From: Pseudomonas phage vB_PaeM_USP_25
Sequence record: MT491208.1
DNA length: 62,537 nt
Direction: 5' to 3' (one strand)
Made by a program: the position numbers and the translations under genes. The first letter of the stretch is position 1. Each line of letters starts with the position of its first letter. The notes beneath the pieces were generated by a model. That model was not told where the DNA came from, did no database searches, and saw only the letters and a program-made list of their open reading frames with translations. Below are positions 1 to 62,537 of this stretch, one piece after another.

Positions 1-204
1 CGCATGATCGTGATGGCAGCCGAGTACAGCCAGGCCGCGCAGCTCAACCAGCCGACCGGCGAGCAGCTCCGGCGTGAGTTGGAAATGCGCCAGACCGTGC
101 GCGCGGCCGTCGAAGGCGTCATCGCGCACGACCTTGAGCTGATCGAAACCATCGTCACCCGAACCATGGTGCGAGCCGAGAGCCTGGAGGCCGCCCATGC
201 ATAA
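1..204 (+). CDS. hypothetical protein, C-terminal part; in-frame with the partial ORF at the window end (62472..62537)
   Basis: ORF open from position 1 with high GC3; joining the window end to the window start gives a continuous reading frame. Confidence 0.5.
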   Translation, partial: RMIVMAAEYSQAAQLNQPTGEQLRRELEMRQTVRAAVEGVIAHDLELIETIVTRTMVRAESLEAAHA

Positions 205-386
205 GGCCAGGATCAAGACCGAGCGCATGCTGGCGCGCAAGTACAAGGCCATGGGCCTGCCAGTGCAGCGCCGCGCCGCAGTCGAGTACGCGCTGTTCTA
301 CCGGCGCCTGCAACAGTTCAACTAAAGCCACCAGGGCGCCAAAGAAGCGCCCGCACAACAAGCGCGTAGAGCGCCAGGGAGGACAC

Positions 387-770
387 ATGAGCGATACCCA
401 AGAGAAAGCCACCATCGAGCGCGACTGGAAGCCATCCGCTGAATTCCGCTACTTCATCTTCGACCCTGAGCAGGGCGAGTTCGTCTACTTCCGCACTGCA
501 GAGGATCGTGACCAGTCGGCGGACGGCATCATCCAGAGCTACCTGGACGACGGATGGGATGAGGCGGTCGAGAACATCGTGGCAGGCGAGGTCACGCACA
601 CCTGCGACAAGGTGAATGTGCAGGAGCGCCCACCGGAGGACGAAATCGACGGCGAGGGCTACGACCAGGACGGCAACTACTGGGCCGAGGAATGGAGCTA
701 CAGATGCGGCTACGAGCTGATTGCGGTGGCGCCAGAGGCTGCCACGCAGAGCGATGGAGAGCAGCCATGA
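387..770 (+). CDS. acidic hypothetical protein
   Basis: 127-aa ORF with a typical high-GC3 codon pattern; Asp/Glu-rich; no recognisable domain. Confidence 0.5.
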   Translation: MSDTQEKATIERDWKPSAEFRYFIFDPEQGEFVYFRTAEDRDQSADGIIQSYLDDGWDEAVENIVAGEVTHTCDKVNVQERPPEDEIDGEGYDQDGNYWAEEWSYRCGYELIAVAPEAATQSDGEQP

Positions 771-979
771 CCCAGCCCCGCATAGACAGCATCCGCATGA
801 CCTACCGCTCCGATCCGCCCCGCAAGAAGCCCCAGGCCGGCGACATTCGCATCACAGGCGGAAAGACCATGATCCGCCAGCAGGTGAAGCACAACGGCAT
901 GTACGTCGTCAGTGGTGGTCGCCCCGTGTGGGAATGGGTGGAGAAGGGGAGCGCAGAGGACCGAACGGCCAAGCGCTAG
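767..979 (+). CDS. hypothetical protein (70 aa)
   Basis: ATG at 767 overlaps the upstream stop; product MTQPRIDSIRMTYRSDPPRKK... Confidence 0.4.
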   Translation: MTQPRIDSIRMTYRSDPPRKKPQAGDIRITGGKTMIRQQVKHNGMYVVSGGRPVWEWVEKGSAEDRTAKR

Positions 980-1047
980 TCAGCACAACGGCGCCCCACG
1001 CGGGCGCCAGCCAATCAGGGGCGCCATAGGGCGCAAGGGGAAAGGTT

Positions 1048-1629
1048 GTGAGCGAAGAACTGAAGCCGTGCCCGTTTTGCGGTAGTGAAGCAGGATTATC
1101 CAAGGGCGGTCGCGCCCTATGCTCGAATGAGGGCTGCATTGCCTGTGATCTGTTTGCCCCAGTTGAGGACTGGAACCGCCGCGCCCAGCCCGCAGAGGCG
1201 GAAGGGGTGGAGGTAGTTGGGGTTGTATGCATCAGCCACTTCAAGAACAACCCAGCGGTAGAGAATGTGGAATTCCATCTGGCTGCCGATCTGCCTCAAG
1301 GGCAGCATGAGGTAATTCTTCATTCTAGCCACCTCGCCGCCCTGTCAGTCGTGACCGCCGAGCGGTATAGGTTGCAAGCAGCGCTCGACGATCCAGGCTA
1401 CCAGCCGAAGCATGCGAGGCGCCTGATTGCCCAGCTCCGCGCCGAGGTCGAGGCGCTGCGGGAGGCATTCGGCGAGTGCATCCAGTCTCTGCATGACGAA
1501 ATGCTTCAGCCCTACGGTGGCCAGAAGCCGGACGACATGCACCCGGTAACGCGACGCAACTATGACCGCGACATGGCAGAAATTGCCGAGTACCGCGCTG
1601 CCATGGCTGCGAAGGAGGCGAAGGCGTGA
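1048..1629 (+). CDS. Lar-family (restriction-alleviation-like) zinc-finger protein fused to a C-terminal domain of unknown function
   Basis: N-terminus KPCPFCGSEAG...CSNEGCIACD is the CPFCG/Cys4 signature of Lar/DUF restriction-alleviation proteins; about 140 extra C-terminal residues. Confidence 0.55.
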   Translation: MSEELKPCPFCGSEAGLSKGGRALCSNEGCIACDLFAPVEDWNRRAQPAEAEGVEVVGVVCISHFKNNPAVENVEFHLAADLPQGQHEVILHSSHLAALSVVTAERYRLQAALDDPGYQPKHARRLIAQLRAEVEALREAFGECIQSLHDEMLQPYGGQKPDDMHPVTRRNYDRDMAEIAEYRAAMAAKEAKA

Positions 1630-1847
1630 CCCTCCCGTTCGACAAAGCGCGCTGTTCGGGCCGCATGGACTTCCACCCAGAAGGGCCGGCGTGCGAGCAC
1701 CGCGATACCTGCGCACGCTACCTAGCGTTTACGCAGTGGGACCGGAAATCGGCGAAGGGTAACTATCGGGGCGCACTGGTCGTAATGGCCGTGCGCGACT
1801 GCAAGAACAAGATTGAGGCGCCAGAGAGCGCAAGGGGGAAGGAATGA
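1626..1847 (+). CDS. hypothetical protein (73 aa)
   Basis: start overlaps the upstream stop; coding-like composition. Confidence 0.4.
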   Translation: MTLPFDKARCSGRMDFHPEGPACEHRDTCARYLAFTQWDRKSAKGNYRGALVVMAVRDCKNKIEAPESARGKE

Positions 1848-2182
1848 GCTACCTAGACGACGAGGAACGCCAACTACGCTCCAGGCTGGCCGCCCTGCAC
1901 CGGGAGTACCTGGAGCGCGCCGAACCCATCACGCACCGCCTGGCGCAGATCGCAGCCATGCGCCCGCCCATGCCGATCATCGTGGAGGTGAAGGGCGAGC
2001 TACCCCAATGCATCGTGGACATCCTGGACGTGGCACCGAACCCAAAGCCGGACCCTCGCGCAATCGCCGACAAGGTAGAGCGCGAGTACGCCAGGGAGTC
2101 GAAAGCCAAGCACGGCAAGTGCATGAACTACCCAGGCTGCGGCTGCAAGATCCAGCACGGCTATGACTGCATACCGTTCTGA
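1844..2182 (+). CDS. hypothetical protein (112 aa)
   Basis: ATGA start/stop overlap with the upstream gene; coding-like GC3. Confidence 0.45.
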   Translation: MSYLDDEERQLRSRLAALHREYLERAEPITHRLAQIAAMRPPMPIIVEVKGELPQCIVDILDVAPNPKPDPRAIADKVEREYARESKAKHGKCMNYPGCGCKIQHGYDCIPF

Positions 2183-2224
2183 CCGCCACACACCACCACA
2201 TAGCGCCCAGGAGGCGCATAGCCC

Positions 2225-2530
2225 GTGAAGAAGGAACAGCTCAAGGAACTGGCCCAGCACGTCAAGGAGGCCATAGCGGAAGGCCAGAAGGCCGCAGACA
2301 CCGTAGAGGACGATGGCACCTGCAACATGGATACCGTCACCGTCTACCTGCCAGGTACTCGCCTGGCCACGATGGAGGCGCTGGGGATCAGCCGCTACAA
2401 GCTGCGTGACTCGTTCGCGATCAGTTGCAGCTTCGGCCAGGCCAACAAGAACACCAATGGCGTGCGCGCCGTGGCTGACTACCTCAAGGGGAAAGGCTGG
2501 GACGCTGGCGTCTGGTATCAGATGGACTGA
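2225..2530 (+). CDS. hypothetical protein (101 aa)
   Basis: GTG start after a GGAGG-like site; coding-like composition. Confidence 0.4.
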   Translation: MKKEQLKELAQHVKEAIAEGQKAADTVEDDGTCNMDTVTVYLPGTRLATMEALGISRYKLRDSFAISCSFGQANKNTNGVRAVADYLKGKGWDAGVWYQMD

Positions 2531-2575
2531 GCGACACCCTCTACCCACAACACAGCGCCAGGAGGCGCCAACACG

Positions 2576-2761
2576 ATGGCATGGAGACTGATTGAAGTCC
2601 CTGACGGCGAGAGCGAGGGCGACCTGACCAGTGGAGAGCTGGTCGGTGTCAGCATCCTGCTCGCTCAAGGCATGGGAGAGCCAGCCAACGAGCTGAACGT
2701 CTATTACCGCGCTTGGCTGAAGCTGCAACCCCAGGTGCGCGCGGCGATGGACGACGACTAG
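2576..2761 (+). CDS. hypothetical small protein (61 aa)
   Basis: ORF directly upstream of terminase small subunit; stop followed by the CCCCTGTAGGGCTGG motif. Confidence 0.35.
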   Translation: MAWRLIEVPDGESEGDLTSGELVGVSILLAQGMGEPANELNVYYRAWLKLQPQVRAAMDDD

Positions 2762-2817
2762 GCAAGCTCCCCTGTAGGGCTGGACGCACCAGCCCTGCAT
2801 CCCAAGACTGGCCACCT

Positions 2818-3555
2818 ATGGCCAGATCAGATAAGGCGGCAACGCCCGCCACCCTCGACCCCGCAAAGAACCCCGCCAAGCCCACCGGCAAGGCGGATAA
2901 ACCCGTTGCGCCCGACTGGGAGCGTATCGAGCTGGACTATCGGGCAGGCGTGAAGACCCTGCGCCAGATAGCGGACGAGCACGGCATCACCCATGGCGCG
3001 ATCAACAAGCGTGCGAAGCGTGATGGCTGGGAGCGTGACCTGGCCACGAAGATCCAAGCCAAGGCCGATGCACTGGTATCCAAGGCAGCGGTATCCAAGC
3101 CGGTATCCACGGAAACCAGGATCGCCGAGCGTGAGGTGATCGAGGCGAACGCTACCGCCATTGCCGATGTCCGCCTTGCCCATCGCCGTGACATCCAGCG
3201 CACTCGCAGCATCACCATGAAGCTGCTGGAGGAACTGGAGTACCAGACCGGCGCGGAGAACGTGTTTCTGCTGGAGCAGCTAGGCGAGCTGCTGCGCTCC
3301 GAGGACGACAGAGGCCAGGACAAGCTCAACGACCTGTACCGCAAGATCATTTCACTACCCGGCCGCGCCAAGACCATGAAGGACTTGGGCGAGTCGCTGC
3401 GTGTGCTGGTCGCCCTGGAGCGCCAGGCATTCGGGCTGGACGACAAGGACAACGCCCCGGTGGACGCGCTCACGTCGCTTCTGCATGGCATCGCCACCAC
3501 CAACGGCAACGCCTTTGCGCCTGTAGCGCAAGACCCCGAGCACGACGAGGACTGA
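2818..3555 (+). CDS. terS: terminase small subunit (HTH DNA-binding)
   Basis: sits immediately upstream of terminase large subunit; LRQIADEHGITHGAINKRAKRDGWER is a terminase-small-type HTH motif; ATG at 2818 chosen because the upstream part of the tracked ORF is junk-like. Confidence 0.65.
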   Translation: MARSDKAATPATLDPAKNPAKPTGKADKPVAPDWERIELDYRAGVKTLRQIADEHGITHGAINKRAKRDGWERDLATKIQAKADALVSKAAVSKPVSTETRIAEREVIEANATAIADVRLAHRRDIQRTRSITMKLLEELEYQTGAENVFLLEQLGELLRSEDDRGQDKLNDLYRKIISLPGRAKTMKDLGESLRVLVALERQAFGLDDKDNAPVDALTSLLHGIATTNGNAFAPVAQDPEHDED

Positions 3556-3559
3556 CCCG

Positions 3560-5188
3560 GTGGCCGCGACGGTGATCCACGACGAGCCATTGCTACCGCT
3601 CCCCACGGACGCGGACGAGCTGGCGCGCTGCCTGGCTGATCCCGAGTGGCGCCTTTTCTCCGGGTGCCTGTACAAGATCATGGTCAAGGGTGACGACAAG
3701 ATCGGCCCCGATGGCCAGATCGAGCCTGGCGATACGTTCGTCATGCCGTTCAAGCCCAACCGTGCGCAGCGTCGCTTTATCCGTCGGCTATGGCACCGGA
3801 ACCTGATCCTCAAGGCGCGCCAGCTTGGATTCACCACGCTGATCGCGATCATGTGGCTCGACCATGCGCTGTTCAACGCCAACCAGCGCTGCGGCATCAT
3901 CGCCCAGGACCGCGAGGCCGCCGAAGCAATCTTCCGCGACAAGGTGCGCTTCGGCTACGAGAACCTGCCTGCTGAGATCCGCGAGCGCTTCCCACTCCAG
4001 CGTGACAGCGCCGTGGAGCTGCTGTTCGAGCACAACAACAGCAGCGTGCGCGTGGCGACATCCATGCGCTCTGGCACCATCCACCGCTTGCACGTCTCCG
4101 AGTTCGGGAAAATCTGCGCCAAGTACCCGGACAAGGCGGCAGAGGTCATCACCGGCTCAATCCCAGCGGTGCCCACTAACGGCATCCTGGTCATCGAGAG
4201 CACGGCCGAAGGTCGCGACGGCGAGTTCTTCAAGATGGTCGGCATCGCTGAGGGCCAGCACGCCAGCAAGAAGAAGCTCACCGTCCGCGATTACCGCTTC
4301 CACTTCTATGCCTGGTGGCAGGAAGAGAGGTACCGACTCGATTCGTCGGTCATCGACATCACGCGCGAGGAACACGAATACTTCGACCTGGTGGAGGCGA
4401 AGGTTCGTCAGGACATGGGGCAGGACATTAGCCTGGACCCCGACCAGCGAGCCTGGTACGTCGCCACCAAGCGCGCCGACTTCGCCGGTGCCGAGGAACG
4501 AATGTGGCAGGAGTACCCATCGTTCCCGTCCGAGGCGTTCCAGGTCAGCACCGAAGGCAACTACTACGCCAAGGACATGATCGCCCTGCGCAAGCGCGGA
4601 GGCGTGTGCAAGATCCCGACGCTCGACGTGCCGATCAACACCTTTTGGGATATCGGGCGCAGTGATGGCTGCGCGATATGGTTCCACCAGGAAGTGCGCG
4701 GCGAGGATCGCTTTATCGACTACTACGAGGCGCACAACGAAGACCTGCGCCACTACGTCGCCGAGCTGCGCAAGCGTGGCTACGTGTTCGGGCGCCACTA
4801 CCTACCGCACGACGCAGACCACAAGCGCCTGAGCGACTTCAACAAGAGCACGCGGGAAATGCTCGAAGACCTGATGCCAGGTGAGAAGTTCAAAGTCGTG
4901 CCGCCCATAAGCGAGCTGATCACCGGCATACAGCAGACCCGCAAGCACCTGAAAGGCGCGTTCTTCGACGAGACGGGCTGCGACAAGGGTATCAAGCGGA
5001 TCGAGGGCTACAAGAAACGATTCTCCCGCGCCGATATGCGCTTCATCGACCAGCCGGACAAGAGCAACGGCTGTAGCGAGGGCGCCGATGCGCTGCGCCA
5101 GTGGGCACAGGCGAAGGAACTCGGAATGCTCGAAGCCGAATCAGTCACCACCTACCAAGAAGCCGAGGCGCCTGACTGGCGTCTATGA
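3560..5188 (+). CDS. terL: terminase large subunit
   Basis: 542-aa protein with ATPase and nuclease-like layout; placed between small terminase and portal; ATGA overlap with portal start. Confidence 0.8.
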   Translation: MAATVIHDEPLLPLPTDADELARCLADPEWRLFSGCLYKIMVKGDDKIGPDGQIEPGDTFVMPFKPNRAQRRFIRRLWHRNLILKARQLGFTTLIAIMWLDHALFNANQRCGIIAQDREAAEAIFRDKVRFGYENLPAEIRERFPLQRDSAVELLFEHNNSSVRVATSMRSGTIHRLHVSEFGKICAKYPDKAAEVITGSIPAVPTNGILVIESTAEGRDGEFFKMVGIAEGQHASKKKLTVRDYRFHFYAWWQEERYRLDSSVIDITREEHEYFDLVEAKVRQDMGQDISLDPDQRAWYVATKRADFAGAEERMWQEYPSFPSEAFQVSTEGNYYAKDMIALRKRGGVCKIPTLDVPINTFWDIGRSDGCAIWFHQEVRGEDRFIDYYEAHNEDLRHYVAELRKRGYVFGRHYLPHDADHKRLSDFNKSTREMLEDLMPGEKFKVVPPISELITGIQQTRKHLKGAFFDETGCDKGIKRIEGYKKRFSRADMRFIDQPDKSNGCSEGADALRQWAQAKELGMLEAESVTTYQEAEAPDWRL

Positions 5189-7503
5189 GGACTACCACCA
5201 TGCACAAAGACACCAATAGCCCCGGCGCCCAAGGCGAAGCAGCACCGCTGACGCAGCTTGAGTACAGCGATATCTTCAGCGAGATCGAGGAACAGCCCAA
5301 GTGGCGCCACACCGCCGACAAGGAAATGGACTATGCCGACGGCAACCAGCTCGACAGTGAGCTGCTGCGCCGACAGCAGGAGCTGGGCATTCCCCCTGCG
5401 GTGGAGGACCTGATCGGGCCTGCGCTGCTGTCCATCCAGGGTTATGAGGCCACCATACGCACGGACTGGCGCATCACGGCCAACGGCGAGCCTGGCGGGC
5501 AGGACGTGGCCGATGCATTGAACTACAAGCTGAACACGGCAGAGCGCGAGGCCAAGGCGGATCGGGCCTGTTCCGACGCCTTCCGCCCGCAGATCGCCTG
5601 CGGACTCGGCTGGGTAGAGGTGGCCAGGGAGTCGGACCCGTTCGCCTTCCCCTATCGCTGTACCGCCATCCATCGCAATGAGATCCACTGGGACATGAAG
5701 GCGATCAAGACGGACCTGTCCGACGCCCGATGGCTGCGCCGTCACCGCTGGATGACCGCCGACCGCATCGCCCTGGTGTTCCCCGAGCACAAGAAGCTGA
5801 TCGAGACATGCGGGCGCAGCGGACCGTCGTGGTGGCTGGACGACACCCTGGCGCTGGATGGTGGCAGCAGTACCGGCCTGGAGAACGCCTGGAACGATGG
5901 TCGCGCATGGACCCACCAGGAAGACCGCTGGTACAACTCCACGAGCAAGGAGCTGTGCCTGTCCGAACTCTGGTATCGCCGCTGGGTGCGCGTGCCGGTG
6001 ATCAAAACCCGAGACGGTCGCGTCGTGGAGTACGACGAGAACAACCTGGCTCACGTCATCACCGTCGCCAGTGGAGCGGCCAAGGTGGTCCAGGCCACCG
6101 TCACCCGCGTGCGGCGCAGCTACTGGCTCGGGCCTCACTGCCTACATGACGGGCCAAGCCCATACACCCATCGCCACTTCCCCTATGTGCCGTTCTGGGG
6201 CTTCCGCGAGGACGCGACCGGCATCCCCTACGGCTACGTGCGCGGCATGAAGTACGCCCAGGACTCGCTCAACTCTGGCAACAGCAAACTGCGCTGGGGC
6301 ATGAGCGTCACCCGCGTGGAGCGCACCAAGGGCGCCGTAGCCATGACCGATTCCCAGCTGCGCCGGCAGATTTCACGGCCAGACGCCGACATCGTGCTCG
6401 ATGCCGAACACATGCGGCATCCTGGCGCCCGCTTCGAGGTCAAGCGTGACTACACTCTCACCGACCAGCATTACCAGATGCTTAACGACAACCGTGCCAC
6501 CATCCAGCGCGTGTCAGCGGTCACGTCTGGATTCATGGGCAAGGAGGGCACCGCGCGCAGCGGATTGCAGGAGCAGACCCAGGTAGAGCAGAGCAATCAG
6601 TCCCTGGCTCGCATCATGGATAACTTCCGCGCCGCCCGTACCCAGGTGGGCGAACTGCTGCTGGCGATGATCGTCGAGGATCTAGGCAACGAGCCGCACA
6701 CCATCATCATCGAAGGCGATGCCGTGACCGAGGATCGCGCCGTTGTGATCAACAAGCCGGAGACGGACGAGCACGGCCGCCCCTACCTGTCCAACGACCT
6801 GCAACGCACCCGGCTCAAGGTGGCGCTGGAGGACGTGCCGAGCACCAATTCCTACCGTGGTCAGCAGCTCAGCGCGATGTCCGAGGCGGTCAAGAGCATG
6901 CCGCAGGAGTACCAGGCTGCTGTCCTGCCGTTCCTGGTCAGCCTTATGGACGTACCGTTCAAGCGCGACGTGGTGGAGGCTATCCGCGCCGCCAAGGAGC
7001 AGCAGACGCCCGAGCAGATCGAGCAGGCCAAGCAGGAGGCCATCCAGCAGGCACTCAAGGACGCCGGCAACGACCTCAAGGCGCGCGAGCTGGACATCAA
7101 GGAGCGCAAGGCAGATGGCGAGATCAGTGAGATCAACGCCCGCGCCGTGCAGATCGGTGTCCAGGCAGCGTTCAGCGCCATGCAGGCCGGGGCGCAGATC
7201 GCGCAGATGCCGATGATCGCGCCCATCGCCGACGCGGTGATGCAGGGAGCTGGATACCAGCGGCCGAACCCCATGGGTGACGATCCGAACTTCCCGGTAG
7301 CGGACCAGACGGCGGCCATGAATATCCAGTCGCCGTACATCCAGGGGCAAAACGCGGAAAGTGTCGCGACACCAAATGGAGAAATTCCCCCAGTTCGCGA
7401 GAACACCAGCCCGACGTATCCGCCCGTACCGCAAGACGGCGCCTCGCCCATGCAGGGTATCGAGACGCCACGCACCGAAGACAACCTTCCAGGAGCGCAG
7501 TGA
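5185..7503 (+). CDS. portal protein
   Basis: 772-aa protein directly after terminase large subunit; acidic and coiled C-terminus typical of portals. Confidence 0.75.
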   Translation: MRTTTMHKDTNSPGAQGEAAPLTQLEYSDIFSEIEEQPKWRHTADKEMDYADGNQLDSELLRRQQELGIPPAVEDLIGPALLSIQGYEATIRTDWRITANGEPGGQDVADALNYKLNTAEREAKADRACSDAFRPQIACGLGWVEVARESDPFAFPYRCTAIHRNEIHWDMKAIKTDLSDARWLRRHRWMTADRIALVFPEHKKLIETCGRSGPSWWLDDTLALDGGSSTGLENAWNDGRAWTHQEDRWYNSTSKELCLSELWYRRWVRVPVIKTRDGRVVEYDENNLAHVITVASGAAKVVQATVTRVRRSYWLGPHCLHDGPSPYTHRHFPYVPFWGFREDATGIPYGYVRGMKYAQDSLNSGNSKLRWGMSVTRVERTKGAVAMTDSQLRRQISRPDADIVLDAEHMRHPGARFEVKRDYTLTDQHYQMLNDNRATIQRVSAVTSGFMGKEGTARSGLQEQTQVEQSNQSLARIMDNFRAARTQVGELLLAMIVEDLGNEPHTIIIEGDAVTEDRAVVINKPETDEHGRPYLSNDLQRTRLKVALEDVPSTNSYRGQQLSAMSEAVKSMPQEYQAAVLPFLVSLMDVPFKRDVVEAIRAAKEQQTPEQIEQAKQEAIQQALKDAGNDLKARELDIKERKADGEISEINARAVQIGVQAAFSAMQAGAQIAQMPMIAPIADAVMQGAGYQRPNPMGDDPNFPVADQTAAMNIQSPYIQGQNAESVATPNGEIPPVRENTSPTYPPVPQDGASPMQGIETPRTEDNLPGAQ

Positions 7504-7700
7504 TGAATGATTGCCCAGGCTGCAAACCAGGCTCACCCATCCGCGCCTTCACTGCCGAGGACTACCAGCGCGCCATGGACCTACTGGCCTCACGCACCGA
7601 CATTGACGACGCCAAGCGGGCCGAAGTGAAGGAGTTCATCGACGACCACCGCCAGCGCTCAATCAAGGTGCATTCGTGCTTGCAGAATGAGCCTGGATAG
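7500..7700 (+). CDS. hypothetical small protein (66 aa)
   Basis: ATGA overlap with portal stop. Confidence 0.4.
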   Translation: MMNDCPGCKPGSPIRAFTAEDYQRAMDLLASRTDIDDAKRAEVKEFIDDHRQRSIKVHSCLQNEPG

Positions 7701-7757
7701 CCGAACCTTTACACCTGGCAGTTGATCAGGCTGTCATGCTCCCTCTGATGGTGATTC

Positions 7758-7795
7758 GCCCCGCACGGTTCCCCCAGCCTTGCGGGGCTTTTTTT
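7758..7795 (+). terminator. rho-independent terminator
   Basis: GCCCCGCA...TGCGGGGC stem followed by a T7 run. Confidence 0.7.
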
Positions 7796-7966
7796 CGCGT
7801 GCGCAACGCCGCAAACCAAGCCCTAGCCCCCTGTAGGGCTGGATCGGATTAAGCCTCGCCTCCCACACTCCCGTGCAAGTTGAGCGCAATAGCGCGCAGC
7901 GACACGCGGAGTGATCCGCATTGCTGACGACCCATTGCGGCCACGGCGATATGTGGCGGGATAGGC

Positions 7967-9013
7967 ATGAGTAAACAAGACGAGTTCATCCAGACGCTTG
8001 ACGGCGACATGACACCTGAGCAGCTTGCCCAGCTCCTAGAGCTTGGCGACGCGGGCGATACCGACGAAGAGTCGGATGAGGGAGGCGTGCCCACCGCTTC
8101 CGCTGATGCAGGTGATACAGGCGCAGCAGGCGACGCAGGCAAGGATCAACCGAACAACGAGGCAACAGACCCAGCTGGCGACCCCGCCAAGCCCGATGCG
8201 CAGACAAGCGCGGCAGGCGACGCGGAGATTGACCCGGCGAACGCTGTAGTCCTCGCAAAGGACGGTAAGCACACCATCCCCTACGACAAGCTGGTACAGG
8301 CGCGAGAAGGGGAGAAGCACTGGAAAGCGCAGGCAGAGGCGGCGCAGCGGCAGCTTGAGGAACTTCAAGCCCAGTCGCAGGCGCGAGCGGAAGCCGGCGA
8401 GGCGCCGACCAAGACCGACAACCAGGTAGCGGCCGCGCAAGCAGCCATTGACCAGGGCGTCGATCCGGGAATCTTCGGGGACTTCTCCGAGGAAGCGCTG
8501 GCGAAGGGAATCGCAACGCTAGTAGCGAGCCAGGTTGAAGCGCGCGTGAGCAAGGCACTGGAGCCGATCCAGGCCAAGCAAGCGACCGATGCAGCCACGT
8601 CTCACTACGACGCGATCTATGCGGCGCACCCCGACGCCGATTCCATTGCGGAATCGAAGGAGCTTGCAGATTGGATCGCTTCGCAGCCGTCCTTTGTGCG
8701 CAGCGCCTACGAGCAAGTGTTTACCAATGGCTCTACCACGGACGTGATCGAGCTGTTCGACCGATTCAAGCAGGCAACTGGTGCAACTCAGCCGGCAACC
8801 GACCCCGCTAAGGGCGACGTGAAGGCAAAAGCAAAGGAAGCCATCGACAAGGCAGCGGCAGCAGTGCCGGCCAGCCTGTCGGACTTCCCTGGCGGGCGCT
8901 CTGGCGCTACGTCGCGGGAGGAAGCGATGGCTGACATGGACGGTATTCAGCTGCTGGGCAGCATGGACGACATGACGCCCGAGCAGATCGAGTATTACCT
9001 GAACAAGCTCTAA
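7967..9013 (+). CDS. scaffolding protein
   Basis: 348-aa highly acidic, Ala/Gln-rich helical protein between portal and major capsid genes. Confidence 0.65.
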   Translation: MSKQDEFIQTLDGDMTPEQLAQLLELGDAGDTDEESDEGGVPTASADAGDTGAAGDAGKDQPNNEATDPAGDPAKPDAQTSAAGDAEIDPANAVVLAKDGKHTIPYDKLVQAREGEKHWKAQAEAAQRQLEELQAQSQARAEAGEAPTKTDNQVAAAQAAIDQGVDPGIFGDFSEEALAKGIATLVASQVEARVSKALEPIQAKQATDAATSHYDAIYAAHPDADSIAESKELADWIASQPSFVRSAYEQVFTNGSTTDVIELFDRFKQATGATQPATDPAKGDVKAKAKEAIDKAAAAVPASLSDFPGGRSGATSREEAMADMDGIQLLGSMDDMTPEQIEYYLNKL

Positions 9014-9025
9014 GGAGGGCAACCA

Positions 9026-10312
9026 ATGCCTACCCAAAACTCGCACGCCCCGTATGGCGACAAGAAAAATATGGTGCAACAGGCCGCTGGTCTGTTTGCC
9101 ACCCACCTGAAACGCAACAACAAGCTGTCGCGCCTGTTCGGCAAGATGCCCAAGGGCGAGGCGTCCGCTGCTGCTGTGATCAAGAACCAGACCAGCGCTG
9201 ACCTGCCGTTCGTGCGCTGCATGGACCTTGGCAAAGGCACTGGCGACGAAATCACCTTCAACATGGTGAACCCCTTCGGCGCCATCCCGATCATGGGCAG
9301 CGAGTACGCCGAGGGTCGCGGAACCGGCATGAGCCTGGAGCAGGACCGTCTGCGCGTGAACCAGGCCCGTCTGCCGGTGAAGCTCAGCGACACCATGACT
9401 GGCATTCGCTCGCCCGTTGACTTCCGCAAGCTGGGCCGCCCCGTCGCTCAGGCCACCATGGACCGCTACTGCGACCAGTCGCTGATCATCCATGCGGCCG
9501 GTGCGCGCGGCAGCGTGAACAACCTCACCTGGAGCGTGCCGCTGGAAAGCGACCCGCGTTTCAATGAGGTGATGGTTAACCGCGTCAAGGCGCCGACCAA
9601 GAACCGTCACTTCATCGTCGATGGCGATGGCGTGTCCGGCTTCAAGGCCAACGCGGGCGAAATGGACATCACCACCAGCGACGTGCTGAGCATGAGCGTG
9701 GTGGACTCTCTGCGTTCGGTGATGGACGAAATGGTCCTGCCGCCGCCTATCGTCAAGTTCGACGGTGACGAGGCGTCCGAGGACGACCCGCTGCGCGTGC
9801 TGCTGGTCACTCCGCTCCAGTACAACCAGTTCGCCGCCGATCCGGCGTTCCGCTCCATGCAGGCCGCTGCCCTGGCTCGCGCCGGCAACGCCAAGGGCCA
9901 CCCGATCTTCAAGGGTGAGGTGGGTCTGTGGAACAACTTCCTGATCGTGAAGCAGAACATCCCGATCCGCTTCTTCGCGGGCGACACGGTGAAGTATTGC
10001 GCCGACTACACCAGCGAAACCGAATCGGGCGTGCTGGTGCCGGCTTCCTTCACCAACAAGTTCGCGGTTGATCGCGCAATCCTGCTGGGCGGTCAAGCGG
10101 TGGGTGAAGCACTGGCCAAGTCCGACAAGTCGGGCATCCCGTACTTCTGGTCCGAGAAGGAAATGGACCACGGCGACAAGGTGGAACTGCTGATCGGCGC
10201 CATCCGTGGCGTCTCCAAGTTCCGCTTTGCGGTGAATACCGGCGAGCGCGTCGAGTTCACCGACTACGGCGTCAGCGTCCTGGACACCGTGGTTCCGCTG
10301 AACAACGTCTAA
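9026..10312 (+). CDS. major capsid protein
   Basis: 428-aa protein immediately after the scaffold gene, with a good RBS; followed by a stem-loop at 10323..10344. Confidence 0.75.
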   Translation: MPTQNSHAPYGDKKNMVQQAAGLFATHLKRNNKLSRLFGKMPKGEASAAAVIKNQTSADLPFVRCMDLGKGTGDEITFNMVNPFGAIPIMGSEYAEGRGTGMSLEQDRLRVNQARLPVKLSDTMTGIRSPVDFRKLGRPVAQATMDRYCDQSLIIHAAGARGSVNNLTWSVPLESDPRFNEVMVNRVKAPTKNRHFIVDGDGVSGFKANAGEMDITTSDVLSMSVVDSLRSVMDEMVLPPPIVKFDGDEASEDDPLRVLLVTPLQYNQFAADPAFRSMQAAALARAGNAKGHPIFKGEVGLWNNFLIVKQNIPIRFFAGDTVKYCADYTSETESGVLVPASFTNKFAVDRAILLGGQAVGEALAKSDKSGIPYFWSEKEMDHGDKVELLIGAIRGVSKFRFAVNTGERVEFTDYGVSVLDTVVPLNNV

Positions 10313-10375
10313 CCCTTCGAGCATGGGCGGGTCACACCGCCCATTCCCGGATCAATTCGCGATAGGAGGCCACAC

Positions 10376-10849
10376 ATGGCTACCGTGAAAGTAAAGAGCG
10401 CCCACATGCGCCAGTTCGGCAACGTGCCCTATGGCAACGTCACCACCCTGGCATTCGCCCTGGCAACCCTCGCAAGCGGGGCTGCCGCCAACTCCGACTC
10501 GACCGAAGCCCTTGGCATTGGCGACGTGGTGGATCTTGGCCCGCTGCCCGAAGGCATGCGCCTGGATGATGCCTCGGTGATCGTCACCACCGGCATGACC
10601 GCCACCATCACCGGCTCCCTCGGCTTCAAGTACGAGGACGGTGTGGACAGCACCGAGGTGCCGCAGGATGCCGCGTACTTCGGTTCTGGCATCGACCTGG
10701 CTGCTACCGGCCGCAAGCGCGCCACCGGCTCCAAGCTGGTGACGCTGCCCAAGCCTGCCCGCCTGATCCTGACCACTGCCGTGGCGGCCAACGCCAAGGC
10801 CAGTGACATCAAGGTCCTGGTGACGGGTGAGCAGATCGGCAACCGCTAA
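10376..10849 (+). CDS. virion structural protein (possible decoration or head protein)
   Basis: 157-aa Gly/Ala/Thr-rich protein after the capsid gene; followed by a hairpin at 10868..10898. Confidence 0.45.
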   Translation: MATVKVKSAHMRQFGNVPYGNVTTLAFALATLASGAAANSDSTEALGIGDVVDLGPLPEGMRLDDASVIVTTGMTATITGSLGFKYEDGVDSTEVPQDAAYFGSGIDLAATGRKRATGSKLVTLPKPARLILTTAVAANAKASDIKVLVTGEQIGNR

Positions 10850-10918
10850 GCGGTCGCGGTCGTAATCGGGGCGGGCCGGCACTGATCGGCTCGCCCCTTA
10901 TGCAGGAGTGGGACATCC

Positions 10919-11749
10919 ATGAAAGTTCTGGTAATCGCCCGAGTGGCGCACGAGATCAACCGCGCGTACTGCGCATCGCTGGGCGATACCTCTCAGCCGT
11001 CCTGGGACGAAGCGCCCGAGTGGCAGCAAAAGAGCGCCATTGCCGGCGTGGAAATGCACCTGGCCAACCCCGACGCAACCCCCGAGCAGTCGCATGAATC
11101 CTGGCTCAAGCAAAAGACCGAGGAAGGCTGGGTCTATGGCGAAGTCAAGGACGCCGAGAAGAAGCAGCATCCGTGCTGCGTGCCCTATGGCGAGCTTCCT
11201 GCCGAGCAGAAGGCAAAGGACTACCTGTTCCGCGCGGTCGTTCACCAGCTCAAGGACATTCCCGACGCGGAAGAGGCTGTAGCTGAGTACCTGAAGGCCA
11301 ATCCGGTACAGGCAGCGTCGAGCGTGCTTGCGCCAGCCATCCCAGCTCAGTCCGGCTGCGTGGGCGTGAAGTACATCGGGCGCCGCCCGTTCTGGAAGGA
11401 CACCGTGTATCACTCCGGCGTCACCTTCAGCACCGACCAGGTGCGCGCGCTGCCGCAGGCGCTGGCCGCCAAGCTGCTACGCCACATCGACCTGTTCGAG
11501 GAAGCCGAGTTTGCCACTGCGCAGCAGGATGACACCGGGTTCCAGATCGACGACGGCAAGAAGATCGAGGCCGCCAAGCGCGAGCGCGATATCGAGTTCG
11601 ACGTAATCGGCCAGATCAACCAGATGGACAAGAAGACGCTGGCGGACTTCGCAATGACCCGCTTCCAGCTCAAGGTCAACACGCGCAACACCCTGGAGCA
11701 AATGCGCAAGGAAGTGTCGCAACACGTTGATCGGTTCGGCGCCGTATGA
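10919..11749 (+). CDS. RyR (ryanodine-receptor) domain-containing protein
   Basis: N-terminus ARVAHEINRAYCASLGD...W..AP.W...S...GVEMHLANP...HESWLKQKTEEGWVYGEVKDAEKKQHPCCVPYGELP matches the bacterial/phage RyR domain pattern. Confidence 0.55.
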   Translation: MKVLVIARVAHEINRAYCASLGDTSQPSWDEAPEWQQKSAIAGVEMHLANPDATPEQSHESWLKQKTEEGWVYGEVKDAEKKQHPCCVPYGELPAEQKAKDYLFRAVVHQLKDIPDAEEAVAEYLKANPVQAASSVLAPAIPAQSGCVGVKYIGRRPFWKDTVYHSGVTFSTDQVRALPQALAAKLLRHIDLFEEAEFATAQQDDTGFQIDDGKKIEAAKRERDIEFDVIGQINQMDKKTLADFAMTRFQLKVNTRNTLEQMRKEVSQHVDRFGAV

Positions 11750-12423
11750 CCCTGGCCGACCTGATTGCCGCCTATCGCACGGATGCGAACGACAAGGCGG
11801 TCCCGTACTTCGCCAGTGATGAGGAAGTCACTGGCTGGCTGAACGAAGCCGAGAACGAGGCGGCGATACGCGGTCGGCTGATTCACGAGAGCGATACCCC
11901 GGCAGTCTGTGAGATTGCCGTGGTCGCCGGCACCGCGTCATACCCGCTGCATGCGTCGCTCTACGAGCTGTCGCATGTGGCGTTCCGGCCGGATGGTGGG
12001 GCTACGCGCAAGCCGGTGCTCCTTGTGTCGTCCGAGTACCTGGATGCCTGCATGCGTGACTGGCGCGACCGCGAAGGCTGCCCGCAGTACGCGATCCAGA
12101 GTGATAGCGGCATTCGCCTGGTGCCAAGGCCCGACGCGGCGGGCACATTGATCCTGGAGGGATACCGCCTACCCATGGAGCCAATGCTGCTGGCCGAGCA
12201 GGAGACGGCCACCCCAGAGATCAACGGCGCCCATCATCGGCACCTGGTCCAGTGGGCATTGCATTGTGGCTTCTCGATCCCCGACACGGAATCGTTCGAC
12301 CCGAACCGCGCAGGCATCGCCGAGGCTGCATTCACGCAGTATTTCGGCCACCGGCCTGACTCGGATCTGCGCCGCATCACGCGCGAGGACGTGCCGCAGA
12401 CCGTGAAGGCGTTCTGGCCGTGA
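11746..12423 (+). CDS. hypothetical structural protein (possible head-tail adaptor)
   Basis: 225-aa ORF in the head-completion position; start overlaps the upstream stop. Confidence 0.4.
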   Translation: MTLADLIAAYRTDANDKAVPYFASDEEVTGWLNEAENEAAIRGRLIHESDTPAVCEIAVVAGTASYPLHASLYELSHVAFRPDGGATRKPVLLVSSEYLDACMRDWRDREGCPQYAIQSDSGIRLVPRPDAAGTLILEGYRLPMEPMLLAEQETATPEINGAHHRHLVQWALHCGFSIPDTESFDPNRAGIAEAAFTQYFGHRPDSDLRRITREDVPQTVKAFWP

Positions 12424-12662
12424 CTGACCACTGCACGCTATGGCCGGAAGGCTGGTGGGCGGCGTGCTGCAAGGCTCATGACGACGACTACCTGGCACAG
12501 GTAGGGCAGGCGGTCGCTGACACCGACCTGCTGGCGTGCGTGGCTACGTCGGCGCCAACCCCGGTACTCGCAGCGGCATCCGCTGTCGTGGCGTTGGTCA
12601 TGTATGCCGGCGTGCGCGTGTTCGGCTCGCGCTTCTACCGAAAGGCAGCGCATCCCCTGTAG
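12420..12662 (+). CDS. hypothetical protein (80 aa, hydrophobic C-terminus)
   Basis: ATGA overlap with the upstream gene; its stop TAG lies inside a CCCCTGTAGGGCTGG motif. Confidence 0.4.
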   Translation: MTDHCTLWPEGWWAACCKAHDDDYLAQVGQAVADTDLLACVATSAPTPVLAAASAVVALVMYAGVRVFGSRFYRKAAHPL

Positions 12663-12725
12663 GGCTGGATGTTCCGCAGCCCCTCCGGGAGACTCAACAC
12701 GAACAGAACAGCGATAGGCGATTCC

Positions 12726-12938
12726 ATGTCGAAGATGACGGTAGACCTCAAGGTAGGCGAGACGCTGACCATCGGCGCGGCAACCGTGCGCCTGGAGCAG
12801 AAGTCGGGACAGCTCGCCCGCCTGGTGATCGTCGCCGACGACGCAACTCCTATCACACCCCCCAAAGCACGGCGGAACACCGCCAGCGAAGCGCGCATGA
12901 GTGCGCTCCACATTGAACCTGGAGCACACCATGGCTAA
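12726..12938 (+). CDS. CsrA/RsmA-like RNA-binding protein (weak similarity)
   Basis: MSKMTVDLKVGETLTIGAATVRLEQKSGQLARLVIVADDATPI resembles the CsrA pattern ...R.VGETL.IGD.V.V.VL...G.QVRIGI.AP; start chosen at the internal ATG; 3' end overlaps the next gene by ATGGCTAA. Confidence 0.4.
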   Translation: MSKMTVDLKVGETLTIGAATVRLEQKSGQLARLVIVADDATPITPPKARRNTASEARMSALHIEPGAHHG

Positions 12939-13338
12939 TACCCTGTACGACTTCGCACGCCAGCGCTTCCTCGAAGCGCAGATCAACTGGCTGACCGACA
13001 CCATGAAGGTGATCTTGGTCGATACCGGCTCTTACACGCCGCAGACCGCAGTTCACCAGTACCTGTCCGACATCCCGACCTCGGCGCGCATTGCCGGCCC
13101 CGTCACACTGACCAGCAAGACCACTACGGGCGGTGCTGCGGATGCGGCGGACGTGACGTTCACCAGCGTTACCGGCCCGAGCATCGAGGCCATCGTGATC
13201 TTCTCCGACACCGGCACCGAGTCCACCAGTCCGCTGGTTGCGTTCATTGACACGGCCACCGGCCTGCCTATCACCCCGAACGGCGGCGACATCATCGTCA
13301 CTTGGGACAACGGCGTGAACAAGATATTCAAGGTCTGA
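12931..13338 (+). CDS. virion structural protein (135 aa)
   Basis: MANTLYDF...; coupled start; Thr/Gly-rich beta-type composition. Confidence 0.45.
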   Translation: MANTLYDFARQRFLEAQINWLTDTMKVILVDTGSYTPQTAVHQYLSDIPTSARIAGPVTLTSKTTTGGAADAADVTFTSVTGPSIEAIVIFSDTGTESTSPLVAFIDTATGLPITPNGGDIIVTWDNGVNKIFKV

Positions 13339-13345
13339 CGACCGA

Positions 13346-13654
13346 TTGCGCAGGAGTGCGACCATGAAGAAACCACCAACACAGGTAGCCGGCGTACAGG
13401 GCTTCTCTGCTTTCGAGGCCAAGCCTACGCCACGGACATTCATTGACTGGTATCGGCTGTGCGGACTGCCGCCGTTCCAGATGTATGCGGTGGAGCGCTC
13501 GGGCAAGTCGCCCAGTAACCAGCAGGACTGGATGAACGACTGGCTGCAAAGCCATGACGATCCACTGCGGCTGTACGACGACTACTGCCAGTGGCACCGA
13601 AGCAAAGGCTACTGGCCGAACGAGACGCCGATGGGCGAGGTAGAACAGGTATGA
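13346..13654 (+). CDS. hypothetical protein (102 aa)
   Basis: RBS GGAG before ATG; Trp-rich. Confidence 0.45.
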   Translation: MRRSATMKKPPTQVAGVQGFSAFEAKPTPRTFIDWYRLCGLPPFQMYAVERSGKSPSNQQDWMNDWLQSHDDPLRLYDDYCQWHRSKGYWPNETPMGEVEQV

Positions 13655-14883
13655 GAAAGCTGCTTGTATACTCGTCGCGGAGCCAAGCGAGTTCTATGAC
13701 GGTCTTTCGCTTACGCGACGGCCTCACTCCGCTGCTTTCAGGTGAGAGTACGGGTGATCTCCGAATGACGGGTTTCGCTCGGCCGGGTTATGCCATTTCC
13801 CCAGACGGGCAAAAGGTTGTGGTCACGAATGGTGCTGGCGGCACAGGCAACTTCCTGTACTCGGATGAGGGGCCGACCGAGCAGCACATCTTTCCTTCGG
13901 CCAAGACCGCCACGGCAAACTTCAATGGCGCGATCAACGCCATCGCGGCCGGCGATGAGTTCTTTGCCGTGGGTGGCTCAACCCCGTTCCTGTACATCCT
14001 TGACTGGAGCGGGAACCTTCAGTCGGTGAACGTAACTGGAATAGCTCAGGTGCGGAACCTGGCCTTCAGTCCAGACGGGCTGCGCCTGGCGGTCCTGCAC
14101 GCTTCTGCGCCCTATCTGAGGATCTACAACACAAGCGATTGGTCGTTCGTCAACGTAGCGTCCGGCTTAGGCGGCGCCAGCTCAAACTATAACGACCTGT
14201 ATTTCACAGGCGATGGCCGCCTGGTTGTTGGAAGCACGGTGGCGCCGTACTTGGCGACTGTCAATCTTGCCACTGGCGCGATACTGAACTCGATTTCAAG
14301 TGCCGTCTCGCTGAATAGCGTATCAGGACTCATGAAGCACCCCGACAGCAACCAGCTTATATGGGTGGGATCTTCTTCATCGTCAGCGTCTAAGCATATC
14401 GGTGTCTATGATCTCGATTCGTACCAGCTTAGCCTTCCCTTTGCTGATATCGGCACTACGATTTGGTCCGCCGTTCTTGATAAGGTGAACCGGGAGATCA
14501 TTTTCTTGCATAGTGACGCGCTGGGTCGCAATTGCTCGATCATCAAGCTTGATGAGCCATCGGTGATTCACGATCCGGGTGACGACATCAAATCGCATGT
14601 GACCGGCACCCCCTCGCCACAGGGCCTCGTGATACTGGAGCGTGATATTGCACGGATCAACGGTACGGTCCGCGATATTGACAACCTTCCTGCTGCGCGT
14701 CGTGTGATCGCCTTCCATCGAGAGGGTGGCTATATGGCGGCGTCCACCATGTCCGATCCATCTACAGGGGACTATGAGCTGATCGTGGAGAACACGGACT
14801 TGCATGACGTTCAGTTCCGCGTCGAGGAAGGCGAGCTGCTTAACGATCTTTTCTTTGCTCGCGTAGAACCAGAGGCCGTGTAA
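13651..14883 (+). CDS. tail protein with beta-propeller-like repeats (candidate receptor-binding protein)
   Basis: ATGA overlap with the upstream stop; repeated FSPDG...L.V motifs; GC content clearly lower than flanking genes. Confidence 0.5.
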   Translation: MRKLLVYSSRSQASSMTVFRLRDGLTPLLSGESTGDLRMTGFARPGYAISPDGQKVVVTNGAGGTGNFLYSDEGPTEQHIFPSAKTATANFNGAINAIAAGDEFFAVGGSTPFLYILDWSGNLQSVNVTGIAQVRNLAFSPDGLRLAVLHASAPYLRIYNTSDWSFVNVASGLGGASSNYNDLYFTGDGRLVVGSTVAPYLATVNLATGAILNSISSAVSLNSVSGLMKHPDSNQLIWVGSSSSSASKHIGVYDLDSYQLSLPFADIGTTIWSAVLDKVNREIIFLHSDALGRNCSIIKLDEPSVIHDPGDDIKSHVTGTPSPQGLVILERDIARINGTVRDIDNLPAARRVIAFHREGGYMAASTMSDPSTGDYELIVENTDLHDVQFRVEEGELLNDLFFARVEPEAV

Positions 14884-14884
14884 C

Positions 14885-17800
14885 GTGCCGCTGCATGCGG
14901 TCCCGCTCAATGCCGATTGGGTAGGCGCAGGCGCTTATCGAGGGGGCTTTGGTCGTGCAGATGGCAGCTGGGGGCTTGGTGATCGGCAGCAGGTAGCTGC
15001 CCCCGGCATCCATAGTCCCGGTGCGGGCCTGCCCGCGCTCAAGTGGGAGCAGTTCGCGGCTCCAAGCGCAATAGAGGGGCTGGAACTCGGCGCAAGCTGG
15101 GTAACGCATCCCTCGGACTATCAGAGACGCCAGTTTGTCGTAGATGGAGAGTGGGCCGGAGCTGGACCGTATACCGGAACAATCGGCTTTGTCCGTGGAT
15201 CTTGGTCTGACCAGATCGTCATTTCGCCTGGCGGCTTCGCGTCCTCGGAGTTCGCCGAGCCGCTGATCTTCTCGTCGCAGTTCGTGGCGCCTGCGGGCGT
15301 GGATTCGTTGGCGGCCGCTGGGCAGCACTACGCGCTCTTCAGCTGGCAGTACGCGCCGCCTCAGTGGCGGCTTGACGCTTCGTGGGTCGGGCGGGACAGC
15401 TATGCGCCCCCGGCCGCAGCCACCACGGACGGCGCATGGTCTCTCCCGAGCGAATCCAAGCAGGTGTCGCTGACCGGCTGGGATGGTCTAGCGCTAGGTT
15501 TCCCCTCACTTGAGCGCATGCTCGGCATTCTCTCGCCCACAGGCATTCAGCCTGTCGAGATCCCGAGCCATACAGTCGCCAACCTGGCCGCCCCGATACG
15601 CCCGTCAGGATTCAATGCGCAGGCGTTCGGTGCTGCCGAGGCTTGGAACTGGCGCCGGTATGTAGGCGGAAGAGGGTTTGTCGCGTCGCTCTATGGCGTC
15701 GCCTATGCGCAGGGCGGCGTGAAGGAGATCGCGCCCAAAGGGCTGATACCGCCGCCGCTCGGAACGATCAGCGTTATCAATACGAAGGCCGACCAGCAAG
15801 CGCAGCCGAAGGGGATCGCTGCGCCGCCACTGGGCGCTCCTGGCGTTTCGCCGCGCACGGTCTGGCCGTCCGGGGTCTACGGAACCGGGGCCGGCTTCCC
15901 TCGCGTGCAGTTCCCGCCTCAGCCGTCAGGCTGGCAATCAAGCACCTTCGGTTACGCTGTCGTCGAGTACAAGACCAAGCTCGCAGCCCCCGTTGGTATT
16001 GACGGATTCAGCACTGGGTTCCCGGCTATCCGGGACCGCGCAATAACGATTCAGCACCATGCGTCGCCGGTAACAGCGCTCTTCGGTGACGTGCTTGTGC
16101 GGACGCTCAACCAGGCTCTGAGAGTGCAGGGGTTCGACTCCTTCATCGCGGGCGACTGGTCCGAGGTGCGCAGTACGCGCAGATGGCTGGTGGTCGAGGG
16201 TCGCGCGCTCTCTGAGTACGGCCACGCCGCCATACGCAACAAGACTCCATCCTTCGCTCCTGCGGGCTGGGAATCGCTTGACTGGGGCGATCCAGACGTA
16301 GGCTGGCGCATTCGCTCCGTGACTCCAAGCGGCATCGCGACTCCGTTTCAGCAGGTCGCTCAGCCGTCTCTTTGGCAGACCCCATCGCTCAAGCCGGCAG
16401 GGCTGGCGGCGCCAGCGGTCCCATCGCCGTACATTTGGGATGCTCGTCGTTATGTGCTCGCGCGCGGCGCTGACCTGTCCGCTGTCGGGTCGCCGACGGT
16501 AGGGTTCACCTGGAGGCGACTGACGCTCGAAGGGCGGGGCGTGGCGGGAGCCGCCTATGGCCGACCGTGGCTCAGTCACTGGACGCGCAATCTGCCTGTG
16601 CTTGGCGCCGACTATCTGCGCGCAGGCGTGCCCTGGGTGACTCCAGGCGTCAGGTACGTCGAGCCGGTAGCTATCCCGGAAATCTACATGTCTCGCCACC
16701 AGGTCGGTGGGACGCGCTACCTGGGGCCGGAAGGGTTTGACGCGGTGCGCTGGCTGACGCGCATCATTCCCGAGAGCCAGGAGATATTCCCCAAGACCTT
16801 CGGCGCCAGCTACGGGGCGCCGCGCGTAATTCATCGGACGGTCTATCTGCTCCCGCTTGGGATCACCACCTACCCCGAAGAGTTCATGCATTGGGGCGTG
16901 GCGCGTACCTGGAACCTGCGCCAGATCATCACGCAGAACGAGGCTGAGGAAAGCGAGCTGCGTCCGCTGCCATGGTCGCAGTGGACGCTGGTCGAGAATC
17001 GCAACAGGCCGGTACGTGCGGCAGGGTTCGTCGCGGGCCGGTATGGCAGCGCGCTGGTGACTAACGCAGCCAGGCCGGTGTATGGCATCGGTATCCCTTA
17101 CCCTGCGCTGCCCGAGTATTACCAGGCCGGATCTGTCACCCATGCTCAGCGATGGCTGGCCCTCGACGGCATAGAGCCGCCGCCGATATCTCGCTGGGCG
17201 GTCGCGCACAACAAGGCAGTGCCGCTTCTGGCCTCCGGGTATGTGGCAAGCGCGTTCGGAACCGCAGGGGTGGTCAATCTTCGGCGCTTCTACCAGGCTC
17301 AGGGGTGGGCGTCAGACGTGTTCGGCTATGCCTTCGTCGCAGGCGCCATCCGCACACTGACGTTCGAGGGACGCTACGGCATCCAGCCGCCTGTGATCGC
17401 GATGCCGAGCGTTTATCTCAGCACGCGATATGTCGAGCCGCCCCCAATCGCGACGGACCAGTCCAAGCTGGGTCTTCCGATTCTGATCATGCACCGCAAC
17501 GAGATCATTCCTCGCTGGTCGCATTCAGATCGGGTCGGAACAGAGATCCGCGTGCGTAACGTGACGCCAGAGGTGATGACCAAGGGGCGCAATTCGGAGG
17601 AATTTGGTGATGCCTTCACGCGCCTGGAGTGGCGACCTGTAGATGCTCACGGCACCAGCATGCAACTGTTCGGATCGGCTCGGATCGCCGACCGGCGACA
17701 GAGCATTGCCGTGGCAGGTCGAAACTTCATGGCCATCGGCGACAAGATCACCGTGCGCAGGATCGGCCAAGATCCGGTTGTGACACAGCGGATTGATCTT

Positions 17801-18922
17801 CGCGTCTTCATCATCGGCGCTGATGACATCCAGCGCGAGGCCGATGAAGGGTACGGAATTGCAGCGCCGTGGCCGGCTGCCGGTGTCCCGAACCTGCTGA
17901 AGGGCTATATCTTCCATGGCATTCCCTTCGGGGACGCTCATAACATGCTGAGGATGGGCCAGCCTTACGTGACGGCCAACACCATTCGTGTTGAGCCTGG
18001 ATACGGCGAGCTTCTGGTGAGCGAGCCAGTCGTGACGCTGAGAGTGAGGACGCTGGAGGCTTCAACGCTTGAAGACACTGAAATCAAGCTCGGCAAGCCG
18101 CGTCTGTCTCCCCACACGATCTATGCCGTACTGGAGGCGAGCGACCAGGCAATTCGCAACCACGATATGCACCTGCAGCGACTGCATCCAGTGAACGACG
18201 GCGCCAGGTTCGGCCGGCCATCGCTAACGCTATACCGTGGGCTTATAAGCCCGAGATCCATAGGGCCGACCAGCCCTATTGGCACCTGGGGTGTAGGAAG
18301 GCCAACCGCTTACAGCCTGCGACGCTACGTCCAGGCGGCCGGCAGCAATATGGCTAGGATGGGGTGGGCGACGATTCCGGGGGTTCAGTCTGTCCTGCTT
18401 GAAGAACCCGTCGAGTCAGTCAGCTGGGGGCGGCCATCGCTTACACGGCCGCCCTATGTGGGACCGCAGACGGTTCGCGCGAATGCGATAGTACCGCCGC
18501 CGCCATCAAGCCCCGTGGTTGATTTCTTCAATAGGGCGGTGCGAGCCTCCGGCTTCCTTGCTCAAGTCATGGGCGCCTCGGGCCAAGGGAGCACTACGAA
18601 CATGCCGCAGAGGCTTTATGTTGGGCCTCGGAAGCCCAACATACCGCATGGCTTCGTGGCGTCCGACTACGGAACCCCCTGGGTTTCCTATCGGGTCCGC
18701 GGACTTTCCGCTGAGGGCTTCGAGTCCTTCCTGAGCGAATACGACTTCCAGAATTTCAAGCACCGCATGCGGGTGACGCGGACCGAGATACCCAAGCCGC
18801 GACTGACTATTGCGCCGGAAGGGTTCGCAGCGCTTGAGACTGGCGCGCCGGATCTGCTGCTGGGCGTCCACTACATCCGACCGGACGGCAACGCCGACCA
18901 ATACCGAAAAGGAGCCTTCTGA
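14885..18922 (+). CDS. large tail protein with degenerate internal repeats (1345 aa)
   Basis: recurrent (R)RY(V/L)..(R)G.......G motifs throughout; located in the tail module. Confidence 0.55.
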   Translation: MPLHAVPLNADWVGAGAYRGGFGRADGSWGLGDRQQVAAPGIHSPGAGLPALKWEQFAAPSAIEGLELGASWVTHPSDYQRRQFVVDGEWAGAGPYTGTIGFVRGSWSDQIVISPGGFASSEFAEPLIFSSQFVAPAGVDSLAAAGQHYALFSWQYAPPQWRLDASWVGRDSYAPPAAATTDGAWSLPSESKQVSLTGWDGLALGFPSLERMLGILSPTGIQPVEIPSHTVANLAAPIRPSGFNAQAFGAAEAWNWRRYVGGRGFVASLYGVAYAQGGVKEIAPKGLIPPPLGTISVINTKADQQAQPKGIAAPPLGAPGVSPRTVWPSGVYGTGAGFPRVQFPPQPSGWQSSTFGYAVVEYKTKLAAPVGIDGFSTGFPAIRDRAITIQHHASPVTALFGDVLVRTLNQALRVQGFDSFIAGDWSEVRSTRRWLVVEGRALSEYGHAAIRNKTPSFAPAGWESLDWGDPDVGWRIRSVTPSGIATPFQQVAQPSLWQTPSLKPAGLAAPAVPSPYIWDARRYVLARGADLSAVGSPTVGFTWRRLTLEGRGVAGAAYGRPWLSHWTRNLPVLGADYLRAGVPWVTPGVRYVEPVAIPEIYMSRHQVGGTRYLGPEGFDAVRWLTRIIPESQEIFPKTFGASYGAPRVIHRTVYLLPLGITTYPEEFMHWGVARTWNLRQIITQNEAEESELRPLPWSQWTLVENRNRPVRAAGFVAGRYGSALVTNAARPVYGIGIPYPALPEYYQAGSVTHAQRWLALDGIEPPPISRWAVAHNKAVPLLASGYVASAFGTAGVVNLRRFYQAQGWASDVFGYAFVAGAIRTLTFEGRYGIQPPVIAMPSVYLSTRYVEPPPIATDQSKLGLPILIMHRNEIIPRWSHSDRVGTEIRVRNVTPEVMTKGRNSEEFGDAFTRLEWRPVDAHGTSMQLFGSARIADRRQSIAVAGRNFMAIGDKITVRRIGQDPVVTQRIDLRVFIIGADDIQREADEGYGIAAPWPAAGVPNLLKGYIFHGIPFGDAHNMLRMGQPYVTANTIRVEPGYGELLVSEPVVTLRVRTLEASTLEDTEIKLGKPRLSPHTIYAVLEASDQAIRNHDMHLQRLHPVNDGARFGRPSLTLYRGLISPRSIGPTSPIGTWGVGRPTAYSLRRYVQAAGSNMARMGWATIPGVQSVLLEEPVESVSWGRPSLTRPPYVGPQTVRANAIVPPPPSSPVVDFFNRAVRASGFLAQVMGASGQGSTTNMPQRLYVGPRKPNIPHGFVASDYGTPWVSYRVRGLSAEGFESFLSEYDFQNFKHRMRVTRTEIPKPRLTIAPEGFAALETGAPDLLLGVHYIRPDGNADQYRKGAF

Positions 18923-20109
18923 TGGCTGACATCCCCCTGATGCCGCTGGCCGGCATGAACAACGTGGCCGAGGACGCTGCCCTGCAGCGCGGGGGCGACG
19001 CTGCGCGCCTGTACGTGCGCGATGCCGTGAATGTGGATCTGACACCAGCGGGCAAGGCTGAGCTGCGCCCCGGCGTGCGGCGCGTCACCGATTCGCCGTA
19101 TCGCAACCTGTGGCAAAGCCCGCTCCACCGCGACACCTTCGCCACGCTTGGCGACCAGTGGGGCCGCGTCGATCCGCTCACCTGGAGCCATGAGCCGCTG
19201 GCGACCGTAGGCGAGGGTCCGGTATCGCATGCGGTGCTCAACAACCAGGTATGTGTGGCGGCGCCGGCCGGGATCTTCACTTTCGATGGCACGACCGCGC
19301 AGCGCCTGACCCTGGATACGCCGGCCGCGCCGCTGGTGCTCTCGGGTGAGGGGTCGTTGACAGAAGGCGCCTATGGTGTGGCCGTGGCATGGCTGCGCGG
19401 ATCGCTGGAGTCGGCGCCGTCACGCCTGGCGACCGCCCATGTTGCCGATGGGGGCAGCCTGGAAATCACGCTGCCGCTGAGCCTGGACTCGACGGTAACG
19501 GGTGCGCGCCTCTACCTGACCAAGCCCAACGGCGGCGAGCTGCTGCGCGAGCAAGACTACCCGCCAGCCGGGACCATCGCCGTTCGCGTGGCGCCAAGCC
19601 TGGGCGCGCCTGCGCAGTTCCAGCACCTGTCACCGATGCCGACGGGCCTGTACCTGGCGTACTGGCGCGGTCGCCTGCTGACCTGCAAGGCCAACGTGCT
19701 GCGCTTCTCCGAGCCGCTGGCCTACCACCTGCACAACGAGCGACACGGCTTCGTGCAGATGCCCCAGCGCATCACCTTTGTGCAGCCGGTCGATGGTGGG
19801 ATATGGGTGGGCCAGGTGGACCATGTGGCATTTCTGTCGGGCAGCTCGCCGGATCAGCTGGCCATGCAGCGCAAGACCGCGCGAACCCCTGTTCCGGGTA
19901 GCGCGATTCTGGTGGATGCCGACACCCTCGGCGGCGAGCTGTCGCAAGGCGGGGGCGCGACGGCGGTCTGGCTGGCCGATAACGGCTACGTCGCCGGCAC
20001 CGCCTCGGGGCAGGTGGTCGAGCTGCAAGCCGGCGCGCTGCGCGGCATTGCTGGCCAGTCGGGCACCTCTGTAGTGCTGGATAGAAGGTTGCTCACCGCA
20101 GTAACCTGA
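18922..20109 (+). CDS. tail protein (395 aa)
   Basis: ATGA overlap with the upstream stop; tail-module position. Confidence 0.5.
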   Translation: MADIPLMPLAGMNNVAEDAALQRGGDAARLYVRDAVNVDLTPAGKAELRPGVRRVTDSPYRNLWQSPLHRDTFATLGDQWGRVDPLTWSHEPLATVGEGPVSHAVLNNQVCVAAPAGIFTFDGTTAQRLTLDTPAAPLVLSGEGSLTEGAYGVAVAWLRGSLESAPSRLATAHVADGGSLEITLPLSLDSTVTGARLYLTKPNGGELLREQDYPPAGTIAVRVAPSLGAPAQFQHLSPMPTGLYLAYWRGRLLTCKANVLRFSEPLAYHLHNERHGFVQMPQRITFVQPVDGGIWVGQVDHVAFLSGSSPDQLAMQRKTARTPVPGSAILVDADTLGGELSQGGGATAVWLADNGYVAGTASGQVVELQAGALRGIAGQSGTSVVLDRRLLTAVT

Positions 20110-20178
20110 GTCACCCCGAGTTACGGGCCATTTTCGCTGCGCATGAGTGCGGCATAGGACACAACAGGAGCACTTCCT

Positions 20179-20760
20179 ATGCACGCACTGCGCAAAGAAT
20201 TGGCCTCGGCCATCCATCGCGAAACCTTCGACGTTACCCCCGAAGGCATCTTCTTTCCCAAGCAGGGCGTCATGGCGTCCGGCGAATACTTCGACCGCAT
20301 CAACGGTGGTGAGTGGGATAGAACCCCAAACCTGATCGTCACCGAAGGTCTGGCACATATCCTCAGCGTCGCCCTGGGCGGCACCGCCAAGCCGGCCGGC
20401 TACTTCCTGGCGCTGTTCTCCGGTGCTGCGGCGCCCGCTGCCAACTGGACCGCCGCCAGCTTCGCCGCTGCCGCGTCGGAGATTGTCAGCCTGACCGAGG
20501 GCTACACCAGCCCGACGCGGCCGGCCTGGACCCCGCCGTCGAGCACCGCGAACAACTCCATCGACAACATGGCAGCGATTGCCAGCGTGACCATGGCAAC
20601 CGCTGGGCAGCTCAACGTCTCCGGCGCGGCGATGCTGACCAACAGCACCCGAGGCGGAACCACCGGCAAGCTGATTTCTGCCACCAAGTACGCGGCGGAT
20701 CGCGTGTTCCAGGACGGCGACACCTACGACATCGGCTACCGACTGAGCCTGACGGTATAA
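20179..20760 (+). CDS. tail protein (193 aa)
   Basis: RBS AGGAG before ATG; Ala/Gly/Thr-rich. Confidence 0.45.
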   Translation: MHALRKELASAIHRETFDVTPEGIFFPKQGVMASGEYFDRINGGEWDRTPNLIVTEGLAHILSVALGGTAKPAGYFLALFSGAAAPAANWTAASFAAAASEIVSLTEGYTSPTRPAWTPPSSTANNSIDNMAAIASVTMATAGQLNVSGAAMLTNSTRGGTTGKLISATKYAADRVFQDGDTYDIGYRLSLTV

Positions 20761-20763
20761 CCG

Positions 20764-23373
20764 ATGCATCAGCCCCGTCCATACGGACTCCACGGCGATC
20801 TCGGCGGGGAGGAAGACGCTGCCGTCGTGGAAGCGCTAGTTAGGCGCCTGACGAACATCAAGGATGCGTCGGGCGTCGGCTCGCTGAAGATGGTTCGCGC
20901 CCTGCCGAGCGGTGCCGTCGCCATCGCGATGGATATGGGCGGCGTGCTGCGCGTCGTTGTTCAAGGCGAGGACGAAGCACCGACGACCGACTTTACCGGT
21001 GTGGCGAACGACAGCATTCCGATGCTGTTCTCCGGCGTCGTCAGGAAAGCAGTGCTCGCGCCGAATGAGGGGCTGGATATCCAACTTACCCGGCAGGCCC
21101 AGCTGCGCATAGGTGGATACGGCGACAAGAAGAAGGCGCCCGTCGCCGAGCGGCAGCGGCTCATGCGCTTTGCCATCGACTACGGCTCGATGCATTCGGA
21201 GTTCCGGCCGAGGAATTCGGGGGCCTTCCTTCATACCCAGTATGCGAAGCTCCGGCCCACCTGGTTCTCCGGCTCGATGGCCACGGTTGTCCAGGTGGCC
21301 GGAGGGTATGGCCGGCAGGACCTGGAGGAACTGCCGGAGTCTCCTGTAGAGCGCGCAACCATGGTGCTGCCGGACGAGGTTCGGCGTAAGGTGGCGCTTG
21401 AGCTGGGCAATTTGCGGCTTCCCGGATACACCGGCATGCCACCCAAGAGCGGGCAGATCCAGTTCGACTACAAGTTCCACCAAACCCATGCGGTGAGCTT
21501 CGACTCGACAGGCAGGCCGTGGCTGGTGCGGGTGAGTTCGCGCGGGGTGTATGCGATGCCGATGCCCATGGTGCCGGCCACCACCGCCAGGGCGTTCCGC
21601 GAGTACATCGAAGAGGTCGGCGACGACGAGATCCTGTGGTTGCTGGACCGCTTCGGAGGCATGCCCTCGGGCGAGGGGTTTCCGGTCGGGGTCGATGCCT
21701 TTGAAGCGTGGCGCCGCGCGGGCGTCATATCCAAGGTGTGCGATACGGGCGACTTCTACCAGCACATCGGCTACGCCACGGCCTGCGGCTGGAGCTTCAA
21801 CACCTTGGGAACCCAGGGCTTCAATACTTGCTACAACTACGACACCGACGGCGTTCAGCTGGGCTTTGCCTACATGCTGAGCTTGCAACTCGGTCCCGCT
21901 CAAGACGGAGGGCGACTGCCCGAGGAATTCGACTTGGAGGACCCGCAGAAGGCGAGACTGCTGGATCGCTACCTGTCGGCGCTGTACAGGGCGCTTGACA
22001 CAAGCTCTAAGAGTGCGGCGATCAAGTACAAGTTGCGCCGTGTTCCGGTCGCGGAGCTGCTGTCGCGCGCGGGCACTGCGGTCGGAAGCAATGCGCCGCT
22101 GAAGGGCGAGGTAGAGCACTGGGACCAGGTGGAGCTGGAGCCAATCGCAGCCCACGGAGGAAGCGTTGCAAGAATCGCAACCGGCAATCTTTGGGCGCCG
22201 GGGCAGGCGAAGTTTCATCCTCAGATCAAGTTCGCCGAGCCTTTCATGGAAGGCTGTGTATCGCATGACTTCTCGCCAGCTGAGCGCGGCGTGGTGCCGA
22301 GCGGCTATATCGTGCGCTGCAACACCATCATGTTCGGCTACTACGTGGGCAACGACCTGAAGGTGGTGAAGTATTTCTATGACCAGCGGCAGTACATGCA
22401 GGAAGCTGAAGATAACTATGACGACTGCATGACCGTGGGCTCATGGGAGCGAACCGAGACGCAGGGCGTTATCTCGCTGCTGGGGCACTTCTACACCTCG
22501 GACATCGACGAGCGCGATGCCAAGGCTCCTATCACGACCGTGACCAAGACCGTTGGGACGGACCTGGGCTACGACACAAAACCACATTTTTCTTTCGACT
22601 ACCACTTCTCAATGGTCGGGACCATGTGGCGCAACCGCTACTACCAGCACGTCGCGAACTCAACCAGGACAGAGGGCTACGGGCTGACGCTGGCGGTGTG
22701 CGCGCCCTTCCTGGAGCGAAATGCGCTTCTGCACGCCAAGCGCGAGAACACGTCAGGTGGAACCACGAGAGAGTCACTCAGCGTTTACTCGATCAGGGAC
22801 CCGAACAGCTACCGATACATGACCTATGACTTTGTGTGGGCCTGGATGGGCGGGGATAGCTCCGGTAATGCTGGAACTGCGCTTAAAGTTTCGCCGTACC
22901 CTGTCCATGGAAACCCGGTATGGGTAACAGGCTACAACTACAACCCCCACCCTTGCTCCGACTTTGCCGATCAAGGCGATTGGGTGGGCGGTTTGCCGCA
23001 GGACTACACCTGGCTTATCCATCCTGTTAGGTCTGAATGGCATCACAGTGGCGGCGGTGGAAGACCGACGGTGAAGGAGTACAGCAGAACTGAGAGAGAT
23101 CCCAGCAAGACGGAAGGCGAGCTGGTGGTTTCGCTCACCGACGTGATTCAGCCGGTCAACAAGGACCCTTCGCAAGGCTACTTTCTTGCATCGCCAAACG
23201 ACTTTGGCGACGTGTTCTATGTGGATGCAACCAAGCTCTGCGCGGGCGAGTCGGTTTACGCGAACGTGAGCGAGGCCGACCCCGAGGCACCAAAGCAACG
23301 CAAGCGCTGGGGTTACACCCGGCTCGCCGACCACAAGTCCGCCCATCACTTCATAGGGGTGATCAATGAGTAA
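20764..23373 (+). CDS. tail fiber or tail spike-like protein (869 aa)
   Basis: large tail-module ORF; C-terminal third (from about 22500) has lower GC and is Trp/Tyr/Asn-rich. Confidence 0.5.
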   Translation: MHQPRPYGLHGDLGGEEDAAVVEALVRRLTNIKDASGVGSLKMVRALPSGAVAIAMDMGGVLRVVVQGEDEAPTTDFTGVANDSIPMLFSGVVRKAVLAPNEGLDIQLTRQAQLRIGGYGDKKKAPVAERQRLMRFAIDYGSMHSEFRPRNSGAFLHTQYAKLRPTWFSGSMATVVQVAGGYGRQDLEELPESPVERATMVLPDEVRRKVALELGNLRLPGYTGMPPKSGQIQFDYKFHQTHAVSFDSTGRPWLVRVSSRGVYAMPMPMVPATTARAFREYIEEVGDDEILWLLDRFGGMPSGEGFPVGVDAFEAWRRAGVISKVCDTGDFYQHIGYATACGWSFNTLGTQGFNTCYNYDTDGVQLGFAYMLSLQLGPAQDGGRLPEEFDLEDPQKARLLDRYLSALYRALDTSSKSAAIKYKLRRVPVAELLSRAGTAVGSNAPLKGEVEHWDQVELEPIAAHGGSVARIATGNLWAPGQAKFHPQIKFAEPFMEGCVSHDFSPAERGVVPSGYIVRCNTIMFGYYVGNDLKVVKYFYDQRQYMQEAEDNYDDCMTVGSWERTETQGVISLLGHFYTSDIDERDAKAPITTVTKTVGTDLGYDTKPHFSFDYHFSMVGTMWRNRYYQHVANSTRTEGYGLTLAVCAPFLERNALLHAKRENTSGGTTRESLSVYSIRDPNSYRYMTYDFVWAWMGGDSSGNAGTALKVSPYPVHGNPVWVTGYNYNPHPCSDFADQGDWVGGLPQDYTWLIHPVRSEWHHSGGGGRPTVKEYSRTERDPSKTEGELVVSLTDVIQPVNKDPSQGYFLASPNDFGDVFYVDATKLCAGESVYANVSEADPEAPKQRKRWGYTRLADHKSAHHFIGVINE

Positions 23374-24520
23374 CTACAGAGACGACACGCAGGAGACGGC
23401 CATCGCCTCCGACTTCACCTGGGCGGGGATGGGAAGCATCACCGAGGAAGTCGCGCGGATCGCGGGCACGCTCGCCTTCGGGCTGGTGGTGATGCACTCC
23501 GCAACCGCCGTCGCGGCCGACGAGGTGATCGACAGCGCCCGGAGCATCATCACCGAGCAGGCCGTGGCCAGCGACACGGTATTTGGCGGCAAGCGCGCGG
23601 TATCCCTGACCGTCGAGCGGGCCACTCCAGCAGGGCGATGGGCGGGCGTGCTGCGGGTGCTGCACCAGGACTCCGCTGCTGCCAGCGATTCGGTGAGCGA
23701 GAGCGTCAGGGCTGCGACTGTGGAGCGCGCGCAGATCAGCGACGAGGTAATCGGCTCGCGCAGTGTCGCGACACTTGTTTCGGAAACCGCACGCGCAAGC
23801 GCCTCGACTTCACAGGTTGTCACCGAGGTTGTCAGCGAGTCGGTCGCGGCAGCGGATCTGTTCACCGGCAAGCTGCGCGCAAAGGTGCTGGCGCTCGATG
23901 CCGCACTGCTGGCGGACGAGGTATTCGGCGGCCAGCAGATCACCGGTCCAGCACTGGCAAGTGCGCGCATCGAAGCGTCCGTGTTCGACCACCTGACCGC
24001 GCGCGATGTCGTGGACGACGGGGCGGTAGTCGAGGAAGGCACCTGGAGCAACCTGCCCGAGGCTGGCCAGGCATGGACGGCGAACGCCGACACCTGGGCA
24101 ATGAGCCGCTACGCACCCTACAGCTTCACCGGCCTAGCGGTAATCGACGGCGCGGCCTACGGGATGGCTGCCGACGGCGTGTATGCGCTCAACGATGACG
24201 CAGAACTGATCGCGGGCAGCCTACAGACGGGGCGACTCGATATCGGCAAGGGCGCCCTGGTGCATCCGCTGGCCGCGTACCTGGAGTACGAGCTGGACGG
24301 CACCGCCGAAATGGATGTCACCACCACGCAGAGCGGCCAGGCGGAAACCTACACCTACACCCTGCCGCAGGAAGTGGCTGGTGAGCTGACCAATGGACGG
24401 TTCGTCTTCGGGCGCGGTCTTCGCGGGCGGCACTTCAGCTTTGCGCTACGTCTCACCGGCACGCACGGCTATATCAATGACTTGAGCGTCAATACGGCGC
24501 CCACGAAAAGGAGAGTGTGA
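23366..24520 (+). CDS. tail protein with short internal repeats (384 aa)
   Basis: repeated D/SEVIGSRSVATLVSE-like segments; overlapping start. Confidence 0.45.
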   Translation: MSNYRDDTQETAIASDFTWAGMGSITEEVARIAGTLAFGLVVMHSATAVAADEVIDSARSIITEQAVASDTVFGGKRAVSLTVERATPAGRWAGVLRVLHQDSAAASDSVSESVRAATVERAQISDEVIGSRSVATLVSETARASASTSQVVTEVVSESVAAADLFTGKLRAKVLALDAALLADEVFGGQQITGPALASARIEASVFDHLTARDVVDDGAVVEEGTWSNLPEAGQAWTANADTWAMSRYAPYSFTGLAVIDGAAYGMAADGVYALNDDAELIAGSLQTGRLDIGKGALVHPLAAYLEYELDGTAEMDVTTTQSGQAETYTYTLPQEVAGELTNGRFVFGRGLRGRHFSFALRLTGTHGYINDLSVNTAPTKRRV

Positions 24521-26412
24521 TGGGTATCGCACCGGATAGCATACTGGGTGTGGCGGTTGATACCGTCACCAGCAAGATCAACGATCTCGACTCGCTGGGT
24601 GATAAGTACGGCGCGCAGTTGAGTGCGGCCCTGGCCAGCATCGGAGCCGTTAAGGTGGGCGAGGTAGCGCCGCCCACTCGCCCCGACGCCCCGATCTCGC
24701 CTACGCCTGCGCTGAATCTTGGTGAGCCGCCGACCTTCTCGCCACCGCCCCTGCGCATGCCGGATGCGCCGGGCGATATCAGCATTGACGATCTGCTGGC
24801 CGATCTCGACGTGGGCGACATGGACAACCTGCCCGAGCCACCCACGCTGATACCGATCAACATCCCCGACGCGCCGAGCATGGCCACGGTCCCGGTGCCG
24901 GTGCGGCCCGCCATCGACAGCACGGTGGAGATTCCCGAGCCGCCCACTATCAGCATGCCGGAAATGGAGGCGCTGGAGCAGATCAGCCTGCCCACCTTCG
25001 AGTTCCCGGAGCTGCCGACGTTCGACGCCACGCCACCGGACGCCAACGGCATCACCGTGCCTGACGTGTTCATCAACTGGGCCGAGCCGGTCTACGAATC
25101 CGAGATCCTGAGCGAGCTGCAAGGAAAGGTATCGACGATGATGGCCGGGGGCACCGGCTTGCCGGCGCCGATTGAGGACGCGCTGTTCAGCCGCGCGCGA
25201 CAACGCGACAGCGCCGAGACGCACCGCGCCGTACAGGAGGCCGTCGATACCTGGGCCGCGCGCGACTTCTCCATGCCGCCTGGCATGCTGGTCAAGCAGG
25301 CCGATGTCATTCGCGAGCAAGGGCGCCTCCGAGCTGCCGAGCTGAACCGCGACATTCTGATCGAGGCGGCGAAGTGGGAGATTGAGAGCCTGCGCTTCGC
25401 GGTGCAGCAGGGCATGGCGCTTGAGCAGTTGACTCAGAACCTGCACAGCAACATGGCGAATCGACTGTTCGAGGTGGCCAAGTTCCAGGCTGAGGCGCAG
25501 ATCAACGTCTTCAACGCGCGGATCTCGCTGTTCAATGCGCAGAACGCGGCCTTCGAGACGCTGGCCAACGTCTACCGGACACGGCTCGATGCGGCGATCT
25601 CCAAACTGACCGCGTACAAAACCGCCATTGAGGGGCAGGTGGCGCTGGGGCAGATCAACCAGCAGCGCGTGGACGTGTTCAAGGCCAAGCTCGATGCGGT
25701 GCAGTCCAACGTAGACGTGTACAAGGCGCTGATGCAGGGCGCGCAGGTGCGAGCGGAGACGATCAAGAACCAGTTCGACGCCTACCGCGCGGACGTTCAA
25801 GCCTTTGCCGAACAGATTGGCGCCGAGAAGGTGAAGTTCGAGGCATACGAGTCGCAGGTCAAGGGCGAGACGGCCAAGGCGGGGATGCTGGACGCGCAGG
25901 CCCGCGCCTACGCTTCCACCATTCAGGGCCTGGCGAGCAAGGCGGACATCAAGGTCAAGGGCGCCCAGCTGAAGATGGATGCCGCGCGCACCAAGGTATC
26001 GAAGTTCCTAGCTGACGTGGATGCGTATAAAGCCAGCCTGCAAGCGGGCCTAAGCGAAGTGCAGTACAGCACCAGCGCTTTCCAGGCACAGGTAGAAGCC
26101 TGGCGGGCGAAGACCAGCGCCTCGGTGGCCGATGCCGAAATGCAGTCGCGGTTTGCCGACATGAACACGCGGACCAACATCGCTTACGCCGAAATGCAGA
26201 TCAGCGAGTACCAGGCCAAGATGCAGAAGGCGATCCAGGAAGCACAGGTAGCGCTGGAGGCCGCGAAAGCGGTGGGGCAGTACACCGCGCAGCTTGCGGC
26301 CGGTGCGATGTCTGCCGCGCACGTCTCTGCCAGTATCAGCGGGTCTGGCTCTGCCAGTTCCTCGGACAGCCGCAGCGAGAGCACCAGCACCAGCCACAAC
26401 TACTCGTACTGA
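24517..26412 (+). CDS. internal virion/ejection protein candidate (coiled-coil, 631 aa)
   Basis: Pro-rich N-terminus, long Ala/Gln coiled-coil C-terminus; positioned after tail genes and before the giant virion protein. Confidence 0.45.
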   Translation: MMGIAPDSILGVAVDTVTSKINDLDSLGDKYGAQLSAALASIGAVKVGEVAPPTRPDAPISPTPALNLGEPPTFSPPPLRMPDAPGDISIDDLLADLDVGDMDNLPEPPTLIPINIPDAPSMATVPVPVRPAIDSTVEIPEPPTISMPEMEALEQISLPTFEFPELPTFDATPPDANGITVPDVFINWAEPVYESEILSELQGKVSTMMAGGTGLPAPIEDALFSRARQRDSAETHRAVQEAVDTWAARDFSMPPGMLVKQADVIREQGRLRAAELNRDILIEAAKWEIESLRFAVQQGMALEQLTQNLHSNMANRLFEVAKFQAEAQINVFNARISLFNAQNAAFETLANVYRTRLDAAISKLTAYKTAIEGQVALGQINQQRVDVFKAKLDAVQSNVDVYKALMQGAQVRAETIKNQFDAYRADVQAFAEQIGAEKVKFEAYESQVKGETAKAGMLDAQARAYASTIQGLASKADIKVKGAQLKMDAARTKVSKFLADVDAYKASLQAGLSEVQYSTSAFQAQVEAWRAKTSASVADAEMQSRFADMNTRTNIAYAEMQISEYQAKMQKAIQEAQVALEAAKAVGQYTAQLAAGAMSAAHVSASISGSGSASSSDSRSESTSTSHNYSY

Positions 26413-26492
26413 CGCGCCCCCTGTAGGGCTGGCCTCGGGTTGGTCTGGTCCGGGACACTTCCCGGCACTAGGCCGACTTCCAGGGGCTTCCC

Positions 26493-27326
26493 ATGTTTGG
26501 ATTCAAGAAGGGCGCGAGCGCCAAAGACGACAAGAAGCCCGCTCCGAGCGGCACCGCAGAGGCGCCGAAGACGCCGGAGAAACCCAAGAACCCAATCGCC
26601 GACTACGCCACTGGCGGCGCGACACGGCGCCGGATGGAGGCGCTGGGCCTGAAGGATGGCGGCCCTGTTCGTGGTCCAGGAACCGGCACCTCAGACGACA
26701 TTGAGGCCGTGGTCCCGGAAGGCAGCTACATCATGCCGGCCGACTCCACCGAGCAGATCGGCGAGCAGAACCTGGCTGGCCTGGGTGCGCCCGTCGATGT
26801 CCGCCTGAGCAACGGCGAATACCAGCTCCCGCCTGAGCAGGTGCATGCCGTGGGCGTGCAGGCGCTTGACCAGATGAAGGACGCCACGCACACCCCCGCC
26901 GATCAGCAGGCGCAGGGCTTCGAGCCTGAAATGTTCTTCGCCGATGGCGGTGAAGTGGAAGATCCGCGCCGCAAGCGCTATGCCGAGCGGGTCGCCCGCT
27001 ACGAAGCGGGCCAGACGCCCGCCAATACCCCCGACCCATCGCTCCCCAATTACGCCAACCGCGCCACGCCCGCGACGAGCGCCCCTGCGCCGAGCGAGCC
27101 GAGCGCGCTGGGTGCCGGATTCAAGGTGCTGGCTGGCGGCGGGGGATGCCTGCTGCGCAAGCGGCCACTCAGCCACCCAGCACGCCCACCGCCGCACCCG
27201 CAGCCGCGCCCGCAAACGCTGCGGCGATGCCTGGCGGTGATCTGCCGAGCGAGCCGCGCGCCAACGACATCACCCGCGTGGGCAACAGCTTCTCCGGCAC
27301 CAACATCGGCCCCGGCTTTACGGTGA
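26493..27326 (+). CDS. virion protein, 5' ORF of a probable frameshifted pair
   Basis: coding-like up to about 27140 and junk-like (R/P-rich) afterwards; the downstream ORF becomes coding-like at the same point. Confidence 0.4.
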   Translation: MFGFKKGASAKDDKKPAPSGTAEAPKTPEKPKNPIADYATGGATRRRMEALGLKDGGPVRGPGTGTSDDIEAVVPEGSYIMPADSTEQIGEQNLAGLGAPVDVRLSNGEYQLPPEQVHAVGVQALDQMKDATHTPADQQAQGFEPEMFFADGGEVEDPRRKRYAERVARYEAGQTPANTPDPSLPNYANRATPATSAPAPSEPSALGAGFKVLAGGGGCLLRKRPLSHPARPPPHPQPRPQTLRRCLAVICRASRAPTTSPAWATASPAPTSAPALR

Positions 27327-28132
27327 ACGGGCAGGCATTCCAGCCAACCGGCGTACAGCGCAGCGCGCAGAACGAGCAGGCGGTACAGAACCTGATGGCG
27401 CGCACGCCCGAGCTAGGCAGCGGTACACCGCCCGCAGCGGCCGGCTTCAATCCTGGCGGCTCCCGCGTCTCCGTGATCGGCGACAGCGGGCGTATGGAGG
27501 ATCAGCAGCGCCGCGCCTTTGCCGCCGCCAGCACGGCCCACCGGGGAGCGCAGAACGGGCAGCTGACCGCCGCTCAGATCAACGCCATGCGCGGCCTAAT
27601 CAGCGACGAGCGCAGTGATCGCACATCGCGGGCCAACACCGAGGCGAACAATGCGGCATCGCTCCAGCGGGAAGCCATGAGCCAGGCTGGCGCCAGCAGC
27701 CGCGCAGCACTTCAGGAAGGCAGCCAGAACGCTCGATTCTCGGCCAGCAACCAGCTCGACCAGCGCCGACTGGCCGGCGAGGAAGAGGCGCGCGGCTTCA
27801 CCGCCCGCCAGGCGCAGCGTATCGAAAAGCTCTACGACCAATACGACCAGGCCAAGCCGGAAGATCGCAGCGCCATCGCGCAGCAGATCCGCGAGCTAAG
27901 CGGTGGCCAGCAGCAGAACCGCTTCACCGTCGTACCTGGTGGCCAGGAGATCGACCCGACCACGCAGCAGCTCGTCACCCGTCCGGCCATGGTGCTCAAC
28001 AACCAGACCGGCGAGTTCGTGCAGCAGCAGGGCGCCACCGGCCCGCAGGCGCCACGCCCCGGCGAAACCCGAGGCGGCTACCGATTCAAGGGCGGAAACC
28101 CCGCCGATCAGAACAACTGGGAGAAGATTTAA
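27146..28132 (+). CDS. virion protein, 3' ORF of a probable frameshifted pair (Gln/Asn-rich)
   Basis: high-GC3 frame beginning inside the upstream ORF at a G5 run; ends with ATGTCC overlap into the giant gene. Confidence 0.45.
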   Translation: MPAAQAATQPPSTPTAAPAAAPANAAAMPGGDLPSEPRANDITRVGNSFSGTNIGPGFTVNGQAFQPTGVQRSAQNEQAVQNLMARTPELGSGTPPAAAGFNPGGSRVSVIGDSGRMEDQQRRAFAAASTAHRGAQNGQLTAAQINAMRGLISDERSDRTSRANTEANNAASLQREAMSQAGASSRAALQEGSQNARFSASNQLDQRRLAGEEEARGFTARQAQRIEKLYDQYDQAKPEDRSAIAQQIRELSGGQQQNRFTVVPGGQEIDPTTQQLVTRPAMVLNNQTGEFVQQQGATGPQAPRPGETRGGYRFKGGNPADQNNWEKI

Positions 28133-31100
28133 TGTCCGATCAGAAGCCGTGGGAATCGTTCCAGGATCAAGGCGCGACAGCGGACAGCGATCAAAAGCCA
28201 TGGGAATCGTTCGGTGGTGAAACCAAGCCGGAAGGCAAGGGCGTACTCGGGCATGTGCGCGACCTGGGTCTGTCGGCAGCCAAGTCGGTTATCGCCGTAC
28301 CGGAAACGGCGGTCGGTCTTCTCGACATCCCTACAGGTGGTCGTGTCGGCAAGTTCCTGGAGAACGAGGACGGCATGGTCGGCTTCCGCCCGAGGCAGGC
28401 CAAGGAATACCTCAGCGACCTGCACACCGACCAGTACAAGGCGCAGCAGCAGCAGTTCCAGGAGGCTGAAGGCGTTCTGGACAAGACCGGCGTAGCGCTG
28501 TCGAACCCGTCACTGATCGCCAATACCGTCACCGAATCCATCGCTCCGATGCTCTCCGGTGGTGTTGCGGCGCGCGGCATCCTGGCCACCACAAAGCTGG
28601 GCCAGATGGGCGTCAAGGGTGCCGCTACAGCGGGCGCCCTGGGTGAGGGCGCGGTGATGGCTGGCGCTCAAGCCGAAGCGATCCGCCAGGAAACCGATGA
28701 CGGCCTGCTGACTCCCGGCCAGTCCGGCGCTGCCGTTGCCACTGGCGCGCTGGGTTCCGTGTTCGGCTATGCCGGTGGCCGCCTGGCGCAGAAGCTGGGC
28801 ATCGGCGACGTGGACACCATGCTTGCGCGCGGCATCACCCCGGACCAAGTGGCCGCCGACCTGGCCACTGCGCCGGCCAAGAGCATCCCGCGCCAGGTGA
28901 TTGAGGGCGCCATATCCGAAGGCTTCTTCGAGGAACTGCCGCAGTCCGTCTCCGAGCAGATCATCCAGAACCTTGCGCTCGACAAGGAGTGGTCCGAGGG
29001 CGTAGACGAGGCAATCGTCATGGGCACGCTCGCCGGTATGGCGATGGGCGGCCCCGCTGCGGGCTTCTCGGCATTGACGCGCCCCGCGCCAGCGGCCGGA
29101 GACGCTGAGGCACCCGCTGCTGACGCTACGTTCGAGGGCACCCCAGAGGCACCAGGCCCGATTCCAGCGCTGCCGGCGCCGGTCTACGAGGCTGGTCCCG
29201 ACGGCACGATTCGCACCACCGACGACATGAACGCGGCCAATCAAGCCGCGCGCCAGGCCGAAGCCGACCGCCTGAGCCGTATTGCTCGCGGTGAAGTCAC
29301 CGACGTGACGCCCATTCCGGCAGCGCCTCTGCCATCCGAGCAGATGGGCCTCAACCCCGACGCCGGCCCGATGTCCACCGCCGCCGCGCTGGCCGTCGAT
29401 AGCGGCGCATCGCAGCAGCTCGCCGGCCAGGCCGCTTTACAGCAGGCCGCCGAGATCGCTCAGCAGCAGGCCAAGGGCAAGGGACCGCAGCCGCGCCAGG
29501 GCGAGCTGATCGACAACGAAACCGGCGAGATCATCACCACTGCGCAGGCCGAGCCGGTAGACCGCGCCGCCGAGCTGAAGGAGCGCATCAACTACATCCG
29601 CAATCAGGCCAGGGCGTCCGGCTGGGACCGCCACCTGGTCGAGGCGCGCGAAGCGGCAGAGGCCGAGCTTGCCAGGCTGCAACCGCAAGCCAAGGCCGAG
29701 GACGCCGCCAGGCAGGTGCTCGCGACGGGTGGAACGGAGGCAGACGCCACGCGCGCCGCCACCGATTCGCTGATCGGTGACATGGAGAAGACGCCAGGGA
29801 TCAGCATTGCCCAAGACGCCCCGGCAGCGGTGGCAGCGGCCAAGCAGGAGCCGAAGGCGCCGACGACCGTGCAGGAAGGTATCGAGCAGGTTCGCGCCGA
29901 GAAGGCGGAAACCCCGGCAGCTCCTGCCGATATCAAGACGGTGATCGCCAAGCAGATCCCGCAGATGACCGACGCCGAGCTGCAACAGGCGGTCGCCCAC
30001 TACGGCCCCGAGCACAAGCGCACCGCGAAGCTGAACAAAGAACTGGCCAAGCGTGGCGTACAGCCTTCCCAGCAACCGACGGAGATTGTCGATGGCGAGC
30101 AAGCCCCTCAAGCCCAGCAAGCAGGCACGCAACGAGCGCAAACGCCTGGAGCGGCAGCGCAAGCACAACCCGCAACCGCCGACCCCGCAGCCGGCCCAGT
30201 AGGCCCGGCTTCCCGCTGGGACGCGATGACCCCGGCAGAGCGCCAGGCCGTTGCTGAGAAGGCAGGCGTCAAGCCGGTATTCGCCAAGAACCTGCCGAAC
30301 GCCGGATGGGATCGCATTGGCGCGTCCGTTCGCGCGAAGCTGTCCGAGGCCATGGACCCTGAATTGACCGCTTCGCTTGCCGAATCGAAAGCGGGCGCTC
30401 AGGAACTTGCGGCGAGGGCTGCCGCGTATGAGGCATCGAAGGCGCCGAAGATTGAAGGCCGCGACATCGGCGACGGCTGGGCAGAGTTCGCCAAGGAGTC
30501 CGGCACCATCAGCGTGCCGCGTGCCGAAATGCCGCAGATCAAGGCCGAGCACCGTGGCGCAATGGTCAACTTCCTGAACGCCCGAGGCATCGCGCACCAG
30601 GAGGAAACCGTACCAGCTGCCAGCCTCAAGCCGACGCAGGCTGAGTTCTCCCGCGAGAAGGTGGCCAAGGCCAAGGCGTTCGAGGGCGGCAACCGCTCCA
30701 TTCTCGTGTCGTCCGATGGGCATGTGCTCGACGGGCATCATCAGTGGATGGCCAGTCGCGAGAAGGGCGAGGACGTGAAGGTCATTCGCCTGGACGCGCC
30801 GATCCGCGACCTGGTACAAGCCGCGCACGAGTTCCCCAGCTCAACCACTGACCAGGCATCAGGCGGCGCTACGCAAACCACCACCGGGCCATCCACCAGC
30901 CAAGCGGTAAACGACTTCATTGAAGGTCGCCGCGCTGATGCGCCCACCGTGCAAGAGGTTGAGCGCGAGCAGGCGCCAGCCGACGCCGACCCCATTGGGC
31001 GTGAGATCGAGAAGGCCAAGCAGCGCTACATGCGCGTTCGCCGCGAGGGCGACCAGACCAAGACCCTGGCCGCCGAGACTCGCCTGCGCAAGATGCGGAC

Positions 31101-34100
31101 GGCTGCCATTCAAGCAGACGACTGGATCGAGGCCGCGCTCGCTGGCGATCAAAGCGCGATTGCCAAGCTGGAAGAAGCCGGCTTTGCCGATACTGCCGAC
31201 GCAGTGCGCGAGCAGACCGCACAGCCTTCTACTCAGGAAGCACCGCAGGCAGCGGCAGCACCCGAAGCTGAAACCAAGGCCAAGGACGCCGACCGCTTCG
31301 CCGGCAACAAGATATTCACCGCCGACGCGGTGGCCGCTGCGCGTGCGCGCATGAAGTCCAAGCTGGGCCAGCTCAACAGCGGCATTGATCCCGAGCTGAT
31401 GATGGACGGAATGACCATCGCGGGCGCGTACATCGAATCGGGCGTGCGCGACTTTGCGCAGTACGCCGCGATGATGTCCGAGGACTTCGGCGACAAGATC
31501 AAGCCGTACCTGCTGAGCTTTTGGGAGGCCGCGCGCAACTATCCCGGCGTGGACAAGGACGGCATGACCAGCGCCGAGGAATCGGCGCGCCTGCATGCTG
31601 ATCTTCTGCGCCCTGTCATTCAAGCGGCCAAGGCGTCTACCGGCGTGCGCCAGGCTGCCAAGGAGGCAGGCATAGCCATGGCGGGCACGATCCACGACTG
31701 GAGTAGCAAGGCGTCGGGCCAGGCCAAGGTCAAGAAGGCTGTCGTGGATTCCCTGCTGAGTGAAAACGGCCTGCCAGAGAATGAGATTGACGGCGTTATG
31801 CCGCTGGCCGATGAAATCTATGCCGAGATACGCGGCCTGGGTGACAGTGCGCCAGCCATCGGCACCGTGGCCGAGAAGCCCAAGGCTCGCACCAGGAAGA
31901 CCGGCGCCAGGGGCGACATGGTGCTGACGCAGGACTGGGGCGTCGAGCACATCGACGGCTACGGCGATAGCGCCCGCGAAACCGGCAACGACACCAAGGA
32001 CGCCTTCCTCAAGGAAGCGCGCAACTACCTGAACGCGGTAGCCGATGCCCTGCGCGCCTTCGGCTTCGAGCCGCACCTGGACCGCAAGGGCAAGCCAGAA
32101 AAGCCGGTGAGCGTGAACGAGGGTGGACCCGCTGGCAGCGGTGACGTTTCCCTGGTCATGCGGAACGAAGACAACGGCAATAACGTCTACATCACCATCG
32201 GCGACACAGCGCTGCGTGGCGTTGTGCCGAGCACGCCGAGCGGTATTGCGCTAATGTATCGAGTAGGGCCGGGAACCGACCGCTACGCTGCCAAGGCCGG
32301 CAACACCTGGGGGCCGGTCGATCTGTCCGCAAACGACCTGGCCGCGCTGGTGAATAGCCGTGTTCGCCCCGCACAAGAGAATGAGGTTCGCGATGAACAA
32401 CCTGCAAATGGCGCTCAAGATCAAGGCCGAGCGCAAGAAGTACGAGGCGGAAGAGGTGATTCACAACCGGGAACTGCACCAGCGGATTCTGGAGACGTGG
32501 CGCCGCGACAGCCCGCAGATGGCGGCCAGACTGGAGAAGCAGGGGCTTCTGGACGATCTGGCGTTCGTCAGCCAGGAGCGAATGTGGCGAGCGGCGAAGG
32601 CGTACCGCAAGGGCGGTCTTCCGGTGACGGACGCCAGGGAGCAGGCCGAGCGGGAGCATCTGATGCTGGAACCCGAGCAGGCCGAGCCGATGGAGCCTCG
32701 GATGCCGCAGGAAGCCGAAGCGGCGATGCTGCCACCCAGCCGCTAACCTCCCCAGCCGGCACGGCGGCGCAGGCCCGCGACCTGCACATTGAAAACCCGC
32801 TCGACATCGTAGGCGGCACGCCGGTTCAGCGCTTCAACCGCAACCGCGCGGCGCTCGAACTGCTGCAAACCCTGCAAGAGGAAGGCCGCCAGGCCAATGC
32901 CGACGAGCAGAAGGTGCTTGCCGGTTACATCGGCTGGGGTTCGTTCGGGCAGGAGCTGTTCCAGGGCACCTGGGAGCGCCCTGTTTACAAGGACGAGGGG
33001 GTCTGGAAGGAGCGCGGCGAGTGGCTGCGCGACACCCTGGGTGAATCCGCCTGGAAGTCCGCCCAGCGTTCGATCACCAACGCCCACTACACCGACCCGC
33101 CCACCGTCATGGCCATGTGGGACATGGTGCGGCGTATGGGTTTCGAGGGCGGCAAGGTGCTGGAGCCATCCATGGGTACCGGCAACTTCTACAGCATGAT
33201 GCCGGCCGACCTGAAAGCACGCAGCCAATTGACCGGCATCGAGCTGGACGAGACAACCGGCGAGATCGCCAAGCAGCTGTTCCCGCAGTCGAACGTGCGG
33301 ATCATGGGCTATCAGGATTCCAAGACGCCCGACGGCTTCTATGACCTGATCATCGGCAACTGGCCTTTCGAGAACACCCCTGTAGCGGATCGCCGCTACA
33401 ACAAGCTGAACCCGATGCTCCATGACTACTTCTTCCTGAAGACCATGGACCAGGTTCGCCCCGGTGGGATCGTGATCGGCATTACCTCTGCCGGCTCGAT
33501 GGACAAGCAGAACACCGCGATCCGCCGCGAGCTGGCTAAGCAGTCCGAGCTGGTCGCCTCGATCCGGCTGCCGTCCGGCGCGTTCGAGGAATACGCCGGG
33601 ACCAAAGTCGTCACCGATATCGTGATTCTGCGCAAGCGCCCGCAGCGTCTGGTTGCCGTGCCAAACGACGCCACCTGGGTGGAAACCGGCGAGTACCAGA
33701 CCCCTTCCGGGCAGTCGGTCAGGGTAAACCGTCACTACATCGACAACCCGCAGCACGTCATCGGCACCCTGGATCACGGCCACGGCACCACCACGTTCCG
33801 CGCGGGGATGATCGTGCATCGCCCGGAGAACATGGCCGAGCGCCTGCGACAGGCCGTTGAGCTGGTGCCGCAGGACATCATGACCCCACGCGCCAACACC
33901 GACCACCTGACCTACTACGCCAACGAAACCGGCGAGCGCCACGGCGCCCTGGCCGTTGTCAACGGAAAGCTGATGGTGGCGATGGGCGACCAGCTGGTCG
34001 AAGCCAACGAGAAATCGAAGTACGCGCTCAAGGATGCCAAGAAGACCGCTGATCGCGAGCAGCAGCTGACGGCGGCCGTGGAGCTGCGCAAGCGGCATAC

Positions 34101-37100
34101 CGCACTGGTCGATGCCGAGCGCGCTGGGCATGACGGCAAGGCGGCCCGAAAGGCGCTGCGCGACGCATACCAGGCATTCACCAAGGCGCACGGCCCGCTG
34201 CGTGACTCGTTCGCGATGACTTACCTGGAACGGATCGAAGACCCGTTCTTTGCCGAGCTGGCGGCGCTGGAGAACGATGACGGCACGCCTGCTGCGGTCA
34301 TGCAGCGCAGCACGACGCGCGGCAAGCGAATCATTGAGAACCCTGGCGTGCGCGACGCCTACGTGCTGGCGCGCAACCAGTCGGTCAACCCGAGCCTGGC
34401 TGAGGTGGCGCGGATCTCCGGCAAGCCCGAGCAGGACGTTAAAGCGGAACTTCTCGATAGCGGCGCAGTATTCGAGGCGCCCAATGGCGACATCGTGCCT
34501 TCGGACATCTACCTGTCCGGGAATGTGCGCGAGAAGATGCGCGAAGCCGAGGCGGCGCTGGCGATGGGCAACCAGGCCATGAGCGTGAACATTCAGGCGC
34601 TCAAGGATGTAATGCCGGAGGACGTGCCGTACTTCAACATCGAGACGAAACTGGGCGCGACCTGGGTTCCGAATGATGCCTACAAGCAGTTCGTCGCGCA
34701 CATGCTGGCGCGGGAGAGCACAGACGGGATCGAGGTGTCTTTCCGCTCCGGCCGCTGGAAAGTCAGGGTCAGTACCGCGCTGAACAATTCGCGCGAGGCG
34801 CAAGCTAACTACGGTAGCGCGCACGTTTCCTTCGGGCGGCTGGTACAGGCCGCGATGAGCAACCAGGTGCTGCGCCTGACCTCCAAGGATCGCGACGGCA
34901 ACGATGTGTACGACGCGGAGAAGACCGAGGAAGCCAACGCGCGGATCGCCAAGATGCGCGAGGACTTCGGCACCTGGCTGTGGAGCGACCCGGAGCGCCG
35001 GCAAGACCTTGAGCGCGAGTACAACGAGACCCGAAACGCATGGGCAACGCCGAAGTATGACGGCTCGTTCCTGACCTTTGAGGGCATGGCGCTGACCCTG
35101 GGCAAGGGTGAGTTCAATCTGCGCCAGCACCAGGTCAATGCGATCTGGCGCGCCATCGTCAACCGTCGCAGCCTCAACGCGCACGAAGTCGGCACCGGCA
35201 AGACCTTCACCATGGGCGGCATCGCCGTGGAGTCACGCCGCTACGGCATCGCCAAGAAGCCGGTGATCCTGGCGCACAACGCCAACAGCGCCACCGTGGC
35301 CGCTGAGATCCGCATGATGTACCCGTCTGCCCGCGTCCTGTACGTGGACAACCTGCAACCGAAGAACCGCGACATCCGCCTGCGCCAGATTGCGAATGAC
35401 GACTGGGACGCCATCGTGATCCCACACTCTCTGATTGATCGCCTGGCGCTGCGCGAGGAAACCCTGATGCAGATGGCGGCGGACGACATCGCCGCCCTGG
35501 AGGCTGAGTTCTACGACGCTGCCGCCGAGGATGGGGTGGACGTGTCGAAGGTGGATCTCGATGACGACGAGTCGATAGGCAAGGTGCGCTCCGTCACCGC
35601 TAAGGAGCTGGCCAAGGCGCGCAAGCGCATCATCGAGAACATCAAGAAGCAGGCGCAGCAGGCGAGCAAGGAGGGGGCCGTCACCTTCGAGGATCTGGGT
35701 ATCGACATGATCCTGGTCGATGAGGCGCACGAGTTCAAGAAGCCGCCCATCGTCACCCGCATGCAGATGAAGGGACTCAACACGCAGGTATCTGGGCGCT
35801 CCATCGCCTTGCAGTTCCTGACGCGCTACGTGCGGCAGATGAACAACGGCGGCAACGTCCACACCTTCACCGGCACACCGATTACCAACACCATCACCGA
35901 GATCTATCACCAGATGCGCTACGTGATGGAATCGGAAATGGAGCAGGCCAACGTCTCCGACTGGGACGGCTGGTTCGGCTCCTTCGCCACCGAGGTTCAG
36001 GACGTGGAACTGTCAGCGGCCGGCGACTATGAAATGGTCACCCGTCTGGCTGGGTTCGTGAACGTGCCCGAGCTGCGGCAGATGGTCGGGCAGTACATGG
36101 ATACCGTGTTCGCCGACGATATGCCGGAAATGCAGCCGCGCAAAGTCAACGGCAAGCAGATGGGCGACGAGCTGACCGAGGCCGAGCGCGGCCAGCTGCT
36201 GAACGGGCGTACCGAGGGCGCCATGGATCGCCCCTACAAGAAGGTGGTCAACGCCTCGGCCGACATGACCGAGCGCCAGCAGGAGATATTCCGCCAGCTC
36301 CAGCAGTACGCGCAGGACTGGCGCAGTGCCTCCGGTAAGGAGCGGCGCGAGCTGATGCGCTCCGGTGATCCGCGCTCGCCCATCGTCACGGAGGGCATTG
36401 CCACCAAGGCGAGCTTCGACGTGCGCCTGCTGGATGAATCGCTGGCTGGCATGGAAGGCAAGACGCAGGACGACCAGAACAGCAAGGCCAGCCGTGTGGT
36501 CGCCAACACGCTGGAGATTTACAACAGCGACCCGAACGCCAATCAGGTGATCTTTGCTGAAATGGGTTTCAGCAAGACCGTGCGCCGCACGCGCACCGAT
36601 GCCAACGGGGACAAGACCACCACCACGCACAAGGTCTTCTCCACCATACATGACATTGTGGAACGCCTGGTGCAGGGCGGCATTCCGCGCGAACAGATCG
36701 CCATTGTGGATGGCTCCACCAGCAAGGAACGCCGCAAGGAGATCGCGCAAGCCATGAACGAGAGCCGCATGCGCGTGGTGATCGGCTCGACCGATACCCT
36801 GGGTGTGGGTGTGAACATGCAGCGCAACCTGCGCGCCATGCACCACCTGGATGCACCGTACATGCCGGGCGAGCTGGAGCAGCGCAACGGGCGCGGTCAG
36901 CGTCAGGGCAACCAGTGGAACACCGTTCTGGAGTATCGGTACATGACCGACCGCCTCGACGGTCGTCGCTGGCAGATCCTCGCCGTCAAGCAGCGCTTCA
37001 TCAACGCCTTTATGAAGGCCAACAACGCCGCGCGCGTGATCGAGGGTGAGGCAGCTGCCGACGAGCAGAGCGACATCCTCGAATCCTTCTCCGAGGCTGC

Positions 37101-40100
37101 GGGCGATCCGCGCATTCTCCAGCGGGTCAAGCTCCAGAAGAAGCTGGAGAGCTTGCAGCGCAAGGAGCGCATGTACACGCAGGGCATCGCCGACATGCGC
37201 CGCCAGGCCCGCAACAGCAGCCAGGAGGCTGAGCGCCTGACCAAGGCGATTGAGAAGATCGAGCGCGAGGGGACGCTGGAAAGCATCGCCGGACTGATCA
37301 GCGCCCAGCAGCAGGCGTTTACCGCCACCATTGACGGCGCGACCTACGACAACCGCAAGGACGCCGCCGAGGCACTGCAAGCCTACGTCGAGGCGGAAAT
37401 GCGCGTGGGCGACAAGCCGCGCGATATCGGCACCTATGGCGACCAGGTGCTCAGCATCGAGTGGATGGGCTTCTCCGATTCGCCCACCACCACCATCAAG
37501 GCATTCGGCCAGCAGTTCGCCGGCAAGGGCATTGCGGGCGCCGAAGCCAAGATGCGCAACTACCCGAAGGTAGTGCAGGGCGATATCGAGCAGCGCAACG
37601 CCGCACTGGCCACCGCCGAGAATATGCGCGCCGCGATGCAACAGCCGTTCGGCCAGTCGGCCGACCTGGAGCGCGTAGCCAAGCAGCTGGACGACCTGGA
37701 GAAAGACCTGTCGCTCAACCCGGTGCCGCCGCCTGCCTGGCTACGCCAAGGGGCGCCCATCGACTCCGAGGTATTCCGCAGCAAGAAGCCGTACATCGTC
37801 ACCGGCCACCGCTACAGCAATGACGGCTGGTTCGTGATCGCCGAGGACGCCAAGGGCACAACCCTGATTCCGTACCTGGAAGCCACCGATAACGTCGGCA
37901 TGCCGCTGTACGACGAGCGCGAGTTCGTGGCGCCGGAAGTGGTAGCCAAGGGCGATGGCGCTTTGACTGAAGCCGACCGAGTGCCGGATCAGCCGAAATT
38001 CTCGTTCGCCGGTCGCGGTGCGCTGGGTGCCGATCTGCTGGCGCTGTCCACCGCGCAGCGCCGCATTGGCGCCGGGGAAGACGCTGAAACCGTCCGCCAG
38101 GAAACCGGCTGGCACCGTGGCGCCGATGGCAAATGGCGCTTCGAGATCAACGACAGCCAGGCCGACATCGCGGTTTCCGGCCGCACGGCAGGTGAGATCA
38201 TCGACATGGCGCACCTGGGCGCGCTGACCGATGGCCGCCAGCGCACCACCGTCGGCGACGTGCTGGACCACCCGCAACTGTTCGCCGCCTATCCGCGTCT
38301 GGCTGGCATCCCGATCAGCGTGACCCCGGAAGGCGTGACCGCACAGGCGCGACTGCGCCGCCTGGCCACCGGCTTCAAGATCGAGGTGCGCGCCGACATG
38401 CCGCGTGACCGCATGGCCTCGGCGCTGGTGCATGAGTTGCAGCACGGCATCCAGCTCGCCGAGCAGTTCGCCATAGGCGGTTCCAAGCAGGCGCTTATCA
38501 GCGACATGGACAAGACCGGCGCGGCAACCTACCGGCGCTTGGCCGGCGAGGTGGAGGCGCGCAACGCACAAACCCGCCTGCGCATGACCGACAAGATGCG
38601 CCGCGATATCGCCCCGGAGCTGACCGCCGACACGCCGGCCAGTGAGGTACTGGTGACGTTCAACGGCCGCGACATCGTGAACAGCCAGCCGCAGAACGCC
38701 ACCCGTCCAGCGATGACTGCCAAGAGCCTGGTGCGCGCCTTCGACGTGCAGTTCCCGAAACTCACCCCCGCACTGCGCAAGATGCTGGAGCGAGGCAAGG
38801 CTGGCCAGCGCGGCGGCGTGGTGGTGCTCGACAGCGCCGACCCGCTGCGCATCGCGCACGAGTTCGCCAGGAAGACCCGCACCGGCTTCCATGACGCGGT
38901 ACAGCTATTCTCCGAAGGCGGCCGGATCTACGCCTTCTATGACCCGAAGTCTGGCCTGACCTTCATGGTGGGGCCGAACCTGGACGCGGTGACGGCGCCG
39001 GCTGTGCTCTTGCACGAAATGACCCACGGCCAGCAGCGCAAGCGGCTCGACCAGGTAGCCATGGCCATGCTGACCAACCGTCGCAAGACCCGGAACGCCG
39101 ACCTTCGCGCCTTCCTGGACCGAGTGGCGGCGCGCATGGTGGACGCGGGCGAGACGGCCAACGCCGAAGAAGCGGCCGCCTACATCGTCGAGCAGGCTGT
39201 CATGGAAGGCCGCAGCCAAGGGTTTGCCGTGGCTGATAGCCGGTTCCTGAGCTGGGTAGACCAGACCATCGGCAAGCCGGTGGGCGATTTCCTGCGCAGC
39301 TTCCTGGGCATGGTTCGTAGTTGGATGCTGCGCAACGGTATGCCGGTGGGCGAAATCACCGTTGACGACCTGGTGGGCTACGCCATGGTGGGCATGGAGC
39401 GCGCCGCAGCGGGTCGCGTGGATGGTGGGAGCACGCTATTCAGTCGTGATGCCATCACCAACAGCGCAGCATTCAAGCGCTGGTTCGGTGACAGCAAGGT
39501 GGTGGATGCCGATGGCAAGCCGCTTGTTGTGTATCACGGCACCAGTGACGGCGGATTCACCGTGTTCGACAGTCGTGCTGCAAGCGACAGCGATGCAAGC
39601 CAGAACGCAGGCGATGCTGGTCTTGGATTCTTCTTCACCGAAGATAGGGCGCTTGCTGAACAACACCGAGATCGCCTTGACGGGGATCGGCCTTCCTGGG
39701 CGACTGCCAATAAGGAGGTATATGCCGTTTACTTGAGCCTGCAAAACCCGTTCGTTACGTCCGGCAACGTGACAGCAGAGCGGCGCGCAGAGCTTGAGAC
39801 GCAAGGCCACGATGGCGTGATCTATGACTTCGGTAGCTGGAAGGAATACGTCGCCTTCCGCCCCGAGCAGATCAAGTCCGCCATCGGCAACAGCGGCGAC
39901 TTCGATCCGGCAAACCGGGACATCCGTTTCAGCCGCTCCGGCGTCAAGGCTCTGGCCGACCGTGCAGCGCTGGAGCTGAACAACACATTCACCGCTCCCG
40001 GAAAACTGCACTGGTGGCACAAGACCATCGGCACCATGTACAACCTGGCCGAGCGCTCGCCGTTCTTCAAGCCGGTATTCGAGTCGGCCCAAGGGTTCAT

Positions 40101-42831
40101 CGACGACGTGGCGCACTACGCGGCCGACGCCGCCGAGCTGGCGCCCAAGCTGCTGCCGCGCCTGGAGACGTGGCGCGACATCGCCAAGTCGCCGATCAGC
40201 GCCGAGGACAACAAGGCCATTGCCAAGCCGATCTTCGAGGGCACACTCATGTGGACCCGCGACGAATCCGGCAAGCCTGTCCGCGTGCAATCGCTGGCCG
40301 ACGCTGCTGCCAACCTGACCGCCGACGAGAAGGCCGACATCCTGCTGGCGCAGGGCAAGATCCCGGAAGGGATGTTGAGAGCCTGGAAGGCGCTGCCGGC
40401 CGAGCAGTTCGAGAAGATGATCGACAGCCGCTACGAGTCGCAATTCCTCAAGCCTGGCATTGTCTGGACCGACGCCGAGCTGCGTTCGATCTTCCAGCTG
40501 AACGATACCCAAGTGGGCCTCTACCACGAGTTCCGCGACGCGACCAATCGCAGCCTGGACACCATGGCCAGGGCCGACCTGCTGCGCTTCGGTGGCGAGG
40601 ACGTGAAGGAGCTGCGTGACGCGGTGATGGATGCGGCCGACGTGCGCGAGGCGGCGATGCTGCTGCGCGACCACCTGGCGCAGATGGCTGATTCATGGCC
40701 GGACCGCGCGACCCAACTGCTGCAAACCGCGCACGGCATGATGGAGCGTGCCGACAAGGTGGCCGAGTTGCAGGCCGAGGGCTACGCGCCGCTGTCTCGC
40801 TTCGGCAAGTACACCGTGGACGTGGTGGAGGACGGCGAGCGCCAATACTTCGGGCTGTTCGAGACGAAGCGCGAAGCCAACCAGATGGCCGAGCAGATGC
40901 GCGCCGAGTTCGGCCAAGGCTCCGTGAGCCAAGGCACCCTGTCCGACGAATCGTTCAAGCTGTTCGCCGGTATCACGCCCGAGTCACTGGAGCTGTTCGG
41001 CAACATGCTGGGCCTCGACTCCACCGGAGATAGCGCGCAGGACCAGGCTTTCCAGGAGTACCTGCGCCTGACCAAGACCAACCGCAGCGCCATGCGCCGG
41101 CTGATCCACCGCAAGGGCATCGCCGGTTACAGCGAGGACGTGGGCCGCGTGTTGGCGTCGTTCGTCTACTCCAACGCCCGCCAGACCGCTGCCGGCCTGC
41201 ACATGGGCGACCTGGGCGATGCGGTGAACGCGATCCCGAAAGAGCAGGGCGAGCTGAAAGACGCCGCCGTGCGCCTGTCCGAGTACATCAAGAACCCGCA
41301 GGAGGAAGCGCAAGCCGTTCGCGGCCTGCTGTTCGCGCAGTACCTGGGCGGATCGGTGGCTTCGGCGTTCGTCAACATGACGCAGCCGTTCGCCGTGTCG
41401 TTCCCCTGGCTGACCCAGCACGGCGGCGCACGCAAAGCATCGTCCGAGCTGATCCGCGCCGCCAAACACATGAGCACCAAGGGCTACAGGTACGAGGCGG
41501 AACTGGCAGAGGCGCTCAAGAAGGCCGAGGACGACGGCGTTGTCAGCCCGCAAGAGGTTCATCAACTGATGGCGCAGGCTCGCGGTAGCGGATCGCTGCG
41601 GGCCGGTGACGGCACGCGCGCGGGTGAGGCAAGGGCGGCCGCCTCCAACGCGGTGGCGCGCCTGTCCGTGGCCTGGGGCAAGCTGTTCGGTGCAGCGGAG
41701 CAGATGAACCGCCGCGTGACCTTTATCGCCGCCTACCGGATCGCGAAGTCGCAGGGCATGCGCGATCCCGATGCGTTCGCGCGCCATGCCGTCACCGAAA
41801 CCCAGTTCGTCTACTCCAAAGCATCCAAGATGCAGTGGGGTCGCGGGGCCATCGGCGGCACGCTGATGACCTTCAAGACCTACTCCGTTGCCTACATGGA
41901 GCTGATGCACCGCCTGTGGAACCAGGGTCAACCTGGCTCGCAAGAGCGCAAGGAAGGCCGCAAGGCAGCGCTGCTGATGCTTGCCACGCTGATGCTGATG
42001 GGCGGGGCCGGTGGCTTGCCGTTCGCCGAGGACGTGGAAGACCTGATCGACGGCCTGGCGCAGCTCGCCGGCTACAACTTCTCCAGCAAGAAGGCCAAGG
42101 AGGAATTCTTGGCCAGCGTGTTCGGCGAGGAAATCGCGCAGTTCATCGACAAGGGCGTGAGCGGTCTACCGGGCGCGCCGCTGGACGTGTCCGGCCGCTT
42201 GGGTATGGGCAACCTGATCCCTGGCACCGGCCTGTTCCAGGAGCGCACCAGCCATACCCGCGACGTGCTGGAGGTGGCGGGGCCAATGGGCGACTTTGCC
42301 AACCGCATTGCCAGCGGCACGCGCAAGGTCCTGGGCGGTGATGTCGGCAGCGGCCTGCTGGAAATGTCGCCGGTTGCCGTGCGCAACGCCGCCAAGGGCG
42401 TGGACATGGCTGTCACTGGCATGTACCGCGACACCAAGGGCTACAAGGTGCTCGACACCAACGTCCTGGAAGCGGCATTGAAGTCGATTGGCTTTCAGCC
42501 GCAGAGCGTGGCACAGGTGCAGGAGGCCAACTGGCTCAACCAGCGCGCCAAGAACTTCTACAGCATGCGGGCGCAGGAGATCCGTTCGCTGTGGGCTACC
42601 GGCATCTTCGAGAAGGACGATGCCAAGGTGCAACGCGCGCGCGATGCCATCGCCGACTGGAACGCCAAGAACCCATCACAGCCCATGCTGATCCGTATCC
42701 CGGATGTCATGCGGCGCGTGCGGGAAATGTCGAAGACCAAGGACCAGCGCATCGCTGATACCGCGCCGAAGGCCATGCGCGTGCAGATGCGGGAGGACGT
42801 GGCGCGCCTGCGTTCAAGCATGGCGGATTAA
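28132..42831 (+). CDS. giant polyvalent virion protein (4899 aa): ParB/Srx-like nuclease, N6-adenine DNA methyltransferase, SNF2-family helicase, two HExxH domains, ART-like domain and C-terminal TM region (DarB-like anti-restriction candidate)
   Basis: single open frame of 14.7 kb. Motifs: ParB-like ...SVPRAEMPQIKAEH...LDGHHQWMA (about 30490..30830). MTase GTGNFY...GNWPFEN (about 32780..33900). Helicase GTGKTF, DEAH-type MILVDEAHEF and a helicase-C block (about 35100..36960). HELQH at 38431 and HEMTH at 39013. ART-like YHGT...EYVAF (about 39520..39930). TM segment near 41970..42030. Confidence 0.8.
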   Translation: MSDQKPWESFQDQGATADSDQKPWESFGGETKPEGKGVLGHVRDLGLSAAKSVIAVPETAVGLLDIPTGGRVGKFLENEDGMVGFRPRQAKEYLSDLHTDQYKAQQQQFQEAEGVLDKTGVALSNPSLIANTVTESIAPMLSGGVAARGILATTKLGQMGVKGAATAGALGEGAVMAGAQAEAIRQETDDGLLTPGQSGAAVATGALGSVFGYAGGRLAQKLGIGDVDTMLARGITPDQVAADLATAPAKSIPRQVIEGAISEGFFEELPQSVSEQIIQNLALDKEWSEGVDEAIVMGTLAGMAMGGPAAGFSALTRPAPAAGDAEAPAADATFEGTPEAPGPIPALPAPVYEAGPDGTIRTTDDMNAANQAARQAEADRLSRIARGEVTDVTPIPAAPLPSEQMGLNPDAGPMSTAAALAVDSGASQQLAGQAALQQAAEIAQQQAKGKGPQPRQGELIDNETGEIITTAQAEPVDRAAELKERINYIRNQARASGWDRHLVEAREAAEAELARLQPQAKAEDAARQVLATGGTEADATRAATDSLIGDMEKTPGISIAQDAPAAVAAAKQEPKAPTTVQEGIEQVRAEKAETPAAPADIKTVIAKQIPQMTDAELQQAVAHYGPEHKRTAKLNKELAKRGVQPSQQPTEIVDGEQAPQAQQAGTQRAQTPGAAAQAQPATADPAAGPVGPASRWDAMTPAERQAVAEKAGVKPVFAKNLPNAGWDRIGASVRAKLSEAMDPELTASLAESKAGAQELAARAAAYEASKAPKIEGRDIGDGWAEFAKESGTISVPRAEMPQIKAEHRGAMVNFLNARGIAHQEETVPAASLKPTQAEFSREKVAKAKAFEGGNRSILVSSDGHVLDGHHQWMASREKGEDVKVIRLDAPIRDLVQAAHEFPSSTTDQASGGATQTTTGPSTSQAVNDFIEGRRADAPTVQEVEREQAPADADPIGREIEKAKQRYMRVRREGDQTKTLAAETRLRKMRTAAIQADDWIEAALAGDQSAIAKLEEAGFADTADAVREQTAQPSTQEAPQAAAAPEAETKAKDADRFAGNKIFTADAVAAARARMKSKLGQLNSGIDPELMMDGMTIAGAYIESGVRDFAQYAAMMSEDFGDKIKPYLLSFWEAARNYPGVDKDGMTSAEESARLHADLLRPVIQAAKASTGVRQAAKEAGIAMAGTIHDWSSKASGQAKVKKAVVDSLLSENGLPENEIDGVMPLADEIYAEIRGLGDSAPAIGTVAEKPKARTRKTGARGDMVLTQDWGVEHIDGYGDSARETGNDTKDAFLKEARNYLNAVADALRAFGFEPHLDRKGKPEKPVSVNEGGPAGSGDVSLVMRNEDNGNNVYITIGDTALRGVVPSTPSGIALMYRVGPGTDRYAAKAGNTWGPVDLSANDLAALVNSRVRPAQENEVRDEQPANGAQDQGRAQEVRGGRGDSQPGTAPADSGDVAPRQPADGGQTGEAGASGRSGVRQPGANVASGEGVPQGRSSGDGRQGAGRAGASDAGTRAGRADGASDAAGSRSGDAATQPLTSPAGTAAQARDLHIENPLDIVGGTPVQRFNRNRAALELLQTLQEEGRQANADEQKVLAGYIGWGSFGQELFQGTWERPVYKDEGVWKERGEWLRDTLGESAWKSAQRSITNAHYTDPPTVMAMWDMVRRMGFEGGKVLEPSMGTGNFYSMMPADLKARSQLTGIELDETTGEIAKQLFPQSNVRIMGYQDSKTPDGFYDLIIGNWPFENTPVADRRYNKLNPMLHDYFFLKTMDQVRPGGIVIGITSAGSMDKQNTAIRRELAKQSELVASIRLPSGAFEEYAGTKVVTDIVILRKRPQRLVAVPNDATWVETGEYQTPSGQSVRVNRHYIDNPQHVIGTLDHGHGTTTFRAGMIVHRPENMAERLRQAVELVPQDIMTPRANTDHLTYYANETGERHGALAVVNGKLMVAMGDQLVEANEKSKYALKDAKKTADREQQLTAAVELRKRHTALVDAERAGHDGKAARKALRDAYQAFTKAHGPLRDSFAMTYLERIEDPFFAELAALENDDGTPAAVMQRSTTRGKRIIENPGVRDAYVLARNQSVNPSLAEVARISGKPEQDVKAELLDSGAVFEAPNGDIVPSDIYLSGNVREKMREAEAALAMGNQAMSVNIQALKDVMPEDVPYFNIETKLGATWVPNDAYKQFVAHMLARESTDGIEVSFRSGRWKVRVSTALNNSREAQANYGSAHVSFGRLVQAAMSNQVLRLTSKDRDGNDVYDAEKTEEANARIAKMREDFGTWLWSDPERRQDLEREYNETRNAWATPKYDGSFLTFEGMALTLGKGEFNLRQHQVNAIWRAIVNRRSLNAHEVGTGKTFTMGGIAVESRRYGIAKKPVILAHNANSATVAAEIRMMYPSARVLYVDNLQPKNRDIRLRQIANDDWDAIVIPHSLIDRLALREETLMQMAADDIAALEAEFYDAAAEDGVDVSKVDLDDDESIGKVRSVTAKELAKARKRIIENIKKQAQQASKEGAVTFEDLGIDMILVDEAHEFKKPPIVTRMQMKGLNTQVSGRSIALQFLTRYVRQMNNGGNVHTFTGTPITNTITEIYHQMRYVMESEMEQANVSDWDGWFGSFATEVQDVELSAAGDYEMVTRLAGFVNVPELRQMVGQYMDTVFADDMPEMQPRKVNGKQMGDELTEAERGQLLNGRTEGAMDRPYKKVVNASADMTERQQEIFRQLQQYAQDWRSASGKERRELMRSGDPRSPIVTEGIATKASFDVRLLDESLAGMEGKTQDDQNSKASRVVANTLEIYNSDPNANQVIFAEMGFSKTVRRTRTDANGDKTTTTHKVFSTIHDIVERLVQGGIPREQIAIVDGSTSKERRKEIAQAMNESRMRVVIGSTDTLGVGVNMQRNLRAMHHLDAPYMPGELEQRNGRGQRQGNQWNTVLEYRYMTDRLDGRRWQILAVKQRFINAFMKANNAARVIEGEAAADEQSDILESFSEAAGDPRILQRVKLQKKLESLQRKERMYTQGIADMRRQARNSSQEAERLTKAIEKIEREGTLESIAGLISAQQQAFTATIDGATYDNRKDAAEALQAYVEAEMRVGDKPRDIGTYGDQVLSIEWMGFSDSPTTTIKAFGQQFAGKGIAGAEAKMRNYPKVVQGDIEQRNAALATAENMRAAMQQPFGQSADLERVAKQLDDLEKDLSLNPVPPPAWLRQGAPIDSEVFRSKKPYIVTGHRYSNDGWFVIAEDAKGTTLIPYLEATDNVGMPLYDEREFVAPEVVAKGDGALTEADRVPDQPKFSFAGRGALGADLLALSTAQRRIGAGEDAETVRQETGWHRGADGKWRFEINDSQADIAVSGRTAGEIIDMAHLGALTDGRQRTTVGDVLDHPQLFAAYPRLAGIPISVTPEGVTAQARLRRLATGFKIEVRADMPRDRMASALVHELQHGIQLAEQFAIGGSKQALISDMDKTGAATYRRLAGEVEARNAQTRLRMTDKMRRDIAPELTADTPASEVLVTFNGRDIVNSQPQNATRPAMTAKSLVRAFDVQFPKLTPALRKMLERGKAGQRGGVVVLDSADPLRIAHEFARKTRTGFHDAVQLFSEGGRIYAFYDPKSGLTFMVGPNLDAVTAPAVLLHEMTHGQQRKRLDQVAMAMLTNRRKTRNADLRAFLDRVAARMVDAGETANAEEAAAYIVEQAVMEGRSQGFAVADSRFLSWVDQTIGKPVGDFLRSFLGMVRSWMLRNGMPVGEITVDDLVGYAMVGMERAAAGRVDGGSTLFSRDAITNSAAFKRWFGDSKVVDADGKPLVVYHGTSDGGFTVFDSRAASDSDASQNAGDAGLGFFFTEDRALAEQHRDRLDGDRPSWATANKEVYAVYLSLQNPFVTSGNVTAERRAELETQGHDGVIYDFGSWKEYVAFRPEQIKSAIGNSGDFDPANRDIRFSRSGVKALADRAALELNNTFTAPGKLHWWHKTIGTMYNLAERSPFFKPVFESAQGFIDDVAHYAADAAELAPKLLPRLETWRDIAKSPISAEDNKAIAKPIFEGTLMWTRDESGKPVRVQSLADAAANLTADEKADILLAQGKIPEGMLRAWKALPAEQFEKMIDSRYESQFLKPGIVWTDAELRSIFQLNDTQVGLYHEFRDATNRSLDTMARADLLRFGGEDVKELRDAVMDAADVREAAMLLRDHLAQMADSWPDRATQLLQTAHGMMERADKVAELQAEGYAPLSRFGKYTVDVVEDGERQYFGLFETKREANQMAEQMRAEFGQGSVSQGTLSDESFKLFAGITPESLELFGNMLGLDSTGDSAQDQAFQEYLRLTKTNRSAMRRLIHRKGIAGYSEDVGRVLASFVYSNARQTAAGLHMGDLGDAVNAIPKEQGELKDAAVRLSEYIKNPQEEAQAVRGLLFAQYLGGSVASAFVNMTQPFAVSFPWLTQHGGARKASSELIRAAKHMSTKGYRYEAELAEALKKAEDDGVVSPQEVHQLMAQARGSGSLRAGDGTRAGEARAAASNAVARLSVAWGKLFGAAEQMNRRVTFIAAYRIAKSQGMRDPDAFARHAVTETQFVYSKASKMQWGRGAIGGTLMTFKTYSVAYMELMHRLWNQGQPGSQERKEGRKAALLMLATLMLMGGAGGLPFAEDVEDLIDGLAQLAGYNFSSKKAKEEFLASVFGEEIAQFIDKGVSGLPGAPLDVSGRLGMGNLIPGTGLFQERTSHTRDVLEVAGPMGDFANRIASGTRKVLGGDVGSGLLEMSPVAVRNAAKGVDMAVTGMYRDTKGYKVLDTNVLEAALKSIGFQPQSVAQVQEANWLNQRAKNFYSMRAQEIRSLWATGIFEKDDAKVQRARDAIADWNAKNPSQPMLIRIPDVMRRVREMSKTKDQRIADTAPKAMRVQMREDVARLRSSMAD
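32393..32746 (+). CDS. alternative-frame ORF embedded in the giant gene (117 aa, helical and charged)
   Basis: frame has GC3 about 85% with typical codons and GAGG-N6-ATG; the giant-gene frame over the same 390 nt has GC3 about 40% and is G/S/R/A low-complexity; opens after TGA 32351..32353 and ends at TAA 32744..32746. Confidence 0.45.
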   Translation: MNNLQMALKIKAERKKYEAEEVIHNRELHQRILETWRRDSPQMAARLEKQGLLDDLAFVSQERMWRAAKAYRKGGLPVTDAREQAEREHLMLEPEQAEPMEPRMPQEAEAAMLPPSR

Positions 42832-42928
42832 TCCCCCTGTAGGGCTTGGTCATGCGCGGTGCATGGCCAAGACTCTCCCTCCAGCAGGGCGAGGCGTGTT
42901 GCCTCCCCGATTGGATGGAATTGCTCGC

Positions 42929-43180
42929 ATGGCAGACAAGGGTGCGGAAATCGCGATAGAGGTAGCGGGTGCATCCGTTGCCAACAAGGCCACCGCTGTA
43001 GGAGCAGCAACCGGCATCGCTGGCTGGGTGGCTCAGGTGAACTGGATCGGCTTGTCCGGCGTGCTTATTGCCATATTGGGCCTGCTGGTCAACTTCTACT
43101 TCCAGCACCGCAGAGACAAACGGGAAGCGGCTGAAAGCGCAGCACGCATCGAGGCCATCCAGGGCCGGTGCGACGTATGA
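42929..43180 (+). CDS. holin (candidate pinholin)
   Basis: 83-aa protein with two hydrophobic segments and a charged C-terminus, immediately upstream of the endolysin; overlapping stop/start. Confidence 0.6.
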   Translation: MADKGAEIAIEVAGASVANKATAVGAATGIAGWVAQVNWIGLSGVLIAILGLLVNFYFQHRRDKREAAESAARIEAIQGRCDV

Positions 43181-43707
43181 CCACGCGCAAGCGCATTGCG
43201 GCCGTTGCGCTGACCTTGAGCGTTTCCGGCTTTGGCGCCTGGAAGGTGAACGAAGGGTTCACTGAAACCGCGATGATTCCCACCAAGGGCGACGTACCCA
43301 CCATCGGCTACGGCTCGACCCGCTACGAAGACGGTACGCCCGTCACCCTGAACGATCCTCCCATCACGCCGCAGCGCGCAGAGCAGCTTGCCCGCAACCT
43401 GCATAGCGAGGAAGAACGCCGCTTTCGCGCGTCGATCCCTGGCGTGGAGCTGTTCCAGGAGGAATACGACCTCTATCTGGACTTCACCGGCAACTTCGGC
43501 ATTGGCAACTGGCGCGGCTCCAGCATGCGCCGGCACCTGCTGGCCGGTGACTACGTGAAGGCTTGTCATGCGCTGCTGATGTGGCGCAAGCAGGGCGGCC
43601 GGGACTGTTCCCTGCCGCAGAACTGGGGGCCGAAAGGCTGCAAAGGGGTTTGGACCCGACAACAGGAGCGCCATGCAAAGTGCATGGCCGCGCAGGTGAG
43701 CGAATGA
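43168..43707 (+). CDS. GH24 lysozyme-type endolysin with probable N-terminal SAR segment
   Basis: EGF(T)E...GDVPTIGYG(ST) catalytic region typical of P22 gp19/T4-type lysozymes; N-terminus RKRIAAVALTLSVSGFGAW is weakly hydrophobic and Gly/Ala/Ser-rich. Confidence 0.75.
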   Translation: MRRMTTRKRIAAVALTLSVSGFGAWKVNEGFTETAMIPTKGDVPTIGYGSTRYEDGTPVTLNDPPITPQRAEQLARNLHSEEERRFRASIPGVELFQEEYDLYLDFTGNFGIGNWRGSSMRRHLLAGDYVKACHALLMWRKQGGRDCSLPQNWGPKGCKGVWTRQQERHAKCMAAQVSE

Positions 43708-44237
43708 ACGTGTGGAATGTTGAACTGAAAGTACCGGCGTGGCTGGCCGCGATGGTGGCCGTGCTGATCGTTGCGCTGGCGCTGGGCACCTACCACTACC
43801 AGGCGGTCTACCAGGCTACCGACAAGGCGCTGATGACGCTGGAGGACAGCGTGAAGACCGCGAACGACACAGCGGCGGCCGAACTGGCGCGGCTGACCGC
43901 CGAGCGCGACGAGAGGCAGGCCAGGCTCGACAAGCTGGCCACGGACCAGGAGAAGAAAGATGCCGATGCAAAGGCTGAGATCGAGCGCCTTGCTGGCGAG
44001 CTGCGTGATCGCCCTATCCGGGTGCGCTACGTCACCGCCCCCAGTGGGCAGGGTAGTGGTGGCGCCGCAAGTCACCCGACCGGAGATCCCGGCGATAGTG
44101 CAGGAAACGCAACCACAGCCAGTGGGGTACTACCGCCAGAAAATTCTCGACGCCTTGGAATCGCCTTGAAGGAGGTGGAGACGTTGAGCGCGGCCTACAA
44201 CTCGTGCCGCTCCTTCCTTGTTGCGAATACGGACTAG
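43704..44237 (+). CDS. Rz-like inner-membrane spanin (i-spanin)
   Basis: N-terminal TM (WLAAMVAVLIVALALG) followed by a charged coiled-coil periplasmic domain; contains a nested lipoprotein ORF. Confidence 0.65.
   Translation: MNVWNVELKVPAWLAAMVAVLIVALALGTYHYQAVYQATDKALMTLEDSVKTANDTAAAELARLTAERDERQARLDKLATDQEKKDADAKAEIERLAGELRDRPIRVRYVTAPSGQGSGGAASHPTGDPGDSAGNATTASGVLPPENSRRLGIALKEVETLSAAYNSCRSFLVANTD
43960..44169 (+). CDS. Rz1-like outer-membrane lipoprotein spanin (o-spanin), nested in Rz in the +1 frame
   Basis: signal peptide with lipobox ALSGC followed by a Pro-rich short mature peptide, entirely inside the Rz gene. Confidence 0.6.
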   Translation: MPMQRLRSSALLASCVIALSGCATSPPPVGRVVVAPQVTRPEIPAIVQETQPQPVGYYRQKILDALESP

Positions 44238-44355
44238 CCAGAAGCGACAGGCGTGGGCTATCATCACCGTTCGTCGTGGGAGCGGCTGGTAGGATCGGCG
44301 GGTAGGCGGCGTAAGTCGTTGATTTGTATGGGGTTGATAGTCCCTTACAAGGCGT

Positions 44356-44388
44356 AGGTCGGGGGTTCGAACCCCTCAGCACCCACCA
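44356..44388 (+). other. tRNA 3' fragment (T-arm, acceptor 3' strand and CCA): putative attP core
   Basis: GGGGG-TTCGAAC-CCCTC T-arm, then AGCACCC-A-CCA; no matching 5' acceptor strand upstream, so it is not a complete tRNA; lies between the lysis genes and the integrase. Confidence 0.5.
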
Positions 44389-44418
44389 CCCACAAGACTT
44401 CGGTTACTCAATGAAATC

Positions 44419-44450
44419 AAGGGCTTAGAGAAATCTAAGCCCTTTTTCTT
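44419..44450 (+). terminator. rho-independent terminator
   Basis: AAGGGCTTAG-agaaat-CTAAGCCCTT stem followed by a T-run. Confidence 0.65.
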
Positions 44451-44568
44451 TGCCCGCTTCGCCCGCCCGAAGGGGAGCCAAGGGGAGCCTCTACCAGCCA
44501 AAAAGAGCGGCTTACCACCCGCTATAATCGCGGGAACGGCGTAGAGCCACTTCCGAGAAAGGATTCTC

Positions 44569-45690
44569 ATGGCGGGCAAGAAGCAGTTCCCCAATGGCAC
44601 CTGGCAGTTCACGTTCAAGAAAGCCGGTGTACTCGACAAGCCGATCTACCTGACGTTCGACACCGAGGCGGAAGGGGATGAATACGCGCGCAAGCTGGAG
44701 CCGCTGCTGGCCAAGGGCATCGTCCCCACCGAGTTCAAGGCCGAGACGCGGATCTACACGATTGACGGCCTGGTCCGCGAGTACGAGCGCAACGCGCACC
44801 CCAGCCCCAAGGACCAGAGCGCCCTGAACGTCGTGGTCAAGCAGCGCGGCAGCACTTCAGTGAAGGCAATTGACGCAGCCTGGGTCGATGACTGGATCAG
44901 CGAAATGAAGCGCGTGGAGAAGATCGCCCCGGCAACCATCCGCGCGCGCATTGGGGCGCTGGCCCGCTGTGCTGACTGGGGCATGCGCAAGGGCTACCTG
45001 GTGATGCCCGACCACCCGCTGCGCACGCTGCCCGACGGCTACGCGCAGTACACCAAGACCGATGAGGCGCTGGCTGGCATCAAGCGCGAGGACGTGGAGC
45101 GCGACCGACGGCTGGAGCCTGGCGAGTACGAGAAGATCCTGGCGGTGATAGACGGCGGCGTGCTGGCACGCAAGCAGCGCCCCCTGGCCATCGAATACCC
45201 GGCAGCGCACCGCTGCCTGTTCGTGCTGGCGGTGGAGTCCGCCATGCGGATGCGGGAAATGTACACCCTGACCCTGGATCAGCTGGACCTGCCACGGCGC
45301 ACCGTGTTTCTCGACAAGACCAAGAACGGCGACAAGCGCCAGGTGCCGCTATCCACCGTGGCGGTGGCTGCCATCAAGGACTACTTGGCCGTCCGCGAGA
45401 TCCCCGAGGGTGTGCCGGAGAGCCTGGTGTTTCCGTGGTGGGATGGCCAGGCCGGCTCACTGGTGAAGCTGTCCGATTACCTGTCGAAGCGCTTCATCGA
45501 CATCTTCCAGCAGGCCGGCGCCGAGGGGCTGAAGTTTCACGACACCCGCCACGAGGCCGTGTCGCGACTCTTTGAGCGGACGAACCTGTCTGAGTCACAG
45601 ATCATGAAGATCAGCGGCCACAAGAGTCACCGGATGATGATGCGCTATGCGAACCTGCGCGGGAGCGACTTGGCCGCCGCGTTGTGGTAG
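44569..45690 (+). CDS. int: tyrosine integrase
   Basis: C-terminal catalytic region ...HDTRHEAVSRLFE...ISGHKSHRMMMRYANL (R, H-x-x-R and Y motifs); adjacent to the tRNA fragment. Confidence 0.8.
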   Translation: MAGKKQFPNGTWQFTFKKAGVLDKPIYLTFDTEAEGDEYARKLEPLLAKGIVPTEFKAETRIYTIDGLVREYERNAHPSPKDQSALNVVVKQRGSTSVKAIDAAWVDDWISEMKRVEKIAPATIRARIGALARCADWGMRKGYLVMPDHPLRTLPDGYAQYTKTDEALAGIKREDVERDRRLEPGEYEKILAVIDGGVLARKQRPLAIEYPAAHRCLFVLAVESAMRMREMYTLTLDQLDLPRRTVFLDKTKNGDKRQVPLSTVAVAAIKDYLAVREIPEGVPESLVFPWWDGQAGSLVKLSDYLSKRFIDIFQQAGAEGLKFHDTRHEAVSRLFERTNLSESQIMKISGHKSHRMMMRYANLRGSDLAAALW

Positions 45691-45895
45691 GGCGCCGGCC
45701 TGGTGCGCCCATGCGGGCGGCCGTCTGCGCGATGATCTGGTCTTCGATGTGCGCGAGCACGTCTTTGGTGAGAAGCACGTATGCACGGCCTACGCGGGCC
45801 GCTGGCAGCACACCGGCACCGATGAGGTCCAGCACCGTCTTGGCGTGGACCTTCATCAGTTCGGCGGCTCCGTGGATGTCTACTGTTGCTTTCAT
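45611..45895 (-). CDS. xis: excisionase/AlpA-like HTH protein
   Basis: MKATVDIHGAAELMKVHAKTVLDLIGAGVLPAARVGRAYVLLTKDVLAHIE resembles Xis/AlpA-type HTH; internal Met chosen as start; 3' end uncertain because it overlaps int. Confidence 0.45.
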   Translation of the reverse strand: MKATVDIHGAAELMKVHAKTVLDLIGAGVLPAARVGRAYVLLTKDVLAHIEDQIIAQTAARMGAPGRRPTTTRRPSRSRAGSHSASSSGDSCGR

Positions 45896-45957
45896 GTCTC
45901 TGCGGGTGGGTTTCTCGGTGTTCGTGCGCGGGATTGGTAACGCGGCCCGCGCGCCGC

Positions 45958-46437
45958 TCAATCAAAAGGGATGTCGTCGTCGAAGCTGTCGTACTCCGGC
46001 GCCGGCTGCTGGGGCTGCTGCTGGCGGGGAGGTGTGCGGGCTGCCTGGTCCTGGCGGCTGGTGCGCTGCTGCTGGCGCGGCGCGTCATCGCCACCACGGA
46101 CGCCGAGCAGCTGCATGGTTCCGCCCATGTCCACCACGACCTCCGTGGTGTAGCGCTTGATCCCGTCCTTCTCCCATTCGCGGGTCTGCAAGCGGCCTTC
46201 GATGTAGCACTGCGACCCTTTGCGCAGGTACTCGCCCGCGATCTCGGCGACCTTGCCGAACAGCACGACGCGGTGCCATTCGGTTCGCTCCTGGAGCTGG
46301 CCGGTTTGCTTGTCCTTCCAGCTGTCGGTGGTGGCCAGGGTGATATTCGTCACCGCGTTGCCGTTGGGCAGGTAGCGGGTTTCAGGATCGCCCCCGCAGT
46401 TGCCGATAAGGATTACTTTATTAACTCCGCGTGCCAT
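45958..46437 (-). CDS. ssb: single-stranded DNA-binding protein
   Basis: OB-fold SSB pattern and acidic C-terminal tail ...DDDIPF. Confidence 0.85.
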
Positions 46438-46946
46438 GTCTGGGCCTCCGTGTGCGGGTTCGTTATCCGTGCAGATTGCACGGTCGGCATGCCGAGCGTG
46501 ACTGCAAGCTGTCGTTCCAAGAGCGCGCCGCGAGATTCAGTCCAACCTGGCAGCAGAGCCACCGCTTCGCAGGTGATCAGTTGAGCAATCGCCTTGCGCA
46601 TGAACGCCTGCCAGGTGCCGCAGGGAGGTGCATCGTTCTCGGCGGGGTTCTCGACGTGGTAGCCGAGCGCCCGAAGGCGCCCCGCTTCGGCATGAAACGC
46701 CGGGTAGTTGAATTCGGGCAAGCCTGACATGGGGCCGCTCAGGTAGAGGCGCCGGATCAGCGGCAGGGCCGCGTCACCGGGAGACAGCTTCGGGTTCTCG
46801 GCGTGCCATAGGCAGCCGTCCGTCTCGACAATCCATACCTCGCGAGCTTTCCCATCCTCCAGGCGCCAGTACGCCGCGCGACGGCCTTCGGTTTCATGGC
46901 TGTAGTGCGTGGCGCGCTCGGGCACTTTGCGCAGGTCGATGTTCAT
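46413..46946 (-). CDS. DUF4406 (nucleoside 2-deoxyribosyltransferase-like) domain protein
   Basis: [37 protein letters not shown]...[29 protein letters not shown] matches the DUF4406 pattern. Confidence 0.5.
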
Positions 46947-47749
46947 TCCGCTACTGCCTCAGTCACCAGGTCAATCTGCACGGCATCACACTCTTCTTTG
47001 CCGTGTGGCAGCAGGGCGCCGCCCAGCTCGTCGCGCAGCACCTCGGCATCGTCCGGGAACTCCGGCATGCGAATGCCCTTCATTAAGAAGTAGACGCGGG
47101 CACATGCCTGGGCATCGGGGAAGGCGCGGTGCTGTTCGACCAGCTCCTTGCCGCCTGTCAGGTGCCGGAAGGCTTCGGCCAGGCTCGGGGTTTTGAAGCT
47201 GTTCTTGAAGTTGGTCTTCTTCATCGCCTCGGTAGGCGGGAGCTGGCAGATCGGCTTGGACAGCAGGGCTGTGCATTCACCCGGCAGAGCCTTGAAGGCG
47301 TCGGCGGCTTCCTCGTCGGCATAGCGCATAAGCGCGATGCGAACGATCCGGTCGTCAAAGCTGCGGTTGTGTGCCACTCGCAGCGCGCATCCGTCGTACA
47401 GCGCCATGAAGGCGGCCAGGACAAGAGGCTCCGGCGTGCCTTTCTCCTGGGCAATCTCGTTGGCAATGCCGTGGACCGCGATCACGTCGTCGGGAATCGT
47501 CCAGCCCTCGGGCTTCACGATCAGGTTCACGGCGCCCACCAGCTCGCCATTGACCGAATAACGCAGACCGCACAGCTCGACCAGGTGCGGCTGGCTGGGG
47601 TCTTCGCTGGGCAGCTTGAAGTGCGGAATGCCAGTGGACTCCGCGTCGAAGAACAGGATGTCGGTGTTGCTGCGTTCAACCAAAACAGGGTGCATGTGTG
47701 TCCCTCCCTCGGGATCAGAATGCGTAGAGCGCGAGCAGCACCAGCGCAA
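46943..47749 (-). CDS. DnaQ-like 3'-5' exonuclease
   Basis: Exo motifs: ILFFDAESTG (DxE), HNRSFDDRIV and ...AFPDAQA... (H..D). Confidence 0.7.
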   Translation of the reverse strand: MRWCCSRSTHSDPEGGTHMHPVLVERSNTDILFFDAESTGIPHFKLPSEDPSQPHLVELCGLRYSVNGELVGAVNLIVKPEGWTIPDDVIAVHGIANEIAQEKGTPEPLVLAAFMALYDGCALRVAHNRSFDDRIVRIALMRYADEEAADAFKALPGECTALLSKPICQLPPTEAMKKTNFKNSFKTPSLAEAFRHLTGGKELVEQHRAFPDAQACARVYFLMKGIRMPEFPDDAEVLRDELGGALLPHGKEECDAVQIDLVTEAVAE

Positions 47750-47785
47750 TGGCTGGTACTGCGGCGCCTATGAGAATGGCGAGCT

Positions 47786-49471
47786 TCACGCCTTCGACCA
47801 GATGACGCCGGGGAAGGTGTGCCCCTGCGTCTCGCAGAGCTGCGCCAGGTAGTCGGTATCGACGATCAGCACGTCATCAGGAACATCGCCAGCCAATACC
47901 GCCTTGAGCAGTGCCAGCTTGTTGGCGACGGCGATGCGCGACGCGGCGGGAGTCGATGGCTCCGGCACGAGCGGGGCGACGGCTGGCGAAGGAGCGGAAG
48001 CAGGAGCAGCAGGCTTCTCGACTGGCGCAGCCTGGGGTTCGACTGCCGGCGCTACGGTCGCCTGAGCCTCTACCTCGGCCTGTCGCCGCTGTTCGGCTTC
48101 GCGCTCCAGGCGCTCGGCTTCCTCCTTGCGGATGCGCTCACGCTCGGCGCTCAGGCGTTCTTCCTCGGCCTGCTTGTGGTCGGAGATCCGCTGGCGAGCG
48201 GTCAGCTCGACAGTTTCTTTGTCCTTCAACACCAGCTCTTGCCGGTCGCGGAACAGGAAGCCGTATTCACCTACCAGCTCGCGCAGCACTTCGAGGTTCG
48301 CGCGGATCTTGTCGGCGATGCCGTTGGATTCGATCTTGAGGCGGGCCAGCTCGGTATCCACCGCATCACGCAGGCTGGAGAGCGTGCGCTTGTTCTTCAT
48401 CGCCCCGACAAAGTTGACGGCGATACTGGGCAGCACCACGCCTCCGGTGAAGGTGGCATTGATCTTCGCGACGTGATCAGCGAACGCAGCTTCACCCTGC
48501 TGGCGGATCTCCAGCTTGATCTTCTCCTTCTGGCTGGCAAGCAGCTTCTCGGAGGCAATGCGGTTCTTGCGCACCAGATCGGCCAGCAGATCCTTTGTCC
48601 GCTTGAGGTCATCGACTTCCTGCACCTGGGCAAGCATTTGCGCCTCGGCCGCGTCCAGCGCTTCCTCGGCCTTCTTCATCGCCTTGATCTGCACATCCAG
48701 ATCGGCGAAATCCTGGTCGGTCTGCGGGTCGGTGATCAGCTTCTCGTCCAGGAAGTAGCGCAGCGCCTTCTCAAAGCTGGAGAAGTTGTTCTGTACCGCC
48801 ACCTCGCCGGACACCTTGACGAACACGACCGGCAGCGCTTCGACCGACTCGGCTACGACCTGCGGCGCTTCTTCAACGTGCTGGTAGTTGGCGCGGTCTT
48901 CGTTGAACTGATCCCAGCCGGCCAGCAGGCTATGCGCGTCATCCTCGGAGAGCGTCATCCAGCAGTGGGCGGTGCGTTCCTCAGTGCCGTCCGTGACCAT
49001 GTACAGGCAGCGCTCGGCCTCGGACACGACAAGCTGCTGGACTACCTGCCAGTAGTCTTCCTCCGGGACGCGCCCCTCGCGCACCTCGGCGGCCTTCGCC
49101 TCGTTCCACGACTTGCACTCCCATGTGGTTTCGCCGAACTCGGTGATGCCGTCGTAGGAGGCGAGCAGCGCATGCAGCTTCTTGTCGGTGCCGATATGCG
49201 CGGTCCCTGTCACCGGGAACAGCTCGCCGCCGATGATGTCCTCGGCAATGGGGCGCGCCTTTGCTTCGATCGCGTGGCCGTTGTCGAGCAGGTTCTTCTG
49301 CACCCAGTCGCTGAATTCCTTCTCGCTGCCGGTGGCCTTCATGCGCAGCAGCTCGCTGCGCGTGGTCTTCTTGCTCGCGCCCATCATTGCAGGGGCTTCG
49401 CTGGCGGTATCGTGCTGAGCGCGCAGCGCGCGCCACTCCGGCGAGCCTTGGATCAGGTTGTGGATTTTCAT
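47786..49471 (-). CDS. YqaJ-like (lambda Exo-type) recombination exonuclease with coiled-coil C-terminal extension
   Basis: N-terminal YqaJ/PD-(D/E)XK pattern (GSPEWRALRAQHDTASE...); Glu/Arg-rich coiled coil; located upstream of ERF. Confidence 0.6.
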   Translation of the reverse strand: MKIHNLIQGSPEWRALRAQHDTASEAPAMMGASKKTTRSELLRMKATGSEKEFSDWVQKNLLDNGHAIEAKARPIAEDIIGGELFPVTGTAHIGTDKKLHALLASYDGITEFGETTWECKSWNEAKAAEVREGRVPEEDYWQVVQQLVVSEAERCLYMVTDGTEERTAHCWMTLSEDDAHSLLAGWDQFNEDRANYQHVEEAPQVVAESVEALPVVFVKVSGEVAVQNNFSSFEKALRYFLDEKLITDPQTDQDFADLDVQIKAMKKAEEALDAAEAQMLAQVQEVDDLKRTKDLLADLVRKNRIASEKLLASQKEKIKLEIRQQGEAAFADHVAKINATFTGGVVLPSIAVNFVGAMKNKRTLSSLRDAVDTELARLKIESNGIADKIRANLEVLRELVGEYGFLFRDRQELVLKDKETVELTARQRISDHKQAEEERLSAERERIRKEEAERLEREAEQRRQAEVEAQATVAPAVEPQAAPVEKPAAPASAPSPAVAPLVPEPSTPAASRIAVANKLALLKAVLAGDVPDDVLIVDTDYLAQLCETQGHTFPGVIWSKA

Positions 49472-50157
49472 TGTTGTGGACCCTCCAGGGCGAGCAGGAC
49501 CTTGCGTTGCTCGTCGGTGAGCCGCGCCTTGCTTTCGATCATGCTGATGATGTTTTCCGGTGTGGTTTTCCCCTCGGCGACGCCCTTGCGGCGGGCCTCC
49601 AGGTTCTTGTCGAACAACTCCTGTGGGTAGATCGGCAGTTTGTTGTTTTCTGCCTCCTGGCCCTGGCCGCTGATTGCAGTCCTTTGGCCGCCTGTCCCTT
49701 GATCGCCGCCGTTCGCCCCCTGCGGTGGCTTAATGTCGTCCTCGTCGTCATCGGCCGCCAAGCACAGCAGTGCCGAGTAGGCATAGCGGCGCAGGTAGGT
49801 GATGAGCTTTCCGTAGTCCTGAACGCGGTCGTAGTTCGCCCTGGCGATCACCATCGTTGATCCGATGCTGGCGCCGGACTGGTGAATCAGCCGAGTCTCG
49901 ATGCTGCTGGCGCCGTCGGCGCCGGAGTTGATGAGCTGGACGACAGCCAGGCCGTTGGCAACCAAGTGAGGTCGAGTGGCCGTTATGAGTTGATCAAAGT
50001 CGGCGTACTTGAACTTTTGATTGCCTGTTTGTCCGTCGCGGTCCTTCTTGATTGGGGTGAATTCCCCCTGCGCCTTCGATAGCGCCGTATAAAGCTGCGC
50101 TATGGCGTCTGATTGGTCTTGCATGCTTCCTCCGGGCGAGCCTTGCGGCTCCTTCAT
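49468..50157 (-). CDS. erf: ERF-family single-strand annealing protein
   Basis: N-terminus LYTALSKAQGEFTPIKKDRDG...KFKYADFDQLITATRPHLVANGL typical of ERF. Confidence 0.65.
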   Translation of the reverse strand: MKEPQGSPGGSMQDQSDAIAQLYTALSKAQGEFTPIKKDRDGQTGNQKFKYADFDQLITATRPHLVANGLAVVQLINSGADGASSIETRLIHQSGASIGSTMVIARANYDRVQDYGKLITYLRRYAYSALLCLAADDDEDDIKPPQGANGGDQGTGGQRTAISGQGQEAENNKLPIYPQELFDKNLEARRKGVAEGKTTPENIISMIESKARLTDEQRKVLLALEGPQQ

Positions 50158-50181
50158 GGCATTTATTGGTCGCGCTCAGGC

Positions 50182-50238
50182 AATCCGCATTTGGAGTACC
50201 ATCGCCAGCGACGGATCGGAGTATTCCGCATACGGAGC
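50182..50238 (+). promoter_or_regulatory. left operator/promoter region (OL-like) with TCCG..CGGA half-site repeats
   Basis: AATCCGCATTTGGAGTA and palindromic TCGGAGTATTCCGCATACGGAGC between the leftward recombination operon and the rightward gene 50294. Confidence 0.45.
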
Positions 50239-50293
50239 GGCAAGTCAATCCGAAAACAGAACGAACCCGAAGGAATGTTGAGCAAAAAGGTGT

Positions 50294-50740
50294 GTGATGC
50301 GGTCGAGGATGGAGTTTGGGGTGTTCGATACGGTGGTCAGCGACGACGGGCTGGTCGAAGTGGTCGCGCGTGACCTGGTGACACCCGAGGCGTTCATGGC
50401 AGCGGCGGCGCTGCACTGGGTAGCGAGGGGCGGGCAAAAAGCCGCAGATGCCTTCGTTGCTATCAGGATCGACCTGACGGCCGCTTATCCAGCCGATAGC
50501 AGCCGGTCGCTCAGGGAGGGCTGGCCCGGCAAGTTTTCCCCACCACGGTTCATCCGCGAACTGCCGACGGCCATCGTGGCGCCGGAGCGGGTGTTACATC
50601 ACATCCAGGAGTACGCGCGGGAATGCGCGGAGCAGGGTGCGGTGGTGGGGGCGTTTACGAGTTCGCGCGATGCCGCCGAGTGGGCGATGGAGCGGGGGCG
50701 TGCTCTTGCTGCGCAGCGGGTCCGCCTCCGAATGAAATGA
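50294..50740 (+). CDS. hypothetical protein between OL and repressor gene (candidate lysogeny-expressed moron)
   Basis: 148-aa ORF with coding-like composition; convergent with and overlapping the 3' end of the repressor gene. Confidence 0.4.
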   Translation: MMRSRMEFGVFDTVVSDDGLVEVVARDLVTPEAFMAAAALHWVARGGQKAADAFVAIRIDLTAAYPADSSRSLREGWPGKFSPPRFIRELPTAIVAPERVLHHIQEYARECAEQGAVVGAFTSSRDAAEWAMERGRALAAQRVRLRMK

Positions 50741-51077
50741 CCTGCGAGGCCACGGCGTAGGCGCGTCGCTGGAGCTGCGGATCTTCAATCCGATCCAGCT
50801 GGCGCGCCAGATCCAGCGCAAGCGGGCTGGGTGCGCTCTTGGAAGGCTCCAGTACCTCGGGCGGACACAAGAGCTGCCACGCCTGAACGCCAAGGGCGCT
50901 CGCCACCTTCTCCAGAACGTCTACGCCGATGCTGGTGTCGGCGGACTTCATTCGCGCGACGGTGGCAACGCCGACCTTCGCCTCCCGCGCCAGCCTGTTC
51001 TGATTCTCAGCCCCCCACTGAGCCAGCATGAGAGCCTGGATTCGTGGCCAGAGCGTGCTGCGTGTGTTTTCGGTCAT
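50655..51077 (-). CDS. cI-like repressor (XRE-family HTH)
   Basis: HTH ...NQNRLAREAKVGVATVARMKSADTSIGVDVLEKVASALGV; divergent from the Cro-like gene across an operator-rich spacer. Confidence 0.7.
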   Translation of the reverse strand: MTENTRSTLWPRIQALMLAQWGAENQNRLAREAKVGVATVARMKSADTSIGVDVLEKVASALGVQAWQLLCPPEVLEPSKSAPSPLALDLARQLDRIEDPQLQRRAYAVASQVISFGGGPAAQQEHAPAPSPTRRHRANS

Positions 51078-51122
51078 GGGTGAACGAGATTGTCGTGGTC
51101 AGGAAATCGTACCACGGACGAC

Positions 51123-51178
51123 CCGGATACGGAATAGCGTTACGAATACGGATTGACCAGCCATTTCGGATATGGAAT
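51123..51178 (+). promoter_or_regulatory. right operator region (OR-like), three CGGAtAyGGAat repeats
   Basis: CCGGATACGGAAT (51123), ACGAATACGGATT (51142), TTCGGATATGGAAT (51165) in the repressor/Cro intergenic region. Confidence 0.55.
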
Positions 51179-51220
51179 GATGCGCCAAACAAACGCACTC
51201 CATAGAGAGAGAAATGAAGA

Positions 51221-51457
51221 ATGGCAATCACGATCCCTCCGCTGGCGCTGATACGCACCCGCCTGGAGGCCATGAAGCAAGCACAAATCAAAAGCCTGGC
51301 AAAGGACTCCGGCGTCCCCTTCGGGACACTGATGAAGATTCGCCACGGCATCACCAAGAACCCCGGCATCGAGACGGTGCGCGCCTTCTTTCCGCTGCTG
51401 CCGGACCTGCCGGGGCGCGGCGATTCTCCTAAGAGGCGCCACGATGATTCCGTTTAA
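51221..51457 (+). CDS. Cro-like regulator
   Basis: 78-aa protein divergent from the repressor; ...DSGVPFGTLMKIRHGITKNP HTH-like. Confidence 0.6.
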   Translation: MAITIPPLALIRTRLEAMKQAQIKSLAKDSGVPFGTLMKIRHGITKNPGIETVRAFFPLLPDLPGRGDSPKRRHDDSV

Positions 51458-52052
51458 GCCAAAGAAGAAAAAGTGTCGCAACACCGAATGCCGGCGAGAG
51501 TTCACGACGCAGCGCCCCATGCAGGTGGCGTGCGGCATTCCGTGCGCAATGGCGCTGACCCGCAAGGCGAACGAGCGCAAGCGTGCCGAGCAGGCCAAGA
51601 AGGAGCGTGCCGACATCCGCGCTGCCAGGGCGAAGATCAAGCGGCGTGGCGACTACGTGAAGGACGCGCAGGAAGCCTTCAACGCCTTCATCCGTGAGCG
51701 CGATCACAACGAGCCGTGCATTTCCTGCGGTCGCTACCACACCGGCCAATACCACGCTGGGCATTACCGGACGGTCGGCAGTCACCCGGAACTGCGGTTT
51801 GACGAGCGGAACTGCCACAAGCAGTGCGCGCCCTGCAACAACCACAAGAGCGGAAACATCGTCGAGTACCGGATCAACCTGGTACGCAAGCTGGGCGCTG
51901 ATTCCGTCGAGTGGCTTGAGGGTCCGCACGAGGCCAAGCACTACGCAATCGAGGAACTGCTGGCGATCACCAAGCTGTACCGCGCCAAGCGCCGCGAGCT
52001 GGTCAAGGTAAGGGAAGGGGGCCGCGCCAATGGTAGCCAGGAAGCGCCGTAG
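51444..52052 (+). CDS. ninG: NinG/Rap-family protein
   Basis: Cys-rich ...CISCGRYHTGQYHAGHYRTVGSHPELRFDERNCHKQCAPCNNHKSGN matches lambda NinG-family proteins. Confidence 0.7.
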   Translation: MIPFKPKKKKCRNTECRREFTTQRPMQVACGIPCAMALTRKANERKRAEQAKKERADIRAARAKIKRRGDYVKDAQEAFNAFIRERDHNEPCISCGRYHTGQYHAGHYRTVGSHPELRFDERNCHKQCAPCNNHKSGNIVEYRINLVRKLGADSVEWLEGPHEAKHYAIEELLAITKLYRAKRRELVKVREGGRANGSQEAP

Positions 52053-52641
52053 ACAACGCAAGTTCACTGATCGGCCGGTTTACTTCGTGGTCCGCCAGAT
52101 GATCGACCCGGCAACCGGAGAAATGTGCGGCTGCCTGGTGCCGAACAGCGCCATTGACCAGCGCGTGCTGCGCGAGCGCAAGTACCGCACCAATGACGTG
52201 CTGCGCGCCACGCTCCACCACCCGCGCAACAGCAAGTTTCACCGGCTGGTTCACCAGCTCGGGACGATGGTTCGGCAGAACATCGACGGCTTTCACAACA
52301 TGGACAGCCATTCAGTCATCAAGCAGCTACAGCGCGAGTCCGGCGTCTGCTGCGACATGGTGACGATCAACGCAACGCCAGTCGTTACCGCGATCCTGGC
52401 CGCTGCCGAAAGCCTATTGGGCGAAGTGCCGGCACGCATGCTGCGCGCGGTGCTGCCCGAGATCCAGGTAATCGACGTGCTGACGCCCAAGTCGATTTCC
52501 TACGACTGCATGGACGAATCCGACTTCCGAATTTTGTGGGACGGGATTTGTGGACACCTGATCGCGCGCTACTGGCCACAACTGACCGTAGAGCAGATCA
52601 CTGAAATGGCGGAACTTATGCCGCAAAGCGAGGGGGCTTGA
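52030..52641 (+). CDS. hypothetical protein (203 aa)
   Basis: coding-like ORF; basic N-terminus; alternative ATG at 52099. Confidence 0.4.
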   Translation: MVARKRRRQRKFTDRPVYFVVRQMIDPATGEMCGCLVPNSAIDQRVLRERKYRTNDVLRATLHHPRNSKFHRLVHQLGTMVRQNIDGFHNMDSHSVIKQLQRESGVCCDMVTINATPVVTAILAAAESLLGEVPARMLRAVLPEIQVIDVLTPKSISYDCMDESDFRILWDGICGHLIARYWPQLTVEQITEMAELMPQSEGA

Positions 52642-52644
52642 CCA

Positions 52645-53133
52645 ATGAAAAGATCCAACACGGACATCGTTCTGGAGGCCATCCAGGACCTGCATGCACA
52701 GGAGCAGATCGTTACGCGCGAGACGCTGGCTGATACGACGGGGCTAAAGCTGACGGTTATCGACGACCGCGTGTCGCACCTGATCGACTGCGGCCAGGTT
52801 CACCGCGTACAGCGGGGCGTCTTCGTGCCGGCGCCCGAGCACAAGCCGGCGCGCATCATCACCAAGACGATCCTTCCGGGCGGCACCGTGAGCATCGAGA
52901 TCGGAGACGACCATGTGCTAACCCTGACGCCGCGCGAGAACCGCATGCTGGCCGAGCTGATGGCCGGCGCCGCGCAGCAGTACGCGAGCATCGAGAGCGG
53001 GCACCAGGCCGCCCACATGGCCGGCGAGCTGAACTTGCAGCTCAAGCAGCTACGACAGGAACTCAAGGCGGTATGCGTCAAGCTGGCTTCGCAGGAGGTC
53101 GCTGGCGACCTGGAGGCGGCCAGCAATGCCTAA
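52645..53133 (+). CDS. hypothetical protein, possible winged-helix regulator
   Basis: 162-aa ORF; N-terminal region EAIQDLHAQEQIVTRETLADTTGL is wHTH-like. Confidence 0.4.
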   Translation: MKRSNTDIVLEAIQDLHAQEQIVTRETLADTTGLKLTVIDDRVSHLIDCGQVHRVQRGVFVPAPEHKPARIITKTILPGGTVSIEIGDDHVLTLTPRENRMLAELMAGAAQQYASIESGHQAAHMAGELNLQLKQLRQELKAVCVKLASQEVAGDLEAASNA

Positions 53134-53205
53134 TCCCGCAGAACGTCGCTCAGCGCCCGCCGTGGGCGCTGTGAAGCCGTGCGACATGCTGCGTGGTAAC
53201 GCCGT

Positions 53206-54225
53206 ATGAGCTGGCTTAATACCAAGCACCCCATCGTCATTAATCCCGACTTGGCGACTCACGTTGGGCTGAATGAAGCGATCATTCTCCAGCAACTCAA
53301 CTACTGGATCGAGGCCACCGATTCAGGCGTTGAACATGACGGGCGGCGATGGGTCTACAACACTCAGGAGCAGTGGCGCGCGCAGTTCCCGTTCTGGTCG
53401 GTGGATACCGTCAAGCGGGCCTTCGCATCACTCAAGAAACAGCGGTTGATCTTGGTCAAGCAGCTCGCCAAGAAGAAGCACGACCGGACGAACTACTACG
53501 CCATTGATCACGCGCGCCTGGAGGAAATGGAGGCGCAAACCCGCATGGTTGCCGATGAGGGCAATTTGCACCAATCGAACAAGGCAAAAAGCGCCACTCG
53601 AAAGGGGCTTAATGCCACGGACGAGCAGGGCATTAAGCCCCACTCCAACGAGGCAGATCGCCCCGTTCTTCATACAGAGACTACTACAGAGACTACGGCA
53701 GAGCCTCCCGCCCCAGCCGCTGACGCGGCAGCGGTCGGAGAAGTGTTGGAGGGTGAGCTGTTGGGTGACGAGCGCAGCGCACCGCGCGAGCCGATGGTTA
53801 TCCAGGCCGGTGACAAGCGCTACGAGATCCCTGGCCACCTGAAGTACCCAGGGCCAGGCACCAAGTCGCACAAGACCTGGATCAACTACGCGATCTGCTA
53901 CCAACTGAAGTACGGCACCTGGCCGCTGTGGAATGCCACCGTCGCCGGGATGATCACCCAGTTCATCGGTCGCGTCGGCGCCGATGTTGCACCGAAGGTG
54001 GCGGCGTTCTACGTCGGCCTGAACGATGCCTACGTGCTCAGGCAGGGGCATGGCGTCAAGTGCCTACTGGCCGGTGCCGAGAAGTACCACACCCAGTACA
54101 TGACCGGCCGCACGATGACCGACACCCGAGCGCGCCAGATCGACCAATCCCAATCCAACTACGACGCCGCCAGCGAAGCCATGGCGCTGCTGGAGCAACG
54201 GAGGGCTGAACATGCACCAGCGTGA
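53206..54225 (+). CDS. putative replication initiation / replisome-organiser protein
   Basis: N-terminal ...AIILQQLNYWIEAT...RWVYNTQEQWRAQFPFWSVDTVKRAFASLKKQRLILVK resembles phage replication-initiator N-terminal domains. Confidence 0.45.
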   Translation: MSWLNTKHPIVINPDLATHVGLNEAIILQQLNYWIEATDSGVEHDGRRWVYNTQEQWRAQFPFWSVDTVKRAFASLKKQRLILVKQLAKKKHDRTNYYAIDHARLEEMEAQTRMVADEGNLHQSNKAKSATRKGLNATDEQGIKPHSNEADRPVLHTETTTETTAEPPAPAADAAAVGEVLEGELLGDERSAPREPMVIQAGDKRYEIPGHLKYPGPGTKSHKTWINYAICYQLKYGTWPLWNATVAGMITQFIGRVGADVAPKVAAFYVGLNDAYVLRQGHGVKCLLAGAEKYHTQYMTGRTMTDTRARQIDQSQSNYDAASEAMALLEQRRAEHAPA

Positions 54226-55000
54226 AGACGACGCACGGCTGCTGCGAGAACTGATCGGTACGGCCGAATCCATGGGCCAGGCCATGTCGCCGAATGCGGC
54301 TGCGCTGATTGTGTCGGATCTCGAAGGCATACCGTTCCCTGTAGTGCAGAAGGCGCTGCGGTCTATTCGTGCGACCTACAAGGGGCGGCTGACGTTCCAG
54401 GTAATCCGTGAGCGCATTGTGGAAGCCGACGGACGGCCAGAGGCAAACGAGGCATGGGCGCTGGCCCTGGCTGCGCAGGACGAGCGCGAAAGCGTGGTAT
54501 GGACCGCCGAGGTCATGTGGGCGTTCGACGCGGCGCGGCCGATCTTGCGCGCTGGCGACAAGGTGGGCGCGCGCATGGCGTTTATTTCCGCCTATGAGCG
54601 CCTGGTGGCCGCCGCCCGAGAGGAAGGCGCCCCGACCCGCTGGGAGCTGTCGCTGGGCTGGGACGCCGACCGCCGCGCGCAAGCCTTGGAGCAGGCCGTG
54701 AAGCTCCAGCGCCTGCCGATGGATCGAGCGCTGGCGCTGGGCTACGACCCCGCACCCCAGGCGATCACCGCAGACGGTCGCGCCATTGCCGGCCTGCTGA
54801 GCCACGACGCGCCGCCCCAGGGCGAGGTATCGCCAGAGCTGTCGAAGCGGCTGCGCGCGCTGCGCCAGGAGATCGAGGACAGCGCGCGCGAGCGGGAGCG
54901 CGAACGTCAGGAGCAGGCCGAGCGGGAGCGTCGAGAGTTTCAGGCGAAGAAGGAACGGGCCGCCGCCATGGCGCGAGAGCGGCAGGCCGCAGAGAAGTAA
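54212..55000 (+). CDS. hypothetical replication-associated protein
   Basis: 262-aa ORF overlapping the start of the downstream replication gene; Glu/Arg-rich C-terminus; no ATPase motifs. Confidence 0.35.
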   Translation: MHQREDDARLLRELIGTAESMGQAMSPNAAALIVSDLEGIPFPVVQKALRSIRATYKGRLTFQVIRERIVEADGRPEANEAWALALAAQDERESVVWTAEVMWAFDAARPILRAGDKVGARMAFISAYERLVAAAREEGAPTRWELSLGWDADRRAQALEQAVKLQRLPMDRALALGYDPAPQAITADGRAIAGLLSHDAPPQGEVSPELSKRLRALRQEIEDSARERERERQEQAERERREFQAKKERAAAMARERQAAEK

Positions 55001-55026
55001 TCGGACAACTGGTCGAATTCTGGCCT

Positions 55027-55056
55027 TGTAATAAGGTCGGATGCCGGCCTAAGCTG
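55027..55056 (+). promoter_or_regulatory. sigma70-like promoter TTGTAA-N18-TAAGCT with palindromic GGTCGGATGCCGGCC spacer (family copy a)
   Basis: 37 nt upstream of the Rha/KilAC gene; the spacer palindrome is shared with copies at 56500 and 61752. Confidence 0.5.
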
Positions 55057-55092
55057 CGCACAGAAGAAGAACCACCAGCAGAGGGTAAGTAT

Positions 55093-55758
55093 GTGAGCCA
55101 GTTACAGAATATCGGCGTCACCATGTCCAGCGTCGAGATTGCCGAGTTGGTCGGCTCCCGGCATGACAAGGTGAAGCAGAGCATCGAGCGCTTGGCGAAA
55201 CGCGGCGCTATTGGACTCCCCCCAATGGGGGAAGTTCGGAATCACTTGGGGCAGCTGGTCGCCGAGTACCGGATCGGCAAGCGTGACAGCTACGTGATCG
55301 TGGCGCAGTTGTCGCCGGAGTTCACCGCGCGTCTGGTGGACCGATGGCAGGAGCTGGAGGCCGGATTGGTGCCGCAATCCTTTGCGCAGGCGCTGCGACT
55401 GGCCGCTGACCAGCAGGAGCGCATCGAGCAGCAGGCGCAGGCGCTGGCGCTGGCCCAGCCCAAGGTCGAGTTCGTCGATCGCTACGTCGAAGGGAGCGGC
55501 TTGAAGGGGTTCCGCCAGGTGGCCAAGCTGCTGCGCGCCAACGAAAGCCGCTTTCGCGAGTTCCTGCGCGACCGGGGCATCATGTACCGCTTAGGCGGTG
55601 AGTGGATGCCCTACCAGCAGCACATCGACGCCGGCCGCTTTGAGGTTAAGACCGGCGCGGGCGAGAACGACCATGTGTTCAACCAGGCAAAGTTCACCCC
55701 AAAGGGTGTGGCCTGGATTTCCGATCTGTGGCAGGAGCGCGAGGTGGCGCATGGCTAA
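55093..55758 (+). CDS. Rha-family N-terminal / KilAC C-terminal antirepressor
   Basis: N-terminus ...SSVEIAELVGSRHDKVKQSIERL (Rha-like); C-terminal KilA-C-like domain. Confidence 0.6.
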   Translation: MSQLQNIGVTMSSVEIAELVGSRHDKVKQSIERLAKRGAIGLPPMGEVRNHLGQLVAEYRIGKRDSYVIVAQLSPEFTARLVDRWQELEAGLVPQSFAQALRLAADQQERIEQQAQALALAQPKVEFVDRYVEGSGLKGFRQVAKLLRANESRFREFLRDRGIMYRLGGEWMPYQQHIDAGRFEVKTGAGENDHVFNQAKFTPKGVAWISDLWQEREVAHG

Positions 55759-56041
55759 GTCGAACGCGCAGAAGTGCCGCGAGTACCGCAAGCGCCAGGG
55801 CAAGGCGATCAGCCTGCCCATGCCGCCAGCCACGGAGCAGGCTCTTTCCGACCTGATGGCCTGGCACGACTTCGAGGACCAGCGCGAAGCTGTGGCCACC
55901 ATGATTCACCGCTTGCACGAGCTGGGACCGGAAGGCTCTGCCGCGATGCTGGCGGTGAAGGCGCACCGATACGAGCCTAGCGACGAGATAGTCACGCGCC
56001 TGTTCGTCGAGGGCGCGCGCTCGCACGGTGACGACCGATGA
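55751..56041 (+). CDS. hypothetical protein (96 aa)
   Basis: ATG overlapping the upstream gene end; coding-like. Confidence 0.4.
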   Translation: MAKSNAQKCREYRKRQGKAISLPMPPATEQALSDLMAWHDFEDQREAVATMIHRLHELGPEGSAAMLAVKAHRYEPSDEIVTRLFVEGARSHGDDR

Positions 56042-56286
56042 AGTGGACACGCGCCGGCATGCACGCCGAGTCGAGCGACACGATCCCGCCTTATGTCGTG
56101 ACGCGATACCGCATCGAAGGGGTAGCGCAGTTTCGCCCGAGCTTCAAAGGCGAGTTCCTGACATTCCCGGTCCCCACCGCAAAAGAGGCTAAAGCAATCT
56201 GTGAACGACATCATTCGATCAACCAGGAAGCGAGGAACGCCAGTGACGAAAAAGAGCCTGCCGGACGCGAAGCGACACCGGCCTGA
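56038..56286 (+). CDS. hypothetical protein (82 aa)
   Basis: ATGA overlap; coding-like. Confidence 0.4.
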   Translation: MKWTRAGMHAESSDTIPPYVVTRYRIEGVAQFRPSFKGEFLTFPVPTAKEAKAICERHHSINQEARNASDEKEPAGREATPA

Positions 56287-56467
56287 CCCGCAGTACACCG
56301 CTGAGCTGGTGGAGCTGGCCAAGCAGCGCGCCGGCCTCAGCAGTCAGGCCGCCGTGGCGGAAAGAATCGGCGTGGGCCTATCCACGTTAAAGGACTGGAA
56401 AAGCGGCACGGCGAGCATGAGCTATCCCGACCAATACGCCCTTGAGCGGCTGGCCGGAGTGGTATGA
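56201..56467 (+). CDS. small HTH protein (start uncertain)
   Basis: C-terminal ...SQAAVAERIGVGLSTLKDWKSG is an XRE-like HTH; overlaps the upstream ORF. Confidence 0.35.
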   Translation: MNDIIRSTRKRGTPVTKKSLPDAKRHRPDPQYTAELVELAKQRAGLSSQAAVAERIGVGLSTLKDWKSGTASMSYPDQYALERLAGVV

Positions 56468-56499
56468 AAAGACTATCGCGCAGAAATAGAAAATAGGTG

Positions 56500-56529
56500 T
56501 TGCATATAGGCCGGTATCCGGCCTATTCT
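56500..56529 (+). promoter_or_regulatory. sigma70-like promoter TTGCAT-N18-TATTCT with GGCCGGTATCCGGCC spacer palindrome (family copy b)
   Basis: about 50 nt upstream of gene 56581; AT-rich upstream region. Confidence 0.55.
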
Positions 56530-56580
56530 GTGCGCGACACATAGAGACGGCGATCAACGCCGCAGTAGAGGGAGACACCC

Positions 56581-57066
56581 ATGATCGACGAACGCGCATA
56601 CAGCGCCGAGAAGCTAGTCGCGCCTGCGCCACTTCCGGTGGTCAGCCGCCGCGCCCTGAAGCGCATCAAACACCCCGCACCGATCCCGACCACCTGCAAC
56701 TGCTGCGGCGGACATCGTGTGGCGCTGGTCGAGAACAGCGAGATTTACCACGGCCGCAGCTACGGCGAATGGCCGTATGCCTACCTGTGCCGCGACTGTG
56801 GCGCCTATGTCGGCCTGCATCCCGTCACTGACATCCCGCTGGGCACCTTGGCAGACAAGCCGCTGCGCGATGCGCGCAACGCCTGCAAGCGCCCGTTTGA
56901 AATGATCTGGCGCAATGGCGCGATGACCCGCAAGGAAGCCTATGCCTGGCTGGCCAAGGGTCTCGGCCTCACTGCCGATGAATGCCACTTCGGCCTGTTC
57001 GACATCGAGCGCTGCCAGCGCGCCCGCGACCTGTGCAACGACTACCTGGAGGCTCGCCATGCGTAA
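56581..57066 (+). CDS. DUF3268-like zinc-finger protein
   Basis: CNCCGG...CRDCGAYVG...ACKRPFE...ECHFGLFDIERCQ Cys-rich pattern found in phage DUF3268 proteins. Confidence 0.5.
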   Translation: MIDERAYSAEKLVAPAPLPVVSRRALKRIKHPAPIPTTCNCCGGHRVALVENSEIYHGRSYGEWPYAYLCRDCGAYVGLHPVTDIPLGTLADKPLRDARNACKRPFEMIWRNGAMTRKEAYAWLAKGLGLTADECHFGLFDIERCQRARDLCNDYLEARHA

Positions 57067-57220
57067 GCAAGCCACCCGTAACGCGGATCTGATCGCCGCG
57101 CAGAAGAAGCGCCAGGCGCGCCGCGAACTGCTGATCGGCATTCCGGTGCTGATCGCCTTCGCGCTCACCTTCGCCTACGCCATTGTGGGCCTGATGACAC
57201 CGCTTCCCCCAGTGAATTGA
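57059..57220 (+). CDS. small membrane protein (53 aa)
   Basis: MRKQATRNADLIAAQKKRQARRELLIGIPVLIAFALTFAYAIVGL: basic N-terminus plus one TM helix. Confidence 0.4.
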   Translation: MRKQATRNADLIAAQKKRQARRELLIGIPVLIAFALTFAYAIVGLMTPLPPVN

Positions 57221-57266
57221 ACGGGTGCGCAGACGCCCAACTACCACGCCAAAAGAGGGTATTCCC

Positions 57267-57578
57267 ATGGCAATGAAGCAAGTTGAACTCCCGATGTTCC
57301 TGTTCCGCAAGGCGGACGGCACCGAGAAGCTGTGCCAGTACGACCACACCGATAACGGCAGAAACCAGTATTGGCTGAATGATCTGGGCGCCTGCATGGG
57401 GCGCGTGGTTGTCGTCGGCGAGTACGAGGACATCGAAGGCGATCCGCGCGAAAAGCTGATCGAGGGGCTGGAGAAGGCCGTCGAGAAAGAGCGCGTCGAA
57501 TCCCAGGTGCGCGTCAACCTGCTGCTGGAAAAGATCAGCCAGTTGAAGTGCCTGACGCACGACACCGCCGACCAGTAG
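57267..57578 (+). CDS. hypothetical protein (103 aa)
   Basis: RBS AGAGGG before ATG; coding-like. Confidence 0.45.
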   Translation: MAMKQVELPMFLFRKADGTEKLCQYDHTDNGRNQYWLNDLGACMGRVVVVGEYEDIEGDPREKLIEGLEKAVEKERVESQVRVNLLLEKISQLKCLTHDTADQ

Positions 57579-57596
57579 GCGGACTGTAGGTAGGTA

Positions 57597-57983
57597 ATGC
57601 GTATTCACTGCCGCTGCCGTGACTGTCGCAAGCGCACTACCCTGGCGCGGAACCCCGAGGAATACCGCGTCAGGAGCGTTTGCCACAACAAGCGCTGCAA
57701 GGCGCCTAACCCTACAGGTAGTGATCGCTGCTACGAGTGCCGCGCTGATCTCTACCTTGGGCCAAGGTGTGAGGGCTGCGGTGGCCGCCTCCGACTGGAC
57801 AAGGACGCCAACGCAAGGCCGTGGCGCAAGCAGCCAGTTTGCTACTGCGACGGCCACTGGTGGAGCGCCAAGGGGGCGCCCCATCGTCGCGGCAGCGGGC
57901 AGTGCGTCTACAACGAAAAGCTCTACGTCGAGAGCGAGCCAGGGGAGAACGATGCGCCGCAATCCGAATACCTGGCGTTTTGA
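57597..57983 (+). CDS. Cys-rich zinc-ribbon protein (128 aa)
   Basis: multiple CxxC pairs (CRCRDCRK, CHNKRC, CYECR, CEGCGG, CYCDGHWW). Confidence 0.45.
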   Translation: MRIHCRCRDCRKRTTLARNPEEYRVRSVCHNKRCKAPNPTGSDRCYECRADLYLGPRCEGCGGRLRLDKDANARPWRKQPVCYCDGHWWSAKGAPHRRGSGQCVYNEKLYVESEPGENDAPQSEYLAF

Positions 57984-58122
57984 TCTGGACCCGCGCGACC
58001 CTGACTACCTGGAGCCGCCCGAGCAGGTCGAAGACGACCAGGAACCCGAAGAAGACTGGCCAGCCGCCGACGATCCGCGCGGCGATGGGCCTTACCACTA
58101 CATCCCGCCCTACGAGCCGTAG
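57952..58122 (+). CDS. small acidic protein (56 aa)
   Basis: coding-like ORF overlapping the upstream gene end. Confidence 0.3.
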   Translation: MRRNPNTWRFDLDPRDPDYLEPPEQVEDDQEPEEDWPAADDPRGDGPYHYIPPYEP

Positions 58123-58154
58123 GGTGGGGCACAAGAACAGAGAGGGAGCATCCC

Positions 58155-58931
58155 ATGGGCATCGAATACATCGCCCGCGTCAACCCCAAATACTTCGCCG
58201 CCATCGAGCTGTTTGCGGCTGAGAAGGACGTTCGCTACTACCTGAACGGCGTGCGCATCGAGCCGCACCCGCAGCAGGGCGCCATCCTGGTTGCCACCAA
58301 CGGGCACCGCCTGGCCGTCATCCATGACCCGGACGGCTGGTGCAAGGAACCCATCATCGTCGGCGACATCCCGCGCGCCCTGGTGGCTGCCTGCAAGGTC
58401 AAGGGCAGCTTCTTGAAGCTCACCGAGCCTAAGCAGCTCTGGATCAGCAAGGGCGGCGCCGTGCTAATGGGACTCGGCGACACAGAGCCGCCGACCGATC
58501 CGTTCAACGCCGGTGCGCTGCACATCAACAAGATCGCCATCGTAGACGGCAAGTTCCCCGACTGGCGGCGCGTGATGCCGACGGAGCGGGCCGATAGCCT
58601 GGTGCGCTTCCCCGCAGTCAATCCCAAGTACCTGGCCGAGATACACACCGCCGCCAGCATCCTGGAGCCGAACCAGAAGAAGTGGGGCGGCGCGGTACGC
58701 CTGGAGGCGAAGGACGAGCAGTCGGTAATCGTCGCGCGCATCCTCGGAATCGACCTGCTGGAGCGATTCGTGTTGGTCATTATGCCGCTGCGCGAAATGG
58801 CGTCACCGAAAACCATCGTGCCGGCGTTCGCCATGGCGCCCGCCCAGGAAACCAAACCCAAAGCCAAGCCCCGCATTCGCCAGAACGAGCAAGGGGAATG
58901 GTCCCGCGTGGAGGAAGAAGCCCATGCCTAA
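58155..58931 (+). CDS. truncated DNA polymerase III beta sliding-clamp homolog
   Basis: DVRYYLNGV...LVATNGHRLAV and DGKFPDWRRVMP match DnaN domain-II motifs (DVRYYLNGM...VATDGHRLAV; DGRFPDYRRVLP); only 258 aa. Confidence 0.55.
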   Translation: MGIEYIARVNPKYFAAIELFAAEKDVRYYLNGVRIEPHPQQGAILVATNGHRLAVIHDPDGWCKEPIIVGDIPRALVAACKVKGSFLKLTEPKQLWISKGGAVLMGLGDTEPPTDPFNAGALHINKIAIVDGKFPDWRRVMPTERADSLVRFPAVNPKYLAEIHTAASILEPNQKKWGGAVRLEAKDEQSVIVARILGIDLLERFVLVIMPLREMASPKTIVPAFAMAPAQETKPKAKPRIRQNEQGEWSRVEEEAHA

Positions 58932-59508
58932 GATCGCTGAAAACATCCTGGCCGAGAACGAGAAGCTGCGTGGCTTGCTGCGTGAGTTCGCCGGTTCGTA
59001 TCGCGCTAGGCAGCCCGAGGAACTGCTATCACGCACAGACGCCGCCCTATCCCATCAGACCGAGCCGGAGTGCAGCTGGCCTACCTGCGAGTGCGCGCTT
59101 GATCTCGATAAGTGCAAGGTTCGGCAGGCCGAGCCAGCCACGGCGCAGGATGAGCGGGAGGCGGTGGAGGTGGTCGGATGGGTTGACCCTGAAAACATCG
59201 AACGCATGAAGCGTCGCGACCTGTGCGGGTTCATGATTGAAGAAAGGGAAGACTCGCGCAGGAGCTGCGCAGTTATGACCGTCGCCCAGCACGAACGCAT
59301 CGTGGCGTCGCTCACCCGCCCCGCGCAGACCGGGCAGCAGCCGGAGCAGAGCGGGCTGGTGGAGGCGCTGGAGTGGATCGTGTCAGCGGACTGGCAGAGC
59401 AGCGAAACCGCTACCGACTTCGCCATATCGCAGGCCAAGGGTTTTCTGATCCAGAAGATCAAGCAGCGTGCTCGGGATGCCCTATCCGCCCAAGGAGGCG
59501 CGAAGTGA
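58924..59508 (+). CDS. hypothetical protein (194 aa)
   Basis: coding-like; overlapping start. Confidence 0.4.
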   Translation: MPKIAENILAENEKLRGLLREFAGSYRARQPEELLSRTDAALSHQTEPECSWPTCECALDLDKCKVRQAEPATAQDEREAVEVVGWVDPENIERMKRRDLCGFMIEEREDSRRSCAVMTVAQHERIVASLTRPAQTGQQPEQSGLVEALEWIVSADWQSSETATDFAISQAKGFLIQKIKQRARDALSAQGGAK

Positions 59509-59918
59509 GCAGCGCTGAGCGCTTCACGCAGCACGAACTGCGCGAACACATGATCCAGATCCTGCCGTCACTGACGGAGGCGTATGTGGCTGAGAACGGG
59601 CCGATAGTCACGCTACCTCTTGAGCAGAAACGAGAGCTGAGCAAGCGGGCCTCGCAGCTGGTGGTCAGCTGCCCGGAGCGCAGAGCGGCACGCACGGCCG
59701 CCCCGAAGAAGCCGAAAGATCCAAACAAACCCCGGCGCAAGTCAGGCCCCAAGAAAGGGCCACGACCAGACACGCTGGCAAAGATCCGCCCACTGATGGG
59801 CCGAGGCTTGAGCATCGCCGAAATGATAAGGATTTCAGGGGTGGCGAGGAACACCATCTGTTCCGCCATTCGGGCAATCGAGCAAGAGGCGCACCAGCAG
59901 AAGGAACCCGAGCAATGA
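59505..59918 (+). CDS. hypothetical protein with C-terminal HTH
   Basis: GTG start after AAGGAGG; C-terminal ...GLSIAEMIRISGVARNTICSAIR is an HTH. Confidence 0.4.
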   Translation: MSSAERFTQHELREHMIQILPSLTEAYVAENGPIVTLPLEQKRELSKRASQLVVSCPERRAARTAAPKKPKDPNKPRRKSGPKKGPRPDTLAKIRPLMGRGLSIAEMIRISGVARNTICSAIRAIEQEAHQQKEPEQ

Positions 59919-60475
59919 GCAACAAATCATTGAAGGTCACGACATCGACCGTAACCAAGCTCTACATCGAAGGCGCCGCGAGCCTGGACCCGATCACCGT
60001 GTTCCTGGAGGACTTCGAGCCAAAGCGCGGAAAGATCACCGTGAGCTGCTGGGGCAAGAGCTGGACGGCCTACTGGGGCGGCATGTGGGACGGCATGAAG
60101 GTGGGCGAGTTCTTCACTCAACTGAACGCCCAATACATCATCGGCTACTTCTCACCCCAGCTCAGCAGTCGCAAGTTCAGCGGCGAAGCGCTGGCCGAGA
60201 AAGCGCGCAAGCAGATCCTCAAGAATCGCCGCGCGTTCGACCTGGACAAAGACGAGGCGCGCGAGCTGTACGACGAAGCCGACGATCTGGAGAACGCGCA
60301 ATCAGTTGACTACCTGTGGGGCGGCCACTCAGACCTGATGGCCCGACTGTTCGGCGATGAGTGGTGGTACGCGACCGACGACGCCACCGCGCCGAACCCC
60401 GACTACGAGTACCTGTGCCGGATCATTGCCGCTGTACAGCAGGCGCTTGCACAGCCGGCCCAAGGAGGCGAGTGA
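59915..60475 (+). CDS. hypothetical protein (186 aa)
   Basis: ATGA overlap; coding-like. Confidence 0.4.
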   Translation: MSNKSLKVTTSTVTKLYIEGAASLDPITVFLEDFEPKRGKITVSCWGKSWTAYWGGMWDGMKVGEFFTQLNAQYIIGYFSPQLSSRKFSGEALAEKARKQILKNRRAFDLDKDEARELYDEADDLENAQSVDYLWGGHSDLMARLFGDEWWYATDDATAPNPDYEYLCRIIAAVQQALAQPAQGGE

Positions 60476-60747
60476 TGCACGAGTTCCAGTTTCTCACCTT
60501 CGCGCAGGCGTCACGCGACAAGGCCAACGACGAGCTGACGGAAAAGATGCGCGACATCTTTCGCGTCGGTGTAAACGAAATCATCGTGGATGGCGCCGAG
60601 CGCCGCATGGTGGTCGAGGTGCGCCATATCTGTGATGGGGACCAGGCTGGCTATCTGCGCGTAATGCCCGTCAACGGCAAGCGAACCATCAGAAGCATGC
60701 GGACGGTTCACTGGACGCAGATCGACCGGGAGAGCGGCGATGACTGA
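60475..60747 (+). CDS. hypothetical protein (90 aa)
   Basis: AAGGAGG RBS before ATG. Confidence 0.45.
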   Translation: MHEFQFLTFAQASRDKANDELTEKMRDIFRVGVNEIIVDGAERRMVVEVRHICDGDQAGYLRVMPVNGKRTIRSMRTVHWTQIDRESGDD

Positions 60748-60979
60748 GCGCACCGCCGCGAACGCCACGCACGCGCTGGCCTGCCAGCACGTATGCAACT
60801 GGACCAAGAACTACAGCATGCCCTGCCACGTCTTGAAGACCATGCCTGATGGCCGTCTCAAGGTGCTGGTGTTCGGCGAGCGTCACTGGAAAGGGCGCGA
60901 GCACATCAGCCGCATCCGCTACGTGGAAGCTGGACGAGTGCGCGCCAAGGCACACCAGCAGGAGGAATCCAAGCAATGA
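60740..60979 (+). CDS. hypothetical protein (79 aa)
   Basis: overlapping start; coding-like. Confidence 0.35.
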   Translation: MTERTAANATHALACQHVCNWTKNYSMPCHVLKTMPDGRLKVLVFGERHWKGREHISRIRYVEAGRVRAKAHQQEESKQ

Positions 60980-61458
60980 GGAAGAAAGCCCCGAGCGGCG
61001 TTATCACCCTGCCGCGCTACCTGAGCCCGCCCCGTCGCCGCTACGTGACCCGCAGCGGCTCCATGTGGGGGCCGGAGACGGTCGCCCTGTGCTTTGCACT
61101 GACCCTGCGCAACCATGGCACCGTGGAGGCGGTTCGAGCTACAGCAAGGCGCCTGGTGCCGCTGGTGTGCATGGAGCACCAGCCGAACATGAAGAAGCTG
61201 GCGCGCGGCACGGACATCCCCGAGGACAAGACAATCCCTTGCGCCCTGGCGATCATCAACCGCGTGTGCAACCTGGTCGGCATTCGCCCCGACGTGGAGT
61301 TCCTGCCGAACCAGGAGCCGGAGCCGATAAAGCTGGTCGAGCCGCCCCGCTGCCACTTCAAGGTGATGCGCCTTGCCGGCTACCACAAGCACCGCCACTG
61401 GAAGTGCCAGCACTGTTCGCACACCAAGCCGCTACGTCCCGAGGATGTCGGCCAATGA
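60976..61458 (+). CDS. hypothetical protein (160 aa)
   Basis: ATGA overlap; C-terminal His/Cys cluster (HKHRHWKCQHCSH). Confidence 0.4.
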   Translation: MRKKAPSGVITLPRYLSPPRRRYVTRSGSMWGPETVALCFALTLRNHGTVEAVRATARRLVPLVCMEHQPNMKKLARGTDIPEDKTIPCALAIINRVCNLVGIRPDVEFLPNQEPEPIKLVEPPRCHFKVMRLAGYHKHRHWKCQHCSHTKPLRPEDVGQ

Positions 61459-61622
61459 AGACGCCAGCAGGAGCAACACACATTCTGGACGGCGCCTATT
61501 ACCGCAAGCGCCCCCAGGGAGGGGCGGACTTCTGGTGCGAGCAGGCCAAGCGCTGGGTCTACATGGAGGACCGAAGCGCCTACAAGGCGATCCGTGCGGG
61601 CAGGAGGATCGAGACGAAATGA
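61455..61622 (+). CDS. hypothetical protein (55 aa)
   Basis: ATGA overlap; coding-like. Confidence 0.35.
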   Translation: MKTPAGATHILDGAYYRKRPQGGADFWCEQAKRWVYMEDRSAYKAIRAGRRIETK

Positions 61623-61751
61623 TCCGCCCCACTTACTGCCGCACCAGCGGAAGGCGCATCGAGCAATGCAAGTGCTACCGCTGTTCCCCGGCGCCGAAAC
61701 CCAAGGCCAAACCGAATAAGGAATAAAAGCGACGAACGGTCATTCCGGCTA

Positions 61752-61781
61752 TTGCAATGCGGCCGGAATCCGGCCTATTGT
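61752..61781 (+). promoter_or_regulatory. sigma70-like promoter TTGCAA-N18-TATTGT with GGCCGGAATCCGGCC spacer palindrome (family copy c)
   Basis: 36 nt upstream of gene 61817; same architecture as copies a and b. Confidence 0.55.
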
Positions 61782-61816
61782 GTGCCTACGAATTAGGCAT
61801 CAATCAAGGGGGCAAC

Positions 61817-61993
61817 ATGGCAGGTCTATCAAGGGAGTACGCAGCTTACAAGCTCCGCTTTTGCGTGCGGCTCGCCAGGGAGGCGTCGTATGCGTCCTGG
61901 CAGGAGCTGGAGAGCCAGCGCAACGAGTACAGACGCATCCGTCGCGAGGCAATGCAGGATGCGCGTTACTGGCGCGACAAGCTCACCGCATAA
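61817..61993 (+). CDS. hypothetical protein (58 aa)
   Basis: AAGGGGG RBS before ATG; preceded by the promoter at 61752. Confidence 0.4.
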   Translation: MAGLSREYAAYKLRFCVRLAREASYASWQELESQRNEYRRIRREAMQDARYWRDKLTA

Positions 61994-62082
61994 CCCGCCG
62001 CCCTGCCGGTAGCGGGGCATCCCGAGAGCGCATTCCACCGAGTGCGCTGCCGAGATATCCAGAACACCAGAGGAAGCCCCCG

Positions 62083-62475
62083 ATGAAGAAAGAAGACCTG
62101 CCCCTGTACCACGTCGCGCTCGGTCGCGCGCTGCTGGTGGTGGCCGAGTTCCCGGACACCGAGGAAGGCGCCAAGCAGGCGAACGCCTACATGGAAGCGC
62201 ACCCAGGCATCGGCGTACTGGAGGCGAGGAACGGCCGCGTGATCCTGGCCAGCAACGAGGACAAGGGCGTCAAGCTGGACGGCCCCGTTCGCGGCCTGAC
62301 TTGCACCTGCTGCGGCTCCTACTTGAAGGGGCGCCAGTTCCACAACCAGGACACCGGCTACGGCCTGTGCAATGACTGCATCGACTACTGCGGTCGCCAC
62401 TTCGACGCAGACCAGTTCCAGCGCACCTATGGCCTGCGCGGCGCCCACTACGACATCCAGGAGCTGCCGGCATGA
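62083..62475 (+). CDS. hypothetical Cys-rich protein (130 aa)
   Basis: AGGAAG RBS; C-terminal CTCCGS...CNDCIDYCGRH zinc-binding-like pattern. Confidence 0.45.
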   Translation: MKKEDLPLYHVALGRALLVVAEFPDTEEGAKQANAYMEAHPGIGVLEARNGRVILASNEDKGVKLDGPVRGLTCTCCGSYLKGRQFHNQDTGYGLCNDCIDYCGRHFDADQFQRTYGLRGAHYDIQELPA

Positions 62476-62537
62476 AGATCGACCACCACTCCGACATCCT
62501 GAATGCCTACCTGTCGCGCCTGACCCTGGCCGACCTG
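62472..62537 (+). CDS. hypothetical protein, N-terminal part (continues into 1..204 if the genome is circular)
   Basis: ATGA overlap with the upstream gene; open to the window end; same phase as the ORF at the window start. Confidence 0.4.
   Translation, partial: MKIDHHSDILNAYLSRLTLADL

What the first reader, a model, noticed from the sequence alone, without database searches (positions are those of the whole stretch)
28132..42831. 4899-aa polyvalent virion protein: ParB nuclease, Dam-like MTase, SNF2 helicase, two zincin motifs, ART-like domain and a TM tail
This is a single 14.7-kb gene at the end of the structural module, just before the lysis cassette. Domains, in order: ParB/Srx-like (…PRAEMPQIKAEH…LDGHHQW); N6-adenine MTase (GTGNFY motif I, NWPF motif IV); SNF2/DEAD-like helicase (GTGKTF, DEAH, helicase-C); two HExxH metallopeptidase-like motifs (HELQH at 38431, HEMTH at 39013); an ADP-ribosyltransferase-like segment (YHGT…S…EYVAF); and a hydrophobic segment near 41970..42030. 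This combination matches the polyvalent-protein architecture described for P1 DarB-like proteins, which are delivered with the DNA to counter host restriction. It also resembles the roughly 4600-aa gp75 of Burkholderia phage Bcep22, from memory. Which restriction or defense systems it defeats, and whether the peptidase motifs process it, are open questions.
Basis: partly seen in the sequence, partly recalled or inferred. Interest (0 to 1): 0.75.

Follow-up and report, generated by a model that had tools for sequence, protein, structure and literature searches.

The report
Giant ejected polyvalent phage protein
This 14.7-kb phage gene encodes a cysteine-free, 4899-residue protein that is probably carried in the virus particle and injected with the DNA, bringing anti-restriction and host-modifying enzymes; a small, apparently unannotated second gene seems to be hidden in another reading frame inside one of its linkers.

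Summary
ORF 28132..42831 (+) encodes 4899 aa, and every cited motif sits at the stated coordinates. It lies between virion genes and the holin/endolysin genes of an F116/USP_18-like temperate Pseudomonas phage.

The polyvalent, DarB-like reading is supported:
- Pfam finds ART-PolyVal and LPD23.
- The methylase-SNF2 region matches P1 DarB and Bcep22 gp75 directly.
- The "ParB" segment folds as ParB/Srx, although the canonical Arg is Gln here.
- Both HExxH regions look zincin-like; that evidence is weak.

- An N-terminal domain homologous to that of an N4-like virion RNA polymerase.
- A ~970-aa C-terminal PLxRFG module. It closes all 150 best-matching cluster representatives (of 4310 matched); these are 1095-5677 aa long and carry very different cargo.
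- Cysteine depletion across the whole family.
- The ART domain is a swappable cassette: a different allele in USP_18, LPD3 in H66, absent in 8P.

I also found something unexpected. The G/R/S/D-rich linker before the methylase holds a +1-frame ORF (32393..32746, 117 aa) with a Shine-Dalgarno-like site and normal coding composition. A TnpV-like counterpart, partly shown to be homologous, sits at the same place in eleven further phage sequences, in the same +1 frame in ten of them.

The protein itself is a new member of a known kind.

The parts
28132..42831 (+). Giant gene, 4899 aa, no cysteine; 96% identical to the unannotated gp31 of Pseudomonas phage vB_PaeM_USP_18
28120..28127 (+). Shine-Dalgarno-like GGGAGAAG; the upstream ORF's stop overlaps the start codon (TAATG)
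28132..29121 (+). N-terminal domain (aa 1-330). It has a doubled KPWESF motif and Gly/Ala-rich, moderately hydrophobic helices. It is homologous to the N-terminal domain of an N4-like virion RNA polymerase.
   Evidence: BLASTP of aa 41-307 against Acinetobacter phage XC38 vRNAP aa 69-336: 30.5% identity, E 1.1e-23
29122..30471 (+). Ala/Gln/Pro/Glu-rich region poor in hydrophobic residues (aa 331-780), read as a flexible linker
   Evidence: no Pfam match
30472..30846 (+). ParB/sulfiredoxin-fold domain (aa about 781-905) with motifs MPQIK, LKPTQ and DGHHQ
31279..31626 (+). Widely conserved block of unknown function (aa 1050-1165)
   Evidence: 97% identical to 8P, 60% to Bcep22 gp75, 74% to a Microcystis phage; no Pfam match
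32317..32781 (+). Gly/Arg/Ser/Asp-rich linker (aa 1396-1550) whose third codon positions are abnormally AT-rich (GC3 0.47)
32393..32746 (+). Embedded +1-frame ORF of 117 aa (MNNLQMALKIK...TDAREQAEREHLMLEPE...), TnpV-like, with an SD-like GAGAATGAGG upstream
   Evidence: It is the only one of 75 alternative-frame open stretches with coding-like GC (0.69/0.40/0.85). Counterparts at the same place in 11 other phage sequences, +1 to the giant ORF in 10 and +1 to the dyad frame in PBC5. Substitution pattern; Pfam TnpV below threshold.
32782..33051 (+). LPD36-like helical domain (aa about 1551-1640) with the GXGU motif as GWGS
   Evidence: Sequence compared with the description in PMC5512222; not tested with a profile
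33052..33831 (+). N6-adenine DNA methyltransferase core (aa about 1641-1900): TP motif, GTGNF, NWPF
   Evidence: Pfam N6_Mtase 21.8 bits against cut-off 20.4 on the segment; motif conservation across 116 homologs; P1 DarB E 9e-26
35092..37311 (+). SNF2-type ATPase/helicase (aa about 2321-3060): GTGKT, DEAH, Helicase_C
   Evidence: Helicase_C 35.7 bits; PHROG DarB-like E = 0; BLASTP to P1 DarB and Bcep22 gp75
37987..38661 (+). LPD23 plus first zincin-like domain (aa 3286-3510): HELQH ... GEVEAR
   Evidence: LPD23 75-79 bits; H, E, H and the GEVEAR residues are near-invariant in 82 sequences; fold matches are weak
38719..39426 (+). Second zincin-like domain (aa about 3530-3765): HEMTH
   Evidence: Pfam DUF6782 E 0.007, below threshold; 32% identical to Bcep22 gp75 around its HEAFH; model; fold matches
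39436..39924 (+). ADP-ribosyltransferase cassette (aa 3769-3931), bounded by FSR motifs and compositionally foreign
   Evidence: ART-PolyVal E 1e-21; the slot holds other content in USP_18, H66 and 8P; GC3 0.66 against 0.85-0.88 in the flanks
39925..42828 (+). Constant C-terminal module (aa 3932-4899), including the PLxRFG 'tail-700' domain (aa 4217-4883; PLSRFG at aa 4220)
   Evidence: NCBIfam NF032893, 769.9 bits; 4310 cluster representatives match, and the module is C-terminal in all of the best 150
41965..42024 (+). Conserved hydrophobic helix (aa 4612-4631), with basic residues before it and acidic residues after: a candidate membrane segment
26493..28132 (+). Upstream virion gene (phrog_11341; homolog of USP_18 gp30). 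Here it is split into two overlapping ORFs by a deletion of about 260 nt.
42929..43707 (+). Holin and endolysin genes immediately downstream

Best explanation
The gene encodes a very large, cysteine-free protein built of folded domains joined by flexible linkers. I read it as the largest ejection protein of this F116/USP_18-like temperate Pseudomonas phage. It would be packaged in the capsid and pushed through the tail into the cell with, or just ahead of, the DNA.

It has two constant ends and an exchangeable middle.

The ends are the delivery apparatus. The first is a Gly/Ala-rich N-terminal domain shared with an N4-like virion RNA polymerase; the N-terminal domain of N4's own polymerase binds lipid. 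The second is a roughly 970-residue PLxRFG module carrying one conserved hydrophobic helix.

The middle is cargo that acts early in infection:
- a ParB/Srx-fold domain;
- a DarB-type unit (LPD36, N6-adenine methylase, SNF2 ATPase) that would travel along the incoming DNA and protect it in cis from restriction;
- two zincin-like peptidase domains that may cut the chain at its module borders;
- an ADP-ribosyltransferase that would modify host proteins.

What is shown: the ORF, the domain homologies, the ParB fold, the constant-ends and variable-middle pattern across the family, the cysteine depletion and the cassette exchange.

What is inferred: the virion location (from mass spectrometry on relatives), ejection, the targets of the enzymes and any self-processing.
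For: Domains:
- ART-PolyVal, LPD23 and Helicase_C pass their Pfam cut-offs. N6_Mtase passes it on the isolated segment.
- PHROG 'DarB-like antirestriction' has E = 0.
- P1 DarB matches in three collinear segments (E 9e-26, 3e-10, 4e-10). Bcep22 gp75 matches at E 2e-176.
- In 116 methylase homologs the catalytic motifs are intact: T of the TP motif in 113/113 sequences, and N-[V/W/I]-P-F with N in 106/107 and P and F in 105.

Delivery apparatus:
- The N-terminal domain matches XC38 vRNAP residues 69-336 at E 1.1e-23.
- N4 gp50 is described as a lipid-binding N-terminal domain, low-complexity linkers, cargo, an HExxH domain and a large helical C-terminal domain, ejected as beads on a string (PMC13434306).
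- The C-terminal module matches 4310 cluster representatives. In the best 150 it is always at the extreme C-terminus of proteins of 1095-5677 aa.
- Measured with the window's own domains, those 150 show 33 cargo arrangements, and none has the window's full set.

Cysteine:
- The protein has 0 Cys in 4899 aa, where the frequency in neighbouring genes predicts about 20 (P about 1e-9).
- The 150 relatives hold 57 Cys in 468,089 aa.
- N4 gp50, gp51 and gp52 and Bcep22 gp75 have none.

Virion location of relatives:
- JC1 gp69 was found in purified virions with 51 unique peptides (PMC9144972).
- The RefSeq note for H66 gp60 reports mass-spectrometry verification.

Position: last gene of the virion block, start codon overlapping the preceding virion gene's stop, just before the lysis genes.

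Cargo exchange: the ART slot differs between this phage and USP_18, although they are 98% identical elsewhere.
Against: - Nothing was measured for this phage itself: no virion proteomics and no enzyme activity.
- The canonical Arg of the ParB/Srx active site is Gln in this clade.
- The ART has Phe where the family description puts the strand-2 Tyr.
- N4 gp50 itself shows no significant similarity by BLASTP. A profile of the C-terminal module does not detect the N4 or XC38 C-terminal domains. The parallel with N4 therefore rests on the N-terminal domain and the overall layout.
- Whether the conserved hydrophobic helix spans a membrane or is simply buried in the fold cannot be decided from sequence.
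- P1 DarB, the only member with a demonstrated anti-restriction role, is a much smaller head protein of a myovirus. It has 8 Cys and neither of the constant ends.
Confidence: 0.78

Rival explanations
1. The protein is first of all an essential part of the DNA-ejection channel, the counterpart of T7 gp16 or N4 gp50. On this view it anchors the channel in the inner membrane, and the enzyme domains are optional passengers. It would be a structural necessity rather than a dispensable anti-defence factor.
For: The two ends are constant while the middle varies freely. 39 of 150 relatives have none of the window's cargo domains. The N-terminal domain is homologous to that of a vRNAP, and N4's N-terminal domain inserts into nanodiscs (PMC13434306). 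The three preceding virion proteins (384, 631 and 328 aa; the last is the second half of the split upstream gene) are also Cys-free, like N4 gp51 and gp52.
Against: This does not exclude the main explanation; it differs only in which role is essential. Bcep22 gp75 has the cargo but shows no BLAST-detectable N-terminal or PLxRFG module, so cargo and delivery parts can separate. There are no knock-out data.
Confidence: 0.45
2. The cargo serves host takeover or exclusion of competing elements rather than anti-restriction. The ParB-like domain would nick or degrade host or rival DNA. The ART would reprogramme host proteins. The methylase would mark phage DNA for self-recognition.
For: PMC5512222 proposes these alternatives for ParB and ART domains in polyvalent proteins. 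The ART slot turns over fast, as expected of a domain in conflict with the host.
Against: The only experimentally characterised relative of the methylase-helicase unit, P1 DarB, protects DNA from type I restriction (PMC5512222). The ParB-like domain lacks the canonical Arg.
Confidence: 0.2
3. The single 14.7-kb ORF misrepresents the products. The region would really give two or more proteins, for example an N-terminal part ending in the TnpV-like sequence and a separate methylase-helicase-PLxRFG protein, as annotated in phage PBC5. These would arise by frameshifting, internal starts or sequencing error.
For: In PBC5 the upstream part is in frame with the TnpV-like sequence and stops at locus position 1926, while the methylase frame is open from 1350. 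In the window the linker's main frame has an abnormal composition.
Against: The main frame is uninterrupted in the window, USP_18, 8P, Bcep22, BcepIL02, JC1, Gerry, Y7 and two IMG/VR contigs. No -1 slippery heptamer is present in the seven sequences checked. PBC5 is an old sequence and may carry errors (inference).
Confidence: 0.12
4. The embedded +1-frame ORF is a relic and not a gene. On this view an ancestral in-frame TnpV-like domain was knocked out of frame and now merely supplies a linker.
For: In the more divergent pairs the substitution pattern is not significantly skewed towards the third positions of the alternative frame (p 0.27-0.95). Pfam TnpV matches are below threshold. The window, 8P and Bcep22 versions are not significantly similar pairwise.
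Against: The frame stays open for 90-117 codons, with an ATG and a purine-rich SD-like site, in ten further sequences; their surrounding domains fall to about 30% identity in the most distant lineages. It keeps the genome's coding GC pattern while the main frame loses it. Between L011 and L012 it is 79% identical against 58% for the main frame. Differences there are 18/15/33 by alternative-frame codon position (p 0.015).
Confidence: 0.25

Closest known systems
Pseudomonas phage vB_PaeM_USP_18 gp31 (QLI49405.1, annotated 'hypothetical protein')
   Same: It is the ortholog: 96% amino-acid identity over the whole length and 100% over the methylase-helicase region, in the same genome context. It contains the same embedded +1 ORF.
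   Different: It carries a different, longer ART allele in the cassette slot, 63% identical across the aligned aa 3700-4000 including the conserved flanks. Its upstream gene gp30 is intact (634 aa), whereas the window's copy is split.
Burkholderia phage Bcep22 gp75 and JC1 gp69 ('DarB-like antirestriction', 4602 and 4515 aa)
   Same: A giant Cys-free protein encoded at the end of the virion gene block. It shares the ParB-like domain (54%), the aa 1054-1200 block (60%), the methylase-SNF2 unit (30%, E 2e-176) and one zincin-like domain (32%). It is present in virions by mass spectrometry. It has the embedded +1 TnpV-like ORF at the same place.
   Different: It has no BLAST-detectable counterpart of the N4-like N-terminal domain, LPD23 with the first zincin, the ART, or the PLxRFG module.
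Phage P1 DarB (2255 aa)
   Same: The LPD36/N6-adenine methylase/SNF2 unit matches directly: aa 1652-1840 against DarB 91-279 at 31% identity and E 9e-26, plus two helicase segments. It is the archetype of methylase-helicase proteins carried in virions (PMC5512222).
   Different: DarB is only that unit. It is a myovirus head protein with its own N-terminal capsid-targeting sequence (PMC9024508), it has 8 Cys, and it has no ParB, zincin, ART, N4-like N-terminal domain or PLxRFG module.
Pseudomonas phage H66 gp60 and the F116-like homologs ('PLxRFG domain-containing protein', 3787 aa)
   Same: The same two ends, ParB-like domain, LPD23 and two HExxH domains: 68% identity over aa 3286-4897 and 79% over the last 965 aa. 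The gene position is the same. A RefSeq note reports mass-spectrometry verification.
   Different: It has LPD3 in place of the ART and a different, small methylase. Pfam finds no helicase family in it, and the window's SNF2 region has no BLASTP match in it. No convincing embedded TnpV-like ORF was found in the H66 locus (best E 0.79).
Coliphage N4 gp50, the virion RNA polymerase (3500 aa), and its Schitoviridae homologs
   Same: The layout matches: an N-terminal domain that inserts into membranes, low-complexity linkers, central cargo, an HExxH domain and a large helical C-terminal domain. It is Cys-free, ejected, and present in a few copies per virion (PMC13434306). The N-terminal domain is homologous to that of XC38 vRNAP (E 1.1e-23).
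   Different: The cargo here is not an RNA polymerase. N4 gp50 itself shows no significant similarity, and its C-terminal domain is not detected by a profile of the PLxRFG module.
Polyvalent proteins as defined by Iyer et al. 2017 (PMC5512222)
   Same: Many unrelated enzyme domains in one late-gene polypeptide. The hub domains are the same: zincin-like peptidase, ART, SNF2, N6-adenine methylase with LPD36, and a ParB-superfamily domain.
   Different: A text search of the paper finds no mention of PLxRFG, TnpV, frameshifting or overlapping genes. I did not search it for cysteine depletion.

Membership tests
Polyvalent proteins (Iyer et al. 2017) | Several domains of disparate biochemistry in one polypeptide, including family-specific domains (ART-PolyVal, LPDs) | tested here: met
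   ART-PolyVal 78.6 bits, LPD23 75.2 bits, Helicase_C 35.7 bits, and N6_Mtase 21.8 bits on the segment
Polyvalent proteins (Iyer et al. 2017) | Encoded among late or virion genes of a phage (or the transfer genes of a conjugative element) | tested here: met
   It lies between head-closure/virion genes and the holin and endolysin genes
Polyvalent proteins (Iyer et al. 2017) | [quoted passage not shown] | not testable with these tools
   Only indirect evidence: relatives are in virions by mass spectrometry
DarB-like methylase-helicase proteins (P1 DarB) | LPD36 + N6-adenine methylase + SNF2 ATPase in that order, with sequence similarity to P1 DarB | tested here: met
   Three collinear BLASTP segments to P1 DarB (E 9e-26, 3e-10, 4e-10); GWGS as the GXGU motif of LPD36; PHROG DarB-like E = 0
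DarB-like methylase-helicase proteins (P1 DarB) | Protects the phage's own DNA in cis against type I restriction | not testable with these tools
   Needs plating assays on hosts with and without restriction systems
Gamma-class N6-adenine DNA methyltransferases | Motif I (GxGxF) and motif IV NPP(Y/F), with an upstream TP motif | tested here: inconclusive
   GTGNF and YTDP are present. Motif IV is NWPF, not NPPF. In 116 homologs the motif is N-[V 83 / W 14 / I 9]-P-F, so the first Pro is not a feature of this subfamily, and Asn, Pro and Phe are conserved. 8P, Bcep22 and H66 carry an NPPF, found by pattern search only and not aligned to this position.
SNF2/SF2 helicases | Walker A, DExH box and the C-terminal helicase domain | tested here: met
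   GTGKT at aa 2354 and DEAH at aa 2530; Helicase_C above its cut-off. SNF2-rel_dom and ResIII are below their cut-offs.
ParB/sulfiredoxin superfamily | The ParB/Srx alpha+beta fold | tested here: met
ParB/sulfiredoxin superfamily | Conserved active-site arginine (DGHHR-type motif) | tested here: not met
   The motif is DGHHQ in the window and its close relatives. Arg or His appears only in distant homologs (P0028, P0033, P0032).
ParB/sulfiredoxin superfamily | Match to a Pfam ParB-superfamily profile | tested here: not met
   The Pfam scan of aa 760-1000 at E up to 5 returned no family. A profile search of PDB sequences also found no ParB.
Zincin-like metallopeptidases of polyvalent proteins | HExxH on one helix plus a downstream Glu on the next helix | tested here: met
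   For the first domain, H149, E150, H153, E188 and E190 (numbered from aa 3286) are at least 90% conserved in 82 sequences. For the second, HEMTH is present and its homologs keep HExxH (8P, H66, Bcep22).
Zincin-like metallopeptidases of polyvalent proteins | Zincin fold | tested here: inconclusive
ART-PolyVal (Tox-ART-HYD2 clade) | Profile match plus the His / Tyr / Asp catalytic configuration | tested here: inconclusive
   The profile match is strong (E 1e-21). His (YHGT) and Asp (GHDG) are present. The aromatic residue I place at strand 2 is Phe here and Tyr, Trp or Phe in homologs.
PLxRFG domain proteins (NCBIfam NF032893 'tail-700') | Profile match above the cut-off, and the PLxRFG motif | tested here: met
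   769.9 bits against a cut-off of 100, over aa 4217-4883; PLSRFG at aa 4220
Schitoviridae virion RNA polymerases (N4 gp50) | T7-like RNA polymerase core | tested here: not met
   No polymerase family in Pfam, PHROGs or NCBIfam; no significant BLASTP match to N4 gp50
Schitoviridae virion RNA polymerases (N4 gp50) | The N-terminal (injection) domain | tested here: met
   aa 41-307 against XC38 vRNAP aa 69-336, E 1.1e-23. N4 gp50 itself is not detected.
Schitoviridae virion RNA polymerases (N4 gp50) | The C-terminal (C2) domain | tested here: not met
   A profile of 76 C-terminal modules gives E 0.11 or worse against N4 gp50 and XC38 vRNAP
TnpV (Pfam PF14198), for the embedded +1-frame ORF | Profile match above the cut-off | tested here: not met
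   The window's ORF gives no TnpV match. The Bcep22 and JC1 versions reach 14.2 and 14.8 bits against a cut-off of 27. A profile of seven such ORFs matches the N-terminus of P0330 at E 0.005; Pfam labels that protein TnpV.

The most novel reading that the evidence does not exclude
Giant DarB-like virion genes may contain a conserved overprinted gene that, as far as I could find, has not been annotated. It is a TnpV-like protein of about 90-117 aa, read in the +1 frame of the disordered linker just upstream of the LPD36-methylase-SNF2 unit and started at its own Shine-Dalgarno site and ATG (window 32393..32746).

The linker's main-frame sequence would then be a by-product, shaped by selection on the hidden frame. 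The small protein would be a partner of the methylase-helicase unit. In a bacterial homolog (P0330) the first ~65 residues, which Pfam labels TnpV, are in the same frame as LPD36-methylase.
Probability: 0.65. Interest if true: 0.7.

Novelty: new member of a known kind. Interest (0 to 1): 0.58.

Why it matters
The protein itself is one more member of the polyvalent, DarB-like class, and a 96%-identical copy is already in GenBank without annotation. Three results reach further.

1. Its two ends link the DarB-like giants of temperate podoviruses to the ejected RNA polymerase of N4-like phages. This suggests one delivery frame that can carry very different cargo: thousands of relatives, with 33 cargo arrangements among the 150 examined. 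The recent N4 structural model could therefore be tested on a much wider set of phages, and the family could be used as a natural system for delivering proteins into Gram-negative cells.

2. The near-total absence of cysteine across the family is a simple sequence signature. It may help to recognise ejected proteins.

3. If the embedded +1-frame gene is real, it is a missing component of DarB-type anti-restriction modules. It would also be a clear case of a disordered linker being dictated by an overlapping gene.

Tried and rejected
- Sequence search of the whole protein against PDB chains: no match.
- Profile of the ParB-like domain against PDB sequences: only a chance hit. The fold search was needed.
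- Direct BLASTP against N4 gp50: nothing significant.
- Profile of the C-terminal module against the N4 and XC38 polymerases: nothing significant. The statement in PMC5217972 that this end corresponds to the C-terminal domain of N4 gp50 is therefore not supported here.
- Homology between the upstream virion proteins (USP_18 gp27-gp30) and N4 gp51/gp52 or XC38 gp11-gp13: no BLASTP signal.
- Antisense ORFs inside the gene (up to 813 aa): no Pfam match, and a non-coding GC pattern.
- Tandem repeats in the gene: none.
- The short FS[RF] motif occurs three times, exactly at module borders (aa 3289, 3769, 3932). I considered it as a peptidase cleavage site. It is part of the conserved N-terminal segment of the LPD23 family, so this stays an untested idea. 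At DNA level the two copies that flank the ART share only a few bases.
- Programmed -1 frameshifting from the embedded ORF into the methylase frame: no slippery heptamer in any of seven lineages.
- The window's embedded ORF against Pfam, GenBank phages and plasmids: only USP_18 matched.
- Gill et al. 2011 on Bcep22 could not be read.
Full report
**Observation.** The window is almost a complete genome of a temperate Pseudomonas phage. The giant gene is 98% identical at DNA level to that of vB_PaeM_USP_18 (MT491207). It is related in part to P. stutzeri phage 8P and, at the 3' end only, to the F116-like phages.

ORF 28132..42831 (+) encodes 4899 aa from an ATG. That ATG overlaps the stop of the preceding virion gene (TAATG), and GGGAGAAG lies just upstream.

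The frame shows coding composition along its length. The long antisense ORFs have no family match. Upstream lie head-closure and virion genes. Downstream lie the holin, the endolysin and the integrase.

**Domain map** (N to C; residue numbers, with the evidence for each):

1. aa 1-330, N-terminal domain. It begins with a doubled KPWESF motif that is conserved in 8P and H66. It contains several Gly/Ala-rich, moderately hydrophobic helices. Residues 41-307 align with residues 69-336 of the virion RNA polymerase of the N4-like Acinetobacter phage XC38 (30.5% identity, E 1.1e-23).
2. aa 331-780, an Ala/Gln/Pro/Glu-rich region poor in hydrophobic residues.
4. aa 1050-1165, a block of unknown function. 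It is 97% identical in 8P and 60% in Bcep22 gp75, and it is found as far away as a Microcystis phage.
5. aa 1205-1395, a stretch richer in hydrophobic residues than the flanking linkers, with no family match.
6. aa 1396-1550, a Gly/Arg/Ser/Asp-rich linker (see the embedded ORF below).
7. aa 1551-3060, the DarB-type unit.
   - It has an LPD36-like helical domain with GWGS as the GXGU motif, a methylase and an SNF2-type ATPase.
   - The methylase reaches the Pfam cut-off when scanned as a segment (21.8 against 20.4 bits).
   - NWPF is not a decayed motif. In 116 homologs, motif IV is N-[V 83 / W 14 / I 9]-P-F, and the upstream TP motif is conserved.
   - The unit matches P1 DarB in three collinear segments (best E 9e-26) and Bcep22 gp75 at E 2e-176. 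It occurs in 134 phage records.
8. aa 3286-3510, LPD23 plus HELQH...GEVEAR. This pair is a unit that also exists as free proteins of about 350 aa. Its His, Glu, His and downstream Glu residues are near-invariant.
9. aa 3530-3765, a second HExxH domain (HEMTH).
   - The model of both domains has pLDDT 82.8.
   - I treat 'zincin-like' as likely but not proven. It agrees with the published profile-based assignment for this class (PMC5512222).
10. aa 3769-3931, ART-PolyVal (E 1e-21). The family is described as His-Tyr-Asp type. His and Asp are present, and the aromatic residue I place at strand 2 is Phe.
11. aa 3932-4899, the C-terminal module. It includes the NCBIfam PLxRFG 'tail-700' domain (769.9 bits; PLSRFG at aa 4220). 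It also includes the one strongly hydrophobic helix, aa 4612-4631. That helix is conserved as hydrophobic across the family, with basic residues before it and acidic residues after.

**Constant ends, variable middle.** An exhaustive HMMER search with the last 967 residues finds 4310 cluster representatives (1212 at E <= 1e-30). In all 150 best matches the module sits at the very C-terminus of proteins of 1095-5677 aa.

I scored those 150 with the window's own domains:

| Domain | Representatives with a hit (of 150) |
|---|---|
| N-terminal domain | 66 |
| ParB-like | 31 |
| Methylase | 24 |
| SNF2 | 28 |
| First zincin | 7 |
| Second zincin | 11 |
| ART | 31 (12 with more than one hit to it) |
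| None of these | 39 |

There are 33 arrangements, and none has the window's full set.

Exchange is visible at close range. This phage and USP_18 are 100% identical over the methylase-helicase region but carry different ART alleles. In the same slot H66 has LPD3 and 8P has nothing. The window's cassette is compositionally foreign: GC 0.58 and GC3 0.66, against 0.65-0.67 and 0.85-0.88 in the flanks. A short FS[RF] motif marks exactly the three module borders in the C-terminal third.

**Cysteine.** The protein has no cysteine. The frequency in neighbouring genes predicts about 20 (P about 1e-9). USP_18 gp31 has 0, 8P_023 has 2 and H66 gp60 has 1; Bcep22 gp75 has 0. N4 gp50, gp51 and gp52 and XC38 vRNAP have 0. 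The 150 relatives together have 57 Cys in 468,089 residues. P1 DarB, a myovirus head protein, has 8. I read this as a signature of proteins that pass, unfolded or loosely folded, through the tail and the periplasm. That is an inference.

**How it most likely works.** The recent N4 work (PMC13434306) describes gp50 as the largest ejection protein. It has a lipid-binding N-terminal domain, low-complexity linkers, a central enzyme, an HExxH domain and a large helical C-terminal domain. About four copies are packaged and ejected as beads on a string.

The window's protein has the same layout and a homologous N-terminal domain, but a DarB-type cargo instead of a polymerase. Relatives are in virions by mass spectrometry (JC1 gp69; H66 gp60).

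I therefore propose that the two ends serve packaging and passage through the envelope. The middle would act early in infection:
- the methylase-SNF2 unit would protect incoming DNA in cis, as P1 DarB does;
- the ART would modify host proteins;
- the zincins may cut at the module borders;
- the ParB-like domain would bind or hydrolyse a nucleotide, or nick DNA.

None of these activities was tested. N4 gp50 itself and its C-terminal domain are not detectably related. The protein works like N4 gp50 but is not a member of that family.

**An embedded gene in the linker.** In the linker at aa 1396-1550 the main frame has GC1/2/3 of 0.83/0.67/0.47. Every other part of the gene has GC3 of 0.66-0.88. 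The +1 frame there has the genome's normal coding pattern (0.69/0.40/0.85). It is the only one of 75 alternative-frame open stretches of at least 85 codons in the gene that does.

It holds an ATG at 32393, preceded by GAGAATGAGG, and gives a non-repetitive 117-aa protein.

The same arrangement recurs immediately upstream of LPD36: a +1-frame ORF of 90-117 aa, with a purine-rich SD-like site before its ATG, lying in a Gly/Arg/Ser/Asp-rich main-frame linker. I found it in:
- USP_18;
- two IMG/VR contigs, 57-58% identical;
- 8P, Bcep22, BcepIL02, JC1 and Ralstonia phage Gerry, including a perfect AAGGAGG in Bcep22;
- Pseudoalteromonas phage Y7.

The substitution pattern supports selection on the hidden frame. 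Between the two IMG/VR contigs the +1 protein is 79% identical, against 58% for the main frame over the same bases. Differences fall 18/15/33 on the +1 frame's codon positions (p 0.015). In the adjacent methylase they fall 10/10/51 on the main frame's positions. In more divergent pairs the skew is not significant, although the +1 frame is never the less conserved one.

The Bcep22 and JC1 versions give sub-threshold Pfam TnpV matches (E 0.045 and 0.029). A profile of seven versions finds two further sequences:
- the N-terminus of P0330 (E 0.005), a bacterial homolog in which a region that Pfam labels TnpV and LPD36-methylase are in one frame;
- the C-terminus of PBC5 gp22 (E 0.014), where the sequence is in frame with the upstream part.

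Gene callers have independently called the exact Bcep22 and 8P versions on short contigs. None of those records carries a name. None of the GenBank records I looked at annotates such an ORF. There is no -1 slippery site. The H66 locus, whose protein shows neither the DarB-type methylase nor a helicase, gave no convincing match.

I consider a functional overlapping gene, expressed by internal initiation, the best reading (about 0.65). The alternatives are a frame-shifted relic or some form of recoding. The window, 8P and Bcep22 versions are related only at motif and profile level.

**Comparison and novelty.** The protein is a new member, in effect an unannotated known sequence, of the polyvalent DarB-like class. 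The additions from this work are:
- the shared delivery frame with the N4-like polymerases;
- the size and uniform C-terminal placement of the PLxRFG module;
- the cysteine signature;
- the ART slot;
- the candidate embedded gene, which is the part a specialist would find surprising.

Noticed in passing
window 26493..28132: The virion gene just upstream (phrog_11341; a single 634-aa ORF in USP_18, 652 aa in 8P, 695 aa in H66) is split here into two overlapping ORFs, 26493..27326 and 27146..28132. The window lacks about 260 nt that correspond to USP_18 gp30 nt 660-917, and the frame changes. The 3 Cys of the first ORF presumably lie in its out-of-frame tail (not checked). This could be a real deletion, a pseudogene or an assembly error.
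   Followed up: partly
window 23366..28132 and USP_18 gp28-gp30 (L001): The three virion proteins that precede the giant gene (384, 631 and 328 aa; the last is the second half of the split upstream gene, 634 aa in USP_18) are also free of cysteine, like N4 gp51 and gp52. The next one upstream (869 aa) has 9. They may be the other ejection proteins. BLASTP found no similarity to N4 gp51/gp52.
   Followed up: partly
window 28132..28220 (aa 1-30): The N-terminus carries a doubled motif, SDQKPWESF ... SDQKPWESFGGET. It is conserved as KPWE[SE]F x2 in USP_18, 8P, H66 and two further relatives. It may be a packaging or portal-docking signal.
   Followed up: no
window 37996, 39436, 39925 (aa 3289, 3769, 3932): A short motif, [RKL]FS[FR][ASD], occurs exactly three times in 4899 aa, each time at the start of a module (LPD23-zincin, ART, C-terminal module). 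8P has it twice. It could be a peptidase cleavage site or a recombination joint.
   Followed up: partly
L002 (phage 8P gene 8P_023): Compared with the window, the 8P ortholog (5145 aa) carries about 470 additional residues between the ParB-like domain and the conserved block. A C5-cytosine methylase match lies within that region, alongside an Eco57I-type N6 methylase and SNF2. Its methylase-helicase unit is only 31-37% identical to the window's, although both ends are 77-91% identical.
   Followed up: partly
L014 (Sinorhizobium phage PBC5, NC_003324): The giant gene is annotated as two CDSs with a 1.6-kb gap between them. The upstream CDS ends in an in-frame TnpV-like domain, with its stop at locus position 1926. 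The methylase frame is already open from position 1350. This is either a natural two-gene version or an old sequencing error.
   Followed up: partly
window 42700..42828 (last ~40 aa): A profile of the C-terminal module gives a weak hit (E 0.006 in a ten-sequence search) between its extreme basic C-terminus and the C-terminus of XC38 gp13, a virion structural protein of about the size of N4 gp51 and in the corresponding position next to the vRNAP gene. This is probably chance, but it may be worth checking as a shared docking motif.
   Followed up: no

Follow-up and report, generated by a model that had tools for sequence, protein, structure and literature searches.

Three promoters of Pseudomonas phage vB_PaeM_USP_25 with a putative operator for an Aca1-like repressor

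Pseudomonas phage vB_PaeM_USP_25 (sequence record MT491208.1) contains three look-alike sites in which a G+C-rich palindrome lies between a -35-like and a -10-like hexamer. Which protein acts on this palindrome, and what kind of genes would it control? An earlier note had described the sites as a promoter family and had left the regulator unnamed. The window analyzed here is the whole stretch of 62,537 nucleotides. The phage carries an integrase and a cI-like repressor and has been studied for biofilm control in P. aeruginosa.

The promoter family is real. All copies are present, all are on the plus strand and intergenic, and all follow the pattern TTGnAn-N18-TAnnnT:

55026-55055, plus strand: promoter a, TTGTAA-taa-GGTCGGATGCCGGCC-TAAGCT (-35 TTGTAA at 55026-55031; putative operator GGTCGGATGCCGGCC at 55035-55049; -10 TAAGCT at 55050-55055)
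56500-56529, plus strand: promoter b, TTGCAT-ata-GGCCGGTATCCGGCC-TATTCT (-35 TTGCAT; putative operator GGCCGGTATCCGGCC at 56509-56523; -10 TATTCT at 56524-56529), directly after g51
61752-61781, plus strand: promoter c, TTGCAA-tgc-GGCCGGAATCCGGCC-TATTGT (-35 TTGCAA; putative operator GGCCGGAATCCGGCC at 61761-61775; -10 TATTGT at 61776-61781)

The earlier note had promoter a begin at 55027, one base off, and the palindrome that it reported as shared is present, but its consensus was one base too long: every copy has a 15-bp dyad GGyCGG-N3-CCGGCC (6-3-6) adjoining the -10. The dyad of promoter a has one T.G position, and that of promoter b can be extended to ATAGGCCGG-TAT-CCGGCCTAT (56506-56526). 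Between the last base of the -10 and the start codon lie 37 nt (a), 51 nt (b) and 35 nt (c). A further shared element, C/GTGYGC downstream of the promoters, did not hold up: copy a is out of register, and 8P, a phage of P. stutzeri, has GGCGAC, TTCCCT and GGGCAC.

With up to three mismatches allowed, the 30-nt pattern matched only sites a, b and c; it had no match in 100 dinucleotide-preserving shuffles, and no copy of the motif occurs in the remaining 46.5 kb of the phage record. The hexamers of a, b and c agree with the consensus at 8 of 12 positions, and the spacer is 18 bp long and G+C-rich. Judged from sequence, host sigma-70 promoters of the acr promoter type are the best explanation for the three sites. 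In 15 aligned copies (including the one from phage JBD30, see below), the TTG of the -35, part of the dyad and A2 of the -10 are invariant, while T1 and T6 of the -10 are only near-invariant because the JBD30 row is one base out of register. Within the dyad, 96.7% of the cells pair, symmetric double changes occur at four of the six positions, and the covariation score was reached by none of 500 shuffles.

The genome-wide search and the conservation check that the note had called for agree with this: there are no extra copies, and phage 8P and several metagenomic relatives have sites at matching positions (with a spacer of 17 bp in the a site of 8P and of 18 bp in the others). The layout of promoter a followed by g48-g49-g50-g51 is shared by this phage, 8P and one relative (L051). 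Larger collections were scanned with a motif version having 18 specified bases (the type-1 pattern). This version had no match in IMG/VR, 17 single, scattered matches in a genome collection (596 Gb) and 14 matches, each single, in metagenomes. Only L031 is a real relative among the genome and metagenome matches, and the rest are at chance level. The concern that the motif occurs randomly elsewhere is thus answered by single scattered matches, with L031 as the exception. In the literature searched, we found no occurrence of the exact dyad string and no transcription or promoter data on USP_18 and 8P.

The genes behind the promoters are as follows. The a operon (plus strand) consists of g48-g49-g50-g51 and is headed by promoter a.

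55093-55758, plus strand: g48, "antirepressor" with Rha and KilAC domains (Pfam)
55751-56041, plus strand: g49
56038-56286, plus strand: g50
56243-56467, plus strand: g51, 74 aa, predicted Aca1-family HTH protein, last gene of the a operon
56581-57066, plus strand: g52, DUF3268 zinc-finger protein (Pfam), leading the b operon
61817-62475, plus strand: leading genes of the c operon, g64 (58 aa, 61817-61993) and g65 (130 aa, 62083-62475)

The downstream genes named earlier were correctly recognized: Pfam assigns Rha plus KilAC and DUF3268, and the third gene is the 58-aa ORF at 61817. A beta-clamp-like gene is among those of the b operon, which spans about 5 kb. The operons belong to the early right arm and precede the packaging genes. 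A link between DUF3268 and the motif was considered and rejected, because the DUF3268 homologues in IMG/VR have no motif upstream. Promoter a does head the operon of the antirepressor, but the link is incidental: in 8P, a ParB-N gene replaces the Ant gene behind the same promoter a, and in L049 the Ant promoter (TTGAAA-N18-TAGCAT) has no dyad.

Three HTH genes had been listed as candidates for the regulator. The one at 56201 (g51, with the coding region 56243-56467) is an Aca1 homologue, as judged by sequence and modelled fold, while g45 (52645) and g58 (59505) are disfavoured. A profile built from eight g51 orthologues matches the Aca1 structures 7VJN, 7C0G and 7FA3 in the PDB (E = 1.5e-6, residues 6-71), and BLASTP gives 37% identity to JBD30 Aca1 (E = 9e-10). 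The AF2 model (pLDDT 82) has Aca1 in all of its top six Foldseek matches to the PDB (TM 0.73-0.79, rmsd 1.6-2.0 A). Both proteins share the signatures PDAxxHxPDPxY and YPxQ(Y/F)ALExLA. In relatives, g51 is always directly upstream of the b-type promoter. The protein acting on the dyad is most likely g51. The neighbouring g50 was rejected for this role; it is absent from L043, which retains the module. A g51-like match in phage TC7 was uninformative.

Among known systems, the nearest is the acr-aca1 promoter of JBD30 with its repressor Aca1 (PDB 7VJM, 7VJN, 7C0G, 7FA3) and not P22 Arc/Mnt, which the note had used as its model. This promoter and the solved complex of Aca1 with DNA show the architecture seen here. 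According to its record, the JBD30 acrIF1 promoter is arranged as IR1 GGCACACTGTGCC-TA-TTGCGA-atta-IR2 GGCACAATGTGCC-TAATCT, followed by a leader hairpin, and it aligns colinearly with the copies in the window. Aca1 represses via IR2 and reads GGCAC half-sites over a 3-nt spacer that it does not contact (PMC8633003). Shared features are a sigma-70 promoter, an inverted repeat that fills the spacer, has a 3-nt A/T centre and adjoins the -10, and A/T flanks that lengthen the dyad to 9-3-9. An optional second repeat at the -35 through a TA-TTG junction, a leader hairpin, and a regulator gene in the last position of the operon may be shared as well. There are also differences. The arms are GGCCGG here but (A)GGCAC in JBD30, and the spacer is 18 rather than 17 nt long. 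Here, three regulated promoters are predicted over 6.7 kb, one of them downstream of the aca gene, whereas JBD30 has one. The cargo is Rha/KilAC, DUF3268 and unknowns instead of known Acr proteins, and the phage is a 63-kb phage with lambdoid layout, while JBD30 is a Mu-like Casadabanvirus.

The second repeat was looked for at each promoter. Three further features adjoin the promoters or lie in a leader:

55011-55025, plus strand: degenerate second dyad GGTCGAATTCTGGCC, adjoining the -35 of promoter a
61731-61751, plus strand: region 5' of promoter c, with the conserved 9-mer GACGAACGG (61731-61739) followed by an IR1 remnant
56548-56562, plus strand: hairpin CGGCG-AUCAA-CGCCG in the leader (5' UTR) of the b operon

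The dyad at promoter a matches the consensus weakly (2 of 12 arm positions are mismatched); from its sequence and position it may correspond to JBD30 IR1. The same place is occupied by GGTCGCATCCCGGCC in 8P (L002, 9020-9034) and by GGTCGATATGCGCCC in L051. The remnant at promoter c, ATTCCGGCTA, adjoins the -35 and is a half-site only, with a weak match; JBD30 has GTGCC-TA-TTGCGA at the junction that matches this upstream/-35 boundary. No upstream second repeat was seen at promoter b. According to the literature, IR1 is found in about 40% of acr-aca1 operons.

As for the leaders, the whole 48-nt b leader has a folding z of -3.0 and contains a second small hairpin, and in relatives, most b-type leaders have a similar CGGCG-loop-CGCCG hairpin. 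Its position, compared as such and not as homology, is that of the Aca1 RNA motif in acr-aca1 leaders (PMC13551039). The a-type leaders of 8P and L051 have a hairpin GCCC-N4-GGGC, while no convincing hairpin was found in the leader of promoter a of this phage. The leader hairpins differ in shape from the two-stem JBD30 motif, and no Rfam family matched them.

The dyad itself could also be read mainly as an RNA hairpin in read-through transcripts, where it would act as a weak intrinsic terminator, stabilise 3' ends or bind a protein as RNA, and would overlap a restart promoter by coincidence. With flanks, the RNA folds at -21 to -22 kcal/mol (z = -3.3 to -3.7 for b and c), several b-type copies have a T-run after the stem (e.g. 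L081 TATTCTTTTTTG), and Aca1 and Aca2 bind RNA hairpins (PMC13551039). A simple terminator scan flagged only copy c as terminator-like. In addition, the single-arm deviations in the b copies of L043, L049, L078 and L079, as well as one in promoter a, are C-to-T on the plus strand and G.U-compatible; this count (4 of 4) gives, however, just p ~0.06. We consider this reading improbable. The bases after the stem are kept as T-A-n-n-n-T with A2 in every copy, which is a -10 signature and not a U-tract, and the tails of a and of the c copy of 8P are not U-rich. Copy a and its relatives have no T-run. The a-type copies retain the element despite A.G, C.A and C.C mismatches that break the 6-bp stem. 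Furthermore, the homologous JBD30 element is a proven DNA operator, and the arm changes follow residues of the neighbouring DNA-binding protein (see below). Hairpin promoters for a virion RNA polymerase, as in N4, were considered in view of the 6-bp stem, the 3-nt loop and a giant virion gene, and were dropped, as the drift of the hexamers is within sigma-70 limits; they are also disfavoured by the lambdoid cI/Cro layout and by the Aca1 homology, which explains the dyad.

The predicted recognition helix of g51 comprises residues 46-54 (LSTLKDWKS). At all five published base- or G-contacting positions, g51 differs from JBD30 Aca1: R44, V45, R47, Y48 and R59 correspond to S47, T48, K50, D51 and A57, so that none is kept, and loop 3-4 is five residues shorter. 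These five residues have been reported to be strictly conserved in phage homologues of Aca1. The canonical operator GGCAC-N3-GTGCC is absent from the window. As far as sequence comparison goes, this points to g51 representing a diverged specificity class and not a canonical Aca1. Because the contact residues differ, specificity has to be argued from co-variation.

The operator arms do co-vary with g51 residues, although only two independent changes of arm type are available in close relatives. Arms of the type GGCCGG occur together with D or E at residue 51 (this phage (USP18), 8P, L031, L081, L049/50 and L079/80). Arms of the type GGCCGC/GCGGCC, seen in L053 and L078 and in the left arm of L051's a-type site, are paired with Q51 and a loop 3-4 Arg, and the arms GGCCAA/TTGGCT of L043 go with Y51. 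Residue 51 of g51 aligns with Y48 of Aca1, and the loop Arg is one residue N-terminal of the position aligned with R59. In Aca1, Y48 contacts an A:T pair at the position that matches the variant base, and R59 contacts the innermost C:G (PMC8633003). The half-site register relative to JBD30 was assumed to be centre-aligned; a GGC-aligned register is also possible. Aca1-like loci from IMG/VR were used as positive control. They yielded seven promoters of the same geometry, located 270-820 nt upstream of aca, with arms GGCAC, GGCAA, GGTAA, GGCGA, GGCTC and ACATAC. In these control loci, Y at the Y48 position always occurs together with A at the next-to-innermost base. One further locus, L041 (68% identity for g49, 44% for g51), has a different repeated promoter-like motif, AATAGTCCA, without a dyad.

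In P22 immI, too, a repressor is placed in a promoter spacer. There, Arc/Mnt, a dimeric or tetrameric repressor, sits between the -35 and -10 of the strong promoter Pant and is encoded in the operon that it represses, along with an antirepressor-type gene. The operon of promoter a is similar in that a spacer-bound repressor would come from its own operon, which also holds an antirepressor-type gene. In a circuit of this kind that guards the antirepressor, the dyad might be the operator of a protein other than g51, for which g45 (52645), g58 (59505), g49, cI, Cro or a host factor would come into question, and a strand-helix-helix pattern in g49 can be discerned by eye. This is quite improbable. 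Arc and Mnt are ribbon-helix-helix (RHH) proteins while g51 is an Aca1-family HTH protein, Ant is not consistently tied to the module (8P, L049), and a Pfam scan of 20 right-arm proteins gave no match to Arc, Mnt or RHH. Phage 8P is devoid of g58 and of Ant, yet all three operators are kept. An Arc-like role of g49 was rejected: its family has no PDB match, Pfam does not place it with Arc, Mnt or any RHH protein, some prophages that lack the motif have g49 homologues, and there is no agreement between its putative strand and the arm type. A host factor would leave the joint change of arm types and a phage protein unexplained. As to cI and Cro, the word CGGAT is common to their operators and to some dyad centres. 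A shared specificity was nevertheless rejected, because the centre is AAA in L050 and the immunity operators are of a different design:

51124, 51143 and 51167: immunity operators, three direct CGGATACGGAAT-type 12-mers

The claim that the circuit is separate from cI is hence sustained.

It may also be asked if g51 activates rather than represses. In such a MerR-like scheme, the spacer-bound protein would realign an over-long spacer, and the operons would be delayed-early or middle operons that are switched on by g51. The G+C-rich spacer of 18 bp is one above the optimum, the hexamers have only 8 of 12 consensus positions, and in L043, where an a-type promoter is absent, g51 is expressed solely from upstream transcription and could act forward on promoter b. 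MerR-type promoters have, however, spacers of 19-20 bp and are served by MerR-family proteins, while the spacers here measure 17-18 bp and g51 belongs to the Xre/Aca1 type of HTH proteins. The L049 Ant promoter keeps its hexamers without the dyad, and therefore the promoter does not need the protein. In JBD30, where the geometry is the same and the spacer is 17 bp long, Aca1 is a proven repressor; all ten Aca families tested repress (PMC9410906). Activation is thus very unlikely.

Controller (C) proteins of restriction-modification systems resemble g51: they, too, are small dimers of the Xre HTH type, and they recognise short dyads, centred on 3 nt of A/T, inside their own promoter. C.AhdI, C.Kpn2I and C.BclI are among the weaker fold matches to g51 (TM 0.50-0.60, while those for Aca1 are much higher). 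There is, however, no restriction-modification system here, and C proteins activate as well as repress via two adjacent boxes.

Comparative evidence supports the earlier proposal that the spacer dyad would be the operator of a dimeric repressor for three operons. We consider it probable that the sites are sigma-70 promoters repressed by dimeric, Aca1-like g51, which would act on its own operon and on two more. What the data show is a conserved motif, a g51 that is homologous to Aca1 and resembles it in modelled fold, colinearity with the JBD30 promoter, and operator arms that co-vary with g51 residues. Binding to DNA, repression as opposed to activation, the positions of the transcription starts and any anti-defence role of the cargo are inferred, and the following scheme is based on homology with JBD30 Aca1. 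Upon infection, promoters a, b and c would fire. As g51 builds up, it would bind the dyad as a dimer, with one recognition helix per arm, and the bound dimer would block RNA polymerase between the -35 and the -10. In this way, g51 would damp its own operon a, operon b directly 3' of g51, and operon c, which is 5 kb further. Autoregulation is not universal: a-type operators are imperfect in every phage examined, the corresponding promoter of L049 lacks the dyad, and L043 lacks an a-type promoter altogether.

This is no new kind of regulation, as Aca1-type control is already known. For Aca1 and Aca2, one such protein has been predicted to govern as many as three adjacent operons (PMC13551039), and multi-operon regulation has been shown experimentally for Aca14 (Feussner et al., NAR 2026, PMC13551039) and, elsewhere, for Aca11 and Aca13. 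The Aca systems of PMC13551039 likewise have motifs before their own and neighbouring operons, variable and mostly unannotated cargo, and leader hairpins; what differs here is the length of the operons and their place in the early right arm, ahead of the packaging genes.

The three promoters with an unnamed regulator thereby become a recognisable acr-type module with a named candidate repressor. As the promoters carry a putative Aca1-type repressor site, the genes behind them are candidates for anti-defence functions. The genes g48-g50 hold the place of the acr genes in canonical acr-aca1 operons. They have no match to a known Acr in Pfam, PHROGs, NCBIfam and PDB sequences, and none was found when all cargo downstream of a, b and c was searched for known anti-CRISPR proteins. 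The long b and c operons are unlike typical acr operons. The first-gene cassettes are swapped among relatives (Rha/KilAC or ParB-N; DUF3268 or small ORFs; g64 or, in its place in 8P, the different gene 8P_055). By guilt by association, g48-g50, g52-g54, g64-g65 and their 8P replacements are anti-CRISPR or anti-defence candidates. It is tempting to go further, to an Aca1-like regulon of three operons over about 7.5 kb with swapping first-gene cassettes that encode new anti-CRISPR or anti-defence proteins, and with a palindrome that serves the same protein both as DNA operator and as RNA hairpin; in this full form the proposal is rather unlikely. The dual DNA/RNA role, if true, would explain why each arm deviation seen in a b or c copy allows G.U pairing when read on the coding strand. 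Beyond this phage, the series of operator arms (GGCCGG, GGCCGC and GGCCAA, with GGCAC, GGCGA, GGCTC and others in more distant relatives), together with the changes at the Y48 position and in loop 3-4, provides a test set for specificity shifts in Aca1-type proteins.

The 8.5 kb compared between the window and phage vB_PaeM_USP_18 (MT491207.1) are 100% identical, and genes and sites of the window are referred to as USP18. In the right arm, window positions equal record positions minus 453. Among sequenced relatives, the P. stutzeri phage 8P (MT152150) is closest, with 88.6% identity across 56% of the right arm. The phage has a lambdoid gene layout:

start of the layout: structural and lysis genes, then the integrase gene
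after the integrase gene, leftward: recombination operon
50655-51029, minus strand: cI-like gene, opposite the cro-like gene
51221-51457: cro-like gene, facing the cI-like gene
thereafter: long rightward block, reaching the packaging genes

The ~530 bp separating the ERF recombinase gene from the cI-like gene (50125-50654), annotated in neither USP18 nor 8P, could contain a small gene or an RNA. The 374-bp "intergenic" gap after g54 (57579-57951) is covered by two ORFs, 57597-57983 and 57619-58122, the latter having the same stop as annotated g55. Extra genes are annotated here in 8P; probably, an unannotated gene is present or g55 is longer than annotated. The annotation lists a single gene of ~14.8 kb (~27987-42830; record 28440-43283; ~4,900 aa) as hypothetical, while its 15.4 kb counterpart in 8P is called a structural protein.

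The three-copy promoter family with a palindrome in the -35/-10 spacer, described in an earlier note, was found at all three sites upon re-reading. The starts of copies b and c agree, and copy a begins at 55026, one base before the reported 55027.

55026-55055, plus strand: copy a, TTGTAA-taa-GGTCGGATGCCGGCC-TAAGCT
56500-56529, plus strand: copy b, TTGCAT-ata-GGCCGGTATCCGGCC-TATTCT
61752-61781, plus strand: copy c, TTGCAA-tgc-GGCCGGAATCCGGCC-TATTGT

Genes on the plus strand are densely packed here, and the copies occupy the few sizeable intergenic gaps, at 35-51 nt 5' of start codons (35-50 in the earlier note). Pfam assignments bear out the genes named after copy a (Rha+KilAC) and copy b (DUF3268). 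A supposedly shared downstream element (C/GTGYGC) is off register in copy a and not kept in relatives. A search for additional copies with a 30-nt degenerate pattern (up to 3 mismatches) returned only a, b and c, with zero matches in shuffled sequence; the motif was not found in the remainder of the phage record. A version with 18 specified bases gave 17 single scattered matches in 596 Gb of genomes, 14 single matches in metagenomes and none in IMG/VR, and L031 is the sole true relative among them. G+C-rich DNA does not carry the motif as a rule. As for conservation in related phages, 8P has three syntenic copies, and further copies are found in short metagenomic contigs reached via homologues of g49 and g51.

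From sequence and homology, we consider a, b and c to be probable sigma-70 promoters of the acr (anti-CRISPR) type, which a dimer of the Aca1-like protein g51 would repress. A dimeric repressor acting on a spacer operator had been proposed before, and this mechanism gains support from the homology to Aca1 and its promoter. One of the three HTH candidates listed for it (56201..) is the same ORF as g51:

56243-56467: g51, HTH gene, 74 aa

Profile, BLASTP and fold place g51 in the Aca1 family. An eight-orthologue profile matches the Aca1 structures of Pseudomonas phage JBD30 (E = 1.5e-6, residues 6-71), and pairwise BLASTP gives 37% identity (E = 9e-10). The six best PDB matches of the AF2 model (pLDDT 82; helices 16-30, 35-42, 46-54 and 61-71) are all Aca1 (TM 0.73-0.79, rmsd 1.6-2.0 A). 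In every relative, the g51 gene is directly 5' of every b-type promoter (the counterparts of copy b). Aca1 is an anti-CRISPR-associated repressor, which binds the inverted repeat IR2 of the acrIF1-aca1 promoter and silences this otherwise strong promoter (PMC8633003; PMC9410906). In the complex, each protomer binds a GGCAC half-site, and the 3-nt spacer in between is left uncontacted (PMC8633003). MerR-like activation by a spacer-bound protein is very improbable, as spacer length and protein family both misfit. It is also quite unlikely that the dyad is the operator of a different regulator: 8P, despite its three syntenic copies, lacks g58 (the HTH candidate at 59505.., rejected for this reason) and Ant, the antirepressor-type gene after promoter a; g49 and g50 fail the linkage tests; and the immunity operators are 12-mers of a different kind, in line with the earlier statement that the motif is unrelated to cI operators.

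Three CGGATACGGAAT-type 12-mers are located in the interval between the cI-like and cro-like genes (51124-51179), at 51124, 51143 and 51167. They are nearly identical in 8P, with a one-base difference in the third, which in USP18 lies within the spacer of a PR-like promoter (TTGACC-N17-AATGAT, 51153-51181). Homologues of g49, a family with no Pfam or PDB match, share a conserved N-terminus (MAKSNAQKCR.YR) and core (REA.ATMIHRLHE.G). They also occur in unrelated prophages of other bacteria (L046, L047, L048), at the prophage end adjoining the integrase gene, directly followed by an AlpA-type gene in two of the three. These prophages have neither an Aca1-like gene nor the motif.

In an alignment of 15 copies, which takes in the JBD30 promoter, the invariant columns are TTG of the -35, part of the dyad, and A of the -10. 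The phage copies, unlike the JBD30 row as aligned, also share the A in TTGnA as well as T1 and T6 of the -10. Both hexamers drift (-35: TTGTAA, TTGCAT, TTGAAA, TTGAAG; -10: TAAGCT, TATTCT, TATGCT, TAGCAT, TATCAT), sparing the positions weightiest for sigma-70, and -10 position 2 is A in every copy. We take this pattern as the signature of working sigma-70 promoters. The USP18 hexamers match the consensus at only 8/12 positions, which is why a simple promoter scan missed them.

The arms are GGCCGG-N3-CCGGCC in most relatives, GG(C/T)CGC-AAT-GCGGCC in L053 and L078, and GGCCAA-TAA-TTGGCT in L043-45. The 3-nt centre is A/T-rich and varies freely (ATG, TAT, AAT, AAA, ATT, TAA). Pairing is retained in 96.7% of the alignment cells, with both-sided changes at four of six positions, and the covariation score was reached by 0/500 shuffles. 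This shows that dyad symmetry is under selection; covariation alone fits a protein operator or a hairpin equally. The most serious rival, that the dyad is an RNA hairpin or terminator, is unlikely. The dyads do fold stably as RNA, copy c passes a terminator scan, T-runs follow the stem in several b-type relatives, and all five single-arm deviations that preserve pairing are C-to-T on the plus strand. However, TAnnnT is conserved after the stem, A.G, C.A and C.C mismatches are tolerated in a-type copies, and in JBD30 the homologous element has been proven to act as a DNA operator. Because Aca1 was shown experimentally to bind RNA hairpins (PMC13551039), a dual DNA and RNA role is possible.

The five C-to-T deviations, G.U-compatible in RNA, are at L043 position 15, L049 position 10, L078 position 3, L079 position 15 and window 55037 (copy a position 3); G-to-A, which would be just as likely, is not among them. 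With five events, this skew is only suggestive; its source could be a role at the RNA level or a mutation bias that differs between the strands.

The operator behaves like an optional addition, which a single promoter can lose: in L049, the Ant-type promoter (804-862, versus window 55001-55092) keeps TTGAAA-N18-TAGCAT with a spacer devoid of the dyad (CCAGCCGTGTGAAGAACC), whereas the b-type promoter on this contig has it.

Judged by colinear alignment, the window copies are homologous to the JBD30 acrIF1 promoter. Its record reads IR1 GGCACACTGTGCC, TA, -35 TTGCGA, atta, IR2 GGCACAATGTGCC, -10 TAATCT, followed by a leader hairpin and the start codon. Shared with the window copies are the repeat abutting the -10, its A/T-rich 3-nt centre, the A/T flanks extending the dyad to 9-3-9 (ATTAGGCAC..GTGCCTAAT in JBD30, ATAGGCCGG..CCGGCCTAT in copy b), and the IR1/-35 junction (GTGCC-TA-TTGCGA in JBD30, CCGGC-TA-TTGCAA in copy c). 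In a-type promoters, a degenerate second dyad abuts the -35 (USP18 55011-55025; 8P GGTCGCATCCCGGCC; L051 GGTCGATATGCGCCC), a weakly matching, putative counterpart of IR1, which is found in about 40% of acr-aca1 operons (PMC13551039). Most leaders have a small hairpin ~15-25 nt past the -10. In b-type leaders it reads CGGCG-loop-CGCCG (z for the whole leader: USP18 b, -3.0; 8P b, -3.9). The a-type leaders of 8P and L051 have GCCC-N4-GGGC, and the USP18 a leader has no such hairpin. No Rfam family matches. The position is that of the Aca1 RNA motif described in 2026 (PMC13551039), but the JBD30 motif has two stems and so another shape; the leader hairpins would be consistent with an Aca1-type RNA motif.

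The 9-mer GACGAACGG (window 61731-61739) precedes the -35 by 12-13 nt, both in USP18 c and in the majority of b-type copies from relatives (8P b, L002 10651-10659; L043 ~2244-2252; L053, L078, L080, L081), with a one-mismatch form in L049/50 (GACGGACGG) and GACGAGCGG in L079. In the alignment it covers the flank and the beginning of the left arm of IR1 (JBD30: GACAAGCGG), and its conservation persists where the remaining IR1 has decayed. Read on the opposite strand, it is identical to CCGTTCGTC, the core site bound by AlgR (PMC4064291).

Residues S47, T48, K50, D51 and W52 of g51 align with Aca1 R44, V45, R47, Y48 and Y49, in this order, and A57 approximately with R59; HMM alignment and AF2 helix boundaries concur on this mapping. 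Arm types go with the residues as follows:

arms GGCCGG: residue 51 is D (USP18, 8P, L031, L081) or E (L049/50, L079/80); loop 3-4 without Arg
arms GGCCGC: residue 51 is Q; loop 3-4 with Arg (SGR) (L053, L078, L051)
arms GGCCAA: residue 51 is Y; loop 3-4 without Arg (L043)

When JBD30 Aca1 is bound to DNA, the thymine methyl of the next-to-innermost A:T pair is packed by Y48, and R59, a loop 3-4 residue, forms a bond with the guanine in the innermost C:G pair (PMC8633003). By analogy, these contacts would fit the arm pattern (Y with A:T, loop Arg with C:G), which comprises only two independent arm-type changes among close relatives, is confounded by phylogeny, and assumes a centre-aligned half-site register. 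The loss of R44 goes together with a change from G to C at its position. The a-type operator of L051 (Q-type) also has the left arm GGCCGC (GG(T/A)CGG in D-type phages), so that two sites in one genome seem to change in concert. A scan of distant Aca1-like loci in IMG/VR for the same promoter geometry served as positive control. It returned seven instances, 270-820 nt 5' of the aca gene, with arms GGCAC (twice), GGCAA, GGTAA, GGCGA, GGCTC and ACATAC. Where the Y48 position held Y, the next-to-innermost base was always A; with S it was G, and with A it was T.

Promoter a would transcribe g48-g49-g50-g51 and, as this operon contains g51, the circuit would be autoregulatory in USP18, 8P and L051. 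Autoregulation is not universal: the L049 Ant promoter lacks the dyad and L043 lacks an a-type promoter. Promoters b and c would bring two more operons under g51 control. Aca1 and Aca2 are predicted to control up to three neighbouring operons with mostly unannotated, possibly anti-defence cargo (PMC13551039). The likeness extends to the cargo in one respect, as relatives have exchanged the gene that comes first behind each promoter:

behind a: Rha/KilAC (USP18) or ParB-N (8P)
behind b: DUF3268 or unrelated ORFs (52-83 aa)
behind c: g64 (USP18) or 8P_055 (8P)

The cargo genes match no known Acr or PDB chain, and an anti-defence role is thus a lead only. Long non-coding stretches are located 3' of the first genes of the b-type operon in L043 (4477-5559) and L041 (1743-2395). 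The former has a structured appearance with an internal duplication (GGCGGTATATCCAG.., GATGCAGATGAATGCGCAG and CCGGCCATCTGCATCAC, two times each) and may be an RNA element.

The proposed circuit is diverged from the known acr-aca circuits but is of the same kind, not a new one. What makes it valuable is the candidate anti-defence cargo, together with a natural series of operator/recognition-residue pairs.
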